Notes: generated by a model from the sequence alone, not told the origin. Counted from the first letter of the stretch, positions 1 through 64,000 are shown. The stretch is 64,000 nt of DNA from Anolis carolinensis (GCF_035594765.1 NC_085841.1:187969574-188033573); one strand, 5' to 3'. Numbers and translations: made by a program.

Positions 1-1380
1 ATCACTTCTATTTCCTAGCAATGCTCTGATTTCACCCTGGCTCTCCACGAGAAGGGAGGAAGAAGGTTCCCTTTAAATCATTGTACTTAATACAGAAGTA
101 CCAATCTACAATTCAAGTCTAATTCTTGCTGGGATGGCACGTCACTAACTAGATTGTATCCATGCAGACTTCAAGAGGGTCTTCACATTAATAAATGCTT
201 GCTCTCTGTATTTAAACAACAAAAACAAAAGTACCAGAAAATAGATGATAACCTTTCTATAGGCAATTATTTATTTGCTTGGTATGAAGACCTACTTTCA
301 CTCTGAAATGGTACATACAAGCCCAAAATGTAGTGGCTGGTGTGCACTGTGACTTACGTTTACTGAAGTCTATCATTGTGTACATTTTAGGTTTTGTATA
401 AGAAGCTAGGGAAATGCAAATGTGAAATGAAAAAAAAGATTGGCACAGCCCTATGTTTACTGAAACCAGAGTTTTCGGAACACCAGCTTAAAAGTAATTT
501 TGTTGAACATATGAGATTGTATGGCCTGAGGGATGGATTTTATGAAACTAGCTGGATGTGCTTTCACTCTGCTGTGTTTACTGCGTGAAGCACCTTAACC
601 TGACAGGAACCCAGGCAGCGCCGTCTTCCACGTCAGCACAGCTTTGGGCAATTCATATGCAGTGCCTTACATATTGCAGCTGAAGGACACTGGATGACTT
701 CCACGGGCCTTTTCCATGTCACAAAAGATCATGCATACATTTTGACAAAGTGAGTCCAATTGCCAGGCTGCATCACAGAGACTCCCGTTCTGCTTTAAGC
801 CTGCCAGTGAATCAGGAGACAAGATTGGCATGGCCCCATGGCCCACCCTCCTTCCCTCCTGCTCCTCTGCACCTGTCCTCCTCCTTTACCTGTGCTGTTC
901 CCACTAGTTGTAGCAGCAATCCAGATCTCTCCATGGGCAGAGCAGAAGAACACATGGGATAAACGTTAGCTCCCTGTCTTCCTGAGTTACTGTCAGATTT
1001 CAAAATAGAGGGAGAATTGTCAGTCATTTTCAATATAAGGCATGCTGCCCACATTCTTTAGTGACAAGCATGTGTTTTCAGATTTCAGTTCACTATACTA
1101 TATTGGTTCTTTGCATATTGAGATGTTATTTTTGTTAATGGTAGAGGTGAACACCTATGAAGCAGAATGCATGAGGAGTACTTAAGAGCAGAAGGATATA
1201 TCCCAAGAAACTCTTTTAATAGCTTTAAATATTTATTGGTATACTCTTCTTAACATTTATGGAGATTTTCAATTACCACAATTCCTTCCGTTTACAGAGA
1301 GACGACTCCCTCACAATAAGGAAGAATATATAGAGTTGGTTCATAGTGAACCAATCCAACATTCAGTGTCACCAAATCAT

Positions 1381-1505
1381 TTCAGTAAGGCTTTTGTCAA
1401 AGTTTCCCATGATATTCTTGCACATAGGCTGGTGAATTGTGGGTTAGATAATACTAATTGCTTGACTGACTGAACCCAGAGAGAGTGCACCAGTGCCCAC
1501 TCTTC
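1381..1505 (+). mobile_element. CR1 LINE reverse-transcriptase fragment
   Basis: Translates FSKAFVKVSHDILAHRLVNCGLD, matching the CR1 RT motif (D)FSKAFDKVxHxIL. Confidence 0.7.
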
Positions 1506-3292
1506 ATCCTACTTCAGTTCTTTAAATAAGTAGGGTAGAAATGACAGTGTTCACTGTTAAGTGGAATGGAAAATTGGGTCTCTCTTTCCCTCCCCCCCCC
1601 CTCTCTCTCTTGCAGTTGGCTAAAACATTTTCTCCAGACTAGTTTTATTCTAGAACAGATGAAAAAGGATAGTGGTTTCAGACTTGAATTTATTATCTAT
1701 ATAAGCCCCCCTTGGTGTTCTTTTCCATGTTGTAGAAGATGTCTGTCTGAATACATACTGCAGGACAGAAAGAGCACAACATGTATAGAAGTTATAGCAA
1801 AGCTGACTCTACTATTAGGCAGAGTGAGACAGTCTCAAGAAGCAAATTTTAGTATTATAAAAGAGCAAGAGATTGTTACATCTTTTATTTATTGTTGTCT
1901 TGCTACTGCTGGGAAGATAAGCACTTGTAGGATTTCTTGTCTCTTCTGTCAAAATACTTTGGTTGGCTTTAGGTACCTTATACTTGGCTAGATGGAGAAA
2001 GAGTGCCCTTTAGTTCTCTCACTTATGCAAGAAAAATGTTTTGGGTGTTGCACACTAGCACTGAAACACCTTTTCACCCAGCACCAAACCAGAGTCCAAT
2101 AATTATATCTCAAAATGTTTATTGAAAAAAGCAGATAAAAGGGGGGGGGCAAGTCCAAAAGGGTCAGTAGAATAGAAAGTATAAAATAGCAGTACATAAT
2201 CCAAAAATGCCAAAATACAGAAAGTCAAGATAACCAAAATCCACAGCAGTTCTTCATACATAAATCCATACACCTGAAAACAGGAACTTTTTCAAGGTAA
2301 TCCCTTTCAGGAAACATTGGCATGAAGCAGAACAAGAAACTTGAGAATACTTGAATCAAAGACTTGCGAGCCGAAACAGGAGAGCCATCCCTTATGGCAA
2401 CATTGTCTCTTCTGAGAGGCTTGAAGTCCACACCATTTAATTTAAGCCCGTCCAGGCACCCAAGAAATCAAGCTGAAGACATCTGGCCTTTGAGGTCTTG
2501 TTTCAGATTCTCTGAGAATATCTCATTTGTCTTTCACTCCTTGTGTTCTCAGGCCTAATCTAGTTTCCTGAGAACACTCCCCATCGGCCCAAGGCTTTTA
2601 TTCAAGGGAATTGGAACTTTCACTTTCCCCTGTTACCTGGAAACGAGCACAGGAATCCACATTAGTCTTACCCGCCTGCAACTCTTTCCAATAAGTCACA
2701 GATTCCTCACTCTGAAACCCATCATCCCCCTCATTCTCTGACCTGTCATCAGAAAAACCCTCTACTGCTTGCTGAGCTACAAAATTGGGCTATTCTTGCT
2801 ACTTAATAAACTTCATTTGTTAGGTACAACCATTGACTGCAGCTGGCTCCCCAGAGTCCTAAGTTGTGAATTGGGGCACACAGTACTGTGACCACTGCCT
2901 TGGAAGTTCTTGGATGTATATATCCTTTTGAAATGACACATCACAGGATGAAAAGACAGGATCAGGGCCCAGAGTGACTGAGCAGATTTGAAAAATCTGA
3001 TTAAATAAAATAGAGGGGACAATCTCTCTGTATTTTGACAGCTGATGTATACAAAGATATATACCTTCTTCAAAAATTAACAATCAAACAAGAAAAGTAC
3101 ATGTGTGATTTTAGGTTCTGCCCAATATTGTCTGAGGGGATGGGCCATCCACTTACATCACAGAATTTCCCCTTCTACTCTTATCAACATGTTCTCTAAT
3201 TTTCCTTACTTAGGAGATCTGATTTGGAGGGATTCTGTCTCTCCTGCTGATTTATAGTCAAAGCTGAATATACACTATCTTTTTATCTAGAC

Positions 3293-3427
3293 CAGTGATT
3301 CTCAACCTGTGAGTCCCCAGATGTTTTGGCCTTCAACTCCCAGAAATCCTAACAGCTGGTAAGCTGGCTGGGATTTCTGGGAGTTGTAGGCCAAAACACC
3401 TGGGGACCCACAGGTTGAGAACCACTG
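3293..3427. mobile_element. hAT-type palindromic MITE (~135 bp)
   Basis: TIR CAGTG(G/A)TTCTCAACC; perfect 8-bp TSD ATCTAGAC. Confidence 0.92.
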
Positions 3428-4767
3428 ATCTAGACAAAAGACATAGTACAAATATGGATCACCAACCCTTGTAGTATTTGAAAGATAAATATATTGTTCA
3501 GTTGTGGCCCAATCAACATAGAATTTAATTAATAACATTTCCATTATCTTTACATCCGGTCTGCCTTAAGACCTCACAAATCATTAAATAGATTCAAAAG
3601 ACTATGTCTTTTCAGAGGAAGCTTCCTCCCCAATCAGCTAGGTCTACCTTTATGTACACATATTGTTATGTTTGTTCATCTGTCTATCTATCTATCTGTC
3701 TATCTATTCCTCTGATTTCTGCAACAAATCTATGAAAGATGGAGGGGAAAGCAATTCCAAAAGATGTCTGTTTGAAACTCAACAGGATCTTTCATGGGAT
3801 TGGGGGGATATTTTTTCCTCCTTTTGCCTTTAATCAGTATGGGTTCACCCATATTCTCTGCACTTCACTCTTGGTGTAATGTTGGATTGCACTATCTGAG
3901 AATCCAGACCTTGAAGTGCCAGTGACTTAGCTACAAGTGGCTGGTGATTAAACTGTCATTTGTGCTTCTCATTCCTCTGCTGCCTGGGTGGCAAAGCAGG
4001 GAGATCAACTAGAGATATTTACATCATTTGTCACTGTGCAGGACAGTTTGTACTTGCTCAGCTTCCCAAAGGAGATGGGCAGCTTTATTACTTCAATGTT
4101 GTTTTATGGCTTCTTCAGTAAACTTTTTGTCTCTGTGTTTGAAGTCAGGCACCATTCAGGCTAGAGAATTAAATAAACGTTGCTAAGGATACATTTTGGG
4201 GGGGGGGGGGGGATCTAGGAAGACAGTGAGAGTGGCTGGGGATGAGGCATATCTGAAATGATCTGAATCCATATTGCCCTGCTCCTTTTCCTACAGTTTT
4301 AAATACAAAGATAATGGCTATGAATATGCTCCTTTCCATTGTCTCAGGCTTCAGGTGTGCAGATGAGATGGTGGGTGGCCTTGAGATGCAAACCGTAACC
4401 CTTTCCTCACTCTCTCTCATGATCTGTCTCCTGTATTTATGGCTAAACAATGACTAGGATTTGAAGGAATGGCACCTCAATGTTTGGGGGAGCTCTGGAC
4501 CAAGTAGCAAAGCTCATACGTATCCCGGTTCTTAATAATCAGGAACTCCCAAAGATGGAGCCTTTCAAACCAAAGTCACCTGAGAAAGCATCACTCACAA
4601 ACCAATTCTAAGGACTTTCCATTGTCTATCATATGTGTAGGTGATTGTAATTTCATGCTTTTATTACTTTCAGTTCTATGTTTGGTTATTTTATGTGTGG
4701 CACTTCGGAGTGCTTGTAAGTTGTCCCGAGTCCCTTCAAGAAATGGTGGATTATTTGGCGGGGTACA

Positions 4768-4782
4768 AATAATAATAATAAT

Positions 4783-4812
<30 letters not shown>
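4768..4812. repeat. (AAT)n(CAT)n microsatellite on an L2-type 3' tail
   Basis: Direct reading; upstream gtaag...cccgagtcccttc resembles the L2 tail at 60270. Confidence 0.85.
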
Positions 4813-4814
<2 letters not shown>

Positions 4815-4937
4815 CTCAGTAGAGCCAACACACTTTGCAAGGCATGAAGTATGCAAAATTTCAATCTCTCTATGCATCTCAGAAGAGATAGGGCGTGAAA
4901 TGGGTCAGCTGGCCAGAGAAGGGAATAAGGACTCTAA

Positions 4938-5088
4938 GGCCCCTTTTACACTGCCATATAAATTCCAAATTATCTGCTTTGAACTGGATTATATGGCAGT
5001 GTAGACTCTCATAATTCAGTTCAAAGCAGATCATGTGGATTACTATCTGCTTTGATAATCTGTACTATATGGCAGTGTAGAAGGGGCC
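4938..5088. mobile_element. PIF/Harbinger-type MITE
   Basis: TIR GGCCCCTT(C/T)TACACTGCCATATA, TAA TSD. Confidence 0.85.
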
Positions 5089-6765
5089 TAAATTCCACTG
5101 GAGCAAGTTGCCAGGCCACAGCTGTGATCTGAACTGGACAGGTTGTTTTTAAGGATAGAAGCCTTTGGTTCTTCCCAGCTACACATTTCACCCAGGATGT
5201 CCCCCAGACATTGAGGAGGAGAAGGAAGGAGAAAATAAGTATTCTAGAGGGAAACAAAAGCTACTCCACCATGATCCCAGATTATTTGAAACACATCTTT
5301 TCAGACCTCTTTAGAGAAATGTCGAGGGTGAGAGGGGGGTGGAGGAAAGATGATGATAGTCAGGAACAGGACACCCTCCTCTCCCCAGCCTTCTTTGGTG
5401 CCTGGAAGGCATGGGAGGAGAAGACTCCTGCAAGCTGATAGCTGCTAAAGCAAAGCTTGCTGATAAAGGTTTCCTAGTTATGACTGGAACAGGCTCAGTG
5501 GAGGCTTTGCTGCACGTTCCCGCTCTAGTTCATTCCACTTTGTTGCTGAAGGGTTGTCTCTTGTGGAGGGCAAGAAGAAAGGTCATCTTTCCATTACCCT
5601 CTCCAATAAATGGCCTCTCAGTGGAAAGGGAGGTCACTTGCTGATGGCTGTGATGGTGGCTTGGAGCTCATGTGCGTGAGGAAGGATGGTACACATTGAA
5701 ATTCCTCTTCCCTCTCTCTTACGAATGCCCACGTGGCTGCTTATTTTCTTTTCTTGGAGAAGCTTTTGGTCTGGATGTCATTCTAAACCTTTTTCTGGGC
5801 ACTATCATTTCCGTCCATATTAAGCGCACTGAACTCCAAACTGACCTGTTGCACAGTTAGACTGCACTAAGAGGATTGAAAGCATCTTGCTGTAATCGTA
5901 TAGCACATTCCTGTGCTAGATGTATTTTATGTTCACCAGACTTAGTGCCAAGTAAGTGGACATAGGATTACAGTTTTAGAAATAGTAGATTTATACAAAC
6001 CTTTCCTTGTAGAGTTTATACTCATGGATTGTTGGGTTTATAGCTATGCATAACATCTCTCCCTGTTTTGTTTTCCCCTTGGATTATTCTGAGCATGTAT
6101 GGAACACACACAGACTTAGTTGCCAAGCAGCAGTATTTACTGGCAATAGTAAATGAACACTAGCTTGCTGAAGCCAAGAAGCAGCCATTTAAGGGAACTA
6201 TATATTTTGCATGTCTAGAAGCAGAGTAGATTGGTGGGGGCTGCGGTATGACCCACCCACTTGGAAAGAATGAGCCACTTGCAGAAACATGTCAAGGTCC
6301 TCTTAACCTCACATCACTTCACCTTGTCCTGAAACAGGTACTCTGGCATTGCGCTTATTCTGTTCCCTGTGACAACATGCTCTTAAACAGTTTGTCACCT
6401 ATAAACATAACTTGTGAGCACATATGTAAAACATAAAAGTACGAAGAGCCCATAACATGCACTTTTCCAAATCAAGGAAGACCAAGTGGCACATTCATAT
6501 ATGGCTTGTTCATGTTTCTCTCCTGTTACCTGTCTGAATTTTACCATGACAGTGACACACAATGGCGGGGAGATGTTCCACTATCCCCAGCTTGCACCAG
6601 TTGCTTCAGGCATATGATTTCTTTTCTTTTCCCTACTCAGATATCAAATCTGAGTAGGGAAAAAAGAATGTGGAACAGCAAAGCACAGGGAAGTTTGGTG
6701 AGAGGTGGCAGATTTAGCTCAATTCAGTGATGTGATCATTTTGCTTAAATGACAAGTATAACTCA

Positions 6766-6894
6766 GGCCCCTTCTATACTGCCATATAATTCAGATTATC
6801 AAAGCAGATAATCCACTTTATCTGCTTTGATATGAGTCTACACTGCCATATAATCTAGTTAATCTGGATTTTATATGGCAGTGTCCAAGGGACC
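6766..6894. mobile_element. PIF/Harbinger-type MITE (same family)
   Basis: Same TIR, TCA TSD. Confidence 0.8.
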
Positions 6895-8428
6895 TCAGTT
6901 AATGAACTAGATGTGTTTCTGAGTCTTAGGTTTTTTTTTAACTGGGACCCAGAAACATATCTAGTTCATTAACTGAGATAGAAATGTATCAGAGATAGAA
7001 ATTGCATAAATGGGATATGTTGCTGCACCAAAATAAATCAAAAGAGCACTTCAACTTATTTCACAATCATTTTATTCAAAACGAGCCATAACTTAACATC
7101 CAAGTGGCCAATGTTACAGATCTATGCTTTTTTAACATGCTGGAGGTAAATGATGAGGCTTCTCCCCCCCCCCCCCCTTTTTTTTTTTTTATCTTGCTGT
7201 TCACAAATGTTCAGTAAGGGATTCTGGAGGTAATCTACTGTTTACCTTATTTGCAAGTACTGTACACACTTCTACAGTATGGTCAACTAGAATAGAATCT
7301 TCTTCTTCACCCTGTCAAGCTTTATTATATATATTGTTTACTACAGACACTCCTGCTCCCAAAATCTGCTTCTTCATTCCTCTTTCAACATCCAGTTTTG
7401 AAAATGCTAAAAAAAGAAAAAAAATCCAGCTAGACAAAGGAGAAGGGAAAGGAAACTGGATATTGTAAAAAGGATCTTGAAAAGTTATTTTGTAATCGTT
7501 TACTGGATACTAGTCCTTTCCTCCATAATTCCTACCAGTGCAAGAAATTGGCCCTTCGCATGCATGGATCTTAGCGGGCAGTACCCATACAAAAGTGGAA
7601 AAGACATGAATGCAGGGATGTGGGGGCATTATAAGAGGGACTATAAGACCTGTTGCTCTCATTACAATGGTTTAGTAATGGTGAGGCTGTGGACCATATT
7701 TCAGTTCTTGAGGACCACTGGTGGCCCACAGACCACAGATTGGGAACCACTGCTGTATACAGATGGGAATATATTTGAAGTTTTAGGCTCCCATTTGTGT
7801 ATTAATCTACTAAAGCTTTAGTTGATTAATTGCAATAAAGGTTTAGTCAATGATGGGATAGAAATGCATGTTAAAGGCATCCCTGTTTGGGGACTTCAGC
7901 TGTAGGACATGAAAGAGATTTTTTTACACCATTTAATATATTTAAGAAGGTCTTTCCTTTTGACAAATGCCGCTTTCAGTTATTAAGTTGTACGTTTTGT
8001 TTTATACATTCATTAGTATCTCAAAAAGACATTTAATCAAGATGCTGGTGATCTACACTTTGATTTAAGTCTAATCAATTAGTTAAATGCCAAGTGATTA
8101 ATAATCAGAGTATAATCCTATACTTCTGTACTCAGAAATAATTCAAGATGACTTCACTGGGGCTTTCCTCCCAAATAAATGGGTAGATAATTGCAATGCA
8201 TGTAAAATTCTTTAAATGTCTGACAGCCCAAGTGTGTATCTTCTAATACATGGGAATGGGATAACTTAAATCTTTCAGCAAAAATAAATCATGGGATTCC
8301 AAGACACTTGTTAACCCTGGATTTCTAGTTTGCAGTAATTGTTAGGCCTGACATTACCACCAATACACTGCAGATATCGTTAGATAGCAATCATAGATCT
8401 ACATACGTGAGAGTAAGACCCATGAACA

Positions 8429-8429
<1 letters not shown>

Positions 8430-8481
<52 letters not shown>

Positions 8482-9510
8482 CAACAATAATAATATAATA
8501 CTTTATTTTTATACCCCGCCTCCATCTCCCCGAAGGGACTCGGGGCAGCTTACATGGAGCCAAGCCTGGATAAAACAAGAGAACATATAAAAACATCAGA
8601 ATACAGACACAGCTATTAAAATCCAACACTCTAAACATAACAAAAAATAAAATAAAATAATAGTCATATTAGGTAAAGGTAAAGGTTTCCCCTGACATTA
8701 AGTCCAGTCATGTGTGACTCTGGGGGTTGGTGCTCATCTCAATTTTTAAGCCGAAGAGCCGGCGTTGTCCGTAGACATCTCCAAGGTCATGTGGCCAGCA
8801 TGACTGCATGGAGCGCCGTTCCTGCCGGAGCGGTACCTATTGATCTACTCACATTTGCATGTTTTCGAACTGCTAGGGGCTAACAGCGGGCGCTCATTCC
8901 GCTCCTGGTATTTGAACCTGGGACCTTTTGGTCTGCAAGTTCAGCAGCTCAGTGCTTTAACACACTTCGCCACCGGGGCTCCTAATAATCATATTAAGAA
9001 CATATTAAAACATGGATTTGGCACCCAAGTAAAAAGGATAAAAATGAACTGGGTAAAGTGCACTGAGTAAATATTATATCATGAGGTAGTTGAATAAATA
9101 CAACCATCAATAAAAGAGAAACTTGGGAGGGGCGGATTCTGTGACTATAAACAGATAGGATAAGATAAGGAGGAGATTGCCGCAGATATAGGGTCTCTCA
9201 TGGGGATGGTGAGTTCATTCTCCAAAGGCCTGTTGGAAGAGCCAAGTTTTTAGGCTCTTCCTAAATATTGCCAGGGTGGAGGCTTGTCTAATCTCCCTGG
9301 GGAGCGAGTTCCAGAGCCGGGGGGCCACCACAGAGAAGGCCCTCTCCCTCGTCCCCACCAGTCACGCTTGTGACGGGGGGTGAAAGTGAGAGGAGGGCCT
9401 CCCCCGACAAACCAAGAGAAAGTGCAGATTCATAGGGAGAAGGGCAGTCACAAATGTAGGCAGGTCCCGAACTGTTTAGGGCTTTGTAAGTGATCACCTG
9501 AACCTTGAAT
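8430..9510 (-). mobile_element. 5'-truncated L2-clade LINE with (TTA)n tail, interrupted by a Sauria SINE
   Basis: Minus strand ITYKALNSSGPAY...EALLSL matches the L2 copy at 59618; same 3'UTR and tail. Confidence 0.85.
8672..8982 (-). mobile_element. Sauria SINE
   Basis: (ACCTTT)n tail, tRNA-like head, 14-bp TSD TAATA(G/A)TCATATTA. Confidence 0.92.
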
Positions 9511-10163
9511 ATACTGTAAGTGACTTTGATTTAGCTGTGATTTCAAAAAGGGTTACCAAATGGATACACAACTCCATTCAGAAGATTGGAGTAGGAATTG
9601 GGGAGACGGGGACAGATTTAAGGTCTCTAGGTCTCCATGCATGATGGCCTGTGGAAAATCAAAGTCTTGCCTGCAGATTCTTCTCTGCCTCCTTTTCCCA
9701 CAGGAATGAAGCATGTTTTCCCTCTCAGTATCTTCCTTGTGATCCTGTCACAACCTCCTTCATATGTTGCAATTAAACTCTTGTCACTTGTTTGAAAATG
9801 TGATATGTTTTGTCATTGCTTGACAAACAAGTGTCACATTGCAACAAGACTCAGCTGATTGGGGGAGGGGGGAGCTGTTTCCACCAAGTAGAATGGCTAT
9901 TAACAAAATTTACCCCCTCCCCAACTGCCTAATTAATGAAGTGCTTTAATTTGCCTGCTTGTCAAAAACCCAAATGCTGTTCCCACCAAGAGGGAAGGCT
10001 CGGTCATGCAGACTGTGTTTAAGCCGCTCAAAGCTCTGAAACGCATGTGCGTATGTGTGTGTATATCTATATCTCTTTTTGCGTATGCATGTGTGTGTGT
10101 GCGTGTGTTTTTTATTAGCCCGCATGCATCCCACCTAGCAACGTTCTTCTGTCTCTCCCCCAG

Positions 10164-10450
10164 GGGGCACCCTTCTGCCAGGGAGCGAGCCCACGGTGGA
10201 CACGGTGTCAGTGCAGCCCATCCCAGCCTACTGGTATTACGTTATGGCCGCCGGAGGTGCTGTTCTGGTTCTGGTCTCCGTCGCGCTGGCCCTTGTGCTC
10301 CACTACCACCGGTTCCGCTATGCGGCCAAGAAGAGTGATCACTCCATCACCTACAAAACCTCCCACTATGCCAACGGGGCCCCTCTGGCTGTGGAGCCAA
10401 CCTTAACAATAAAACTAGAGCAAGACCGCAGCTCCTCCTCGCATTGCTGA
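10164..10450 (+). CDS. NRP2: Neuropilin-2 isoform b terminal coding exon (TM helix + NRP2b cytoplasmic tail)
   Basis: Polypyrimidine tract + CAG at 10161-63; phase-1 exon reads (G)GTLLPGSEPTVDTVSVQPIPAYWYYVMAAGGAVLVLVSVALALVLHYHRFRYAAKKSDHSITYKTSHYANGAPLAVEPTLTIKLEQDRSSSSHC*, nearly identical to the mammalian NRP2b C-terminus. Confidence 0.97.
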
Positions 10451-12975
10451 GAGTGGAACAGGAACACAAAACAGATAAACAATTTAAGACTTCAAATACG
10501 TTGCCTCAATTTTGCACTTTTCTCCTTACCCAGCATATATGTGAACTCAAGACATCTCCTTCCCCGACCCCTTTGTTCTTTGACAAACTCTTAACTATAA
10601 TGCTGCATCTTGGACCGCAAGAAGAGACTCACCTCTCCCTGTCTCTGAAAGTGAATGCTCCTTTATTTTTTTCAAAGACTTCTTTTCCCCCTCTTTTTTG
10701 GTCCCCAAATAGACAACTTGCAAGAAAACTCAATAGTGAGTCAGGAGGGGTATGCAAGAGAAGGTGTGTGCGTGCTTGTATACCTGTATCTATATCTATA
10801 TGTATGTAAGTATGCATGTGTGTGTGATATTGACTGGATGACTATTTGGAAGGGTCCTTTGGGACTTGCTTGTCCTGTGATGACTTTCACAGGGAGTGCT
10901 TTTTTTCTGCTCTGCCTCATGGAAGGCCCGGAATACCTTTTTAATGACAAATACACTGATTTGTTTACTTGGAGAAGTGAGCGATGATTTTTGTTGCCTT
11001 ATCTAGCTCTGGCTGGGTTTATGTTGGATATCCTTAAGAATGTCAGCAGGTTCAGACTGGTGGAGTTTGAAAAAAGAAAAAGGACAGGCTGAGCCAAAAA
11101 AAAAAAAATGGCAAGCCAAAAAAGAAACGGAAAAGGGGGGAGGAGGAAAAGCCACAGTGGATGATGGGAAGAAAGAGAAAGGCTTGGAGATGGTTCAATC
11201 TAAGATTTTACAATATGTTTTTCCCAGACATCACAAAAACATAGCCATCGTTTGGGTAATTAATCCCTCAACAAAACAAAATCTTTTTCAAGTTGCCTTA
11301 AGAAAGAGAAGCTCATTCTGCATGTTCAGTTTATCTGTTAAACCCAGCCTTAGAATAATGCATAGATATCAATATAGTTGAAGGTTTTGGAAAATGCTGT
11401 GGCTCCCTACATATGAGGTTCATGTATTGCGATAAACTTCACTCTTAGCAATACTTTTCTTTCTTTCTTTTTTGTGAGAGTAAGGAAATTTCTTCCTTGT
11501 ATTTTTACTAGTAATTTACAAAAGATAAAGAACATTTTCCCCCCTGAGTTTATCTCTCCAAGTTCCCGTAGATGGCTGGCTGACACAGTTAAACATTTGT
11601 TGGCCATGTTGCTTCTTAAGGTGTTGGTAATGACATCTGTCAACCAAAGCCCCAAGAATAGGGCCTGCTAAAATCCAGATATCTCTGCATCTTTTAACGA
11701 AGGAGGCATAATGGAGTCCGTGATAAGCCTCGTATCTATTGATTTGCTCTGAAGTAATGCAATGGAAATGCCTTATATAGATTAACAAGTGATAACACAC
11801 AAAGGTGGTTGGATTCGTTCAATCTGATTTATTTTCAGGCAAAATACATCTCCACTGAACACAATTTCCCAGCGTTGTTTGGGTTTTAATAAAAATCCAG
11901 TCATGACTAGTTATACCCTTCTGAAAATATCGATTCACCTTTTCTTCCTTGTGATAAGAGAATTTCAGAACAGTAGCATTGTCGCATGAGGGTGAATGCC
12001 ATTGGGAGGGGGCTTCTCGTTTACCAATTCAAGTGAACTTGTGCAAAAACATTGGTGGCCCTTTCAGCAAATCCAGTTGATTTAATTATGTGGAGAAATT
12101 CCCAGTGGATTGAATCCCACAGGGTTGTCTTAGATCATGAAAGACATAAGAGATTCTTTGCCAGTTCTCAAGAGGAACGTGTTAATGTGGGATGTGTGTC
12201 GCATCCTTCCACCCTGTGTTATTCAGGTAGCATGCTCTAGTGCATGTCGCAAAGTAACTCTGCCAAGATGCTTGCTTAGTTGGGTTAATGACACACAGCG
12301 CTGTCTAGTAGAGAAGCTGTTCTTTAATTAAAGTGCAGAGTTTATATGCAAACAAAAACAAACCATGATATTGTGTGCGGATTAAACTGCACCTAAAAAG
12401 GAGTATGTGAGAGCAGAGCAGTCACATGTCTCCTGCCATAAAATGGGGAGAGGGTAGGCTACAAGGGCCTCTGAGTTACATGAAGAAGTGATCAGGATGT
12501 TCCCTTTAAGATGTGTTTTAGTTGGCTTTGTGGGTCCTAGGAAAATGTATCCCAGTGTGGAAACAATCCATTAACAAGTACGTTGATGTCTGCACCACTG
12601 GTACTTGTGATAGGAAATCCCTAACGTGAAATAAAAGAATGGTGCGTTGAAACTGTCCCCTCCTACTGGTTCTCCTGATCCTGCCCCCTAACAGCAGTTA
12701 AGTGTAAATATATCCAGCAGTCTTTCAGATATCATCCTGGGTCAGAGATCCTCAACGGGGGTGTCTTTACCCTGGTTTTTTATTAAGTATTTTTTTGCCA
12801 AAGACTGCCCTGCCCATTCTCAATTTTTACTGCCACCTTTCCACCCTCCCCTTAGAGCTGTGACATCGTCAGCATCACCCAGTTGCCTGTGTGTGGAAAT
12901 ATCTTGTGGATTTTGAAATTCTTGACAATGTATTGTGTGGAATGTAATAAAATGATGATATTTTTATACATAGAT
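10451..12975 (+). other. NRP2: NRP2b 3'UTR (~2.5 kb, end approximate)
   Basis: Transposon-free stretch from the stop to AATAAA 12946-51; first MITE begins at 13038. Confidence 0.7.
12946..12951 (+). terminator. Likely NRP2b polyadenylation signal
   Basis: AATAAA preceded by TGTA motifs and followed by U-rich tctgtttttcttcttc. Confidence 0.7.
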
Positions 12976-13037
12976 CTGTTTTTCTTCTTCTCCCTGTTGG
13001 ACTGCAACTGCCTTACATCATAAAAAAAAATAACGTA

Positions 13038-13390
13038 CAGTGTTTCCTCACTACTTCACGGTTCACTTTTCGCACCCTTGCTGTTTCGCGGGTTTTCAAT
13101 AAACACTAAAATAATAGTATAAATCATAAAATAACATTATAAATCCCTCTTTCTACTTCCTTCCTAAGGAGAAGACTAAGGAAGGGAGAGAAAAGGAGGC
13201 TAAAGCAGGTTTGTTTTCGCCTCACAAGGCAACGGCAACAGCAGAAGTGCTCATGCGCATGCTTGAGAGGCGAGGAGGCGACAGAGACGCTACTTGCAAA
13301 CAGCACACATATAGTGTCACTACTTTGTGGATTTTCACTTTTTGCAGGTGGTCCTGGAACGTAACCCACACGATAAGTGAGGGAACACTG
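13038..13390. mobile_element. Tc1/pogo (Tigger-like) MITE
   Basis: TIR CAGTGTT(T/C)CCTCACT, TA TSD; second copy near 58540-58872. Confidence 0.85.
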
Positions 13391-14151
13391 TATTCCCAAA
13401 TATGAGTGTGGTTCTTCCCCCTCCCCTTAACAGTAGGCTCACATCAGGGTTAGATGGCCAGGAAAGGAGGTATTGAGCTGGGCATGAAGCAAGGAGGCTG
13501 GCTGGCAGAAACTGTTCTGCCTATGGCCTGAACAAGTGGCAACATAAAACATTCAAGGGAAGAGGCCAGATAAGATAGGTAAAAATCAGAGGAATGTGTG
13601 CATGTGGATTTTGATCTTCAAGGTAAGGAAGTAAGAGAGGCTTATTAGGCCTCTGGCTTACCTGAAAGACTTGAAATTAAACACTTTGATCACATCCACT
13701 TTGGAGATTTGAAACTTAAATCTTAATATGCCAAAGCCAATCATTTGAAGTAAGAGAGCGGAGGTGGGTTGGATTTTATCACCATATGCATAAGACCTCA
13801 CACATTAAAAAAACCCAGGATTAATTTTATGCCAAGGGAAAAATGCCTAACACCTCCTAAATCCATGCTCATCACCATAGAATAGAGTCCCCTCACCCAC
13901 CCACCCCAGCTATATTTTGAAAGACTGGAAACTTTGGAAATACCATTGAATGCTAAACATGCACGGAGTATTTTGAAATCCATTCAGTTTACGAATACAG
14001 AAAGTGACTCAAGTAGGTTAAAGGAATGGATGACCTATATTAATTGTTCTTAAAAGTACAGCTCATGTATGAATACTGAAAGCTGCTTTCCAAGCTTCAT
14101 ATCAGAGGAATTGCATCCTTTAGTGGCCAATCTAGGAGCAATATTGGCTTG

Positions 14152-14366
14152 TATTGCCGAAGGCTTTCATGGCTAGAATCACTAGGTTGCTGTGAGTTTT
14201 TGGGCTGTATGGCCATGTTCCAGCAGTATTCTTTCCTAAAGTTTTGCCTGCATCTGTGGCTGGCAACTTCAGAGGTTCTAAAAATGCCAGCCACAGATGC
14301 AGGTGAAACATTAGGAGACAATGCTGCTGGAACATGGCCATAAAGCCTGGAAAACTCACAGCAACC
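14152..14366. mobile_element. Short Penelope-derived fold-back insertion
   Basis: Internal inverted repeat; 13-bp TSD CAATATTGGCTTG; homologous to the PLE end at 33760-33890. Confidence 0.8.
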
Positions 14367-15154
14367 CAATATTGGCTTGGGTTACCCCACTCTAACCTTG
14401 AATGACCCTCAGCATTTAGAAGCCGGTGGCAGTATGCCAGGAGCACACCATTACTGGAAGTGCCTTGATAGCCCAGCAATGTCTCTGACTGGCATTTCCA
14501 GGATTTCCAGCAGGAATCTTTCCCAACAGCCTTGCACCTCAAAATGCCATGTATAGGACCTGAGACTTGCTGGATGCAGAGCACATTCCTTTTCTTCTGG
14601 CAACTAAATGGCAGAGTCTTGTGTGAGTTTGTAGTTTCTACCTGAGACATCAGAAGATGTTGAAGCCCCTCTCTGATGTTTGTTGTGAGGATAACATGTT
14701 TCTCATCTCATGGGGAAAAAACTTTCTTCCCTGCTTTCTCCTTCTCTTCATATGTCTTTGTTTATTATCTCTCAATTACTGGCACTTAAATCACTCTTTT
14801 ACTTTGCTGCTGGGCACTTGTTCCTTATCTATAACAGCCAATTTAAACTTCTCACACAACAGCAAGCAAGAATTCTTGAGTAGCCAACACGATTGTGGGG
14901 TGTTACTGAATTATATGTTACTGAATTTTTATTGCAGGAAGGGATGCCTTTTGGATTTTAAACTTTTTGCACTCAAAGCCTCAGGTCTACCTCTGAGCTA
15001 AAAGTTTCCTTAGTGCAGTGGCAGTACTTTGTTTCCTGGACAACATATTCAGTTGCTTGTTCCTCAAAAATTTCATAAGTTCCTTAAAGGGCTCAGAGCA
15101 TTAGTAATTTGTTAATCTGACTGCTACATTTTTATTTTGAAAGAGGATCTAGAA

Positions 15155-15289
15155 CAGTGGTTCTCAATTTGTGGGTCCCCAGATGTTTTGGCCTTCAGCT
15201 CCCAAACATCCTAACAGCTGGTAAACTGGCTGGGATTTCTGGGAGTTGCAGGCCAAAACACCTGGAGATCCACAGGTTGAGAACCACTC
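15155..15289. mobile_element. hAT-type palindromic MITE
   Basis: Same family as 3293; degenerate TSD ATCTAGAA/CACTAGAA. Confidence 0.88.
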
Positions 15290-15510
15290 CACTAGAAGAA
15301 TGTGAAAAGTTGATGTGGTTGAACACCATTTCCTCATAGCGGCCCAATTTATTGTCTTTTTTATTAAATTGGTTGTTGTTTTACTTCCTTTCCCAACTTG
15401 ACATTTTCCAGATGCCTTGGACTACAAAACCAACCATTCAGTTGTTGGACAGAGGTGATGGGATTTGTAATTGCAAAAATCTGGAACCTGCCAAATTGGG
15501 AAAGGTGGTA

Positions 15511-15978
15511 CAGTAGAGTCTCACTTATCCAACATAAATGGGCCAGAAGAACGTTGGATAAGCAAAAATGTTGGATAATAAGGAGGGATTAAGGAAAAGC
15601 CTATTAAACGTCAAATTACGTTATGATTTTGCAAATTAAGCTCCAAAACATCATGTTTTACAACAAATCGACAGAAAAAGCAGTTCAATACATGGTAATA
15701 CTATGTAGTAATTACTGAATTTACAAATTTAGCACCAAAACATCGCAATGTATTGAAAACATTGACTACAAAAACATTGGCTACTAACAAATTGATTCCA
15801 AATAAAGATAGAATTGCACAAAAAGAACTTACAGTAACGACACTGTCAGAAATTAAATACGTAAAAAGTTCAGTCCTTACTGCCTAGAGAAACAGCTGTG
15901 GATCCGAGCGGGAGGCAGATTGCATTGGATAGTCTAGAACGTTGGATAAGTGAATGTTGGATAAGTGAGACTCTACTG
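15511..15978. mobile_element. Tc1/pogo-type MITE
   Basis: TIR CAGTAGAGTCTCACTTATCCAAC, TA TSD. Confidence 0.92.
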
Positions 15979-16232
15979 TATTTACTAGCTATCGATTATA
16001 TTTTATCACCCATTGGTGTGTCTCATCTTTCCTTCCTCAACTACTAAATATATCTGTACTGTTTCCCTCACCTGTAAAACAATATGGATTATTTCTCTGG
16101 ATCATAGAGGTTTAATAAGGAGATAAGAGCCATATTCAATAATTAGTTCCAAATAGAACATTGAACACTGAAATGTGCTACTTTGATTTAATACAGAGAT
16201 GCGAGTCATCTAGCCCTCCCAATTCTTAATAA

Positions 16233-16562
16233 GAAAAGATAAAGGTTTTCCCCTGACATTAAGTCTAGTCGTGTCCGATTTTGGGCGTTGATGCTCATCT
16301 CCATTTCTAAGCCGAAGAGTCGGCGTTGTCCATAGATACCTCCAAGGTCATGTGGCCGGCATGACTGCATGGAGCGCCATTACCTTCCCATAGAAGCGGT
16401 ACCTATTGATCTACTCACATTTACATGTTTTTGAACTGCTGGGTTGGCAGAAGCTGGGGCTAACAGCGGGAGCTCACCCCACTCCCTGGATTCGAACTGC
16501 TGACCTTTCGGTCAGCAAGTTCAACAGCTCAGTGGTTTAACCCACTGTGACACCAGGAGCTC
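16233..16562 (-). mobile_element. Sauria SINE
   Basis: Matches the 8672 copy; flanking TTCTTAATAA duplication. Confidence 0.9.
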
Positions 16563-17130
16563 AGTGTCTAGTTCTTAATAATGGTTTAGTAAATACTTTT
16601 GTGAAGAAATTCTCTTCAATTACTCTAGGAAAATAGTTGTGTAGAGCAATACTAATTTTGCCAGGTCTTTTATATGTCTTGGCTGTAGGCAAATGTCATT
16701 CAACTTGCTTATATTACAGTTAGGAAACATCAACTGCAGAACTAATCCTACTGCCACAAGAAAAATATCAGCCATAAATAAAATGGATCTCTGGTCCAGC
16801 GAGCAAGCAACCTTGAATTGAAGTACAACCCTGCCCCACTTTCTTATAGATTTCTTATCTTCCCCTCCCCAATGTTTCCAGATCTGTCTCCATACGCTGT
16901 CAAACCTCCTGTTGTTTACCTTCCACAGGTGAAGCCTGTCTTCTCAACCCTTCTGCCTTTTTCACACCTTTGCTCCGCCTCAGTTGTAAGAAAATACACC
17001 CTTCAACATTTCACAGCTAAAAATTAGGATCACTAGAAAACCAGGACCACAGTGTGGTCAAGATGACAGAAGGACACACACAACTTAGGAGAGTTTGGCA
17101 GCTATTTGCTGAAATAACAGAGTACAAACT

Positions 17131-17343
17131 ACAGTAAGACTTCCATATCTATTGGGGATATGTTTGTGGACTTCATGGGAATTGTGCAGATAATAGTGAA
17201 ACCAATTGAAAAAAAAGGATACCTTGTCCAAGAATACCATAAACTCAGCTATTCAACATAGAAAATGCATAGAAACATTTCTTTTTGGATATACATAAAT
17301 AAATCTGTAGAAACCAGTCCCACAGATATAGGGTTGTACTATA
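17131..17343. mobile_element. Old Tigger-like MITE
   Basis: Degenerate TIRs tacagtaagacttccatatct / agatatagggttgtactata. Confidence 0.45.
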
Positions 17344-18978
17344 CTTTTACATTCAGAATTCTGTTTGCAATAATGGACAGAGCCAGGGTGTATGTTGGAT
17401 TTTTTTTTTTAAGTAGTCAAAAATGGCGGAGTGACAGAGGAGTAATTGAGATAGTACCTGCCAAAATGAGGCAGTCAGGGTGTATGGTCTATCAATCTCT
17501 CCCAGCAAACTGCCTTATGGTCAACAGATTCCTTCTTTCTTCCTCTCTGCTTACAACAGCCCAGAGCAAATGGAGCAAAAATCTTTGCTCCAGTTATCTG
17601 CTAAAGTTGCTTGCAACGTTTCTGATGTACATAGTTGGATACCGACTGTAGTGACATTTAAGCCTCATCAGACTAAAAGTTAACTATGCAAGTGACTTAA
17701 TAACAATACTGTAGTTTGTTCCAAGCTAGAGGAGAGAAGGGATGGGTGGGTTTATTTTATTTTATTTTTTGCAAACCACAATTGGCGACGCTGTTGTTTC
17801 TTTGGCAAAACAGGGAATATTTATTCATTGTTCCTAAATTTGGAGGCCCTTTGGGAACACTTTTGGCAATATTTATATTTGTAAAAATAACATTTTTTGC
17901 AAGATGAAAATGACAGGAAACACTGAGCTGCTTTGTAAAAAGAAGTTGATAAAAATAACTTTGAAAAACAACATTCCAAATTCTGATAATGAGCTAAATG
18001 ACATGAGGGAGAAGCAGACTTGTGGCAGATTTATGTCTCTTGTAACAGAATTCTGAGTGTTAAATACATAGGGCCTGAAGGTCAGCAGATCTCTTTGCCA
18101 GGTAAGCGGCCTCATCCAAACTAAGCAAAGATCAGGTCCTCAGAATAGTGGCCAGGAGGCAAAGGTTGTCCAGAAGTAGGAGCGACTATGAGACGAATCT
18201 TTGTATTAAGACTCAAAATAGCTCAGGCAGAAGACCCAAATGGAGGGCCAGTGGGTCAAGTGGAGTTCTGCAATGTTCCCTTGGTCAGTCCCACATGAGC
18301 CTTTAATGGTGGCTCCTCTGAACAACACAATTTACCTAGTAGATCTTTAAAACAATGGTCTACTTCAGTGACGGTTGACAGTTTGCGACCCCATAAGCCT
18401 TACAGACCAACTATATAAGGTTTTAATCATATGATGTTTCTGACTTTTAACAAGTCACAGGAGCAACATCTATATATATAAAAGAGTGATGGCATCACGG
18501 CAATTCACAAAACAACAAAAGTACAGGCCCCCCAACCTCAAAATTTGACAACACAACCCATCATCCATGCCTCAAGGTTGATACAACAAAAAGAAAAGAA
18601 AAATAAAGTCCTAATTAGAGGGAGAGCAATAATTTTTTTTATCCAATTGCTGCCAGTTTAGAGGGCTAATCTCTGCCCACTTGGTTGCCTAGCAACCAAG
18701 GGACAGCCAGGTTTCAGTTAGGGGACAGGCAAATTTAGGCCTCACTGCGGCTTCTTCCACAGATTATCTAATTTGCACTGGATTATATGGCAGTGTAGAC
18801 TCAAGGCCCTTCAACACAGCTATATTACCCATTTATAATCTTATATTATCTGCTTTGCACTGGATTATCTTGACTCCACACTACCATATAATCCACTTCA
18901 GTGTGCATTTTATACAGCTGTGAAGAAGGAGCCTCATATAATCCAGTTCTAAACAGATAATATAAGATTAGAAATATA

Positions 18979-19630
18979 CAGTAGAGTCTCACTTATCCAA
19001 CGTAAACAGGCCGGCAGGATAAGTGAATATGTTGGATAATAAGAAGGGATTCAGGAAAAGCCAATTAAACATCAAATTAGGTAATCGTTATACAAATTAA
19101 GCACCAAAACATCATATTATACAACAAATTTGACAGAAAAAGTAGTTCCATGCGCAGTAATGCTATGTAGTATTTACAGTAGAGTCTCACTTATCCAACA
19201 CTCGCTTATCCAACGTTCTGGATTATCCAACGCATTTTTGTAGTCAATGCTTTCAATATATCGTGATATTTTGGTGCTAAATTCATAAATACAGTAATTA
19301 CTATATAGCACTACTGTGTACTGAATTACTTTTTCTGACAAATTTGTTGTCTAACATGATGTTTTGGTGCTTAATTTGTAAAATCATAACTTAATTTGAT
19401 GTTTAATAGGGTTATCCTTAATTCCTCATTATCCAACATATTCGCTTATCCAACGTTCTGCCGGCCCGTTTATGTTGGATAAGTGAGACTCTACTGTACT
19501 GTATTTACAAATTTACCACTAAAATATCACAATGAATTTAAAACACTGACTACTAAAACATTGATTATGAAAAGGCAGACTGCGTTGGATAATCCAGAAC
19601 ATTGTATAAGCGAATGTTGGATATGTGGGA
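18979..19630. mobile_element. pogo-type MITE with a second copy (19177-19496) nested inside in opposite orientation
   Basis: Inner copy has both TIRs and TA TSD; outer sequence resumes at 19499. Confidence 0.85.
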
Positions 19631-20066
19631 TTCTTCTTTAATATGAAATAATTACTGGGATAGAATAATGCAGAACAATATAATCTCTAAAACCAGGACA
19701 GTAAATAAACAGGGGAATCCCACACAGGAAACAATCAGGGCCAGCTAACACCTCCCAACAAAGTATTCCCATCATCAAAATCAGGCAAATCCTCTGTTTT
19801 CTCAGGGCCACAGACAGTAGAAGCACATAAAATATCGCAAACAACACCACTCTGAAAACAAGGGAATTCCAGACAGGAAACAATCAGGGCCAGCTAACAC
19901 CTCCCAACAAAAAAATTACTCAGGGAGGAAACAGCCAGGCTTTAAAGCTGCAAGGCCATTACATCCTAATCATTTTTCCTAATTGCAGCATTCATACTTG
20001 CCTCCAACAAACAAAAAAAAACCAATCAGAAATATTGTATATTCACAACCTTTAGGAAATAATATC

Positions 20067-20391
20067 CCCTGATGGCGCAGCATGTTAAAGCGCTGAGCTG
20101 CTGAACTTCTGGAACAAAGGCCACAGGTTTGAATTGGGGGAGCGGAGAGAGCCCCCACTGTTAGCCCCAGCTTCTGCCAACCCAGAAGTTCGAAAACATG
20201 CAAATGTGAGTGCATCAATAGGTACTGCTCCGGCGGGAAGGTAACACCGCTCCATGTAGTCATCCCACATGACCTTGGAGGAGTCTACGGACAACGCCGG
20301 CTCTTCGGCTTAGAAATGGAGATGAGCACCAACCCCCAGAGTCAGACATGACTGGACTTAATGTCTGGGGAAAACCTTTACCCTTGACCTT
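20067..20391 (+). mobile_element. Sauria SINE inside the Helitron
   Basis: Reverse complement of the 8672 copy, ACCTTT tail. Confidence 0.88.
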
Positions 20392-20632
20392 AACTACCAC
20401 CAATTCCTCAATACTTTATTTCCCAGACCACCAGACTTCGTCACAGCAACGCGTGGCCGGGCACAGCTAGTTATCATATAAGCAGAGAGCAAACACACAC
20501 GGATCAACTTCTAGGATAAGGGTTCCTGATTTTAATGCATATGCTATTTATGGGAGCTGATTTGTACTGCAATATCACTTATCTCTTTAGAAAATAAACC
20601 ACGCTATATACCACTCTAGACATCTATGTGCC

Positions 20633-20712
20633 TAGAATCATAGAGTTGGAAGAGACTTTGTGGGCCATCCAGTCCAACCCCCTGCCAAGAAGCAGGAAAA
20701 TCACATTCAAAG
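20633..20712 (-). mobile_element. CR1 3' tail fragment
   Basis: Reverse complement of 40675-40751. Confidence 0.8.
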
Positions 20713-21574
20713 TATTTAGTGCCTAGAATAGGACACTTAGTAGGAGAAAAGCTAAGCTGACAGGGCCTTGAATCCCAGTTAATACATTTGAGGCCAGGAT
20801 AGTTACTTTTCAACCCTGGGTCCTAATTTTCAGTCTTGTGTCATTGAAATGACATGAGATATGAGAAAGAGCTGCTCTCATCATATGCAGAGTGCTCTTC
20901 CTTTACCAATGAATAATCATTTCCAGCATATTTAAGACACTGAAGGGCTTCCTAAATAGGAATCATCTATATTTTTGGAGTTTTGAGGGCTGATCTCAGG
21001 ATCAACTCCTATTGTACGCAGGATTCAGTCCTAACACACACACACACAGCATACAGTTGCTGCCATCCCTCCCCTGTTTTTTTCCTTCCTGTCATTGCTT
21101 GTTAGGAACTAATCGTCTTGATCAGCTAAGCCAACTCATATGATTCATTTGGGATTTTGCTAAAGTGTTCAGTTGCTGAGTGTGATTATACCAGATTCCT
21201 CAGGAGGACATACCCAGGAGATGAGACACATCATTTCAAAACATCCCACAGGATTCAAGATAGCTCAGCTATTGCAAAACAGCGCAAGAAACTGCCATTC
21301 AAAGAGCACATTTGGAATACCTTTGCTAATTAGGATGGGGATCTGGCCAGCTTGCCCATCAGAGGTTGGCTGAGGGAGGGGGGAGCTAGCAAAGACACAA
21401 AATTTAAAACGTGGTTGCTTCATATTGGCCCATATACATTTGCATGGAGAAATGGGCCCACATCATCTATCACTTGATTCAGGAAGACCCGTTCACCTTA
21501 GCCTGCATGGTACTGTAATGCAATAATGGGACAGTGCTCAGCCATGGGGGAGAAAGTGCCTTCAGGGCACATTA

Positions 21575-21901
21575 AAGGTTAAGGTTTCCCCTGATGTTAA
21601 GTCTAGTTGTGTCTGACTCTGGGGGTTGGTGCTCAACTCCATTTCTAAGCCAAAGAGCCAGCGTTGTTAGTAGACACCTCCAAGGTCATGTGGCTGGCAT
21701 GACTGAATGGAATGCTGTTACCTTACCACTAGAGCAGTACCTATTGATCTACCCACATGTGCATGTTTTAAAACTGCTAAGTTGGCAGAAGCTGGGGCTC
21801 AGAGCAGGAGCTCACCCCGCTCCCTGGATTCAAACTGCCAAGCATTCGGTCAGCAAGTTCAGCAGCTCAGTGGTTTAACCCACTGCAGCACCGGCTGCTC
21901 C
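21575..21901 (-). mobile_element. Sauria SINE
   Basis: 12-bp TSD CAGGG(C/T)ACATTA. Confidence 0.9.
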
Positions 21902-22284
21902 CAGGGTACATTAGCCAATGGAATTGTGCCTTGAGTAAAATTTGAAGGAAAGAATCAGAGAAAAACTCACAGGAGCTTGCACATGTCTACTTAACATGTG
22001 ATGTCTCCGTCCTTTGGGAAAGGGGCCTCGATTAGGTCGCCTAATCCAGCAATTTGATTCCATGCTCAGTAAAATATAGCACAGGCTTTATTTTGTTTCG
22101 TTTCATTTGTGTTCCATCTTTCTCCCAGCATGAGACCCTTGATGCAGTTTCTCAAATTGTAGGACTTTCGACTCTTATTGTGATTTTTCTTCCTGGGCCT
22201 TGTGTCCCATCCCTCTTGGTTTAGCATTACACCAGCTCCAAAAAGCTGCAACTGTGAGATATCATTCCATTGACAAATGAACAA

Positions 22285-22576
22285 CACTATATAATGTATT
22301 TTTTGTTCCTGGGTTATAAATGTCATTTCCTAATTGGTTTTATCATAAAAACATGGGGAAAGTTTATTAAACTGCAAAAACTTTGTTTTTGCGGGGCATC
22401 CTACAGCACATTTTGCTATACATATTCAATGACTATATCTCATAGAGTCTCAACCAATTCAACATAGTTTGTGGCAGCCACCAAAATGAAGTATCAGAGT
22501 AAGTATTGCACAATGAAACAGGAAATAACACTTTCAAACCAGGAACAGAATTTTTTTTGAATGTTGTTACACAATG
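22285..22576. mobile_element. Non-autonomous DNA transposon, Chapaev3-like
   Basis: CACTATATAA terminus followed at the far end by TAA; inverted homologue at 28165-28460; superfamily tentative. Confidence 0.55.
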
Positions 22577-23399
22577 TAATTGTTTAGAACAGAGGTGGGG
22601 TTTATGTATTAGTCCTTCAGCTACTGATGGGCTGCAGCTCCCATCATCCTACACCTGGATCCCATCAGCTTGCAGAGATCCACACCATTTATACCCCCAG
22701 TTTTATGAAAGTCATCTTGAATACATTGCCTGAATTAACTGAAGGCACATAACAAAGCGTCAGCATATAATAGCCTTTTGTAAAGGTTAATGTCTTCTTA
22801 AAAATCCACATTTTCCCTCTCCATGCTCAGTGAACTGTATCAGTTCATCAGAGCAATTAGCTTTCAGATTTAGTTTTGTCTTAATCTGGATCAAGCAGTA
22901 ATGGGGAACAAAAATGGTCGTGTTTCTTGGTAGAGATCAATTTTCATAATTCTCCTGTCTTCAGGCACATTAGACAGATTCACCAAAAGAGCTTGATTGA
23001 TTACTCTGGAGATAGAGACAGCCTGGAGGAACAAATGCAAGTCATTAAAGGAATTCTGGCAGCGAGGTGTTAGAAGTCAAAATGGCAAGGGGGGTGTTTG
23101 GGTCAAACTTCAAGCGGCTATAATTTTTAAATTGCAAAGCTCAGGGATGCAAAACACTTTCCATATGAGGATTGGAGAAAAAGACGAAGAGTCTCAGCTA
23201 AGAAATGAGATGGCTAAGGTGGTGCTGGGACTGAATGAGCAATGTTTAACTGACAGTGCCAAGCAGGTTGGAAAGAGGAAACACTGTGTGTTGTGATACA
23301 TTCATATGGAAGATTTAAAACAGAGCAAAGGAATGCTTTTCATCCAGCACAATATTAACCCAGGAGTCCAAGGTTTTCTGCCATTAAAAATGGATCCAG

Positions 23400-23828
23400 T
23401 TCCTGGAATGTAGGACTTGATGTTGACAGAAGACAAGAAAAAATACTGGAGGTCTTTGGGGAAAATTCACCTTGATTTGGGGGAGTTGTAGTTCATCTAC
23501 ATCCAGAGAGCACTGTGAACCCAAACACCGATGGATCTGGACCAAACTTGGCACACAGAACTCCCATGATTTGCTCAGCCTGCTGGTGGGGTTTGAGGGG
23601 ACTGGCTCACCGCAGTGGGAGTTGTACTTTACCCTACAGCCAGAGAGCACACTGAATTCCATCAATAATGCATCTACAGCAAACATACCCAACATAACTT
23701 TAAGTATTGGTGGAGTTTCTCGGGGTTAATCTGACATGATGTGTAGTTCATCCACAACCTTTTGCATTTTGTACAATTAAAAACGGACTTTTTCAAATAA
23801 CCCAGGCAATGCTGGGTGCCCAAGCTAG
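23400..23828 (+). mobile_element. Helitron 3' portion of a second family (5' boundary uncertain)
   Basis: CCCAG-gcaatg-CTGGG hairpin then CTAG|T at 23828. Confidence 0.65.
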
Positions 23829-24240
23829 TAAATAATGCACATGGCATTCTGTGATCCTCCAGATTTGATCATCGAAAAAGGCCACCATCTCGCATAGAAT
23901 TTCTCAGTCTCCAGATAACCATCATGTAACCAGTCTGGAGGTTGTCAGGCTGACACTAGAAGCTTTTGAAGCTCTGTCCAAAGCATTACAACTTGGCAGG
24001 TTTGATTTAAACATTTCAGTTTGGCAGAGGTTTTAGGTCTTATGTAAACTTGTAGGAGTTTAGAATAGCCTTTTCTTTTAAAAAATGTTGTTTGCTTTTC
24101 ATTTAACCGAATAATTAAGTACTGGAATGCTAGGTCTGTGTAGCAGCTGCATTGCATAATATGTATATTTGAAATTGCAACCCAGCTCAAGTATTCACAG
24201 AGGTAATCAGGAATGGGATGCAGAGCAAAATGAAGGTATT

Positions 24241-24413
24241 GTCAAAGGCTTTCATAGCTGGAATCACTGATGTGTTGTGTGGTTTCTGGGCTGTATGGCC
24301 GTGTTCTAGCAGCATTTGATGCTCTGAAGACACCAGTCACAGATGCAGCTGGAACGTCAGAAGAAAATGCTGCTAGAACACAGCCATACACCTCGGAAAC
24401 CACACAACACCTA
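24241..24413. mobile_element. Short Penelope-derived fold-back insertion
   Basis: 14-bp TSD AAAATGAAGGTATT; internal inverted repeat. Confidence 0.8.
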
Positions 24414-24434
24414 AAAATGAAGGTATTACAATAA

Positions 24435-26175
24435 TCTATATATATAAAATGGTAATAGAATCCCGGCACTGAGCAAAACAACAAAACTACATATCCCACA
24501 ACCTCAAAATTTGCCAGCACAACCCCTCATCCCTGCCTCTGGGTTCATATAACAAAAATAAACAACAGGAACCACCACAGGGCCTAAAAACAAAAACGCT
24601 CCATGTGCGCCTCCGCCACAACGAACCCCAGGCACGGAGAGAACAACCCCCACCCCTCCCCTCAACAGGCGCTCCCGCGCGCTCCCCTATTCCTGCTCCG
24701 AGGCACCGCAACCAAGAAAAACCTCACCCAGCGGCCCTCAACATGGCACCAGGGAGGAGGGACCAGCAAGGCCTACACAGTGCCCCCCACCGCCGCCCTC
24801 CCCCCGGCGAGGCCTGGCCGGGACTGGGGCCGGGGGACGTGGCCAGGAGAGGGCCGGGAGGCCAGGCCTCCTCCCCGGCCACCCTCCTCCGGGATGACCT
24901 CCTCCTCATGGTCATCAGGGAAAGAGAGCGAGGTGGGAGGGAGGGAGGGAGGGGCCTTGCCCACGTCGCCCCCTCAAACAGGCACACCGAGGCCACGGAG
25001 GGGCGGGGGCCAGAAGGGAAGCAGGAAGAGTTCTCCCTCCATTACTTTCAGTTTCTCCTCCTCTACACCTCAATTCCAATACAGTAAAGTCTCACTTATC
25101 CAACATTCTGGATTATCCAACACAATTTGGTAGTCAATGTTTTAAATATATCGTGATATTTTGGTGCTACATTTGTAAATACAGTAATTACTACATAGCA
25201 TTACTGCCTATTGAACTACTTTTTCTGTCAAATTTCTTGTATTGCATTATGTTTTGGTGCTTAATTTGTAAAATCATAACCTCATTTAATGTTTAATAGG
25301 CTTTTCCTTAATCCCTCCTTATTATCCAACATATTTGCTTATCCAACATTCTGCAGGCCCGTTTATGTTGGATAAGTGAGACTCTACTGTAAAAACAATC
25401 ACAACCACAACAATAATCATCAACAACTTCACAGGCAAGAACCACCCAGGCACTGAAGCTGCAAGGCAACATTCACACTTGACCTCCAAACAGACAATAC
25501 AGTAGAGTCTCACTTAGCCAAGCTTCACTTATCCAAGCCAGTCTGCCATTTAGTAGTCAATGTTTTCGAATTACATGTTGCAATGTTTGCGTGCTACATT
25601 CCTAAGAACAGTAATTAATACATAACATTACTTTATATCATATGTAATAATTACTATGGTCTAATAAGAAAACAGAACAATAGAATCTCTAAAATCAGGA
25701 CACAAAATACAAAACAACACTCAAAAGACAGGGACATTCCAAACACGGGAATTCCACACAGGAAACAATCAGGCCCAGCTAACACCTCCCAACAAAGGAT
25801 TCCGTCAACCAGGAAACAGCCAGGCCTTGAATCTCCAGGGCCATTCAATACATTCAAAACGTAACTAATTGCAACCTTCATACTTCCTGCACTCAGACTA
25901 TTCATTGCTATTCAACCTGCCCAACCAACAATTCCACAAGGTAGAAAGCGGCCAGGCTTCAAAGCACCAACACTATTCACTCCTCTTCAACCTCTCAAAC
26001 CAATATTTCCCCTACATAAAAAACCCTCACATTTGGAAGCCATCACACCACTCCGTCCCATTCAACCAGCCAAAGCAAGGAGGCCCATACATAGAAAGCA
26101 CCCAGGCTTGGAAGCAGCGAGGCGATTCAGTGGAATTCTAAATGGCCACAGCAACGCGTGGCAGGGCACAGCTAG
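24435..26175 (+). mobile_element. Non-autonomous Helitron, 1741 bp, with GC-rich cargo, pogo MITEs (25082-25389, 25500-25640) and Penelope-derived repeats
   Basis: A|TCTATATATATAAAA...GCCACagcaacgcGTGGCagggcacagCTAG|T. Confidence 0.9.
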
Positions 26176-26970
26176 TATAATATAATATCTTTATTCTTAT
26201 ATCCTGCCACCATCTCCCCAAAGGGACTTGGGCTGGCTTACATAAGGCACAAGGTTCTTAAAAAATAGAGCATAAAATCGACACAATATAAAATACAACT
26301 GAATAAAATATATGTAAAAAGCAACATAAAACTCAGATTAAAACAGTGCTCATCCATCAATGGTGGTTAATGTAAACATGGCCAGGCTGTAAACAATAGG
26401 GCAAGGGAATGGGAATAAGTGCAAAGCTATAACCGTGAGACGAGCATGGGATGAAATGCAATGCTGCATAATAATTTCGTTGATCAGCTAGGGACTATTC
26501 CCTCTCCCAATTGGGATTTTCCCCATACAAAGGAATTTTAACAGAGACACTGAAAATCATTCATATCAAGGCATCTTCTCTTTACTGTGTTTGTATTCCC
26601 ATGACGATGTTGTCTTCTCACTTTGCTTTGGATGCATGAACTATTTCTAAATTGAAAATGAACTTTGAAGTTCCTGTAAAACAGAACAAATCTGGGAGTA
26701 AAGTAAAATTTCATTTGATGAGTAGAATTGTTACTTAGGATGACAATAGCTTCATACTGCCACTCCCTACAACTACATCCCTAATAAAGTGGTGGATGGC
26801 ATCAGTGCAAACCAGGGCATGGCAGGAGTTGCAGTATTTTCCAACTCTGTATTTTCTGTGGAATCAGAAAAAGGAGAGGGAATGAGAGCTACATAGGGTA
26901 TGAATCTGGGGTAGCTTATGAGTTGATATAAGCTGTTTATTTTACCAAAACTTCACTTCCTTGTAGATGC

Positions 26971-27078
26971 AAGGCCTAAATACCCAAAAGGCACCACAAA
27001 CCTATCTGACCTAGGAAACTAAGCAGAGTAATCTCTAGTTTGTACTTGGGAGACTGCCGGTGAATACCAGGTTCTGTA
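26971..27078 (+). pseudogene. Degenerate 5S rRNA-derived sequence (pseudogene or 5S-SINE head)
   Basis: tctgacctaggaaactaagcagagt...gtacttgggagactgccggtgaataccaggttctgta aligns by eye to vertebrate 5S with a small deletion. Confidence 0.75.
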
Positions 27079-27262
27079 TTGAATGTTGAGACACCTTTTC
27101 CCCATATAACTCCTTCAGGAGTGATTTTCTCTTCTTAGGGATAAATTTCTCTCACTTCCTGTTGTCTCACCCCTGTTCTGAACTAGTTGTATGTAAGTTC
27201 GATGGACTGTCTGTATTAGCTTTGGCTCCCATGGGCTCACTGAATTAAAGGATTTTTAAGTA

Positions 27263-27658
27263 CAGTAGAGTTCCGGTTATCCGAGATAAACAGGTGGGCC
27301 GAATATTGGATAAACAGAACTGTTGAATAATAGGGAGGCCCTATTATCCCTCCCGGCAAGCCGGGGGCTTGCGAAAGGGAAGAGCCTCCTTCTTTCGGCA
27401 AGCACCCGGTTTAGGGAATCCCAGGTCGCACTGCTGCCAAGCAACACGGCTGGGGCTTCTCCACGGCGCCGGGTGCTTGCCGAAGGGAGGAGGCTCTTCC
27501 CTTCCGCAAGCGCCCAGTTTAGGGAAGCCTGGTGCGTGTTGCTAAGCTTAGCTTCCCTAAGCTGCATGCTTGCCAAAGGGAAGAGCCTTGTCCCTCCGGC
27601 AAGCACATCGGATAATACAGTAGGTCAGATACCGGAAGTTGGTTAACCAGAACTACTG
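27263..27658. mobile_element. pogo/Tigger-type MITE with GC-rich internal palindromes
   Basis: TA|CAGTAGAGTTCCGGTTATCC...CTACTG|TA; repeated cggcaagcac/gtgcttgccg units. Confidence 0.8.
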
Positions 27659-28164
27659 TAAGTGTTGATTTGTTAGGTCTTCATGTATTTCTCCAATCTG
27701 CTTTAGTTGAAATCAGAAATTACATTTAGGCCCACAGGAAGCTTCCTTATGTCAGGCAATTCACCTGTCTAAAGAAACTGCTCCCATCAGCCCTTCTTTC
27801 AGAGATATCAGGGATGGAACCTGGGATCTTCTGCATGCAGAGCACATGTTCTGCCATTGAACTCCATACTTTTTTTCTTACCTAACCAGTTTCCTGATGG
27901 GTCTGGCCCTACCATTAGACAAAGATGAAGTGTCTTTTCTTTTTCTAGCTGGCTAAAAGACAAAGCATTGCAAGAGTGCTCATGAATACACTAAAACCCT
28001 AATGCTGGTCTTACCAATTCTGGCATCTCATCCACTATTTCTTCCCACCACTTCAGAAATAAAAACATCTGTGGCATATTTGGCTGGGTGGTGATGCCGT
28101 ATTGGCTTTTCTTTGAGCCTCCTTGTGGAGAGAAAAAGTGGGGTATAAATAAACATCATAATAA

Positions 28165-28460
28165 AACTATGTAAAAAATTTGAAAAAAAATCTGATCCTG
28201 GTTTGAAGTTTTATTCCTGTTTCATTGTGCGGTACTTACTTTGAAAGTAATTGTTACACTCCAGAAACTTCATTTTTGTGGCTGCCACAAACTACGTTGA
28301 ATTGGTTGAGACTCGATGAAAAACTATAGCAAAATGTGCTGCAAGATGTCCCACTAAAACAAAGTTTTTGCAGTTTCATAAACATTTTCCATGTTTTTAT
28401 GATAGAGCCAATTAGGAAATGACATTTATAACCCAGGAGTAAAAATCGTGTTATATAGTG
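28165..28460. mobile_element. Chapaev3-like element, inverted homologue of 22285-22576
   Basis: ccaattaggaaatgacatttataacccagga is the reverse complement of sequence near 22307-22337. Confidence 0.6.
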
Positions 28461-29748
28461 TAATTCTGCTTTCTAATGCAGTATTCTTTCCTGCTATTTT
28501 TTTCCTTCCCAGAACTCTCTTAAGACATGACAAGGGTCTCTTGCTTTCCTATGATAAAGCTAATGCCAAAATCTTCCTTAGCTGATCCCTCTGTTAATGC
28601 AAAATAGCCTTGACTTCAGGCTGCGCTCTAAAGCATCGTTCTTCAGGCCATTAATCTCTAGAACAGTATATTATATTCAAGTAATTGTACTTCATTTAAA
28701 TGCCTCTCCAAGTAGATGTCTCAGAATGGCATGGCAGCTTCATGGGTCATCTGCATTTTTGAGTTTTCATGTTCGAGTTTGGGATTTGGCGTATTCTTTA
28801 AAAAATGTGCCAGCTCTGACAGTCACCAATGGCTCTTCAAGGACATTGCAGTCAACTGCTTTTATGATTGCTTCTGCATTATGTTGGCCACATATAAAGC
28901 TTCTCTCTAGTGAGTGGGGCATTTTACATGAGCATGATTAAACCCAAGCTGTTCCAGCAGCAGGAGCAGCAGTGATGGACCTAGGAGACTGGTTGCCTTT
29001 GTCTAACTTAGCCTCTCAGACTAAGACAGTAGCACTCTCCTCTCTGCTGGAGCTGAGATTAATCAAATAAGCACAGAGAGCGAATCACATTAAGCCAACC
29101 CACAGTGGTAAATGAAGTGCACACAGCAGTTACTTATAGTCATGGCTGAGTGTGACCAGTACAGAAACTCACAAAATTGAGTGAGAGCCTTGCTGGTGGT
29201 TCAAGCAAGGCCACACACACACAAGTGTCAGGACCCCATCCCAATGGCAGTCTCAGTTTGGGGCTCTTCACAGGACAGTGGTATCACATCAGAACAAATA
29301 TCCTATGCCTCCCTGGATGAGGAAAGCTCCCTCTTCCCTGCTCAAAAAAATATAGATGGTTGCATGACTAATACTGGGGTTAAGGAAACCCATAGGCACA
29401 AAAGATGTGTACAACATACTGCTTTTCATTCAATACAGAGTTTAGCAACCTCATTTTTGGATGACAACCCGCAGTGTCCTCCAAACAGCTTTTCCCAAAT
29501 TCAATTGAATAAACTGCACTGTAGAAAGTTGTAGTCATATGGGTTTACAGATATGTTGATGGGATGGCCGAGGCACTCCTCATTCTCAGAGCCAAAGAAT
29601 AATTCCGGGTCTTAAAAAATAGATTCCCAGTTAAACTTGTCATACTTTTAAGTCCTGAATGTTGTGAATATGGGGAAGGCTCAACAGTGTTGTACTAGGT
29701 AAAGAATGGTTAATTGGGAAGCCATAGATTTTATACTGCCCAACCTTA

Positions 29749-29845
29749 CATAGAATCAGAAGAAGACCACATGGGCCATCTAGTCCAAGCCTCTGCCATG
29801 CAGGAGAAGCACAAAGTACCCCTGAAAGATGGCCATCCAGCCTCA
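29749..29845 (-). mobile_element. CR1 3' tail fragment
   Basis: catagaatca...gatggccatccagcct matches the CR1 end. Confidence 0.7.
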
Positions 29846-30789
29846 AAGATTTTATCCACAATTCAATCCTGCAGATTTGTGTGAGGAAGAGTATGAAGAA
29901 AGATCACCCGCTGTGCTGTTCCTCTTCAAATCTCTGCTTTGAGGGATGGATGGAGAATAGGAGACCTACCATCCCTATTTGATTCTTTTCATTGAATGCC
30001 AAAGTATTGTGGTGAAACTGTCCTGTGTGGTGTAAGCCTGAGGTCAGAGATGGTCACTATTTCACCTGCTATAGTGTATGCTGGATGCATATATGATTGA
30101 AACCTAAACCACGGGGAATCATCTTGAAAGGTCAACAAAGAGGCAGTGTGCTTCCCTTTCTTATCTCTCCTAGGACACTCTGGTTTCATATCACTCTTGT
30201 GCAAACACAAGTTTTTAGGCCGGTTTGAGTCAATACATGCAAATCATACTGGAGATGTGTCAAGCACATCAATATCCAGGATTTATAAATTATCCATTTA
30301 CCATGTGGGGAAGTTCTGGGGAAAGCCACCCCTTGATAATGGCTTTATTCTTATTGCTAGTTTCCATAGATAGTTTGATATTCTCAGCTATAATTCAGAA
30401 CCAATTTAGGATGCTCGCAGAACATTAGAGTGAATCTTCAGAAGCATAATATTCATTACAGAGTCCCTCTTACACCATTACCACATAGTTAAAAATTTCA
30501 GTTGCTGTAAATGAATTGATTGAAATACATGGGAGGTATGTTTTACATGGCAAAACAAACTCGTATGCTTAATCTAAAGTGTTTGGCAGGCATATGATTT
30601 TTTTTAAAAAGAAACAACTTATCTAATCTTTTTGGTAAGATTTTACAGAAATGAATGTTTCTAATTAAGTTTGAAAACTGCAATTATGTTTGTGCTGATC
30701 TTAAATGCTATCTCTTGATAAGAAAATACACATGATAGAGGGCTAACTTGCATCAGATTTGATAGCTGCGGAAGAGATTGCCTGAAATT

Positions 30790-31153
30790 GATGCATCTAC
30801 ACCAATGGTTCACAACCTGGAGTCCCCAGATGTTTTTGGCCTACAACTCTTAGAAATCCCAGCCAGTTTGCCAGCTGTTAGGATTTCTGGGAGTTGAAGG
30901 ACAAAAACGCCTGGGGACCCTAGATTGAGAACCACTGATCTACACTATATAATTTAATGCAGTTTGATGCCACTGGAACTGCCATGGCCCAATGCAATGG
31001 AATCCTGGGATTAGTCATTTGGTCAGAGGCACGAGCACTTTGGCAGGGAAGACTAAAAGATCTGTAAAACCACAATTCCCAGGATTCCATAGTATTGAGC
31101 CACAGCAGTTAAAGTGGTGTCCAACTGCATTAATTTTGCAGTGTAGATACACT
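30790..31153. mobile_element. Palindromic Harbinger-like MITE with a hAT MITE (30803-30937) nested in its left TIR
   Basis: Inner element has 8-bp TSD ATCTACAC; outer TIR gatgcatctacac/gtgtagatacac; relatives near 57690-57958 and 60775-60905. Confidence 0.78.
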
Positions 31154-32671
31154 GAGAGACTTATTCTTCATATCAATAAAGATGGAATACTGGGAATCAA
31201 CAACCACAAAACAGCAAATCCCAAAATAAGGTCCTCTGTGGAATTTACTGTCACTTGAAAGCGTAGCAGCTGCCAGAAGTCTTCATCTTCAGAAAGAATC
31301 TAATGGGCGTGTTGCTTCTTGGTGTAAAATCCTATCTGTGTATAACACCGTATATTGTTAGATGGTGTGACACCTACATCAGCTTGTGAATCATTGTGTG
31401 CTTATGTGGATAGCTTTGCTGAGCCTAGTGGTAGCAGCGTAGCTCTTTCCAGCTGTATTACAAATTGGCCTGTCAGTTACACTGAAGCCACCGGGATTAA
31501 ACTAGCTTTATATGCAAGCACTCTGGCTGTATTGGCTTCTGGATCATGCTGAGAGAATGCAGCACTCTTATTTAAAAAGGAAACCACACCAGAAGACAGC
31601 CGTGGAAATGTGTGCCTCACACTGTAATTGTATCCTGACCTGGAGGGACCCTTTCCCTATCTCCATTTCTCCAGGGATCAAGTTTCACATTGTATTCAGT
31701 GCTTAGCATCTCGGCTCTGGTTTGCCAACAAGTATGTGCTGCATGATACCAGCCAGCCATATGCAGGAACTAAAAATCAGGCTGATCAGCTACCAAACTT
31801 ATTTCTCACCAGGCAGCTGCTGTTTGCGCATTTTAAAACAAGAGCAGTGGGCGGGTTGGCTAGACAGCCATGAAGCCTGCCTGCTAGAAAGATGCTGCAC
31901 ATCACTGTAGTTGATGACAATTTAAAATCACAAGATTTCCTCATTTGGAGCGGAACCAACTTGACCTCGTAAGCATCCTCCATTGGTGTCTGAATCCCTG
32001 AACAATTCCCCACTCGGTAGTATTATGGCTTCACTTCAGACTGGACTTGGAAAGGAAATGGGATTGTGCTGGATAAAGCTTTTGATCAAACACAAATACC
32101 AGCAATATTAGCAAAGGGAATAGAGAAAATTGCTAGCAGAGTAAATAGCTTTTTGTATAAATGTTCCCTTTATTCAAATGTTCCCCAGTGTGCATTTCTT
32201 CCTTTAAAGTCTGAAGAGTGAATTTCTTTTAGGAAACATTGATTATCTGATACTGTTCAAAGTTGCCTGCCACTTTGCAGACACACAGAGTGCAAAGAAG
32301 AAAGGAAAGGAAAATCAGGGTGTCTAAGCCAGTTGCCCCTGTCAAGTGCAAATAGAATCGGACTAGGAAAATCTTTATTTACCCCCAGCAGCAGGTTCAC
32401 AATGTCAAGCTCTGAAGGGGCATTTAGGCAGCGGGAAAAGAAGCAAAGTCTTCTTGCTCTAGCTGCTCTCAAGTGATCCTGTGCTCACAATTGTTTAACT
32501 CCACAAGATCAGTTAGGAGAAAGTATATTTTGTCACAGTAGGCATCTTGAGATCAGCAGGCCAGAAATCTTTCTCTATGCAAATTATGTCTTGACCAGTT
32601 ATTCAAGATTGAAGTTGAGTTACAGAATTATTATTGAAAAGCAATCAAGGCTGGATGACAATGATGATGAT

Positions 32672-35006
32672 CAGAGCCGGCCCTAGGAAATTTTCAAGTA
32701 CAGGCGAACAGAATTTTGGCGCCCCCCCCCCCCCCCCAAAACCAATCACTGAAAAACAAAAGCGCTGGATAAGCAAAAATGTTGGATAATAAGGAGGGAT
32801 TAAGGAAAAGCCTATTAAACATCAAATTACGTTATGATTTTACAAATTAAGCACCAAAACATCATGTTATACAACAAATTAACAGAAAAAGCAGTTCAAT
32901 ACATGGTAATGTTATGTAGGAATTACTATATTTGCGAATTTAACACCAAACATTGAACTGGGATATAGGGCAGTGTGGACTTAGATAACCCAGTTCAAAG
33001 CAGATATTTTGGGTTATTCTGCCTTGATATTCTGGGTTATATGGCTGTGTGACAGCTACTCATAAATTCCCACCCCCATGCGTCCTACACATTCTGAGAA
33101 TCTGCTGGAATTCTATGAAATGATCAAATGATGATGCATTACTTGAAATATGTAGTATTTATGCTTTTCTAAATGTACACAGAATTATTTTCCAGCAAAG
33201 ATGCAACAGTAAGTGCACTTACCTACCAGGCATGGGCAAACACTGGCCCCCCAGGTGTTTTGGACTACAACTCCCACAATTCCTAACAGCCTCAAGCCCC
33301 TTGCTTTCCCCCCTTAGCCATTTAAGCTAAGGGGTAAAACCTGGACACAGTATATTATTTGAGAACATAGAAATGCTGGACCACTCTCACAACCACCATG
33401 TCAGACAACAGAGAAGTCATTGAAATCCACAAGCATGTGGACAATTCCAACAGAAGGGAGGAACCCATGACAATGAAGAGTATCTGGCTACCAGTATTTA
33501 AAAACTCAGGACAGTAAATAAAGAACAACACACACAAAAACAGAGGAATTCCAGACATGAATCAATCAGGGGCAGCTCGCACCTCCCAACAAAGGATTCC
33601 CTCAAATAGGAAGCAGCCAGGCTTTGAAGCTGCAAGGCTATTCAGTGCTAATCAAGGTGGCCTATTGCAACATTCACACTTGCCTCCAGCAGACAAGAGT
33701 TCTTTCTCTTCCAACCTGGACTTCCAACAAATAATTAAGCCCCACTTCCCTAGTTTCGAACAGACCTCACAACCTCTGAGGATGCTTGCCATAGATGTGG
33801 GCGAAACATCAGGAGAGATTGCTTCTGAAACATGGCAATACAGACTGGGAAACCCACAGCAAACCAGTGTTTCTGGCCATGAAAGCTTTTGACAACAGGT
33901 TCCAGAAGTATTCTCTCCTGATTGATTAACACCTCCCAACAAAGGATTCCCTCAAGCAGGAAACAGCCAGGCTTTGAAGCTGCAAGGCTTTTCAATGCTA
34001 ATCAAGGTGATTAATGGCAACAGTCACACTGGCCTCCAACAAACAGACAAGAGTTCTTTCCAGGGCTGGATTTTGTGGTTTTCTTCATGGGGTTGGACTA
34101 GATGTCCTTTGGGGTTCCCCCTTTCCAATCTAAGATACTTTCAGGAGCTAATGCAAAGCCTTTGGAGTCTTTTTGGGATTGTTTACATTCAAAAATGGGG
34201 GAATCTCCATCTCTCTTCCCATAGTAAATCCCAATATTATGTATATATGTGTGTATATGTATGTATGTATATACACACACACACACATTGCAAACAAAAG
34301 GATCACCCTCATGTATGTTGCAAAGGGAAAAGAGAAAGAGCAGCAGGTAGTAGGAATGGTTGGGAGGAAAGAGAACAGAGAGAGGGCCCAAAGGAAAAAG
34401 GATCCAAGGCCCCAAGGCCTGGTCCCTCTTCCAACAACAACAATAAACCCCGTTAGCAAAGGCCCCCCGCCCCCCCCCCCCCAAGCAAAACAAGCCCCTT
34501 AAATGGACTCACAAATAGAAAAATACTTACTAAAATGGGAAGGCAGTGAGTGGGTTACAGTGGCTTGGCTTCTCCCCACACTCCCTCGCTCCTTTCCCCC
34601 TTCTCCCTTCTCCCTTTCCCCCCAATCCCACTGCTTGCTTTACAGGGGAGGCAAAAGGATCAAAGGGACCCAAGCCAGCTCCACGTGGAGCCTGATTCCT
34701 TCTGTTTGGCTGCTGCAAGGCAAGTTGCAGCCAAGGGGGGGGGGGGGGGGGGGGAGGTGCTGGGCTTCTCAGTCTGCAAACTGCCCAACATCCTCCTTCT
34801 CCAGAGGGAGCTGCTGGGTGCTTTGCAGACTGGAGAAGTGCTGTTTCACTCTGCAAACGGCCCGACGTCTTCCTTCTGGGGAGGAAGGCACTGGGCTCTG
34901 CAGGGCAGAGGCACAGCAGCGGAGGCAGGAGTTGCCTTGATGGCGCCCCCTACAGGATGGCGCCACAGGCAAATGACTAGTTTGCCTCTCGGTTGAACCG
35001 TCACTG
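32672..35006. mobile_element. Composite non-autonomous hAT element, 2335 bp
   Basis: CAGAGCCGG...CCGTCACTG imperfect TIR, subterminal TGGCGCCCC motifs at both ends, ATGATGAT on both flanks; left end homologous to the 41261-41487 element. Confidence 0.75.
33350..33895 (+). mobile_element. Penelope-like element 3' fragment (GIY-YIG endonuclease C-terminus + terminal repeat)
   Basis: ILFENIEMLDHSHNHHVRQQREVIEIHKHVDNSNRREE resembles the PLE endonuclease end (R..RE.IEI....N.NR). Confidence 0.78.
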
Positions 35007-35099
35007 ATGATGATGATGTATTTGTATTCCACCTTATCTTCTCGAGGGGACTCAGAGCGGACACAAGGCAAATATTCAGTGCCTAGAAACAAACGCAGA

Positions 35100-35389
35100 T
35101 AAAGGTCCCCCCTTCTGGCTCTGCAGGTTGGTGCCCATCTCCATTTCTAAGCCGAAGAGCCTGTGTTGTCTGTAGACACCTCCTAGGTTATGTGGCTGGC
35201 ATGACTGCATGGAGCGCCATTTTACCTTCCCACCAAGGCAGTACCTATTGATCTTCACACATTTAAATGTTTTCGAACTGCTAGTTTGACAGAAACTAGG
35301 GCTAACAACAGGAGAATTCAAACTGCCAATCTTCTGGTCAGCATGTTCAGCAGCTCAGCAGTTTAACTCATTGTTCCACCATGGGCCCT
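35100..35389 (-). mobile_element. Sauria SINE (internally deleted), followed by a CR1 tail at 35405-35479
   Basis: Homology to the other copies. Confidence 0.82.
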
Positions 35390-37891
35390 CATATCTATCA
35401 GGGATGCTTTGATGTGATTTTCCTTCATGGCAGGGGGACTAGAAGGCTCTTGTGGTCTCTTCCAACTCTGTGATTCTATAGCAGGAGTGAAGTTGGGTGT
35501 CTCATTCCAGCAACCACAGTTGTAAATGTTGCAATATTGCTACTCATAGGCTGGGATCCTATGGTTAGAGCAGACCCATTGAGTCAATCAGATTTACCTC
35601 TATGTTGACACACCATTCAACAATTCACTCAGTGAGTCTACAATAGCTGGGACATACTAATAGGATTCAGATCAACCATAATAATTTTCAGAACCATTCC
35701 CTTAAGGGGGACCCAGAACTGCAGGCAGCTGTGCAGATCCATAAAGAAAACTGGGCTCCAACAGCTTCCAATTCCTTATAAAGCTATTTGATTTCACCTG
35801 CCTATTCAGGATTAAGTCACTAGAAACCATTTTTAGTGGCCACAATATATTGTTCCTGGGAGAATTCATTTCCCTTCCTGCCCTGCCAAGATACAGAAAA
35901 CCAGAGGAGAGAGACGGATGACTCCATTCTAATCAAAAAATCACAGTCTTCTAGCTCTTCAAGCCATTGGGCCAAAGAGTTGTATTTACAACTGAAAAAG
36001 AAGGTGTAGAAAGGGACTACAAATTGTGTGTGGAAAAGAAGAGAGAAGGATTCTTCCATCCATTCATCATTGGCTACCTCTTGGGCTAAGCAGTGAAGAA
36101 TTCTTCAAAAGGAAGTACGGTACTCTGTTCCCTTCTCTCTTTTTTATTTAAGAAAATAGATCTTTCCCTCCAGATGGTTTGGCAACAACTCCCATAATCC
36201 CTTACCATTATCTGTGGTGACTGGAGCTTCCTGGAACCAAGCTCTGTTTTTAAAAACAAGTGAAGGATACATTGCTGTCCAATTTTAAATCCACTTCCCT
36301 GGAAGTAAATCCTCTTGAACACATTCAGATGTACTTTGGAGTAGACATGGCTAGAATTGTACTGTCAATCATGAAACTGGATACTAGGTTATACTATACC
36401 TTTTTTCAAGGACTAGAATAAATGGATAAAATCTAGTTTTGGATATGAAGACTCCAGCAATATTTTCCTTGCTACTAGTCTCTTCGTTTTCTTTCAAAAG
36501 AAGCATTTTTCCCCTTTAGTATCTTTCAGCAATTATTTGACAATTTTAGATCCTCAAACTATGATATCATTGCCTTCCTCTGTCCCCACTGCTCCTTTGG
36601 TTCCTTTTGCAACCTGTCTTTTTGTCTAATTTCATATATTTAGATCACGTTTGTCCTCAGAATCATTATGCAGTATTGGCCATTGTGATCTTGTTTTGTT
36701 TTTTAAAGCAAACTCCTCAGTCAACCAGCAAGTCTGCAGCCAGCTATGTTGGGAACTAAGATCAGCCACTTGGTCTCCTCCTCTTCCCAGGGTCACTCTG
36801 TAATTTTCTTTTTGTTTACTCCTTCCCTTTTGAGAACAGACTTTAAACACGACTTCCCAGAGTGCAAGCCTTTGCCACTTGGCAAATACCAGTACTGCTG
36901 AGTGTTTTTATTTCTGCTAAATTCTTCTTTAGCATGCAATGCTTCTGCAAGCTTTCTTGGAAATCTGGCTTTTTTGGACTAATAACAGTCAAAATTGCCG
37001 TGCTGGCTGGAGTATTCTGGGAAATGTTATCCAAAAAGGTAATTTTTGCAAACTCTGCTGAAATGCAGGCTGATCTGTGATGGAACGAGAGATACTAAGG
37101 GCTCATCCCGCTTCCCAGCCTCAAACACAGTTCTTCCCTTTGGGGAGCATAGCGGATTTACATCAGCTTAAATGCCATACCATTTCTGTGGCTTCTCTTA
37201 TACTTGCCTGATGAGGAGCAGATCTGTTGGCGATGTGCTGATAAAGCTGATATTTCCATAAACAACCAGGGAAATATGTTTAAAGACAGCATACATATAT
37301 ACACACAAACAAACCTGGGTTTGTTATCTTATTGTTATGAGTAAGATCGGGTAAAAGAATCCCTGGGATTCATTCAGCCTAAATCAAGCCTGTTTCATTC
37401 CCATTGATTGAGCATACCTCTCCTTTCCTCTTGTAAAATCAAAAATTCGAACTTTGGAGAGAAACTGCATTTATTCTGTGTATCCTATCTCCTTGGCGGC
37501 TGCCATGGGGACACAAGGGTATATATCACCTTGGGCTTCTTGGTTTATAATTAGCACACCAGGCTGAACTATAGGCAAAAGCTCAATAAAGCTTTACAAT
37601 GTTTGCTTCTGTGTCCATGTGGTACCCCAGCAACTTTTCAGCTCTGGAGGCGAAATGTTTCCATGTGGATCTGAAGTGCGTGGAGACATCTGAACTCCCA
37701 TGTCAAATAATCACTTTCTGCAAATGCTACAGAGAGCTGGGGAGTGTTTTCTTGTTGTTTATGTTGGCGGTGATTTTAAAAAAAGCAATTCCAGTATTCA
37801 CTCTAGTGTTGTTCCAGTTGAGACTAAGCAATTCTTGCTTTCAAGGCCTGTATCTAATGTTGTTTTGAAAAAGAACTCTGGTCTAGAGCTG

Positions 37892-38278
37892 TACTCCCAA
37901 CTCAACAATGGAAAACGGAAAGTTGGTGGTCAGGAAAAAGATATTTAATGATGGGCTTAAAGCTAACCTCAAAAATTGTGGCATAGACATTGAGAACTGG
38001 GAAGCTTTGGCCCTTGGGTGCTCTTGATGGAGGTCAGCTGTGACCAGCAGTGCTGTGGAATTCGAAGAGGCACGAATGGAGAGTTAAAGGGGGAAACATG
38101 CCAAGAGGAAGGCACGTCAAGCCAACCTTGACCGGGACCGCCTTCCGTCTGGAAACAGATGCCCTCACTGTAGAAGAACATGCGGGTCAAGAATAGGACT
38201 ACGTACCTATGTACCCACCGCCAAGACACTACACTTGGAGGGCCATCATACTCGAACAATGAGGGAGCGCCTAAGTAA
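37892..38278 (+). mobile_element. RTE-clade LINE 3' end
   Basis: YSQLNNGKRKVGGQ.../DGLKANLKNCGIDIENWEALA.../CPHCRRTCGSRIG; (TAAG)n tail; 12-bp TSD GGTCTAGA(G/A)CTG. Confidence 0.85.
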
Positions 38279-40130
38279 GGTCTAGAACTGAAGTGTCTAA
38301 AGCCACTGCTGGAAATGTCCTTCTCAAATGTTGTTTGAAAATGTAGAATTTGTAATACGGAGATTCATTGCAAAGATATTCAGTATGTGAATATAGTATT
38401 GACAAAACAGGTCTTTGACCAAGTTATCTCCCACTCACTTTGTCTCTGCCTCTGTCTCTCTACCCCTCTCTTCATCATTTTGGCAAACAAATTTGATTTT
38501 TCTTACTGCCCAATGTGGAAGGAATTGGTTTCTCGTGAGCTGGCTTTTGGATGTGTAATGTTGGAATCAGTGAGAGACACTTTCTAACATCTCATTGGAA
38601 GCCAATAATGGATGCCATCTTTACTTTGTACTATCCAAATAGAAATAGTAAGTCGGCTTTGGAATAAAACTAGTGAACATGCTCCCACACCAACAATTTT
38701 ACCTGGATCTTGATGAATAACTATTACATAAATTTGTTACTTGTTCCAGTTTCTAATTTTGATGCAGTCCTCAAAAATATAGGCACTTAATTCTTAATAA
38801 TGAAGTTAGCTTGTGCCATGCCTGTTGACTACTTCACCTAGCTTGTCTGTCTTTTATCTTGGATTGGCTCCGAAGCTTAAGACTGTGTCTTTTTTGGAGT
38901 ACAGCTACTAGAGTCCTCCAATGGCCCTATTGACTGGTCCCAAAAGTCCATTATATAAGGCGCTGAGCCAATTCTTCATCCCACCAAACTACGAGATATA
39001 CATTAGGAGGCATCTGTTCCTATAGCACAGCCTCTATTAAATTTCTGCAAAGCAGTTTGTGTCTCGTTTTTCTCATGGCAAGTACATCTGTAGTTGTAAT
39101 AATTGCTTGTAATTCCAGGATGTTGTATGCTAGGGAGGCATTTGTTTGTGCAATGCTTGTCAGGCACATATTCATGTTTCACTTCATTGGCCTTACAAAT
39201 TGTCGGCTGATTGTTTGTTTGTTTTTTGTTTGTGTTTCAACGCGTGTGAACGACACTGAGCAACATTTTTTTATTCTAGAGTGATAGAAATGACATTTTG
39301 TAACTTGATTTCTCAGCTGTGAAATGAAAATAACGTAGTACAACCCCCCGGCAATTCTGTTCTTTGGTTTTTGCTCCTGAAGGTGTTTAAGGTTCAGCCA
39401 TCTTTGGCTCTGGTTCAAAAACATCTCAGTTGGACGCTTGATGGACTAATGACAGGCATGCAGGTTTAAAAGCTGTCACAGATGAGATGCTTCAGACAGA
39501 TGCTTTTTTGTTGCAGGTTTTTTTACCCAGTGGGATGGAAGCATGTAGGTTCAAAACAGACATAATGACAGCAAAACAGGTGGCAATTGTGCAAGCTGGA
39601 AGATCTTGTGTGGCCCTCAAAGGTCCCCAAATAGCCCCAGTCTCAAATAGAAGTGGCTGCAAATGCTATATTGGGGGCTGGGCACTGTTCTGTTTTTGTG
39701 TTTCAGTGTCCACATCAAAACCATCCAAAACCTGGTGTAATGGTTTGGGTTTTGGTCTCTGGAAATACCAGAGTTTCAATGCATATTCAACCAAGGAAAC
39801 CCACTGGGAACAAATCACATTCTCGCAACCCTTTGTAGGCAGGCAATGGCATACTAACTTGGAACAAAGAAAATATTTAGAGAGGGTGACAGTTTTGGGA
39901 GCAAAACTGAAAGTGAGAGAGATATTACTTTGGTTTCTGCAAAAAAAAAAAAATGGTGATATGTGGCTCACTGGAATCAGAAGTACCCAAAATAGTCATG
40001 GTCTCTACAAACATACAAACAGGAAGGCAACTTAAAACAAAAATGCCTTGACAAAGTGAAAGGGCATTGTGTTTTTTTAACAGCAGAAGGGATTTTTTTT
40101 TGGGAGGGGGGGGGAATCTATAAACCTAAA

Positions 40131-40751
40131 GCTAAAAAAGCCAATGGGATTCTGGCCTGCATAAATAGGGGTATAGGGAAGTCCAGGGAAGATCCAGGGA
40201 AGTCATGCTACCCCTCTATTCTGCCTTGGTCAGACCACACCTGGAATCACACTGTGTCCAATTTTGGGCACCACAGTTGAAGGAAGATGTTGACAAGCTG
40301 GAAAGCGTCCAGAGGAGGGCGACTAAAATGATTAAGGGTCTGGAGAACAAGCCCTATGAGGAGCGGCTTAAAGAGCTGGACATGTTTAGCCTGCAGAAGA
40401 GAAGGCTGAGAGGAGACATGGTAGCCATGTACAAATACGTGAAGGGAAGTCATAGGGAGGAGGGAGCAAGCTTGTTTTCTGCTGCCCTGCAGACTAGGAC
40501 GCGGAACAATGGCTTCAAACTACAGGAAAGGAGATTCCACCTGAACATCAGGAAGAACTTCCTCACTGTGAGAGCTGTTCAGCAGTGGAACTCTCAGCCC
40601 AGGGCTGTGGTAGATGCTCCTTCTTTGGAGGCTTTTAAGCAAAGGCTGGATGGCCATCTGTCGGGGGTGCTTTGAATGCGATTTCCTGCTTCTTAGCAGG
40701 GGGTTGGACTAGATGGCTCATGAGGTCTCTTCCAACTCTACGATTCTATGA
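40131..40751 (+). mobile_element. 5'-truncated CR1 LINE (ORF2 C-terminus open 40205-40675)
   Basis: [19 protein letters not shown]...[12 protein letters not shown]...WNS.P; 3' end TTCCAACTCTACGATTCTATG. Confidence 0.96.
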
Positions 40752-41203
40752 CCTCCCTGTTAAAACTTTCCCCAAGCTTTACTAGGGTGAGGCTAGCATT
40801 TCAGAAGGAAGGTTGCAAGAACATAAGCAGGAGTCATGGAGGGGATGGATCAGCTGCCTGAACCATCTCTTTTTAAAATGTGACATATCCTTCTTATTTC
40901 CTTTGAGATTATTGAGACCAGTCAGGCAAATTCCATCTCAGCTCATTTAGCTCTCAGCTTTTGAGCCATCAGGCACTGAACGCAGTCGCAGAAGTGATGT
41001 AACCTACTACATGCAGTGTAGAAGAAAACAAAGGGTCTTGTGCCAGACATATGAGGCATGATAGAAACAGACACCATACTATAGATATTGTAATACATCT
41101 ATCTATCTATTTAGAAAATACCTCGCTGCCTTTACCAAACCACTTTCCAAAGAGTTATAAAATGAAACACGTATTCTAATGGAACTCCGACCAAGATCAC
41201 AAT

Positions 41204-41550
41204 GTGTTGCTGAAGGCTTTCATGGCCAGAATCACTGGGTTGCTGTGAGTTTTCCGGGCTCAGGGGCAGCTCAAGTGGTACGCGAACTACGTCTCTGGAA
41301 AGGAGCCTGGTGCTTTGGGAAGGAAAGAAACACCGCTTATCTCCTCTCCAAAGCGATGGCCCCCTTCCTTGCTGCAAGGGAGGAGGCCGGGGGCTTGATG
41401 AAGAGAGAAGCGGCGAGTGATTGGTTTGGGGAGGGGCGCCAAAAATACTGCTTGCTTACACTTGAAAATTACCTAGGGCCAGCTCTGTCCGGGCTGTATG
41501 GCCATGTTTCAGAAGTTTTCTGGCCATACAGCCCAGAAAACTCACAGCAA
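41204..41550. mobile_element. Short Penelope-derived fold-back insertion split by a hAT element
   Basis: 13-bp TSD CCAAGATCACAAT. Confidence 0.8.
41261..41487. mobile_element. Non-autonomous hAT element, 227 bp
   Basis: Perfect 8-bp TSD TCCGGGCT; CAG...CTG termini. Confidence 0.85.
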
Positions 41551-42192
41551 CCAAGATCACAATATTCTGTGGGGTCATCTTCCAGGCTGTTTTGAGAAAT
41601 GAAAGGATCTTTAAAAAAGAGTTTGGATCATAAATACACATATTTGGATCCCCATCTATGGACTTCTCTGTCTTTCTTGCACAACCTGTCTTTTACATTA
41701 ATACATAGCTAATGATGTTACACAGCTTCCATAAATCACCTTGAATTCCTTTGCAATCCTAGTTGGAATTGGGTCATTTGGATGATGACATGCAGAGTGC
41801 ACAAAATGGATGTCATGTTAATGATGATTAATGGTGGGTGCTCTTGAAAGTTACAAAGATAATATCTGTGATCATCCTGGTAATTAAGTATAGCCATCAT
41901 GAAGATACTATCAACAATGTCTGAATGGCAGTCAGCGTTACCCGTTTTCATCCTGCTCTTCCAAGACCACCTGGGGCACTCCAATTTTTGGGTGTTTTGT
42001 GGAACTGAAATAAAGATGGCTATGATGCACATGTCTTCCATTATATGCTCAAGAATATTAATGGAAGTTGGCTTCATTGTAATACCATGTAAAATGTGCT
42101 TCCACAAAATTACATAATGTATATGAAGTGTCTCTTATTGCTTTCTGGAGTATATTTCTGTGAGCAACAACAAATATGTTTTCTCATTCTAG

Positions 42193-42261
42193 TGGATTTT
42201 CCAGCTTTAGAAAGTGATATCACAATTCATGGGGAAGAATTTGGGGATGACAATGAAGATG
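42193..42261 (+). CDS. NRP2: NRP2a internal cassette exon (orthologue of the mammalian 17-aa insert exon), 69 nt
   Basis: ttttctcattctag acceptor, G|GTGAGT donor, phase 1-1; reads (V)DFPALESDITIHGEEFGDDNED(D), alignable to mammalian VDIPEIHEREGYEDEIDD; lies between the b exon and the a terminal exon as expected. Confidence 0.88.
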
Positions 42262-44870
42262 GTGAGTATGAGATGTGGCTTATACATCAAACACCTTATA
42301 GAAACATAGTGGGTTCTCATATATTCTGTACTCAATTATGACTTAAGTTATTACAGTATTTATTTATTTATTTCCGATATTTCTACCCTGCTCTTCTCCC
42401 CGAGGGGACTCAGGGCGGCTTACACAACTGGCAGGCTCACTACCAGTATCTTCCTCGGGGTTTCACTGTAGTCATGTTACAGATGCTGGCTTATAATCAT
42501 GATGATTCTGTTATTTCCAAGATAAGAGGCAGTATTCTTCTGAACACCAGTTGCTGGAAAGAGTAGCAGGAGATGGCAGTTGTCTCCTGGAAGTGCTGCT
42601 CATAGAATATCAGACTAACTAGAACAGTTTTTGATGTTATCCAACACTGTTGGGAAGTATATACTCATGACATTAGAGATGGCATATTTCTACAGCATTG
42701 GGTCTTCCTCCTCCCATGTTCTATATAGGCAAGGCCTCTAACGTTAATCATTCTATCTGCTTAAATGACAAAGGCAGCACCCTTTCTTAGTTTCATCTTG
42801 CTTCAGGCCTAGCAGGACAGGACTTTATGTGCTCTGGTTGTTTGCCTTTTGTAACTAATTACTGGAATATCTTTGGAAAGACTTATTTTTTTCAGAATAC
42901 CTTTTCTTACCCAAGTCTTTCCACCTAACGGATAGTGACATAATGTGTTATGATGGATCACAAATGCAGTCTCGAACTATCCTCTGCTGAGGATTCAGGG
43001 GTTGATTGGTGATAAATCTTCAGTGGAGACCATTTTTCCCCATGATAACTTTCAGGAGTTTATTTCTCTTCCTAGAGGTAGATTTCCCTCCCTTCCTGTT
43101 GTCTCACCCCAGTTCTTAGCTATGAGTCATTTGTAAGATGGATGTTTTGAACTTGGGGACTGTCTGTATGCTCAAAGAGCAGACTCTACCCTCTGTGGGT
43201 GAGACCCCGCTGTTGTTTGAGTCATGGAGGCAGCCATCAGGTGTGTCTTTGTTGTCAGAAACAGGGCTAAGCATGTGGTAGGCCTGGAGAACAAAGCTTT
43301 GGCCACAAGGATGAGTGAGACAGATCTTCTTGTTTTTCTCTAACCCCATCTTACTGAGGAACAGTCCTTTCCCCTGGCATTGTATCACTGGATTTCTTTA
43401 ATTAGGTGACAAACAGTGAACATCTGGAAGTTGGGGAGAGTGATGGAAGCAGATGGAGGTCCAAAGGTTACCCAAGATGGCAGATGACCTGAAAGGTGCC
43501 ATATATATTGCCATGAAAAACAGCACAGGCTGGGTAGAGAGCTTTCTGATGGCCACAGGCCTTCTAGTGGCTGGAAACTTGTGCAGCAGACCAGAAAGCA
43601 TCTGTCTTCAGAATCCTCTCACTCTTCTCAGGATTTGAGGAAGAATGCAAAGAAGAGGCACCTGCTGAGGTTTCTCACCCTTGTAAAGTTAAAAGGAAAA
43701 CCAAGCGTGTCTCTACTGTTACTTCTGTTGTAGACACTGAGACTTCAGCTTCTCTAGAGATGTCAGATAGGATGGAAAATTATCCTGACATGAATAGGAT
43801 TCTTTTCATGAGCATGTTTCTATGCATTTATTTGAAACAGAGCATTTTCTTTTCTTCTAAAGGAGGTACAAAAGATCTTAGGGTTGGCTTCTACCACTCT
43901 GGTGTCTGTTACGGTTTTTGAAGGGTTCCAGAAATCAAGGCTAAGGTTAAACAGGAACAATCTATTTCACCTTTTCCTGAAGTGATTACAAAGGTTATGG
44001 AAGGAGAGTGGTCCTATCCTGGAGGGGCTAGTATTTCCAGCTTATGTTAGACTCTAACCCCTCAGCTGATGGAAAATTTGAAAGTACACCTTACTGCAAG
44101 AGCTTTGCCTTCCCCAGTTCTTCTAATATTTGATAGCTTTAGTATACTCGGAAATTGAAGTTTTGTCTCTTTTATAGGAAGTCCATACTTTTTGTGCATT
44201 CTCTTTTTTTAATTTATTTTGGCTAAATTAGTTTGGGGTCTTTTTTTCTGAAAGATAGTGACAATACTCCTAAAATCCAGAGGATGAAAAGGCTTGAGGC
44301 TTTTTTTTTTTTGCATGCATGCATGCATGTTATTGTGCTACTGTTCATGCAATCAGAGTTGCTTTGGTGACCTACTTGCTTGCAAGAGCTATTATGAGAT
44401 GGGCTAAAGATATACTTCTCCTGATACTTAGGGAGGCGATTCGCCTACACTGGTCTCCTGAGGAAAGGGTTACCTTGAGAACCTATCCTAGATTCCCTGT
44501 CCTTGGGAGGCAGAGACATGGAAAGATCCTCCGCCCTGTTGCCACTCACCTCCTGAGGGTGGAGATGCTTTGTAAAAGCTCACATGGCAGCCCTATCCTT
44601 TCATTGGAGCTGGCACTGCCTGTCCTCCTGAGAGTGAGAGATAGGCAGGGTGGCCCTGGTCCTTCTCACAAATATTTAAAACTGCAATGAATAAGACTTT
44701 CAGTTTGGAGCTCAGCCCTTTCATCCCAAAGATCAGTGTTCAGGCAGAAAGAGTTTACATCTTTTCAATCGAATTCTGGTTCTTCCAAGCCACAGTCTCG
44801 GAAGCAACAGTCTTCAGAACTCATAAAGGTGGTATTGCTTCCTAGCAAGAACAAGACAGTTGTTCTCACT

Positions 44871-45357
44871 TGGAGGGAGGGAGGGAGGGAGGGAGGAAAA
44901 TAAATCAGAAAAAGAGAGGGAAGGAAGAAAAGAAGGAAGAAGGAAAGGTAGGTAGGAAAAAGAGAAGAAAGAAAAAAGAGAGGAAGAAAGGGTTAACAAG
45001 GTAGATCAGAAAAAGAGGGAAGGAAGAAGTGGGAGAAAGAAAGGAAGGAAGAAGAGGAAGGTAGATTGTTAGACAAGTAAGTAGGTAGGAAAACGAGTGG
45101 GAAGAAAGGAGGGAGGAAGAAGAGGAAAGAAAGGTAGAAAAAAAGGTGAAGGGAAGGAAGGTAGGCAGGAAATTGAGAGGGAAGGGAGGAAAAAGAACGA
45201 AGGAAGAAAGAAAAGTAGGAGAAAAAATGATAAGTAGGAAAAATGGAGGGAAGGAAGCAGGGAGGAAGAAAGGGAGGGAGGGAGGGAGGGAGGGAGGGAG
45301 GGAGGAAGGAAGGAAGGAAGGAAGGAAGGAAGGAAGGAAGGAAGGAGGGAAGGAAAC
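44871..45357. repeat. Polypurine low-complexity tract with (GGGA)n/(GGAA)n
   Basis: Direct reading. Confidence 0.95.
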
Positions 45358-45706
45358 CCCTTCCTCTTCTTCTGCTGGCCTTTTCACATTTGCTCAGTGT
45401 CTTTCTGTCAAAATTCTTTCCAGTTTCACCAGTAATTATGGATAGTTTCATTCCAACACAACAGAGGCTGTCAAATGATAATTTCTTCAGAATTTAGATC
45501 CGTCTTTTGTACTTAATGTGAACTCAGTTTGCATCTCAGGCACTTGTTCTGCCTTCTTTTTGTCCAGATCTTAGAGCACCAGAGAAAAAAGGGTGGCAAA
45601 GACTGGATGTGTGTAGGGCTCTTAAATGTAGCTTAGATAGAACTAAAGCGTTTCAGAGATACAATCATCTTTTTTGTCTCCATACTGGTTCCTGAAGGAA
45701 TTCAGG

Positions 45707-45709
<3 letters not shown>

Positions 45710-45737
<28 letters not shown>

Positions 45738-45943
45738 CTTACGGTATTTATATTCCGCCCTTCTCACCCCAAAGGGGACTCAGGGCGGATCACATTACAC
45801 ATATAAGGCAAACATTCAATACCTTAACATAGAACAAAGACAAGACAAACACGGGGCTCCGAGCTGGCCTCGAACTCATGACCTCTTGGTCAGAGTGATT
45901 TGTTGCAGCTGGTTGCTCAATAGCCTGCGCCACAGCCCAGCCA
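45710..45943 (-). mobile_element. tRNA-derived SINE with L2-type tail and (AAAT)n
   Basis: Minus-strand A/B boxes (TGGCGCAGGCT, GAGTTCGAGGCC); TSD CAGGTTA. Confidence 0.82.
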
Positions 45944-47629
45944 CAGGTTAATTCAGCATGGAATGCTGCCACTTCCACGGCATGGAATATGGTGGTGTCC
46001 TTGGTAGAATTACTAAATTGATATATTTGCTTCTGCAGATGCGTCTTTTCGTAGATGTATCTTGCAATAAGTAGTAATGGTGTAGTGATGTATTTCTTGC
46101 TCTATGGGCAAAGAGACTTCTTGTGTAGGTCGCGACACATAGATTGCCTCCCCACAATACAGGAAAACAGTATTGGTACATACTGTGAAGGTTCCTTTTT
46201 TGCAGTTGTGGGGAGGGAATCCTTCTCATCCTGACTGATTATGATTTTCATTTTGGTACTCCTGGGTATATGTTTACTTTTTCTTGTTTGTCCAGAGCTG
46301 TGTTATTTCATCATTGAGAAAAGGGGCTGGCTCTCCCAGTTAGAGTAGAAATAATAATTGTTATTAAACAAAGTCATGCCTATGAGGCGCATGGGAGGAC
46401 AAGGCAGTATGAGTTCCTTCCCCACAACTGAAGTAAGTTAGTAATGTTTTGATCATACCGTTAGTAAACCACAATTGTCCAAGTGACAAAAGAAGAAACA
46501 CGAAGTCATGTCTGTCCTACTAAAATATGTGAGAAGTTATGTATCTAGAGCTGTTCAGAGCATAGTGAGTTAATATTGGATGTACATTTTCTCCAAAGCT
46601 TTAATACAATTTTATGTGGTAAGAAAACTAGCAGGCATTTCATGCAAAACATTACTTTTTAAACTGTTGCTGAACTTACATATTCTTTCGTCTTCTGTTG
46701 ATATTTCAGTCAGCACTTCAGAATTAATGTCCTTCAGATGTGCCAGATCAAGAGGAATAGAAATTTAAATTCTTAGCTGGAGCATAAATTGGAGGCAAAT
46801 TAGGCATGGAAATTTGGCAACTCAAGATACTGTTTGCTTCATTGTAGGGGGCTATCTTACAGTCTTTGACTCTTTTATACTAAAGCAGAACCACAGAGAA
46901 ATTATTTGAGAAAAGCAGAAAGAAAATCTTACAGAGAGAGAATTTCAAGATTTAGGTGACATTGTCTAGATTCATGCCTCCAAGCAAAGGAGAGTAGTTG
47001 AATATGGGGATTGCATTACTCCCTCTGGGAGATGAGATGCCCTACGTATTATCCTATTCAGTTGCACCCATTAAGACCCAAAGTTAACACTGGTCATAGC
47101 TACATACTCCAAGTAGAAAATGTACATCATCCATTGCTTAATGGACAGGTGATTGTAGTACTGTAACTACACACAAATGCATTTCACAGATGTCAACTGT
47201 AGAATTTTGTGGAGCTTATAGTCAGCTTCCATTAATGTTATATCAAACCCACAATAATTTCCAGTGTATTTCTCCACCCCCCCCCCCCCACAAAAAATTA
47301 TTCCCACCCCTTTGGAATTATATTTATGAATCTTAGCCTGTATTTTTATACAATTTAAGTTGTTTATTGATTGACTCGTATGCTGCCTTTTTCACATAGT
47401 ATAACCATAGTAAGCTAATATCCCAAATGGATACCAGGAAATCACAAGCAGCCCTTGGCCAGACCTTGTACTCAACAGGACGAACCAATGGTTAAGCTAT
47501 TTGGCCAGAAATGGAAAAGAAAAGCACATGATCATATATTTTGGCAAATGGTAGATTTGCATGAAGCCCAAAGGAGTGGATCAATGACAAATCTCCCTCC
47601 AGAGAGATGGAGGCGGCATAGAAATATAA

Positions 47630-47632
<3 letters not shown>

Positions 47633-47660
<28 letters not shown>

Positions 47661-47682
47661 CTAGTAGTAGTAGTAGTTGTTG

Positions 47683-47722
<40 letters not shown>
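47633..47722. repeat. Compound (TAG)n(TTG)n(TTA)n microsatellite
   Basis: Direct reading. Confidence 0.95.
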
Positions 47723-47723
<1 letters not shown>

Positions 47724-47794
47724 AGTTAGGATCCCAAATAGGCACAAACTGATATGATGACACTGAGGTTGACTAAGAACCAGTGTATTCTAGA

Positions 47795-48614
47795 CAGGGC
47801 CGGCCCCACTAATGAGGCACCTGACACCGCCGCCTCGGGCGCAGGCCCGGGGGGGCGCCGTCAGGCTGGGCGGGAGGCGGGGCACCGCCCTGACGGTGCC
47901 CCGCCTCCCGCCCAGTGCGCCCTGGCCCGTCTGGTCTTTTCTAGTAGGCCAGACTTCAGCGGAGGTCCATGCAGGCCGCAATCGCGGCCTGCAGGGACCT
48001 CCGCTGCAGTCTGGCCTGCTAGAAAAGGCCAGACGGGCGAGTGGGAGTAGAGTGGGAGGCGGAGCCAGCTCTGACGCCGCCCCCCCCCGCCCAGCGTGCC
48101 CTGGCCCCGCCTCCCACGTTGCGTGGGAGGCAGGGCCAAGGCACGCTGGGCGGGGGGGGGGGGGAGCGGCGTCAGAGCTGGCCCCGCCTCCCACGCTACT
48201 CCCGCTCGCCCGTCTGGCCGTTTCTAGCAGGCCAGACTTCAGCGGAGGTCCCTCCAGGCCGCAATCGCGGCCTGGAGGGACCTCCGCTGAAGTCTGGCCT
48301 GCTAGAAACGGCCAGACAGGCGAGCGGGAGTAGCGTGGGAGGCGGGGCCAGCTCTGGCCCCGCCCCCCGCCCAGCGTGCCCTGGCCCCGCCTCCCACGCT
48401 GCGTGGGAGGCGGGGCCAGGGCACGCTGGGCGGGGGGCGGGGGCAACTCTGGCCCCGCCCCCCTCACTATTCGCCCTGGCCCCGCCTCCCACGCAGCGTG
48501 GGAGGCGGGGCCAGGGCACGCTGGGCGGGGCCAGGGCGCGGGAGGCGGGGCCGGTGGCGGGGGCGCTTTTCAGCGCCCCCGCTTCACACCAAAAAATATC
48601 TCCGGCCGGCCCTG
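47795..48614. mobile_element. GC-rich non-autonomous hAT element, 820 bp
   Basis: TIR CAGGGCCGGCC; perfect 8-bp TSD ATTCTAGA. Confidence 0.92.
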
Positions 48615-48623
48615 ATTCTAGAT

Positions 48624-48754
48624 CAGTGGTTCTCAACCTGTGGATCCCCAGGTGTTTTGGCCTACAACTTTCAGAAATCCCAGTTTATCAGCTGTTAGGA
48701 TTTCTGGGAGTTAAAAGCCAAAGTATCTGGGGATCCACAGGCTGAGAACCACTA
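48624..48754. mobile_element. hAT-type palindromic MITE
   Basis: Same family as 3293. Confidence 0.88.
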
Positions 48755-48774
48755 TTCTACTAGTTAGAGAGTTA

Positions 48775-48898
48775 GGCTGGATCTACGCTGCCCTGTCTCC
48801 CAGGTTATCTGCTTATCCCAGATTATTTGGAAGTGTAAACTCATATAATCCAGTTCAAAGCAGATAGATCCTGGGATATAGGCAGTGTAGATCCAGCC
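48775..48898. mobile_element. PIF/Harbinger-type MITE
   Basis: TIR GGCTGGATCTAC, TTA TSD. Confidence 0.85.
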
Positions 48899-49329
48899 TT
48901 ACATTCAGATTAAGGAAATCATCAGTCTTATCTCTTCATCAGAGGTAGAGAGTTGGGCTCCATTTTTGTTTGATTGGGAAATCTCTCTGAGAAATCACCA
49001 GAGTTTTGCATTTTTTGTCAAGGCTTCTATGTTTTTAACAGTTGCATGACAAGGACACATTCTGCAGCCAGTGAAGCTTTCCTCATCACTGTATCCATGT
49101 GCTAGTAAAACCTCACCTGTAACTCTGTACATGACTTCTCTGCAATGAGGGCAGGTTATATGCATACCAATGTTGCAGAAGGACTAGATTTCTGCTCTAT
49201 GTACGTCTGCTATTTCCAGAAGCCTCTTGCATGATGGGCACCTTGCATGCCCTGAGCCAGATCTAAGGTAGATAAGACACTAGTGGGGAACACTTCTTTT
49301 TCTAACCATCTCCTTCAATTCTCTTTCAG

Positions 49330-49634
49330 ACTACTTGGGCCTGTCGAGAAACAATACATTGTTTTCAACCAACTCCCCACTAACCCCAAAAGTGGACAAG
49401 GAGAAGAGCTGGCTGTACACCCTGGACCCTATCCTGGTCACCATCATAACTATGAGTTCCCTGGGGGTTCTCCTCGGGGCCATTTGTGCCGGCCTCTTGC
49501 TGTACTGTACCTGCTCCTATGCTGGCCTGTCCTCTCGGAGCTCCACTACCCTGGAGAATTACAATTTTGAGCTTTATGACGGCATCAAACACAAGGTCAA
49601 AATGAACCACCAAAAGTGTTGCTCTGAGGCATGA
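49330..49634 (+). CDS. NRP2: Neuropilin-2 isoform a terminal coding exon (TM helix, cytoplasmic tail, SEA PDZ ligand)
   Basis: ttctctttcag acceptor; (D)YLGLSRNNTLFSTNSPLTPKVDKEKSWLYTLDPILVTIITMSSLGVLLGAICAGLLLYCTCSYAGLSSRSSTTLENYNFELYDGIKHKVKMNHQKCCSEA*. Confidence 0.98.
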
Positions 49635-52288
49635 CTGATTGCACCAGAATCGCATTTGACATTTCATTCCAGCAAGAGTGGCTGGTGAAGATTACTTTTT
49701 ATATGGGAACTGAATGCCATAATCTTACACAAGCCGGGGCTGGAATACTGAAGTGGGGAGGGGTCCCTGCCAGGCCTCTTTATTGCAAATGAAGAAGACG
49801 ATGACAAAGAAGAAGAAGCCAGGCATAAGTTCTGAGCTGCAAAAACTATGGCTAATTGTTTTCATGGGAGGAACTGGGTCGAGCAAAGCAAATGGGGGCT
49901 GCAATGCTTTACTTTTTATGTCTTATATGAGCCGATCTGATCCAGAAGAGTCCAAGCGTTTGGCTTGCATTCAAGAAGTGGGGAACAAAATGTTGATCAT
50001 TATTTTCCACTTCCTTTCTCCGAAGGGATGGGAGAGAACTCCAGAGAGCTTCTCTCACTTGCACCTCCATTCTGGTGGCCCTTCTATCTTTAGAAATTAC
50101 ACATCTTCACACACATACAGAGCCCATCCAACCGACTGCCATTCAGAAAAGCTCCTTGATTTTTAAGGGATTTGTTCTTTGCTGTAGGTTATATAAGTCT
50201 GAGAAGCAGCGACTTCTAGGACCCAAGTGAAAGAGTGTTGTTGCCTTTTCCTTTTCTGATCTGGAAGGGTCGAGCGAGGGGGGGAGGTTATTAAGCTTAT
50301 AGGTCAATGGGAGCAGCAGCGCTTTCTTTCCAGATTACAAAGCAAAGGAGAAAAGGCAGCCTGAGGTGTGAGAGTCGACAGAAGCACCTCCTCGAGAGAA
50401 GCTGAAGAGCCTTAAAGTGATTTGTGAATAAGAGCCATTTATTAAATCCAGATCTTGGATTGAAACAGCAGAGGCCTTTATCACCAGGGCTCTTTCTTTT
50501 ACTTTTCTTTCAGTCCCTTTATAAAAAAATCCCTCTACAATCCTTTTTATTATAGGAAAATTGCAGCAAACAAAAGACACAATTATAAGATGCCCAAGAA
50601 CTCAGGAGATGGCTTTTTGTATGCTTCAAGAGAAAGACAGGCTGCTATATATAAATATATTTTTGTTAATGCTGTGGCCACTCTCGCTCTGATGGAGAAG
50701 AATAGAATCAAGAGGAGGGAGTAGAATGAACATAGTGATCCAGCCCACTGCAGACTCTTCTCGTGGGCAGGACTGGATTTCTTCATTAGCTGATGCTAAG
50801 GGCTGAACTCCGCAAAGGGTTATTGACATTGCGTGGCCTTTGAACAAATTGTATGACATCCTATGGCCTAGACCCGATAGCCGATGAAAGCATAACTTCT
50901 TTGCAGAGTCAGGTTCTTAGATGGGACTCAACAAATCCAAACCCAACAATAACAATATTATGGCAACATTGCAGGGTATCAAATCTTAGCTGATATTCTA
51001 GTGTAGAGATCGAATAAAAGGTCTGGAACAGTCTGTTGTCAACTTCTTATCCCTTCCGAACAAGTTGCTTCATTGTGATTTGAAAAGCAACTTGTTCATT
51101 ACTGAAGGGTTTGTTTGTGTATGTGTGTGTATGCGTGTATTTTTTTCTTTGATCAAGTGCCTTAGAAAAATATTTTTCCCCTTTACATAGAGACTTGTGA
51201 TGTATAAACCTACAAGGGAGGCATTCACCCTTTCCCCTATTCTTCTTCTTTTCGTCATCATCATCATCGTGTTCTTCATATTATCTTTATCATCATTGGA
51301 TCTCTACTGGGTAGAGTTTTGGCCTTTCCAGTGGTCAGATATATTTCTAATGCTGTCACTTGTACTGCTGTGCCATGCTTGAAGTGTGTTGCAGACCAGT
51401 AAAAGAAACGTTTACAAATGCCAAGTTTTGACCTCCAATGCCTTTTATTCCAGCTCTTGGCAATCTTCAAGCCACTTGCTTAGGAGAACTCAGAGTGACT
51501 GCTTTGTAGGGGCAGTCTTCAGACTAAGCAGAAGGGATTTTCAGTGAAATTTCAACTATTTATGGTCATTTGAGGAGTGACACCTAACAGCCTTGTAGTA
51601 AACATTTTGCTGGTATACTTTTGTCACATTCACATCATCTCATGTCTTGTGATGTTCCATTGGCATAAGTATTGATATGCTCTCTGCTAGATGTATATGT
51701 CAAATAAATGAGCATGCCTTGGGGCTACTTTACATATTACCCATTCTAGAAGTGCACTTCAAAATTCTAATATGTGAGCATAACAGACATATCTTGATGG
51801 ACATGTGATATACTTGTATGCATGTCTATGGACAGAGGATTTGCTGTGGCCCCTTATCAAGTGTACACTGGCTAGTAATGTGTAAATGGTCATATGTAAT
51901 GTGTTGCCCCCGAGCAGGTTTGTTTGCATGCTTTCCATGCCAGCCATCCCTCTCTTTTGGCATGTGCATTGCACCTCGCCATGTATTAAGCATTTATTTC
52001 CAGTAGTATGCCACAATCCAACACAGAGTTAGCCGAAACACTTAGGTGCCCACTGATATCAAAATACTTAACTCTGTGATGAATCATGGCCTTAACACAG
52101 TGTACAGGTTTTCACACTGTACTCGGTGTGACCCTGGGATTCCTGAGAACAGATAAGGAGTTTGGGATTAACATCCGTAAGCATGATAGACCAACTGTCT
52201 TATGGAATACATGCCTCAAACAAATTGAGAATATGCTCTACGTATAGAAAAATGCAGAGCATATTCTGAAAAACTACTGGCTATATTG

Positions 52289-52423
52289 CAGTGGTTCTCA
52301 ACCTGTGGGTCCCTAGGTGTTTTGGCCTACAACTCTCAGAAATCCCAGCCAATTTACTATCTATTAAGATTTCTGGAAGTTGAAGGCCAAAAACATCTGG
52401 CGACCCCAGGTTGAGAACCACTG
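52289..52423. mobile_element. hAT-type palindromic MITE in the NRP2a 3'UTR
   Basis: TSD CTATA(T/C)TG. Confidence 0.9.
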
Positions 52424-52428
52424 CTATA

Positions 52429-52764
52429 CTGGTTGATCATCCCTTATCTGGAATTTCAAAATTCCAAGTACCCCAGAATTATTCAGATCGGTTGTTGAGA
52501 TAGTGACATTTTTGCTTTCTGATGTTCAGTGTGCACAAACTTGATTTAATGCACAAAAATATATTTAAAATCATTGTATAAAATAACCATCAAGCTATGT
52601 GTATAAGGAGTACATCAAACATAAATCAATTTCATGTTTAGACTTGGTCCCCATTGTCAAGATAACTCATTATGTAAGGATATACAAATGTAGATATTCC
52701 AAAATCTGAAAAATTCCAAAGCCCTTCTTCTCCAAAGCATTTCAAATAAGGGATACTCAACCTG
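52429..52764. mobile_element. Tigger-like MITE in the NRP2a 3'UTR
   Basis: TIR ~CAGGTTGAGTATCCCTTAT, TA flanks; inverted relative at 61202-61365. Confidence 0.75.
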
Positions 52765-54480
52765 TACCTCCACCTACCATTCTTAAAAGCAACAGCAGCA
52801 ATGGGAGCCTTTAGTTTGTTCTAGAGGAGGTGTGTGGAACATAAGGTTCAACAGATATTACTGATCTACCGACAGTTGCCATTTCTGGCCACTGGCCACT
52901 CTGGCAGAAACTGAGTGGAGTTGGGCTCCATCCAATGACATCTATTGGACCTCATGCTCTCAGTCGCTATACATAGAGCATATTCTCAATTTATTTGTAG
53001 GCAAGGCTGGCATGTATTCCATAAGCCAGTTGTTTCCTGTAAATTGGCCATAAGCTCCAAACTCCTGAGCAAGAAACCCACGGTAGACCTTCAGGAAGCT
53101 TCTTGATAGAAGCTGTGGTAGGAAATATTTCTTGATGGTGGAACGCTTAGAAAAACACAGTCTGAAAACTGCCCTACTTTCCAGCCCTCTAGAAACTACA
53201 CCATCCAAGTGCCCCTTGATAAACAGAGAGTTCTATATCAAGTTTATGTCATATATAAGCACATCCTCTCCCCTCTCCCGCCTGCCCCAATTTTGAAGGA
53301 ACTCAAAGCATAATCATCAATTTTACAGGGTCATTTTGAAGACACTTGCTGCTACTGTCCTGAAAGGAAGGGCCCCAACTCAGCCAAAGTTAACTGTGTG
53401 TACATCTCATAGATTTCGATGGGAGGGTTCAGCATGGGCTTACCTCTGGCTGGATTGCGTCCCGACCTTATTTCTCTTAACATTTGTGTGACGGATGAAG
53501 GAGGACAGGCTGTATCTGCGAAGGTCACCTGGATAGGAGTAATAGATATATTAAAAAGTAATGTTGCTGTCTATAGTAGACATACAGAGGGAGTGGAGTT
53601 CGTGTATGCATATATTTCAATACATATGTGTTTGCGCGTGCTTGTGAGTTCTCTGTATGTATTATATATGTGAGTGGTTATGTGGGACTACTTGTATTCT
53701 TGAATGGGAGGCCAGAGAATTCTACTGCCCTTTGTGTGAATTTTAACAGGGGGTCGAGCGCAAAACACCAGCATCGTGAAACCAACTCCCTCTGGAGAAC
53801 GTCCTGTCCTTTGCATGCCACATTGGTGGCCATGGGGCTTGGCTGTATGCACTCCAAGGAGCAGAATCGGGCCATAATGCTGCATAGCGGATACCTCACT
53901 TACCTCTCTGCTGGGTGCTTTACTGTTTTAATGCAGAAAACTGTGTTTGATTGTATTTTTAACAGGGCAAGGAAACAAAAAAAAAAAACCCTACTAGTGC
54001 GTATATATTCATATCAGTACGTCTTCATCAGCAAATACATATGTTAGATTTGATTATCTGTGTTCTTCGGAGAGTTTTTCCCCTTTCCAAAATACACACA
54101 CAAAAATCCTACCCTCTGGCCTTGCTAACGCCTTTGTTGAAATATGTGTTGTTCCCTCTTACCCCCTCTCAAGGTCATCTTAGTTTAGGTGGACAGGGCC
54201 TTGCAGTGTCCTCTGGTCCTTGCAATTGTAGGGAGGTGTAGACATTAACAATGAAGCATGGGGATCTTTCAAAAAAGAAGATCCCACTGGGAAAATAAAT
54301 GAATGCAGGAAATAGAATTTCTCACATTTTTACCAGCTCATGGTCGTTCAACCATTTACTGGCAGAGCCAGGTCATGTGGACTTTAAAGCTTTTACTGTG
54401 ATTCTTCTGTGTTTAAAGAAAAGACAAACTCAAAACTGTGTTTCTATGATTTGTACAAAAGCCTTTTAAAATTACTATTT

Positions 54481-54486
54481 AATAAA
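54481..54486 (+). terminator. Likely distal NRP2a polyadenylation signal
   Basis: AATAAA with upstream TGTA (54452) and downstream U-rich tract. Confidence 0.75.
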
Positions 54487-54883
54487 CATTATAGTAGAGA
54501 TCTTTCTCTTCTAGTTCGTTTTTTTTTCTCCAGTTAAGATAACTTTATGGTTTTGTTAATCCAATCCAGGAAAAGAGATCTGTGTTTCGAAGAGGAAAGC
54601 TTGCATACATGGAATAGAAGTGGGAGAAAGTGTACATGTTCCTAATCTTCACAAACCTTTGAATGAACAGGATGTGATTTTTGAGCAAATCATGGTCCTC
54701 ATCTTCACCAAAGCTTGGTTTTTTTAAAAAAATGTTGGCGCCTATGGATTTTAAAATCTGCAGGCAGAATGTAGATTCTAGGATGTGTAGTCCACAAAGA
54801 AATTTTATTCTTCTCCCCACCCAGTTACTAATTGTGTCTCATTTGCACACAGAAGGAACTGAATCATGATCTGAACCTATATA

Positions 54884-55202
54884 CAGTAGAGTCTCACTTA
54901 TCCAACACTCGCTTATCCAGTGTTCTGGATTATCCAACGCATTTTTGTAGTCAATGTTTTCAATACATTGTGATATTTTGGTGCTAAATTCGTAAATACA
55001 GTAATTACTACATAGCATTACTGCATATTGAACTACTTTTTCTGTCAAATTTGTATAACATGATGTTTTGATGCTTAATTTGTAAAATCATAATCTAATT
55101 TGATTTTAATAGGCTTTTCCTTAATCCCTCCTTATTATCCAACATATTTGCTTATCCAACGTTCTGCCAGCCTGTTTATGTTGGATAAGTAAGACTCTAC
55201 TG
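54884..55202. mobile_element. Tc1/pogo-type MITE
   Basis: TIR CAGTAGAGTCTCACTTATCCAAC, TA TSD. Confidence 0.92.
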
Positions 55203-55602
55203 TATCTGCAATCATTGTAACATTCAATATATAGGCAGTTCCCGAGTTACAAACATTGGACTTACAAACTACTCAGAACAGGAATGAGACCACAGGAATT
55301 GAGAGAAATGTATCCCTCAGGAGGGAAATTCACTCCTGAAAGAGTTATCATGGGAAAAGGGAATCTCCCCTGAAGCTTTCTCTCACTGATCCTTGTTTCT
55401 ACAACAAAACAAATCCAATTATCACAGGGACAGAAAGTGCAGTGAAATCTTCTGAACAGGGGCACAAACATCAAAACAAACACCACAGGGGTGTTAACCC
55501 TTCCCTGTGCTATCCAAAGCCTATACATACATACATACACACACACATACACTCCCTTAATATTAGATACTTATAGGCAGTCCCCAAGTTACAAACAACA
55601 TA

Positions 55603-55827
55603 TCTATATATAAAAAAGAGTAATGGAATCCTGGCACCGAGCAAAACAATAAAACTAAACACCCCCTAACTTCGAAATTTCACAACACAATCCATCATCT
55701 ACGCCTCGAGGTTGAAACCACAAAATATCACGTCACAAACCTCCACAGGGCCTAAAAAAACCCAAAAACCGGAGCTATTCAGTGCAATTCCAATGGGCCA
55801 CAGCAACACGTGGCAGGGCACAGCTAG
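55603..55827 (+). mobile_element. Minimal 225-bp Helitron
   Basis: A|TCTATATATAAAAAAGAG...GCCACagcaacacGTGGCagggcacagCTAG|T. Confidence 0.9.
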
Positions 55828-55850
55828 TGTGTGTGTGTGTGTGTGTATAT

Positions 55851-55893
<43 letters not shown>
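55828..55893. repeat. (TG)n(GATA)n microsatellite
   Basis: Direct reading. Confidence 0.95.
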
Positions 55894-55895
<2 letters not shown>

Positions 55896-56101
55896 GTGCA
55901 TAGGGAAGGATGAACACCCCTGTGGTGTTTGTTTTGCTGTCTGTACCCTGTTTAGAAGATATATACAGAGAGAGGGGGGGATTTGGCTGGAGTTATACTT
56001 TAAAAAGTCTCTATTATGACTTCCATTCAAATTCAACTTAAGAAACCTACAGAACCTATCTTGTTTGTAACTTGGGACTGCTGGTGAGTGTGTAATATCG
56101 A

Positions 56102-56325
56102 GAGTCAGCATGATGAATTGCTCTGAATGTTGGGCAAGGATACTAGGAGATCCGGGTTTGAAGCTTTGCTTAGGCAGGGAAACCCATTAGATGACCCTGG
56201 GAAAGTCACACTCCGCCCCACATGAAACCAAAGGCAAATTCTCACTGAACAGATCTTGCCAAGAAAACTTGTGAATGATTCACCTTAGGGTTGCCATAGT
56301 CATTTTGAAGGTGTACAACAACAAT
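56102..56325 (+). mobile_element. Old MIR/CORE-like tRNA SINE with (CAA)n tail
   Basis: Degenerate B box, tgaccctgggaaagtcac core-like motif, gggttgccata...acaacaacaa tail. Confidence 0.55.
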
Positions 56326-57011
56326 ATGTCTAAACCACTTATTTTACAAATCTAGGCTGCAACTGTGCCAAAGCCACTGTGGTTGTTTCAATTAAACTAC
56401 ATAGAAACAGCAATGTAGTTGAGTTGCTTTTGATCCATACCCCAGACTTATGCATGTTTATTGGAAACAGGTTCCATAAAGTTTAAAGCAGCTTGCTTCC
56501 AACAAGTGGACATGAGACTATGGCTTTAGTCAAGTCAAACAGACCTGAAGTGGTCTTCTGTTTAAAACAATCCATCAAATGTGGCACCAGATTTAATCAC
56601 GTGTGTGCAGCAAGCAGTGTTGCTAGATGCAAACTTCCTTGTCCACTCTTCCCTATGAAAGCCTCTTCAGCACCCCAAAAGCATTACCAAAAGATTCAGG
56701 AAACCCTGCTAAATAGGGCTAGATAATGAAGAAAGGGCAATTCCAAAAGATAAAGAAACAGGCAAATTAAATAAGAAAAGATATTCTGCCAGCAGAAGAC
56801 AGGTCTTAAAGCCAGCTTTAAATGTACAGATGATCGCTAATCTTAAAAGAATGCAGTTTTCATGCCAAAGTAACCTCGATTATCAACAAAAACACATACG
56901 GGGACTTTTAGAATTAAAGTAAATATGCCTGTTCTTATTTGCCTGTTTTATCCCATCCCATGCCAAAATGGGGAGGAAGGACGTGGAGATTAGCAGGTAT
57001 TCATCCAAGAA

Positions 57012-57276
57012 GGAATCACCGATGGTGCAATGGGTTAAACCTTTGTGCCAACAGGACTGCTGACTGATAGGTTGGCGGTTCGAATCCGGGGAGAGTGGAT
57101 GAGCTCCCTCTGTTAGCTCCAGCTCCCCATGTGGGGACATGGGAGAAGCCTCCCACAAGGATGGTAAAGCATCAAACATTTGGGTGTCCCCTGGGCAACG
57201 TCTTTGCAGACAGCCAATTCTCTCACACCAGAAGCGACTTGTAGTTTCTCAAGTCTCTCCTGACACACACAAAAAA
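57012..57276 (+). mobile_element. tRNA-derived SINE (Anolis SINE2/Vingi-tail type)
   Basis: A box TGGTGCAATGG, B box GGTTCGAATCC, A-tail, TSD ATCCAAGAA; 5' fragment at 61369-61480. Confidence 0.85.
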
Positions 57277-58508
57277 ATCCAAGAAGGAAACAACTGTGTA
57301 CATGCACTTGGGACTTCGCAACTTTCAAATAGCTTAGAGAATAGAGATGTTATCTTGGAGCATAGGTGGACAATTGATGGTCCTCCAGCTGCAGTTACAA
57401 ATTTTCATCATCCTCTGAGCATGGCCAATGTTGTTTGGAACTAATGGGAATTTCAGTCTAAAAATATGGAAAGCCACAGATCCACACCCTGTATTTCATG
57501 ATGCTCCATGGCATTATTTTAGAAGCAGAATAAGCACCAAGTCAATGGAAGAAACACTAACAGGGTCTTACAGTGGTGTGGCTCTGTATAAGATTATTTA
57601 GGTGTGTGGACCAAGCACGCTGCATAAATTCTGAGAACAGCTGGCAGATATGAAGAGAGTGACAATCCTGAGTGTTCAGCCATGGTTGAGGGGGTTAAAC
57701 CACAAACATATCCATCACATTGAATTGATATGCTTGTTACATTCAAGGCATTCTGCTGATCCCAGGTTTTCATTTTCAACATTTTCCACTATTCTCTGCA
57801 GCTCAGTGCTATGTAATCATTGGAATTGTAGCTTGGCAAGACATTTGTACTCTTTGGCAGAGAAGGCCAAAGATCTTGTGGAACTACAACTCCCAGGATT
57901 CCAAAACATTCCATGAAATTGCTCTTAAACTGCATTCATTCTACAGTGGGGATGCATCCTTATTCCTAATAAGAGATTGTGATTGGGTGCTTGAGTCCCT
58001 CTCTATCCCCCATGGTTTCATAGCACTGTGTGTCTCTAGAAGCATTGCAATTAGGTTTAGGAAAGAAGCTGTAATGCTTCTGCATTACCTTTTTTGGGAG
58101 GAGAGTATGACATCCTTGTAGAAAAATATTTGACATTTCTAATGGATTAATAATGCCCCCTAGCATCCAGCAATCTGTTATTTGCAGAGAGCATTTCCCT
58201 CTTATCTTTTCTCTCTCTCCATATGTTTGCACAGGTCCATGGAAAATGGTGCCAGATTTGGGCATGGCAGAGGTCTCTAACTGGAAGAGGCACACACAGC
58301 CACGGCTGAGAAGAAACATAGGCCATCTGGATCTCCAGGCCATTTGAGCGGCCACTGTTGTGTTTAGAAATAACACTTGGCTTCCTATTCACATATCTTT
58401 CATCCAGACTTATCACAGCTGGAACCAAATCAAGCCTGATGGGATGTTTGTGTCTTTTGGGCAGAATGCTCCTCTGGCCAGTGACAGGAGACGTATTGGA
58501 TATATTTC

Positions 58509-58872
58509 TACAAAGCTTGAATTCAAGCTTGAATTCAAGTTCCCTCGCTACTTCGCAGTTCGCTTTTCTTGCTGTTTCACGGTTTTTTAAATAAACACTA
58601 AAATAATAGTATAAATCATAAAATAATATTATAAATCCCTCTTTCTACTTCCTTCCTAAGGAAAAGCCTAAGGAAGGAAGAAAGAAGAAGCTGAAGGGAG
58701 AGAAAAGGAAGCTGAAGCAGCATTATTTTTGCATCACAAGGCAGCGGCAGACAGAGACGCTACTTGCCAGTGGGATTGTAAACAACACAAATATAGCGTC
58801 CCTACTTCGCGGATTTTCACTTTTCGCAGGTGGTCCTGGAACATAACCTCCGCGATAAGTAAGGGAACACTG
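58509..58872. mobile_element. Tigger-like MITE (13038 family) with disrupted left TIR
   Basis: Clear homology to 13038-13390. Confidence 0.85.
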
Positions 58873-59459
58873 TACCTCCTTGAGTATTGCTTCATCTTAT
58901 TTACACATGCCATACATCTGTGTATTCAGGTAATTATTAATTAACCTATACAGCATCATTTATACAGATCTAAAGGCAAACATTCATAGGTTAAAGGTAT
59001 GAATGCATAACTGAAAGACTGGTGCTAACAGGTGGATCTTACTTCAGCTTTAGTAATGGGATGCCTTCCACTCCTACATTTGAGGGCAGCAGAGGGGTAG
59101 GAAATTGGATGTGTGCCACACAAAGGTTGGATTTTCAGGAGAAATGTCTGTCTCTACTGTTCTTAATCTGAGATTGTTGCCTCAATCTGCCCTATGTTAA
59201 GGCTATCACTACCACTTGGACAAGATTGTAGTAAGCATCTTCCCATGCAGTGTTTGTTTGTGGTGGCACCAGGTCAACTTATGTACCATTGAGATAAGCA
59301 GCTTTGCTTCAAGTGACAACACATGCCCAATGGTCAGCCTCAAGATTTCACTGCTAATTCAGACAGAACGTCTTCAGGGTATAAGCCATTAAGACAGAAA
59401 CTGGAGTGATCTTTACACAGAGCTTCTTCCCACAGTCTTGACTGCTATTCACAATAGGA

Positions 59460-59594
59460 CAGTGGTTCTCAACCTGGGGCCCCCAGATGTTTTTGGCCTT
59501 CAACTCCCAGAAATCCTAACAGCTGGTAAACTATCTGGGATTTCTGGGAGTTGTATGCCAAAAATATCTGGGGACCCCAGGTTGAGGACCACTG
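59460..59594. mobile_element. hAT-type palindromic MITE
   Basis: Perfect TSD CAATAGGA. Confidence 0.92.
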
Positions 59595-59617
59595 CAATAG
59601 GAGGTGGCAGCTGTACC

Positions 59618-60337
59618 TGCTTAAGGAGCTCCACTGGCTGCCGTTCACCTTCCGGACCAAATTCAAGGTGCAAGTGATCACCTACAAAGCCCTGAACGGT
59701 TTGGGACCCTCTTACCTTAGTGATCGCCTCTCCCCCTACAAACCTGCACAATCTCTTCGTTCGTCGGGGGAGGCCCTCCTCTCGCTCCCACCTCCGTCAC
59801 AAGCACGGTTGGTGGGGACGAGAGAGAGGGCCTTCTCCGTGGTGGCCCCCCGGCTCTGGAACTCGCTCCCCAGGGAAATCAGGCAAGCCCCCACCCTGGT
59901 AGCACTCAGAAAGAGCTTGAAAACCTGGCTCTTTACTCAGGCCTTTAGATAAAGATTGCTAATCCAGAAGCAATCTGTATCTGTGACCATTCTTGTACCG
60001 GTTTGCACTTTTTACCTTTGTCAACTCGATATAGACCCAATTTGCACTTCCAAGAATTTGCAGCACTTTATCAGTCACCTCGTGTTTACAATATTTATAT
60101 GGTGCACCTTACCCAGTCTACTTTTACAATCTCTCAGTTTTAATCCATGTTTTATTAGTTCTTGTTTTTTATTGGCTAATGTTTATTTATTTATTTATTT
60201 TATTGTGCATGTTTTTGTCTATTGCTGTGTTTTATACTGCTACTGTTTTTATTCGGGCTTGGCCCCATGTAAGCCGCCCTGAGTTCCCTTCGGGGAGATA
60301 GAGGCGGGGTATAAAAATAAAGTTATTATTATTATTA
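59618..60337 (+). mobile_element. 5'-truncated L2-clade LINE
   Basis: LKELHWLP..FR.KFK...TYKALNGLGP.YL...RAFSVVAPRLWNSLP...LKTWLF; AATAAA + (TTA)n tail. Confidence 0.93.
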
Positions 60338-61510
60338 CCTCAACAAAAGGTTTATTTTGATTCAACCTCAAGATGCCACAGGCAACATACTGGATATGCC
60401 AGAGGAAGGAAAGCTTAACTTAGACCAAGTCTTCAGGGCTCAAATGATTAAAGGAAAGATGTGGAAGAAGCTTAATAAAAAATGCAGTAACTCCCAATTC
60501 TCCTAATTTTTGAAAATCTCTCCCTCCCAAACACACACACAGGCTAGCTAAGAAGGCCATCACAAGAAGTAAAGGCTTTACTTCCTTCCTTGTAATCTGA
60601 GAACTGGGGGGCTCATAAAGTCCAAAGATCTTTATCACAAACTGGATCATGCATATTTGATTGGAGTTGAACTACTGAGTCCATTCACAAGTCTAAGGAC
60701 CTCTTCACACCGGCCCAAATTCGGTGGTGGCAACAGGTTTTTTATACTTTTGCCATGGGTACATGGATTTCTAGTTAGATGAGGCGCCAGCACTCTTTGT
60801 CAAAGGAGGCTAAAAGCCTTGTAAAACAGCTCCCACGATTCCATAACATTGAACCACAACAATTATTATGGTGCCAAATTGCATTCATTTTACAGTGCGG
60901 ATGAATCCTTTGAGGGGACCATCTGCCCGGACAACATGGAACTGCTTGAGGCATCAGGAATCTGTTCAGATCCATAAACCTGTTTGGTTAAGATCCATTT
61001 ACACCTGCAGTTCACTCAACGTTGCGACTATTGTTGAGTGTTAACTAGCCCCAAAGGTACAGCAAACAAGTGCCAACAAGCAGGAGAAATGACACGGATT
61101 CATATATGAAAGTGGTTGACTTGATTTACTACTAGATTCACATAAAACTGTAAATCCTTATAATCTTTCTAAACAGACCTGATGAAATACAAAGAACAAT
61201 ACAGATTGAGTATCAGTTATCTGAAATGTTGGAGATTAGAAATGTTTTGGATTTCAGATTTTTGAATACCTCTATTTGCATAAACATACACAATGAGATA
61301 TCTTGAAGATGGGACTCAACTTTAAACATGGCATTCTTTTCTGTTTTTATATATATCTCATACACAAAGGAGCCTCCGGTGCAATGGGTTAAACACTTAT
61401 GCCTGCAGGACTGTTGACCTAAAGGTTGGATTGCTGATCTGAAGGTTGCCGATTCAAATCTGGGGAGAGCGCAGATGAGCACAGATGAATTCAGGAAAAG
61501 CAGTGGCTAA

Positions 61511-61636
61511 GGCCGTTTCTACACTGCCATGTAAAATCCAGATTATCTGCTTTGAACTGGATTATATGGCAGTGTAGACTCATATAATCCAGTTCAAAGC
61601 AGATAATCTGGATTATATGGCAGTGTAGAAGGGGCC
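61511..61636. mobile_element. PIF/Harbinger-type MITE
   Basis: Family of 4938, TAA TSD. Confidence 0.87.
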
Positions 61637-62054
61637 TAAGGGTATAGCACACAAACATACCTGCCACAAAGAAATACAATCTGGGACTGAACACAGCCTC
61701 CAGTATTTCATAAATGAAAACCAGAACATATGGGGTTGAATGTATGTGGCCAGGCAACAAGAAGGCAAAAGTTATTAAGGCGAAAGAATGCACATGACTA
61801 CTATTTTAATCAGAGAAAACAAAAATGTGTGTACTGAGTTTGGGAAAGCTAGGCAGGGGAAAAAAAACCTCAAACCACTAAATATAACACTGGCTAACAT
61901 ACTGCTGCTAGTCCCAAGCAGAGTAGACCAATTGAATCAATTGCAGAGTGGTGAGTTAACACATAGGCACATCTCCTTGAAAGATATAGGCTGACATTCT
62001 GTTAGTGATGATGCAATAAATTAGATTTACACCATCATAACTGTTATCTATTCC

Positions 62055-62269
62055 AGGTTGCTATGAGTATTCTGGTCTGTATGGCCATGTTCCAGAAGCA
62101 TTTTCTCCTGACCTTTTGCCTGCATCTATGGCAGGCATCCTCAGAGGTTGTGAGGTATATTGGAAACTAAGAAAGGGAGATTTATATATCTGTGGAAGGT
62201 CCAGAATGGAAGAAAGAACTCTTGTCTATTGGAGGTAAGTGTGAATATTGTATTAATCACCTTGATTAG
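62055..62269 (-). mobile_element. Penelope-like terminal fragment, interrupted by the LTR
   Basis: Reverse complement of ~33645-33860. Confidence 0.8.
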
Positions 62270-63452
62270 TGTAATGGATTAGCCTGCCTTGCAGGGTTGG
62301 TGCATAAGGCAGTTCAAGCCTTGCTTGGAAAATCTAAGCCAAGATGGGGGAGGAGTCATCAGGCAGCTTCATGCGAAGTGCAACCTGATTGGCTGGCAAA
62401 ATTGGAGGGAGTTGCTTAGCAACCAGAGGTGGGTGAAGCCAAAGAGACAGTTGTAGCTATTCAGCCATAGATTTGCTTAGATAGGGTTTGGTGTTTGTAG
62501 AGACAGGAAGTGAATGTTAAGGAGGAAGAAAGGAAGGTTTTGGGAACTGTTTGAGAGAAACCTCTTTGAGGGAAAAGTAATTAGCCTTCAGGGAGAAGTG
62601 CTAAGAACTGTAGAGAGCCTCTAAGGGTTTAGAGTGCTTGAGTTTGGAGCCTCTGGAAAGAGGTCTCTAAGGTTTGAAAAGCCTGTTAATATTCCTTTGT
62701 GGGGGAACAATATTTTTCAAGAAACTCCAGTTTAAGAACCATTCACTGTTAAAGAAAAGCCTGTTATTTTATTGAATCCAATATGCAACTTTTCTGTTCA
62801 AGCACAAATAAACATCATAATTCTGTTTTACTTCACTCCAAGAGTTTGTGTGTCTTTCTGAGAAACATTATAAAGAGGTGGCCAGTCTGCTTATTTAACC
62901 ATCGCCCTGTAAGACGGAGTTTCCCTCCACCTTTGGGTCTCTCTGTGTGCTGGTTGAGGAGAGCGGTGGCACATACATGTTATAAATGGTGGCAGCAAAA
63001 GAACTTATGTATTAATTTGGTGGCAGCAAAGAAATAAATAATATATTTGGTGGCAGTAAACGGCCATGTCCCTTGCATATTTTGGTGGCAGCGGTGGGTT
63101 ACATATAACAGCAAAATCCAGTGTCCCAGAAAGCAGACTTTTATTTGTTTTTACCTCACAAAAAGACAGAAAATCACCTCACAAACATGGCCCCTCCAAA
63201 AGCCAGAAAGATAGCTAGTGAAGTATCAGAGATGGGGGATGCTGAGGTACAAGGAGAGATTCCATGTGAGGAACCAGCAATCTCTATAGAAGTAGAAAAA
63301 TTAAAAATACAGCTAGAGATGAGAAGAGTTGCAGCTGAGGAGAAATTGCAATTAGCTAAGCTTGAGACAGAGCAGAAGGAGAGAGAACATGAAAATGAGA
63401 GAGAAAGAGAGCAGAGAGAAATTGAAAAAGCTAGAATGGTTCATGAGCTAGA
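62270..63452 (+). mobile_element. Gypsy-type LTR retrotransposon 5' portion: LTR 62270-62984, tRNA-Leu PBS, truncated gag from ATG 63187
   Basis: TGTAAT...TGTTATA termini, AATAAA 62807, PBS TGGTGGCAGCGGTGGG, coiled-coil ORF MAPPKARK...EKLKIQLEMRR...ERERE. Confidence 0.8.
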
Positions 63453-63691
63453 ATGGCTCTGCCCTCTTTCACCCACGGAGTCACACTGGCATCATCTGAT
63501 GGGAGCTGGCAAGCTCCATGGGTGACCTGAGCTAAAATCACTGCTGATTTTAGTCCCACATGAAGAGGTCCATAGTTCATCATTAGGCTTGGTTTCTTGA
63601 TTTTCGGATGGTTTGGTTGCCCTTCTCTAGACATGTACAATAAATCACGGTCCAAAGTGACTTACAAGTAGAATTTGTAGGTCCTGCTAAC

Positions 63692-64000
63692 GGCAAAGGT
63701 TTTCCCCTGACATTAAGTCTAGTTGTGTCCGACTCTGGGGGTTGGTGCTCATCTCCATTTAAAAGCCAAAGGGCCGGCGTTGTCCGTAGACACCTCCAAG
63801 ATTATGTAGCCGGCATGACTGCATGGAGTGCCGTTACCTTCCCGCTGAAAGGGTACCTATTGATCTCACATTTTGCATGTTTTTGAACTGCTAGGTTGGC
63901 AGAAGCTGAAGCTAACAGCGGGCGCTCATTCTGCTCCCCTGATTCAAACCACCGACTTTTCGATCAGCAGGTTCAGCAGCTCAGCGGTTTAATCCGCTGC
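63692..64000 (-). mobile_element. Sauria SINE (runs off window end)
   Basis: Homology to the other copies. Confidence 0.92.

What the first reader, a model, noticed from the sequence alone, without database searches (positions are those of the whole stretch)
18469..55827. One Helitron chassis, three cargo loads (225, 1741, 2002 bp)
Seen: copies at 18469, 24435 and 55603 share ~120-170 bp of 5' sequence and the 3' hairpin+CTAG, all in A|T targets without TSD. The 225-bp copy is empty; the others hold largely different interiors (Harbinger and pogo MITEs, Penelope pieces, a Sauria SINE, a GC-rich segment). Established: Helitrons capture DNA by rolling-circle transposition. Inference: a shuttle that co-amplifies other TEs and host DNA and would be mis-annotated as many independent insertions.
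Basis: partly seen in the sequence, partly recalled or inferred. Interest (0 to 1): 0.7.

Follow-up and report, generated by a model that had tools for sequence, protein, structure and literature searches.

The report
Lizard Helitrons carrying passenger transposons
These three pieces of lizard DNA belong to three multi-copy rolling-circle transposon (Helitron) families; the two long ones are copied together with fragments of other transposons, which likely got in mostly by jumping into an already mobile element, and the largest is likely a family described in 2011.

Summary
Observation confirmed. All three elements have TC...CTAG ends, a 3' hairpin, A|T targets and no duplication. Each is a genome-wide family: family-specific junctions occur 4,703 (A, 2002 bp), 36 (B, 1741 bp) and 170 (C, 225 bp) times, in unrelated flanks. 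So loaded elements do move as units. Intact RepHel partners with the same 3' end exist.

Where cargo can be traced it entered by nested insertion: relatives lacking B's MITE, A's inner MITE or A's SINE exist, the MITEs sit in TA duplications, and one passenger left an excision footprint. C is not an empty ancestor; it keeps a Penelope remnant, so it is likely a deletion product. No host donor was found for the GC-rich part. A census of 56 ends shows many more than three loads.

A matches published Helitron-2N3_AC by length, copy number, divergence and cargo; B, its precursor B0 and C match no row of that paper's table.

Side result: old cargo in some lineages has lost G from the Helitron top strand (G>C 23/172 vs C>G 4/317); controls are symmetric, other Helitron parts show none.

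The parts
18469..20470 (+). Element A: non-autonomous composite Helitron, 2002 bp, likely Helitron-2N3_AC
   Evidence: 39 of 40 scored hits end to end at 96-98%; junction 4,703 times
18469..18596 (+). A 5' terminal region shared with B, C and autonomous copies
   Evidence: 87% to autonomous L120 over 122 bp
18760..18936 (.).
   Evidence: matches free copies at window 4934, 48774, 61507
18979..19640 (-). Outer, older TA-target MITE, split by the inner MITE
   Evidence: uninterrupted in relative L126
19177..19496 (+). Inner TA-target MITE with TA on both sides
   Evidence: absent from L126 (single TA); TA-CAG-TA footprint in L161
19641..20060 (+). Penelope-like pieces with an internal duplication
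   Evidence: last part shared with autonomous L113-L115
20067..20390 (+). SINE (recalled as Sauria SINE), nearly full length
   Evidence: about 80% to free copies; absent from relative L125; same insertion in autonomous L113-L115 and L221
20391..20470 (+). A right end: subterminal stretch, hairpin, CTAG
   Evidence: last 29 bases 100% identical to autonomous L113-L115
24435..26175 (+). Element B: non-autonomous composite Helitron, 1741 bp (family majority 1763 bp)
   Evidence: 32 of 40 scored hits end to end at 90-100%; junction 36 times
24600..25060 (.). GC-rich segment of unknown origin
   Evidence: all 23 further hits fetched lie inside B or B0 copies; no hit in 325 kb background
25082..25389 (+). 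TA-target MITE that turned family B0 into family B
   Evidence: empty site with a single TA in B0 copies; B nested inside B0 on the tree
25392..26144 (+). Penelope-like pieces and an old MITE fragment (25500-25638)
26140..26175 (+). B hairpin and CTAG
55603..55827 (+). Element C: 225-bp non-autonomous Helitron, likely an internal-deletion product of a B0-like element
   Evidence: 40 of 40 scored hits near full length at 95-100%; junction 170 times; bases 1-167 and 172-225 match B0 at 77% and 96%
55774..55797 (+). Penelope-like remnant in C
   Evidence: alignment with B0, B and a Penelope piece

Best explanation
A, B and C are members of three separately amplified non-autonomous families of one Helitron clan, each copied whole with its contents into A|T sites, likely by the RepHel transposase of the few intact copies that share their 3' end. 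The contents likely built up stepwise: MITEs, a SINE and even another Helitron inserted into an element that was already mobile, the loaded copy became the founder of a new burst, and internal deletions that spare the first ~125 and last ~31 bases made the short families such as C. Shown: unit copying, pre-insertion relatives, TA duplications, shared ends with intact RepHel copies. Inferred: which enzyme moved them, the order of events, the deletion origin of C, and the origin of the Penelope and GC-rich parts.
For: Unit copying; junction counts 4,703 / 36 / 170 with 0 in reversed controls; A|T in 79 of 90 copies; flanks unrelated except 5 pairs that share a neighbouring Helitron end. Partner: three 7.2-7.7 kb copies with 1381-1511 aa frames, PF14214 and PF05970 far over cut-off in the two scanned, HUH and tyrosine motifs, last 29 bases identical to A. 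Nested insertion: B0 lacks the MITE and has one TA; 13 of 13 further GC-rich hits were B0 type; B is one clade inside B0; L126 lacks A's inner MITE, L161 has an excision footprint; L125 lacks the SINE; the same reverse Helitron sits at the same base of B at two loci with different flanks. Deletion: C remnant; 38 of 56 census elements are 449-574 bp and keep A-like ends.
Against: The SINE site has no clear target duplication. No pre-insertion state was found for the Penelope pieces, the Harbinger-like piece or the GC-rich segment, so about half of the cargo is untraced. Autonomous L113-L115 hold an inner copy of A's subterminal stretch, which fits end-bypass or recombination rather than plain deletion. 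L125 could be a recombinant. Search hits are the best 40 only, so divergences are biased low.
Confidence: 0.8

Rival explanations
1. Cargo was captured by rolling-circle read-through (end bypass) or gap filling from flanking host DNA that happened to hold old transposon pieces.
For: Established for bat Helitrons (PMC4224331 section 15; PMC4778049 passages). Head-to-tail neighbours are common (10 of 90 copies have another end within 60 bp; an A copy directly precedes autonomous L221). An inner copy of a subterminal stretch lies in L113-L115. The GC-rich segment has no transposon match.
Against: TA duplications, empty-site relatives and an excision footprint for the MITEs. No donor among 23 fetched GC-rich hits. 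The putative eroded terminator in L114 scored no better than 11% of other windows, and no clear inner 5' end was found.
Confidence: 0.15
2. The three copies are empty Helitrons into which other elements inserted locally at this locus; junctions are single-copy.
For: Single-copy nested insertions do occur in some copies (L098; L147 and L157).
Against: Junction counts of 4,703, 36 and 170; end-to-end copies on many contigs.
Confidence: 0.01
3. The copies spread by segmental duplication or inside a larger element, not by Helitron transposition.
For: None found.
Against: Similarity stops at TC and CTAG in the 90 copies inspected, flanks differ, 79 of 90 are in A|T.
Confidence: 0.01

Closest known systems
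Helitron-2N3_AC of Anolis carolinensis (Novick et al., PMC3014272; abstract, Table 2 rows and the Helitron subsection seen, supplements not available)
   Same: 2,000 bp, more than 1,000 copies, pairwise divergence 1.98%, holds Poseidon (Penelope) and SINE pieces. A: 2002 bp, 4,703 junctions, pairwise 1.86%.
   Different: No sequence comparison was possible; Helitron-2N5_AC is also 2,000 bp. The paper names no MITE cargo, calls 2N3 the only composite Helitron family and all families deletions of autonomous copies. Here B, B0 and B+D are composite too, autonomous copies carry SINE and MITE pieces themselves, and no table row has the length of B (1763), B0 (about 1470) or C (225).
Bat Helibat / Helraiser Helitrons (PMC4224331, PMC4778049, PMC5876387; passages seen)
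   Same: TC and CTAG ends, 3' hairpin, AT target, AT-rich 3' flank, RepHel partner; carry retrotransposons, DNA transposons and nested retrocopies that were then amplified.
   Different: No host gene piece was shown here. The 3' flank preference is sharper (TATA at +4 to +13 in 55 of 69 sites vs 6% of control AT sites).
hobo_AC composite hAT families of the anole (PMC3014272, passages seen)
   Same: Non-autonomous elements that carry Penelope, SINE and other pieces and raise their copy number; one such element lies in this window at 32672-35006.
   Different: Cut-and-paste element with terminal inverted repeats and an 8-bp duplication; its cargo shows no G/C strand bias.

Membership tests
Helitron (canonical) | 5' TC and 3' CTRR ends, no terminal inverted repeats | tested here: met
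Helitron (canonical) | Short GC-rich hairpin near the 3' end | tested here: met
   stem ending 13 bases before the end, -2.0 / -5.9 / -4.6 kcal/mol for A / B / C with DNA parameters; weak in the window's A copy, no shuffle control run
Helitron (canonical) | Insertion between A and T without target duplication | tested here: met
   79 of 90 copies A|T; 55 of 69 non-tandem intact copies have no overlap at all, the rest mostly 1-4 bases of AT-rich sequence
Helitron (canonical) | RepHel-encoding partner with matching ends | tested here: met
   L113-L115, L120, L116/L119
Helitron (canonical) | Transposition through a peeled plus strand and circles | not testable with these tools
   known for Helraiser (PMC5876387 passages); inferred here
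One family by the 80% rule (PMC2997563 passages) | 3' end over 80% alike (family), 5' end over 80% alike (subfamily) | tested here: met
   3' 27-29 of 30; 5' 24-25 of 30 for window copies, 25-27 of 30 for family majorities, so borderline at the 5' end
Helitron-2N3_AC | Length about 2,000 bp, over 1,000 copies, about 2% divergence, Poseidon and SINE cargo | tested here: met
   element A
Helitron-2N3_AC | Sequence identity to the published consensus | not testable with these tools
   no supplement held; no repeat library
Tc1/mariner-type (pogo-like) MITE cargo | Inverted ends, TA duplication, excision footprint | tested here: met
   the label pogo is recalled
Harbinger MITE cargo | Harbinger-type inverted ends and 3-bp duplication | tested here: inconclusive
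   palindromic repeat with free copies but ends eroded in A
End-bypass capture product | Donor locus without Helitron ends, or inner remnant of an earlier 3' end | tested here: inconclusive
   no donor; inner subterminal copy in L114 but terminator remnant not significant

The most novel reading that the evidence does not exclude
Rolling-circle copying itself mutates what Helitrons carry: repeated rounds strip G (to C and A, less to T) and turn some A to C on the element's top strand, as expected if uracil or abasic sites on the template strand are bypassed by translesion synthesis. Captured transposon pieces with known free ancestors would then act as an odometer of transposition rounds: one SINE insertion lost 43% of its non-CpG G in the autonomous lineage but 6% in family A.
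Probability: 0.4. Interest if true: 0.7.

Novelty: new member of a known kind. Interest (0 to 1): 0.42.

Why it matters
For annotation: about 4,700 SINE copies and, if most A copies are full length, about twice as many MITE pieces (up to roughly 9 Mb, 0.5% of the genome) are Helitron passengers. Counting them as independent insertions inflates and misdates SINE, MITE and Penelope activity. For transposon biology: the stepwise series (B0 to B to B+D; pre-MITE, pre-SINE and post-excision relatives of A) shows cargo entering by nested insertion, and contradicts the published remark that only one anole Helitron family is composite. The strand-biased G loss, if caused by transposition, would be a directly testable window on the intermediates of Helitron copying. 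The core phenomenon is known.

Tried and rejected
Empty sites in other animals: contigs of 7 runs were laid. No joint skipping the whole element was among those listed, but thousands of repeat joints were cut from view. Contigs of three samples end 23 and 18 bases inside A at its two junctions, under the 31 needed to count as bridging. Organism B holds A-like interior pieces; its contigs do not cross this site. No verdict.

Donor for the GC-rich segment: two searches (169 and 206 candidates, 40 scored each); 23 hits fetched, all B or B0 copies. Unscored candidates remain. Its reading frames look like low-complexity noise and copies differ by indels; not searched against protein libraries. Rfam gave only a sub-threshold hit outside the elements.

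Penelope strand-bias test: only 6 free pieces and 14 usable sites, uninformative. The window's Penelope at 33501 proved to be hAT cargo, not a free copy.

Eroded inner terminator in L114: not significant.

Per-insertion G>C excess in A: weak in the first 30 copies (15 vs 8, p=0.057), absent in 26 more (7 vs 14); rejected.

L161 first taken as a pre-insertion form; it is an excision footprint. One alignment row (L089) was the wrong stretch and was ignored. L119 duplicates L116 (99.8% with flanks) and was not counted separately.

Full report
1. Observation. The window holds three elements that begin TC and end CTAG: A 18469-20470, B 24435-26175, C 55603-55827. They share 123-163 bp of 5' sequence at 75-81% and the last ~30 bases at 90-97%. 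A hairpin ends 13 bases before CTAG. The genome is 1.85 Gb; repeat content and the match to PMC3014272 suggest an anole lizard (inference).

2. Each is a genome-wide family. Searching the own genome gave 39 of 40 scored hits end to end for A (96-98%), 32 of 40 for B (90-100%) and 40 of 40 near full length for C; each count includes the window copy. In the 90 loci fetched, similarity stops at the termini, 79 of 90 lie in A|T, and flanks match up to the junction in only 5 pairs, all with a neighbouring Helitron end. Whole-genome pattern counts with one mismatch: A's Penelope-side/SINE junction 4,703, B's GC-rich/MITE junction 36, C's deletion junction 170, reversed controls 0. The A count includes shorter derivatives that keep this junction. 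Pairwise divergence among the 30 best copies: A 1.9%, B 2.7%, C 3.4% (biased low). The common 29-base end occurs 15,108 times exactly.

3. More than three loads. I fetched 40 stretches around the first listed ends on contig C1 (0-1.8 Mb) and recovered 56 elements of 176-2330 bp: 3 full A, one longer A variant, one A without its inner MITE, 2 of a family D with tandem 5' repeats, 38 of 449-574 bp, no B or C. The nearest upstream 5' end was taken, so a few lengths may be wrong, and the sample is one contig end.

4. The motor. PF14214 found 26 matches; 12 were fetched with flanks. L113-L115 are 7.2-7.7 kb elements in A|T sites with frames of 1511, 1484 and 1381 aa; the two scanned have Helitron_like_N and PIF1 far over cut-off and L113 shows HUH and tyrosine motifs (patterns recalled). 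Their last 29 bases equal A's. Broken relatives (L120, L116, L122) share the ends; L120's first 30 bases equal A's. The 5' non-coding parts of these lineages differ and carry their own SINE or MITE pieces. That these enzymes moved A, B and C is inferred.

5. How cargo entered. B: five of ten weaker GC-rich hits were a ~1470-bp family B0 without the 308-bp MITE, with one TA where B has two; a sixth (L093) was a partial B0 with another insertion there. Thirteen of 13 further hits were B0 type. On a tree of 30 B and 16 B0 copies, B is one clade inside B0 (rooted on the two most distant B0 copies, support values not examined). At two loci with different flanks the same reverse-oriented Helitron D sits at the same base of B, so a Helitron-in-Helitron was copied as a unit. 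A: L126 has the outer MITE intact with a single TA; L161 has TA-CAG-TA, the footprint left when a Tc1/mariner-type element excises (footprint rule recalled). L125 lacks the SINE but keeps both flanks, without a clear duplication. The same SINE insertion, with both flanks, is in autonomous L113-L115 and L221. Whether A came from such a copy by deletion or the autonomous lineage took up an A-like right part is open: L114 holds an inner copy of the subterminal stretch, but the terminator remnant is not significant. C: bases 1-167 and 172-225 match B0, including a Penelope-like remnant that runs up to the terminal 31 bases, so C is likely a deletion product. Untraced: Penelope pieces, the Harbinger-like piece, the GC-rich segment.

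6. Target. In 69 of 90 copies (intact ends, not in tandem) TATA lies at +4 to +13 downstream in 55, against 6.3% of 9,889 control AT sites. This echoes the element's own 5' end and may explain head-to-tail insertion (inference). An AT-rich 3' flank is known for Helraiser (PMC4778049 passages).

7. Side result: strand-biased G loss. Against a majority of 13 free SINEs (2 Helitron-borne hits dropped), the SINE in L114 lost 27 of 62 non-CpG G but 7 of 56 C on the Helitron top strand (G>A 11, G>C 11, G>T 5); free SINEs lost 47 of 808 and 48 of 729. L113-L115 are one lineage, not three tests. On the stem shared by L114 and L221, 19 of 25 changes are G losses; on A's own branch 1 of 6. An oppositely oriented SINE piece in L120 lost 9 of 20 G vs 3 of 25 C, and a reverse MITE in L127 17 of 49 vs 2 of 36, so the bias follows the Helitron strand. 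On the B0/B tree, internal branches show G>C 23 of 172 sites vs C>G 4 of 317, G>A 21 vs C>T 20, A>C 20 of 366 vs T>G 3 of 216; most G>C events lie in the Penelope/MITE part. RepHel fourfold sites are 53% A, 21% C, 7% G, 19% T. Controls: free SINEs, free MITEs and the hAT composite show no G/C bias, though the hAT composite shows a mild A>C excess, which weakens that part. Against: no significant bias in eight other MITE pieces in Helitrons, in the first 229 or 430 bases of the A clan beyond one p=0.04 cell, in RepHel substitutions for G, or in private changes of A copies. So the bias is real in some lineages and not universal. Best mechanism (inferred): uracil or abasic sites on the template strand bypassed during repeated copying; uracil-abasic bypass is a known source of such changes (10.64898/2026.08.21.746158, abstract only), and the plus strand is the one peeled off in Helraiser (PMC5876387 passages). 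Rivals: damage to the single-stranded top strand, transcription, or selection against hairpins. Five searches listed no paper on this bias in Helitrons; PMC9099904 and 10.64898/2026.08.08.743475 (passages) treat other biases. The library lacks most subscription papers. An earlier unreviewed note of this scan reports the same kind of bias elsewhere in this genome; I had measured it before reading that, and it is not independent support.

8. What is known. PMC3014272 (abstract, passages, Table 2 rows, Helitron subsection) lists Helitron-2N3_AC: 2,000 bp, over 1,000 copies, 1.98% divergence, Poseidon and SINE pieces, called the only composite Helitron family; it cites Piskurek 2009 (not seen) for capture. 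A fits it; the consensus could not be compared and unseen supplements or repeat databases may already hold B, B0, C and D. Searches for anole composites; PMC3899998 passages added nothing. Bat Helitrons that amplify nested retrocopies and transposons are described (PMC4224331).

9. Verdict. Real and well supported, mostly known. New detail: further composite families, a stepwise nested-insertion history, and a lineage-specific strand bias worth a dedicated test. Interest 0.42.

Noticed in passing
window 32672-35006: A non-autonomous hAT (hobo-like, label from PMC3014272) composite with an 8-bp target duplication, carrying MITE and Penelope pieces; 18 other loci match its left 1.4 kb at 96-99%, and the window copy lacks about 1.2 kb that they hold.
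   Followed up: partly
L113:230-7885, L114:386-7631, L115:443-7686: Three near-identical autonomous Helitrons with long open RepHel frames; candidates for the recent source of transposase.
   Followed up: partly
L099:3235-4980, L100:514-2437, L129:165-2394, L151: Family D: 1.7-2.2 kb Helitrons whose 5' ~137 bp is repeated in tandem many times; only 11% G on the top strand; 1924 bp copy is close to the published 1,930-bp Helitron-2N2_AC.
   Followed up: partly
L161:1745-1760: Excision footprint of the passenger MITE inside an A-family copy: the passenger was still mobile after loading.
   Followed up: yes
L221:1-454 and 455 onward; G000:C1:8951040 and 8953042: Head-to-tail Helitron arrays, including an A copy directly before an autonomous-type copy, and A junctions 2002 bp apart.
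   Followed up: no
L117, L118, L124: A second, distant RepHel family (about 65% DNA identity) with different ends; its fourfold sites are also G-poor (8%).
   Followed up: no
L127:2239-3800, L152: A-related elements with extra tandem copies of the Penelope unit (five in L127), suggesting slippage or recombination inside the cargo.
   Followed up: no
L116 and L119: The same 9.8-kb stretch with flanks at 99.8% on a chromosome-scale contig and a 10-kb contig; likely an assembly duplicate.
   Followed up: no
window 3285-3435, 15147-15298, 30795-30945, 48617-48765, 52284-52434, 59455-59603: Six copies of a ~150-bp palindromic MITE unrelated to the three elements.
   Followed up: no
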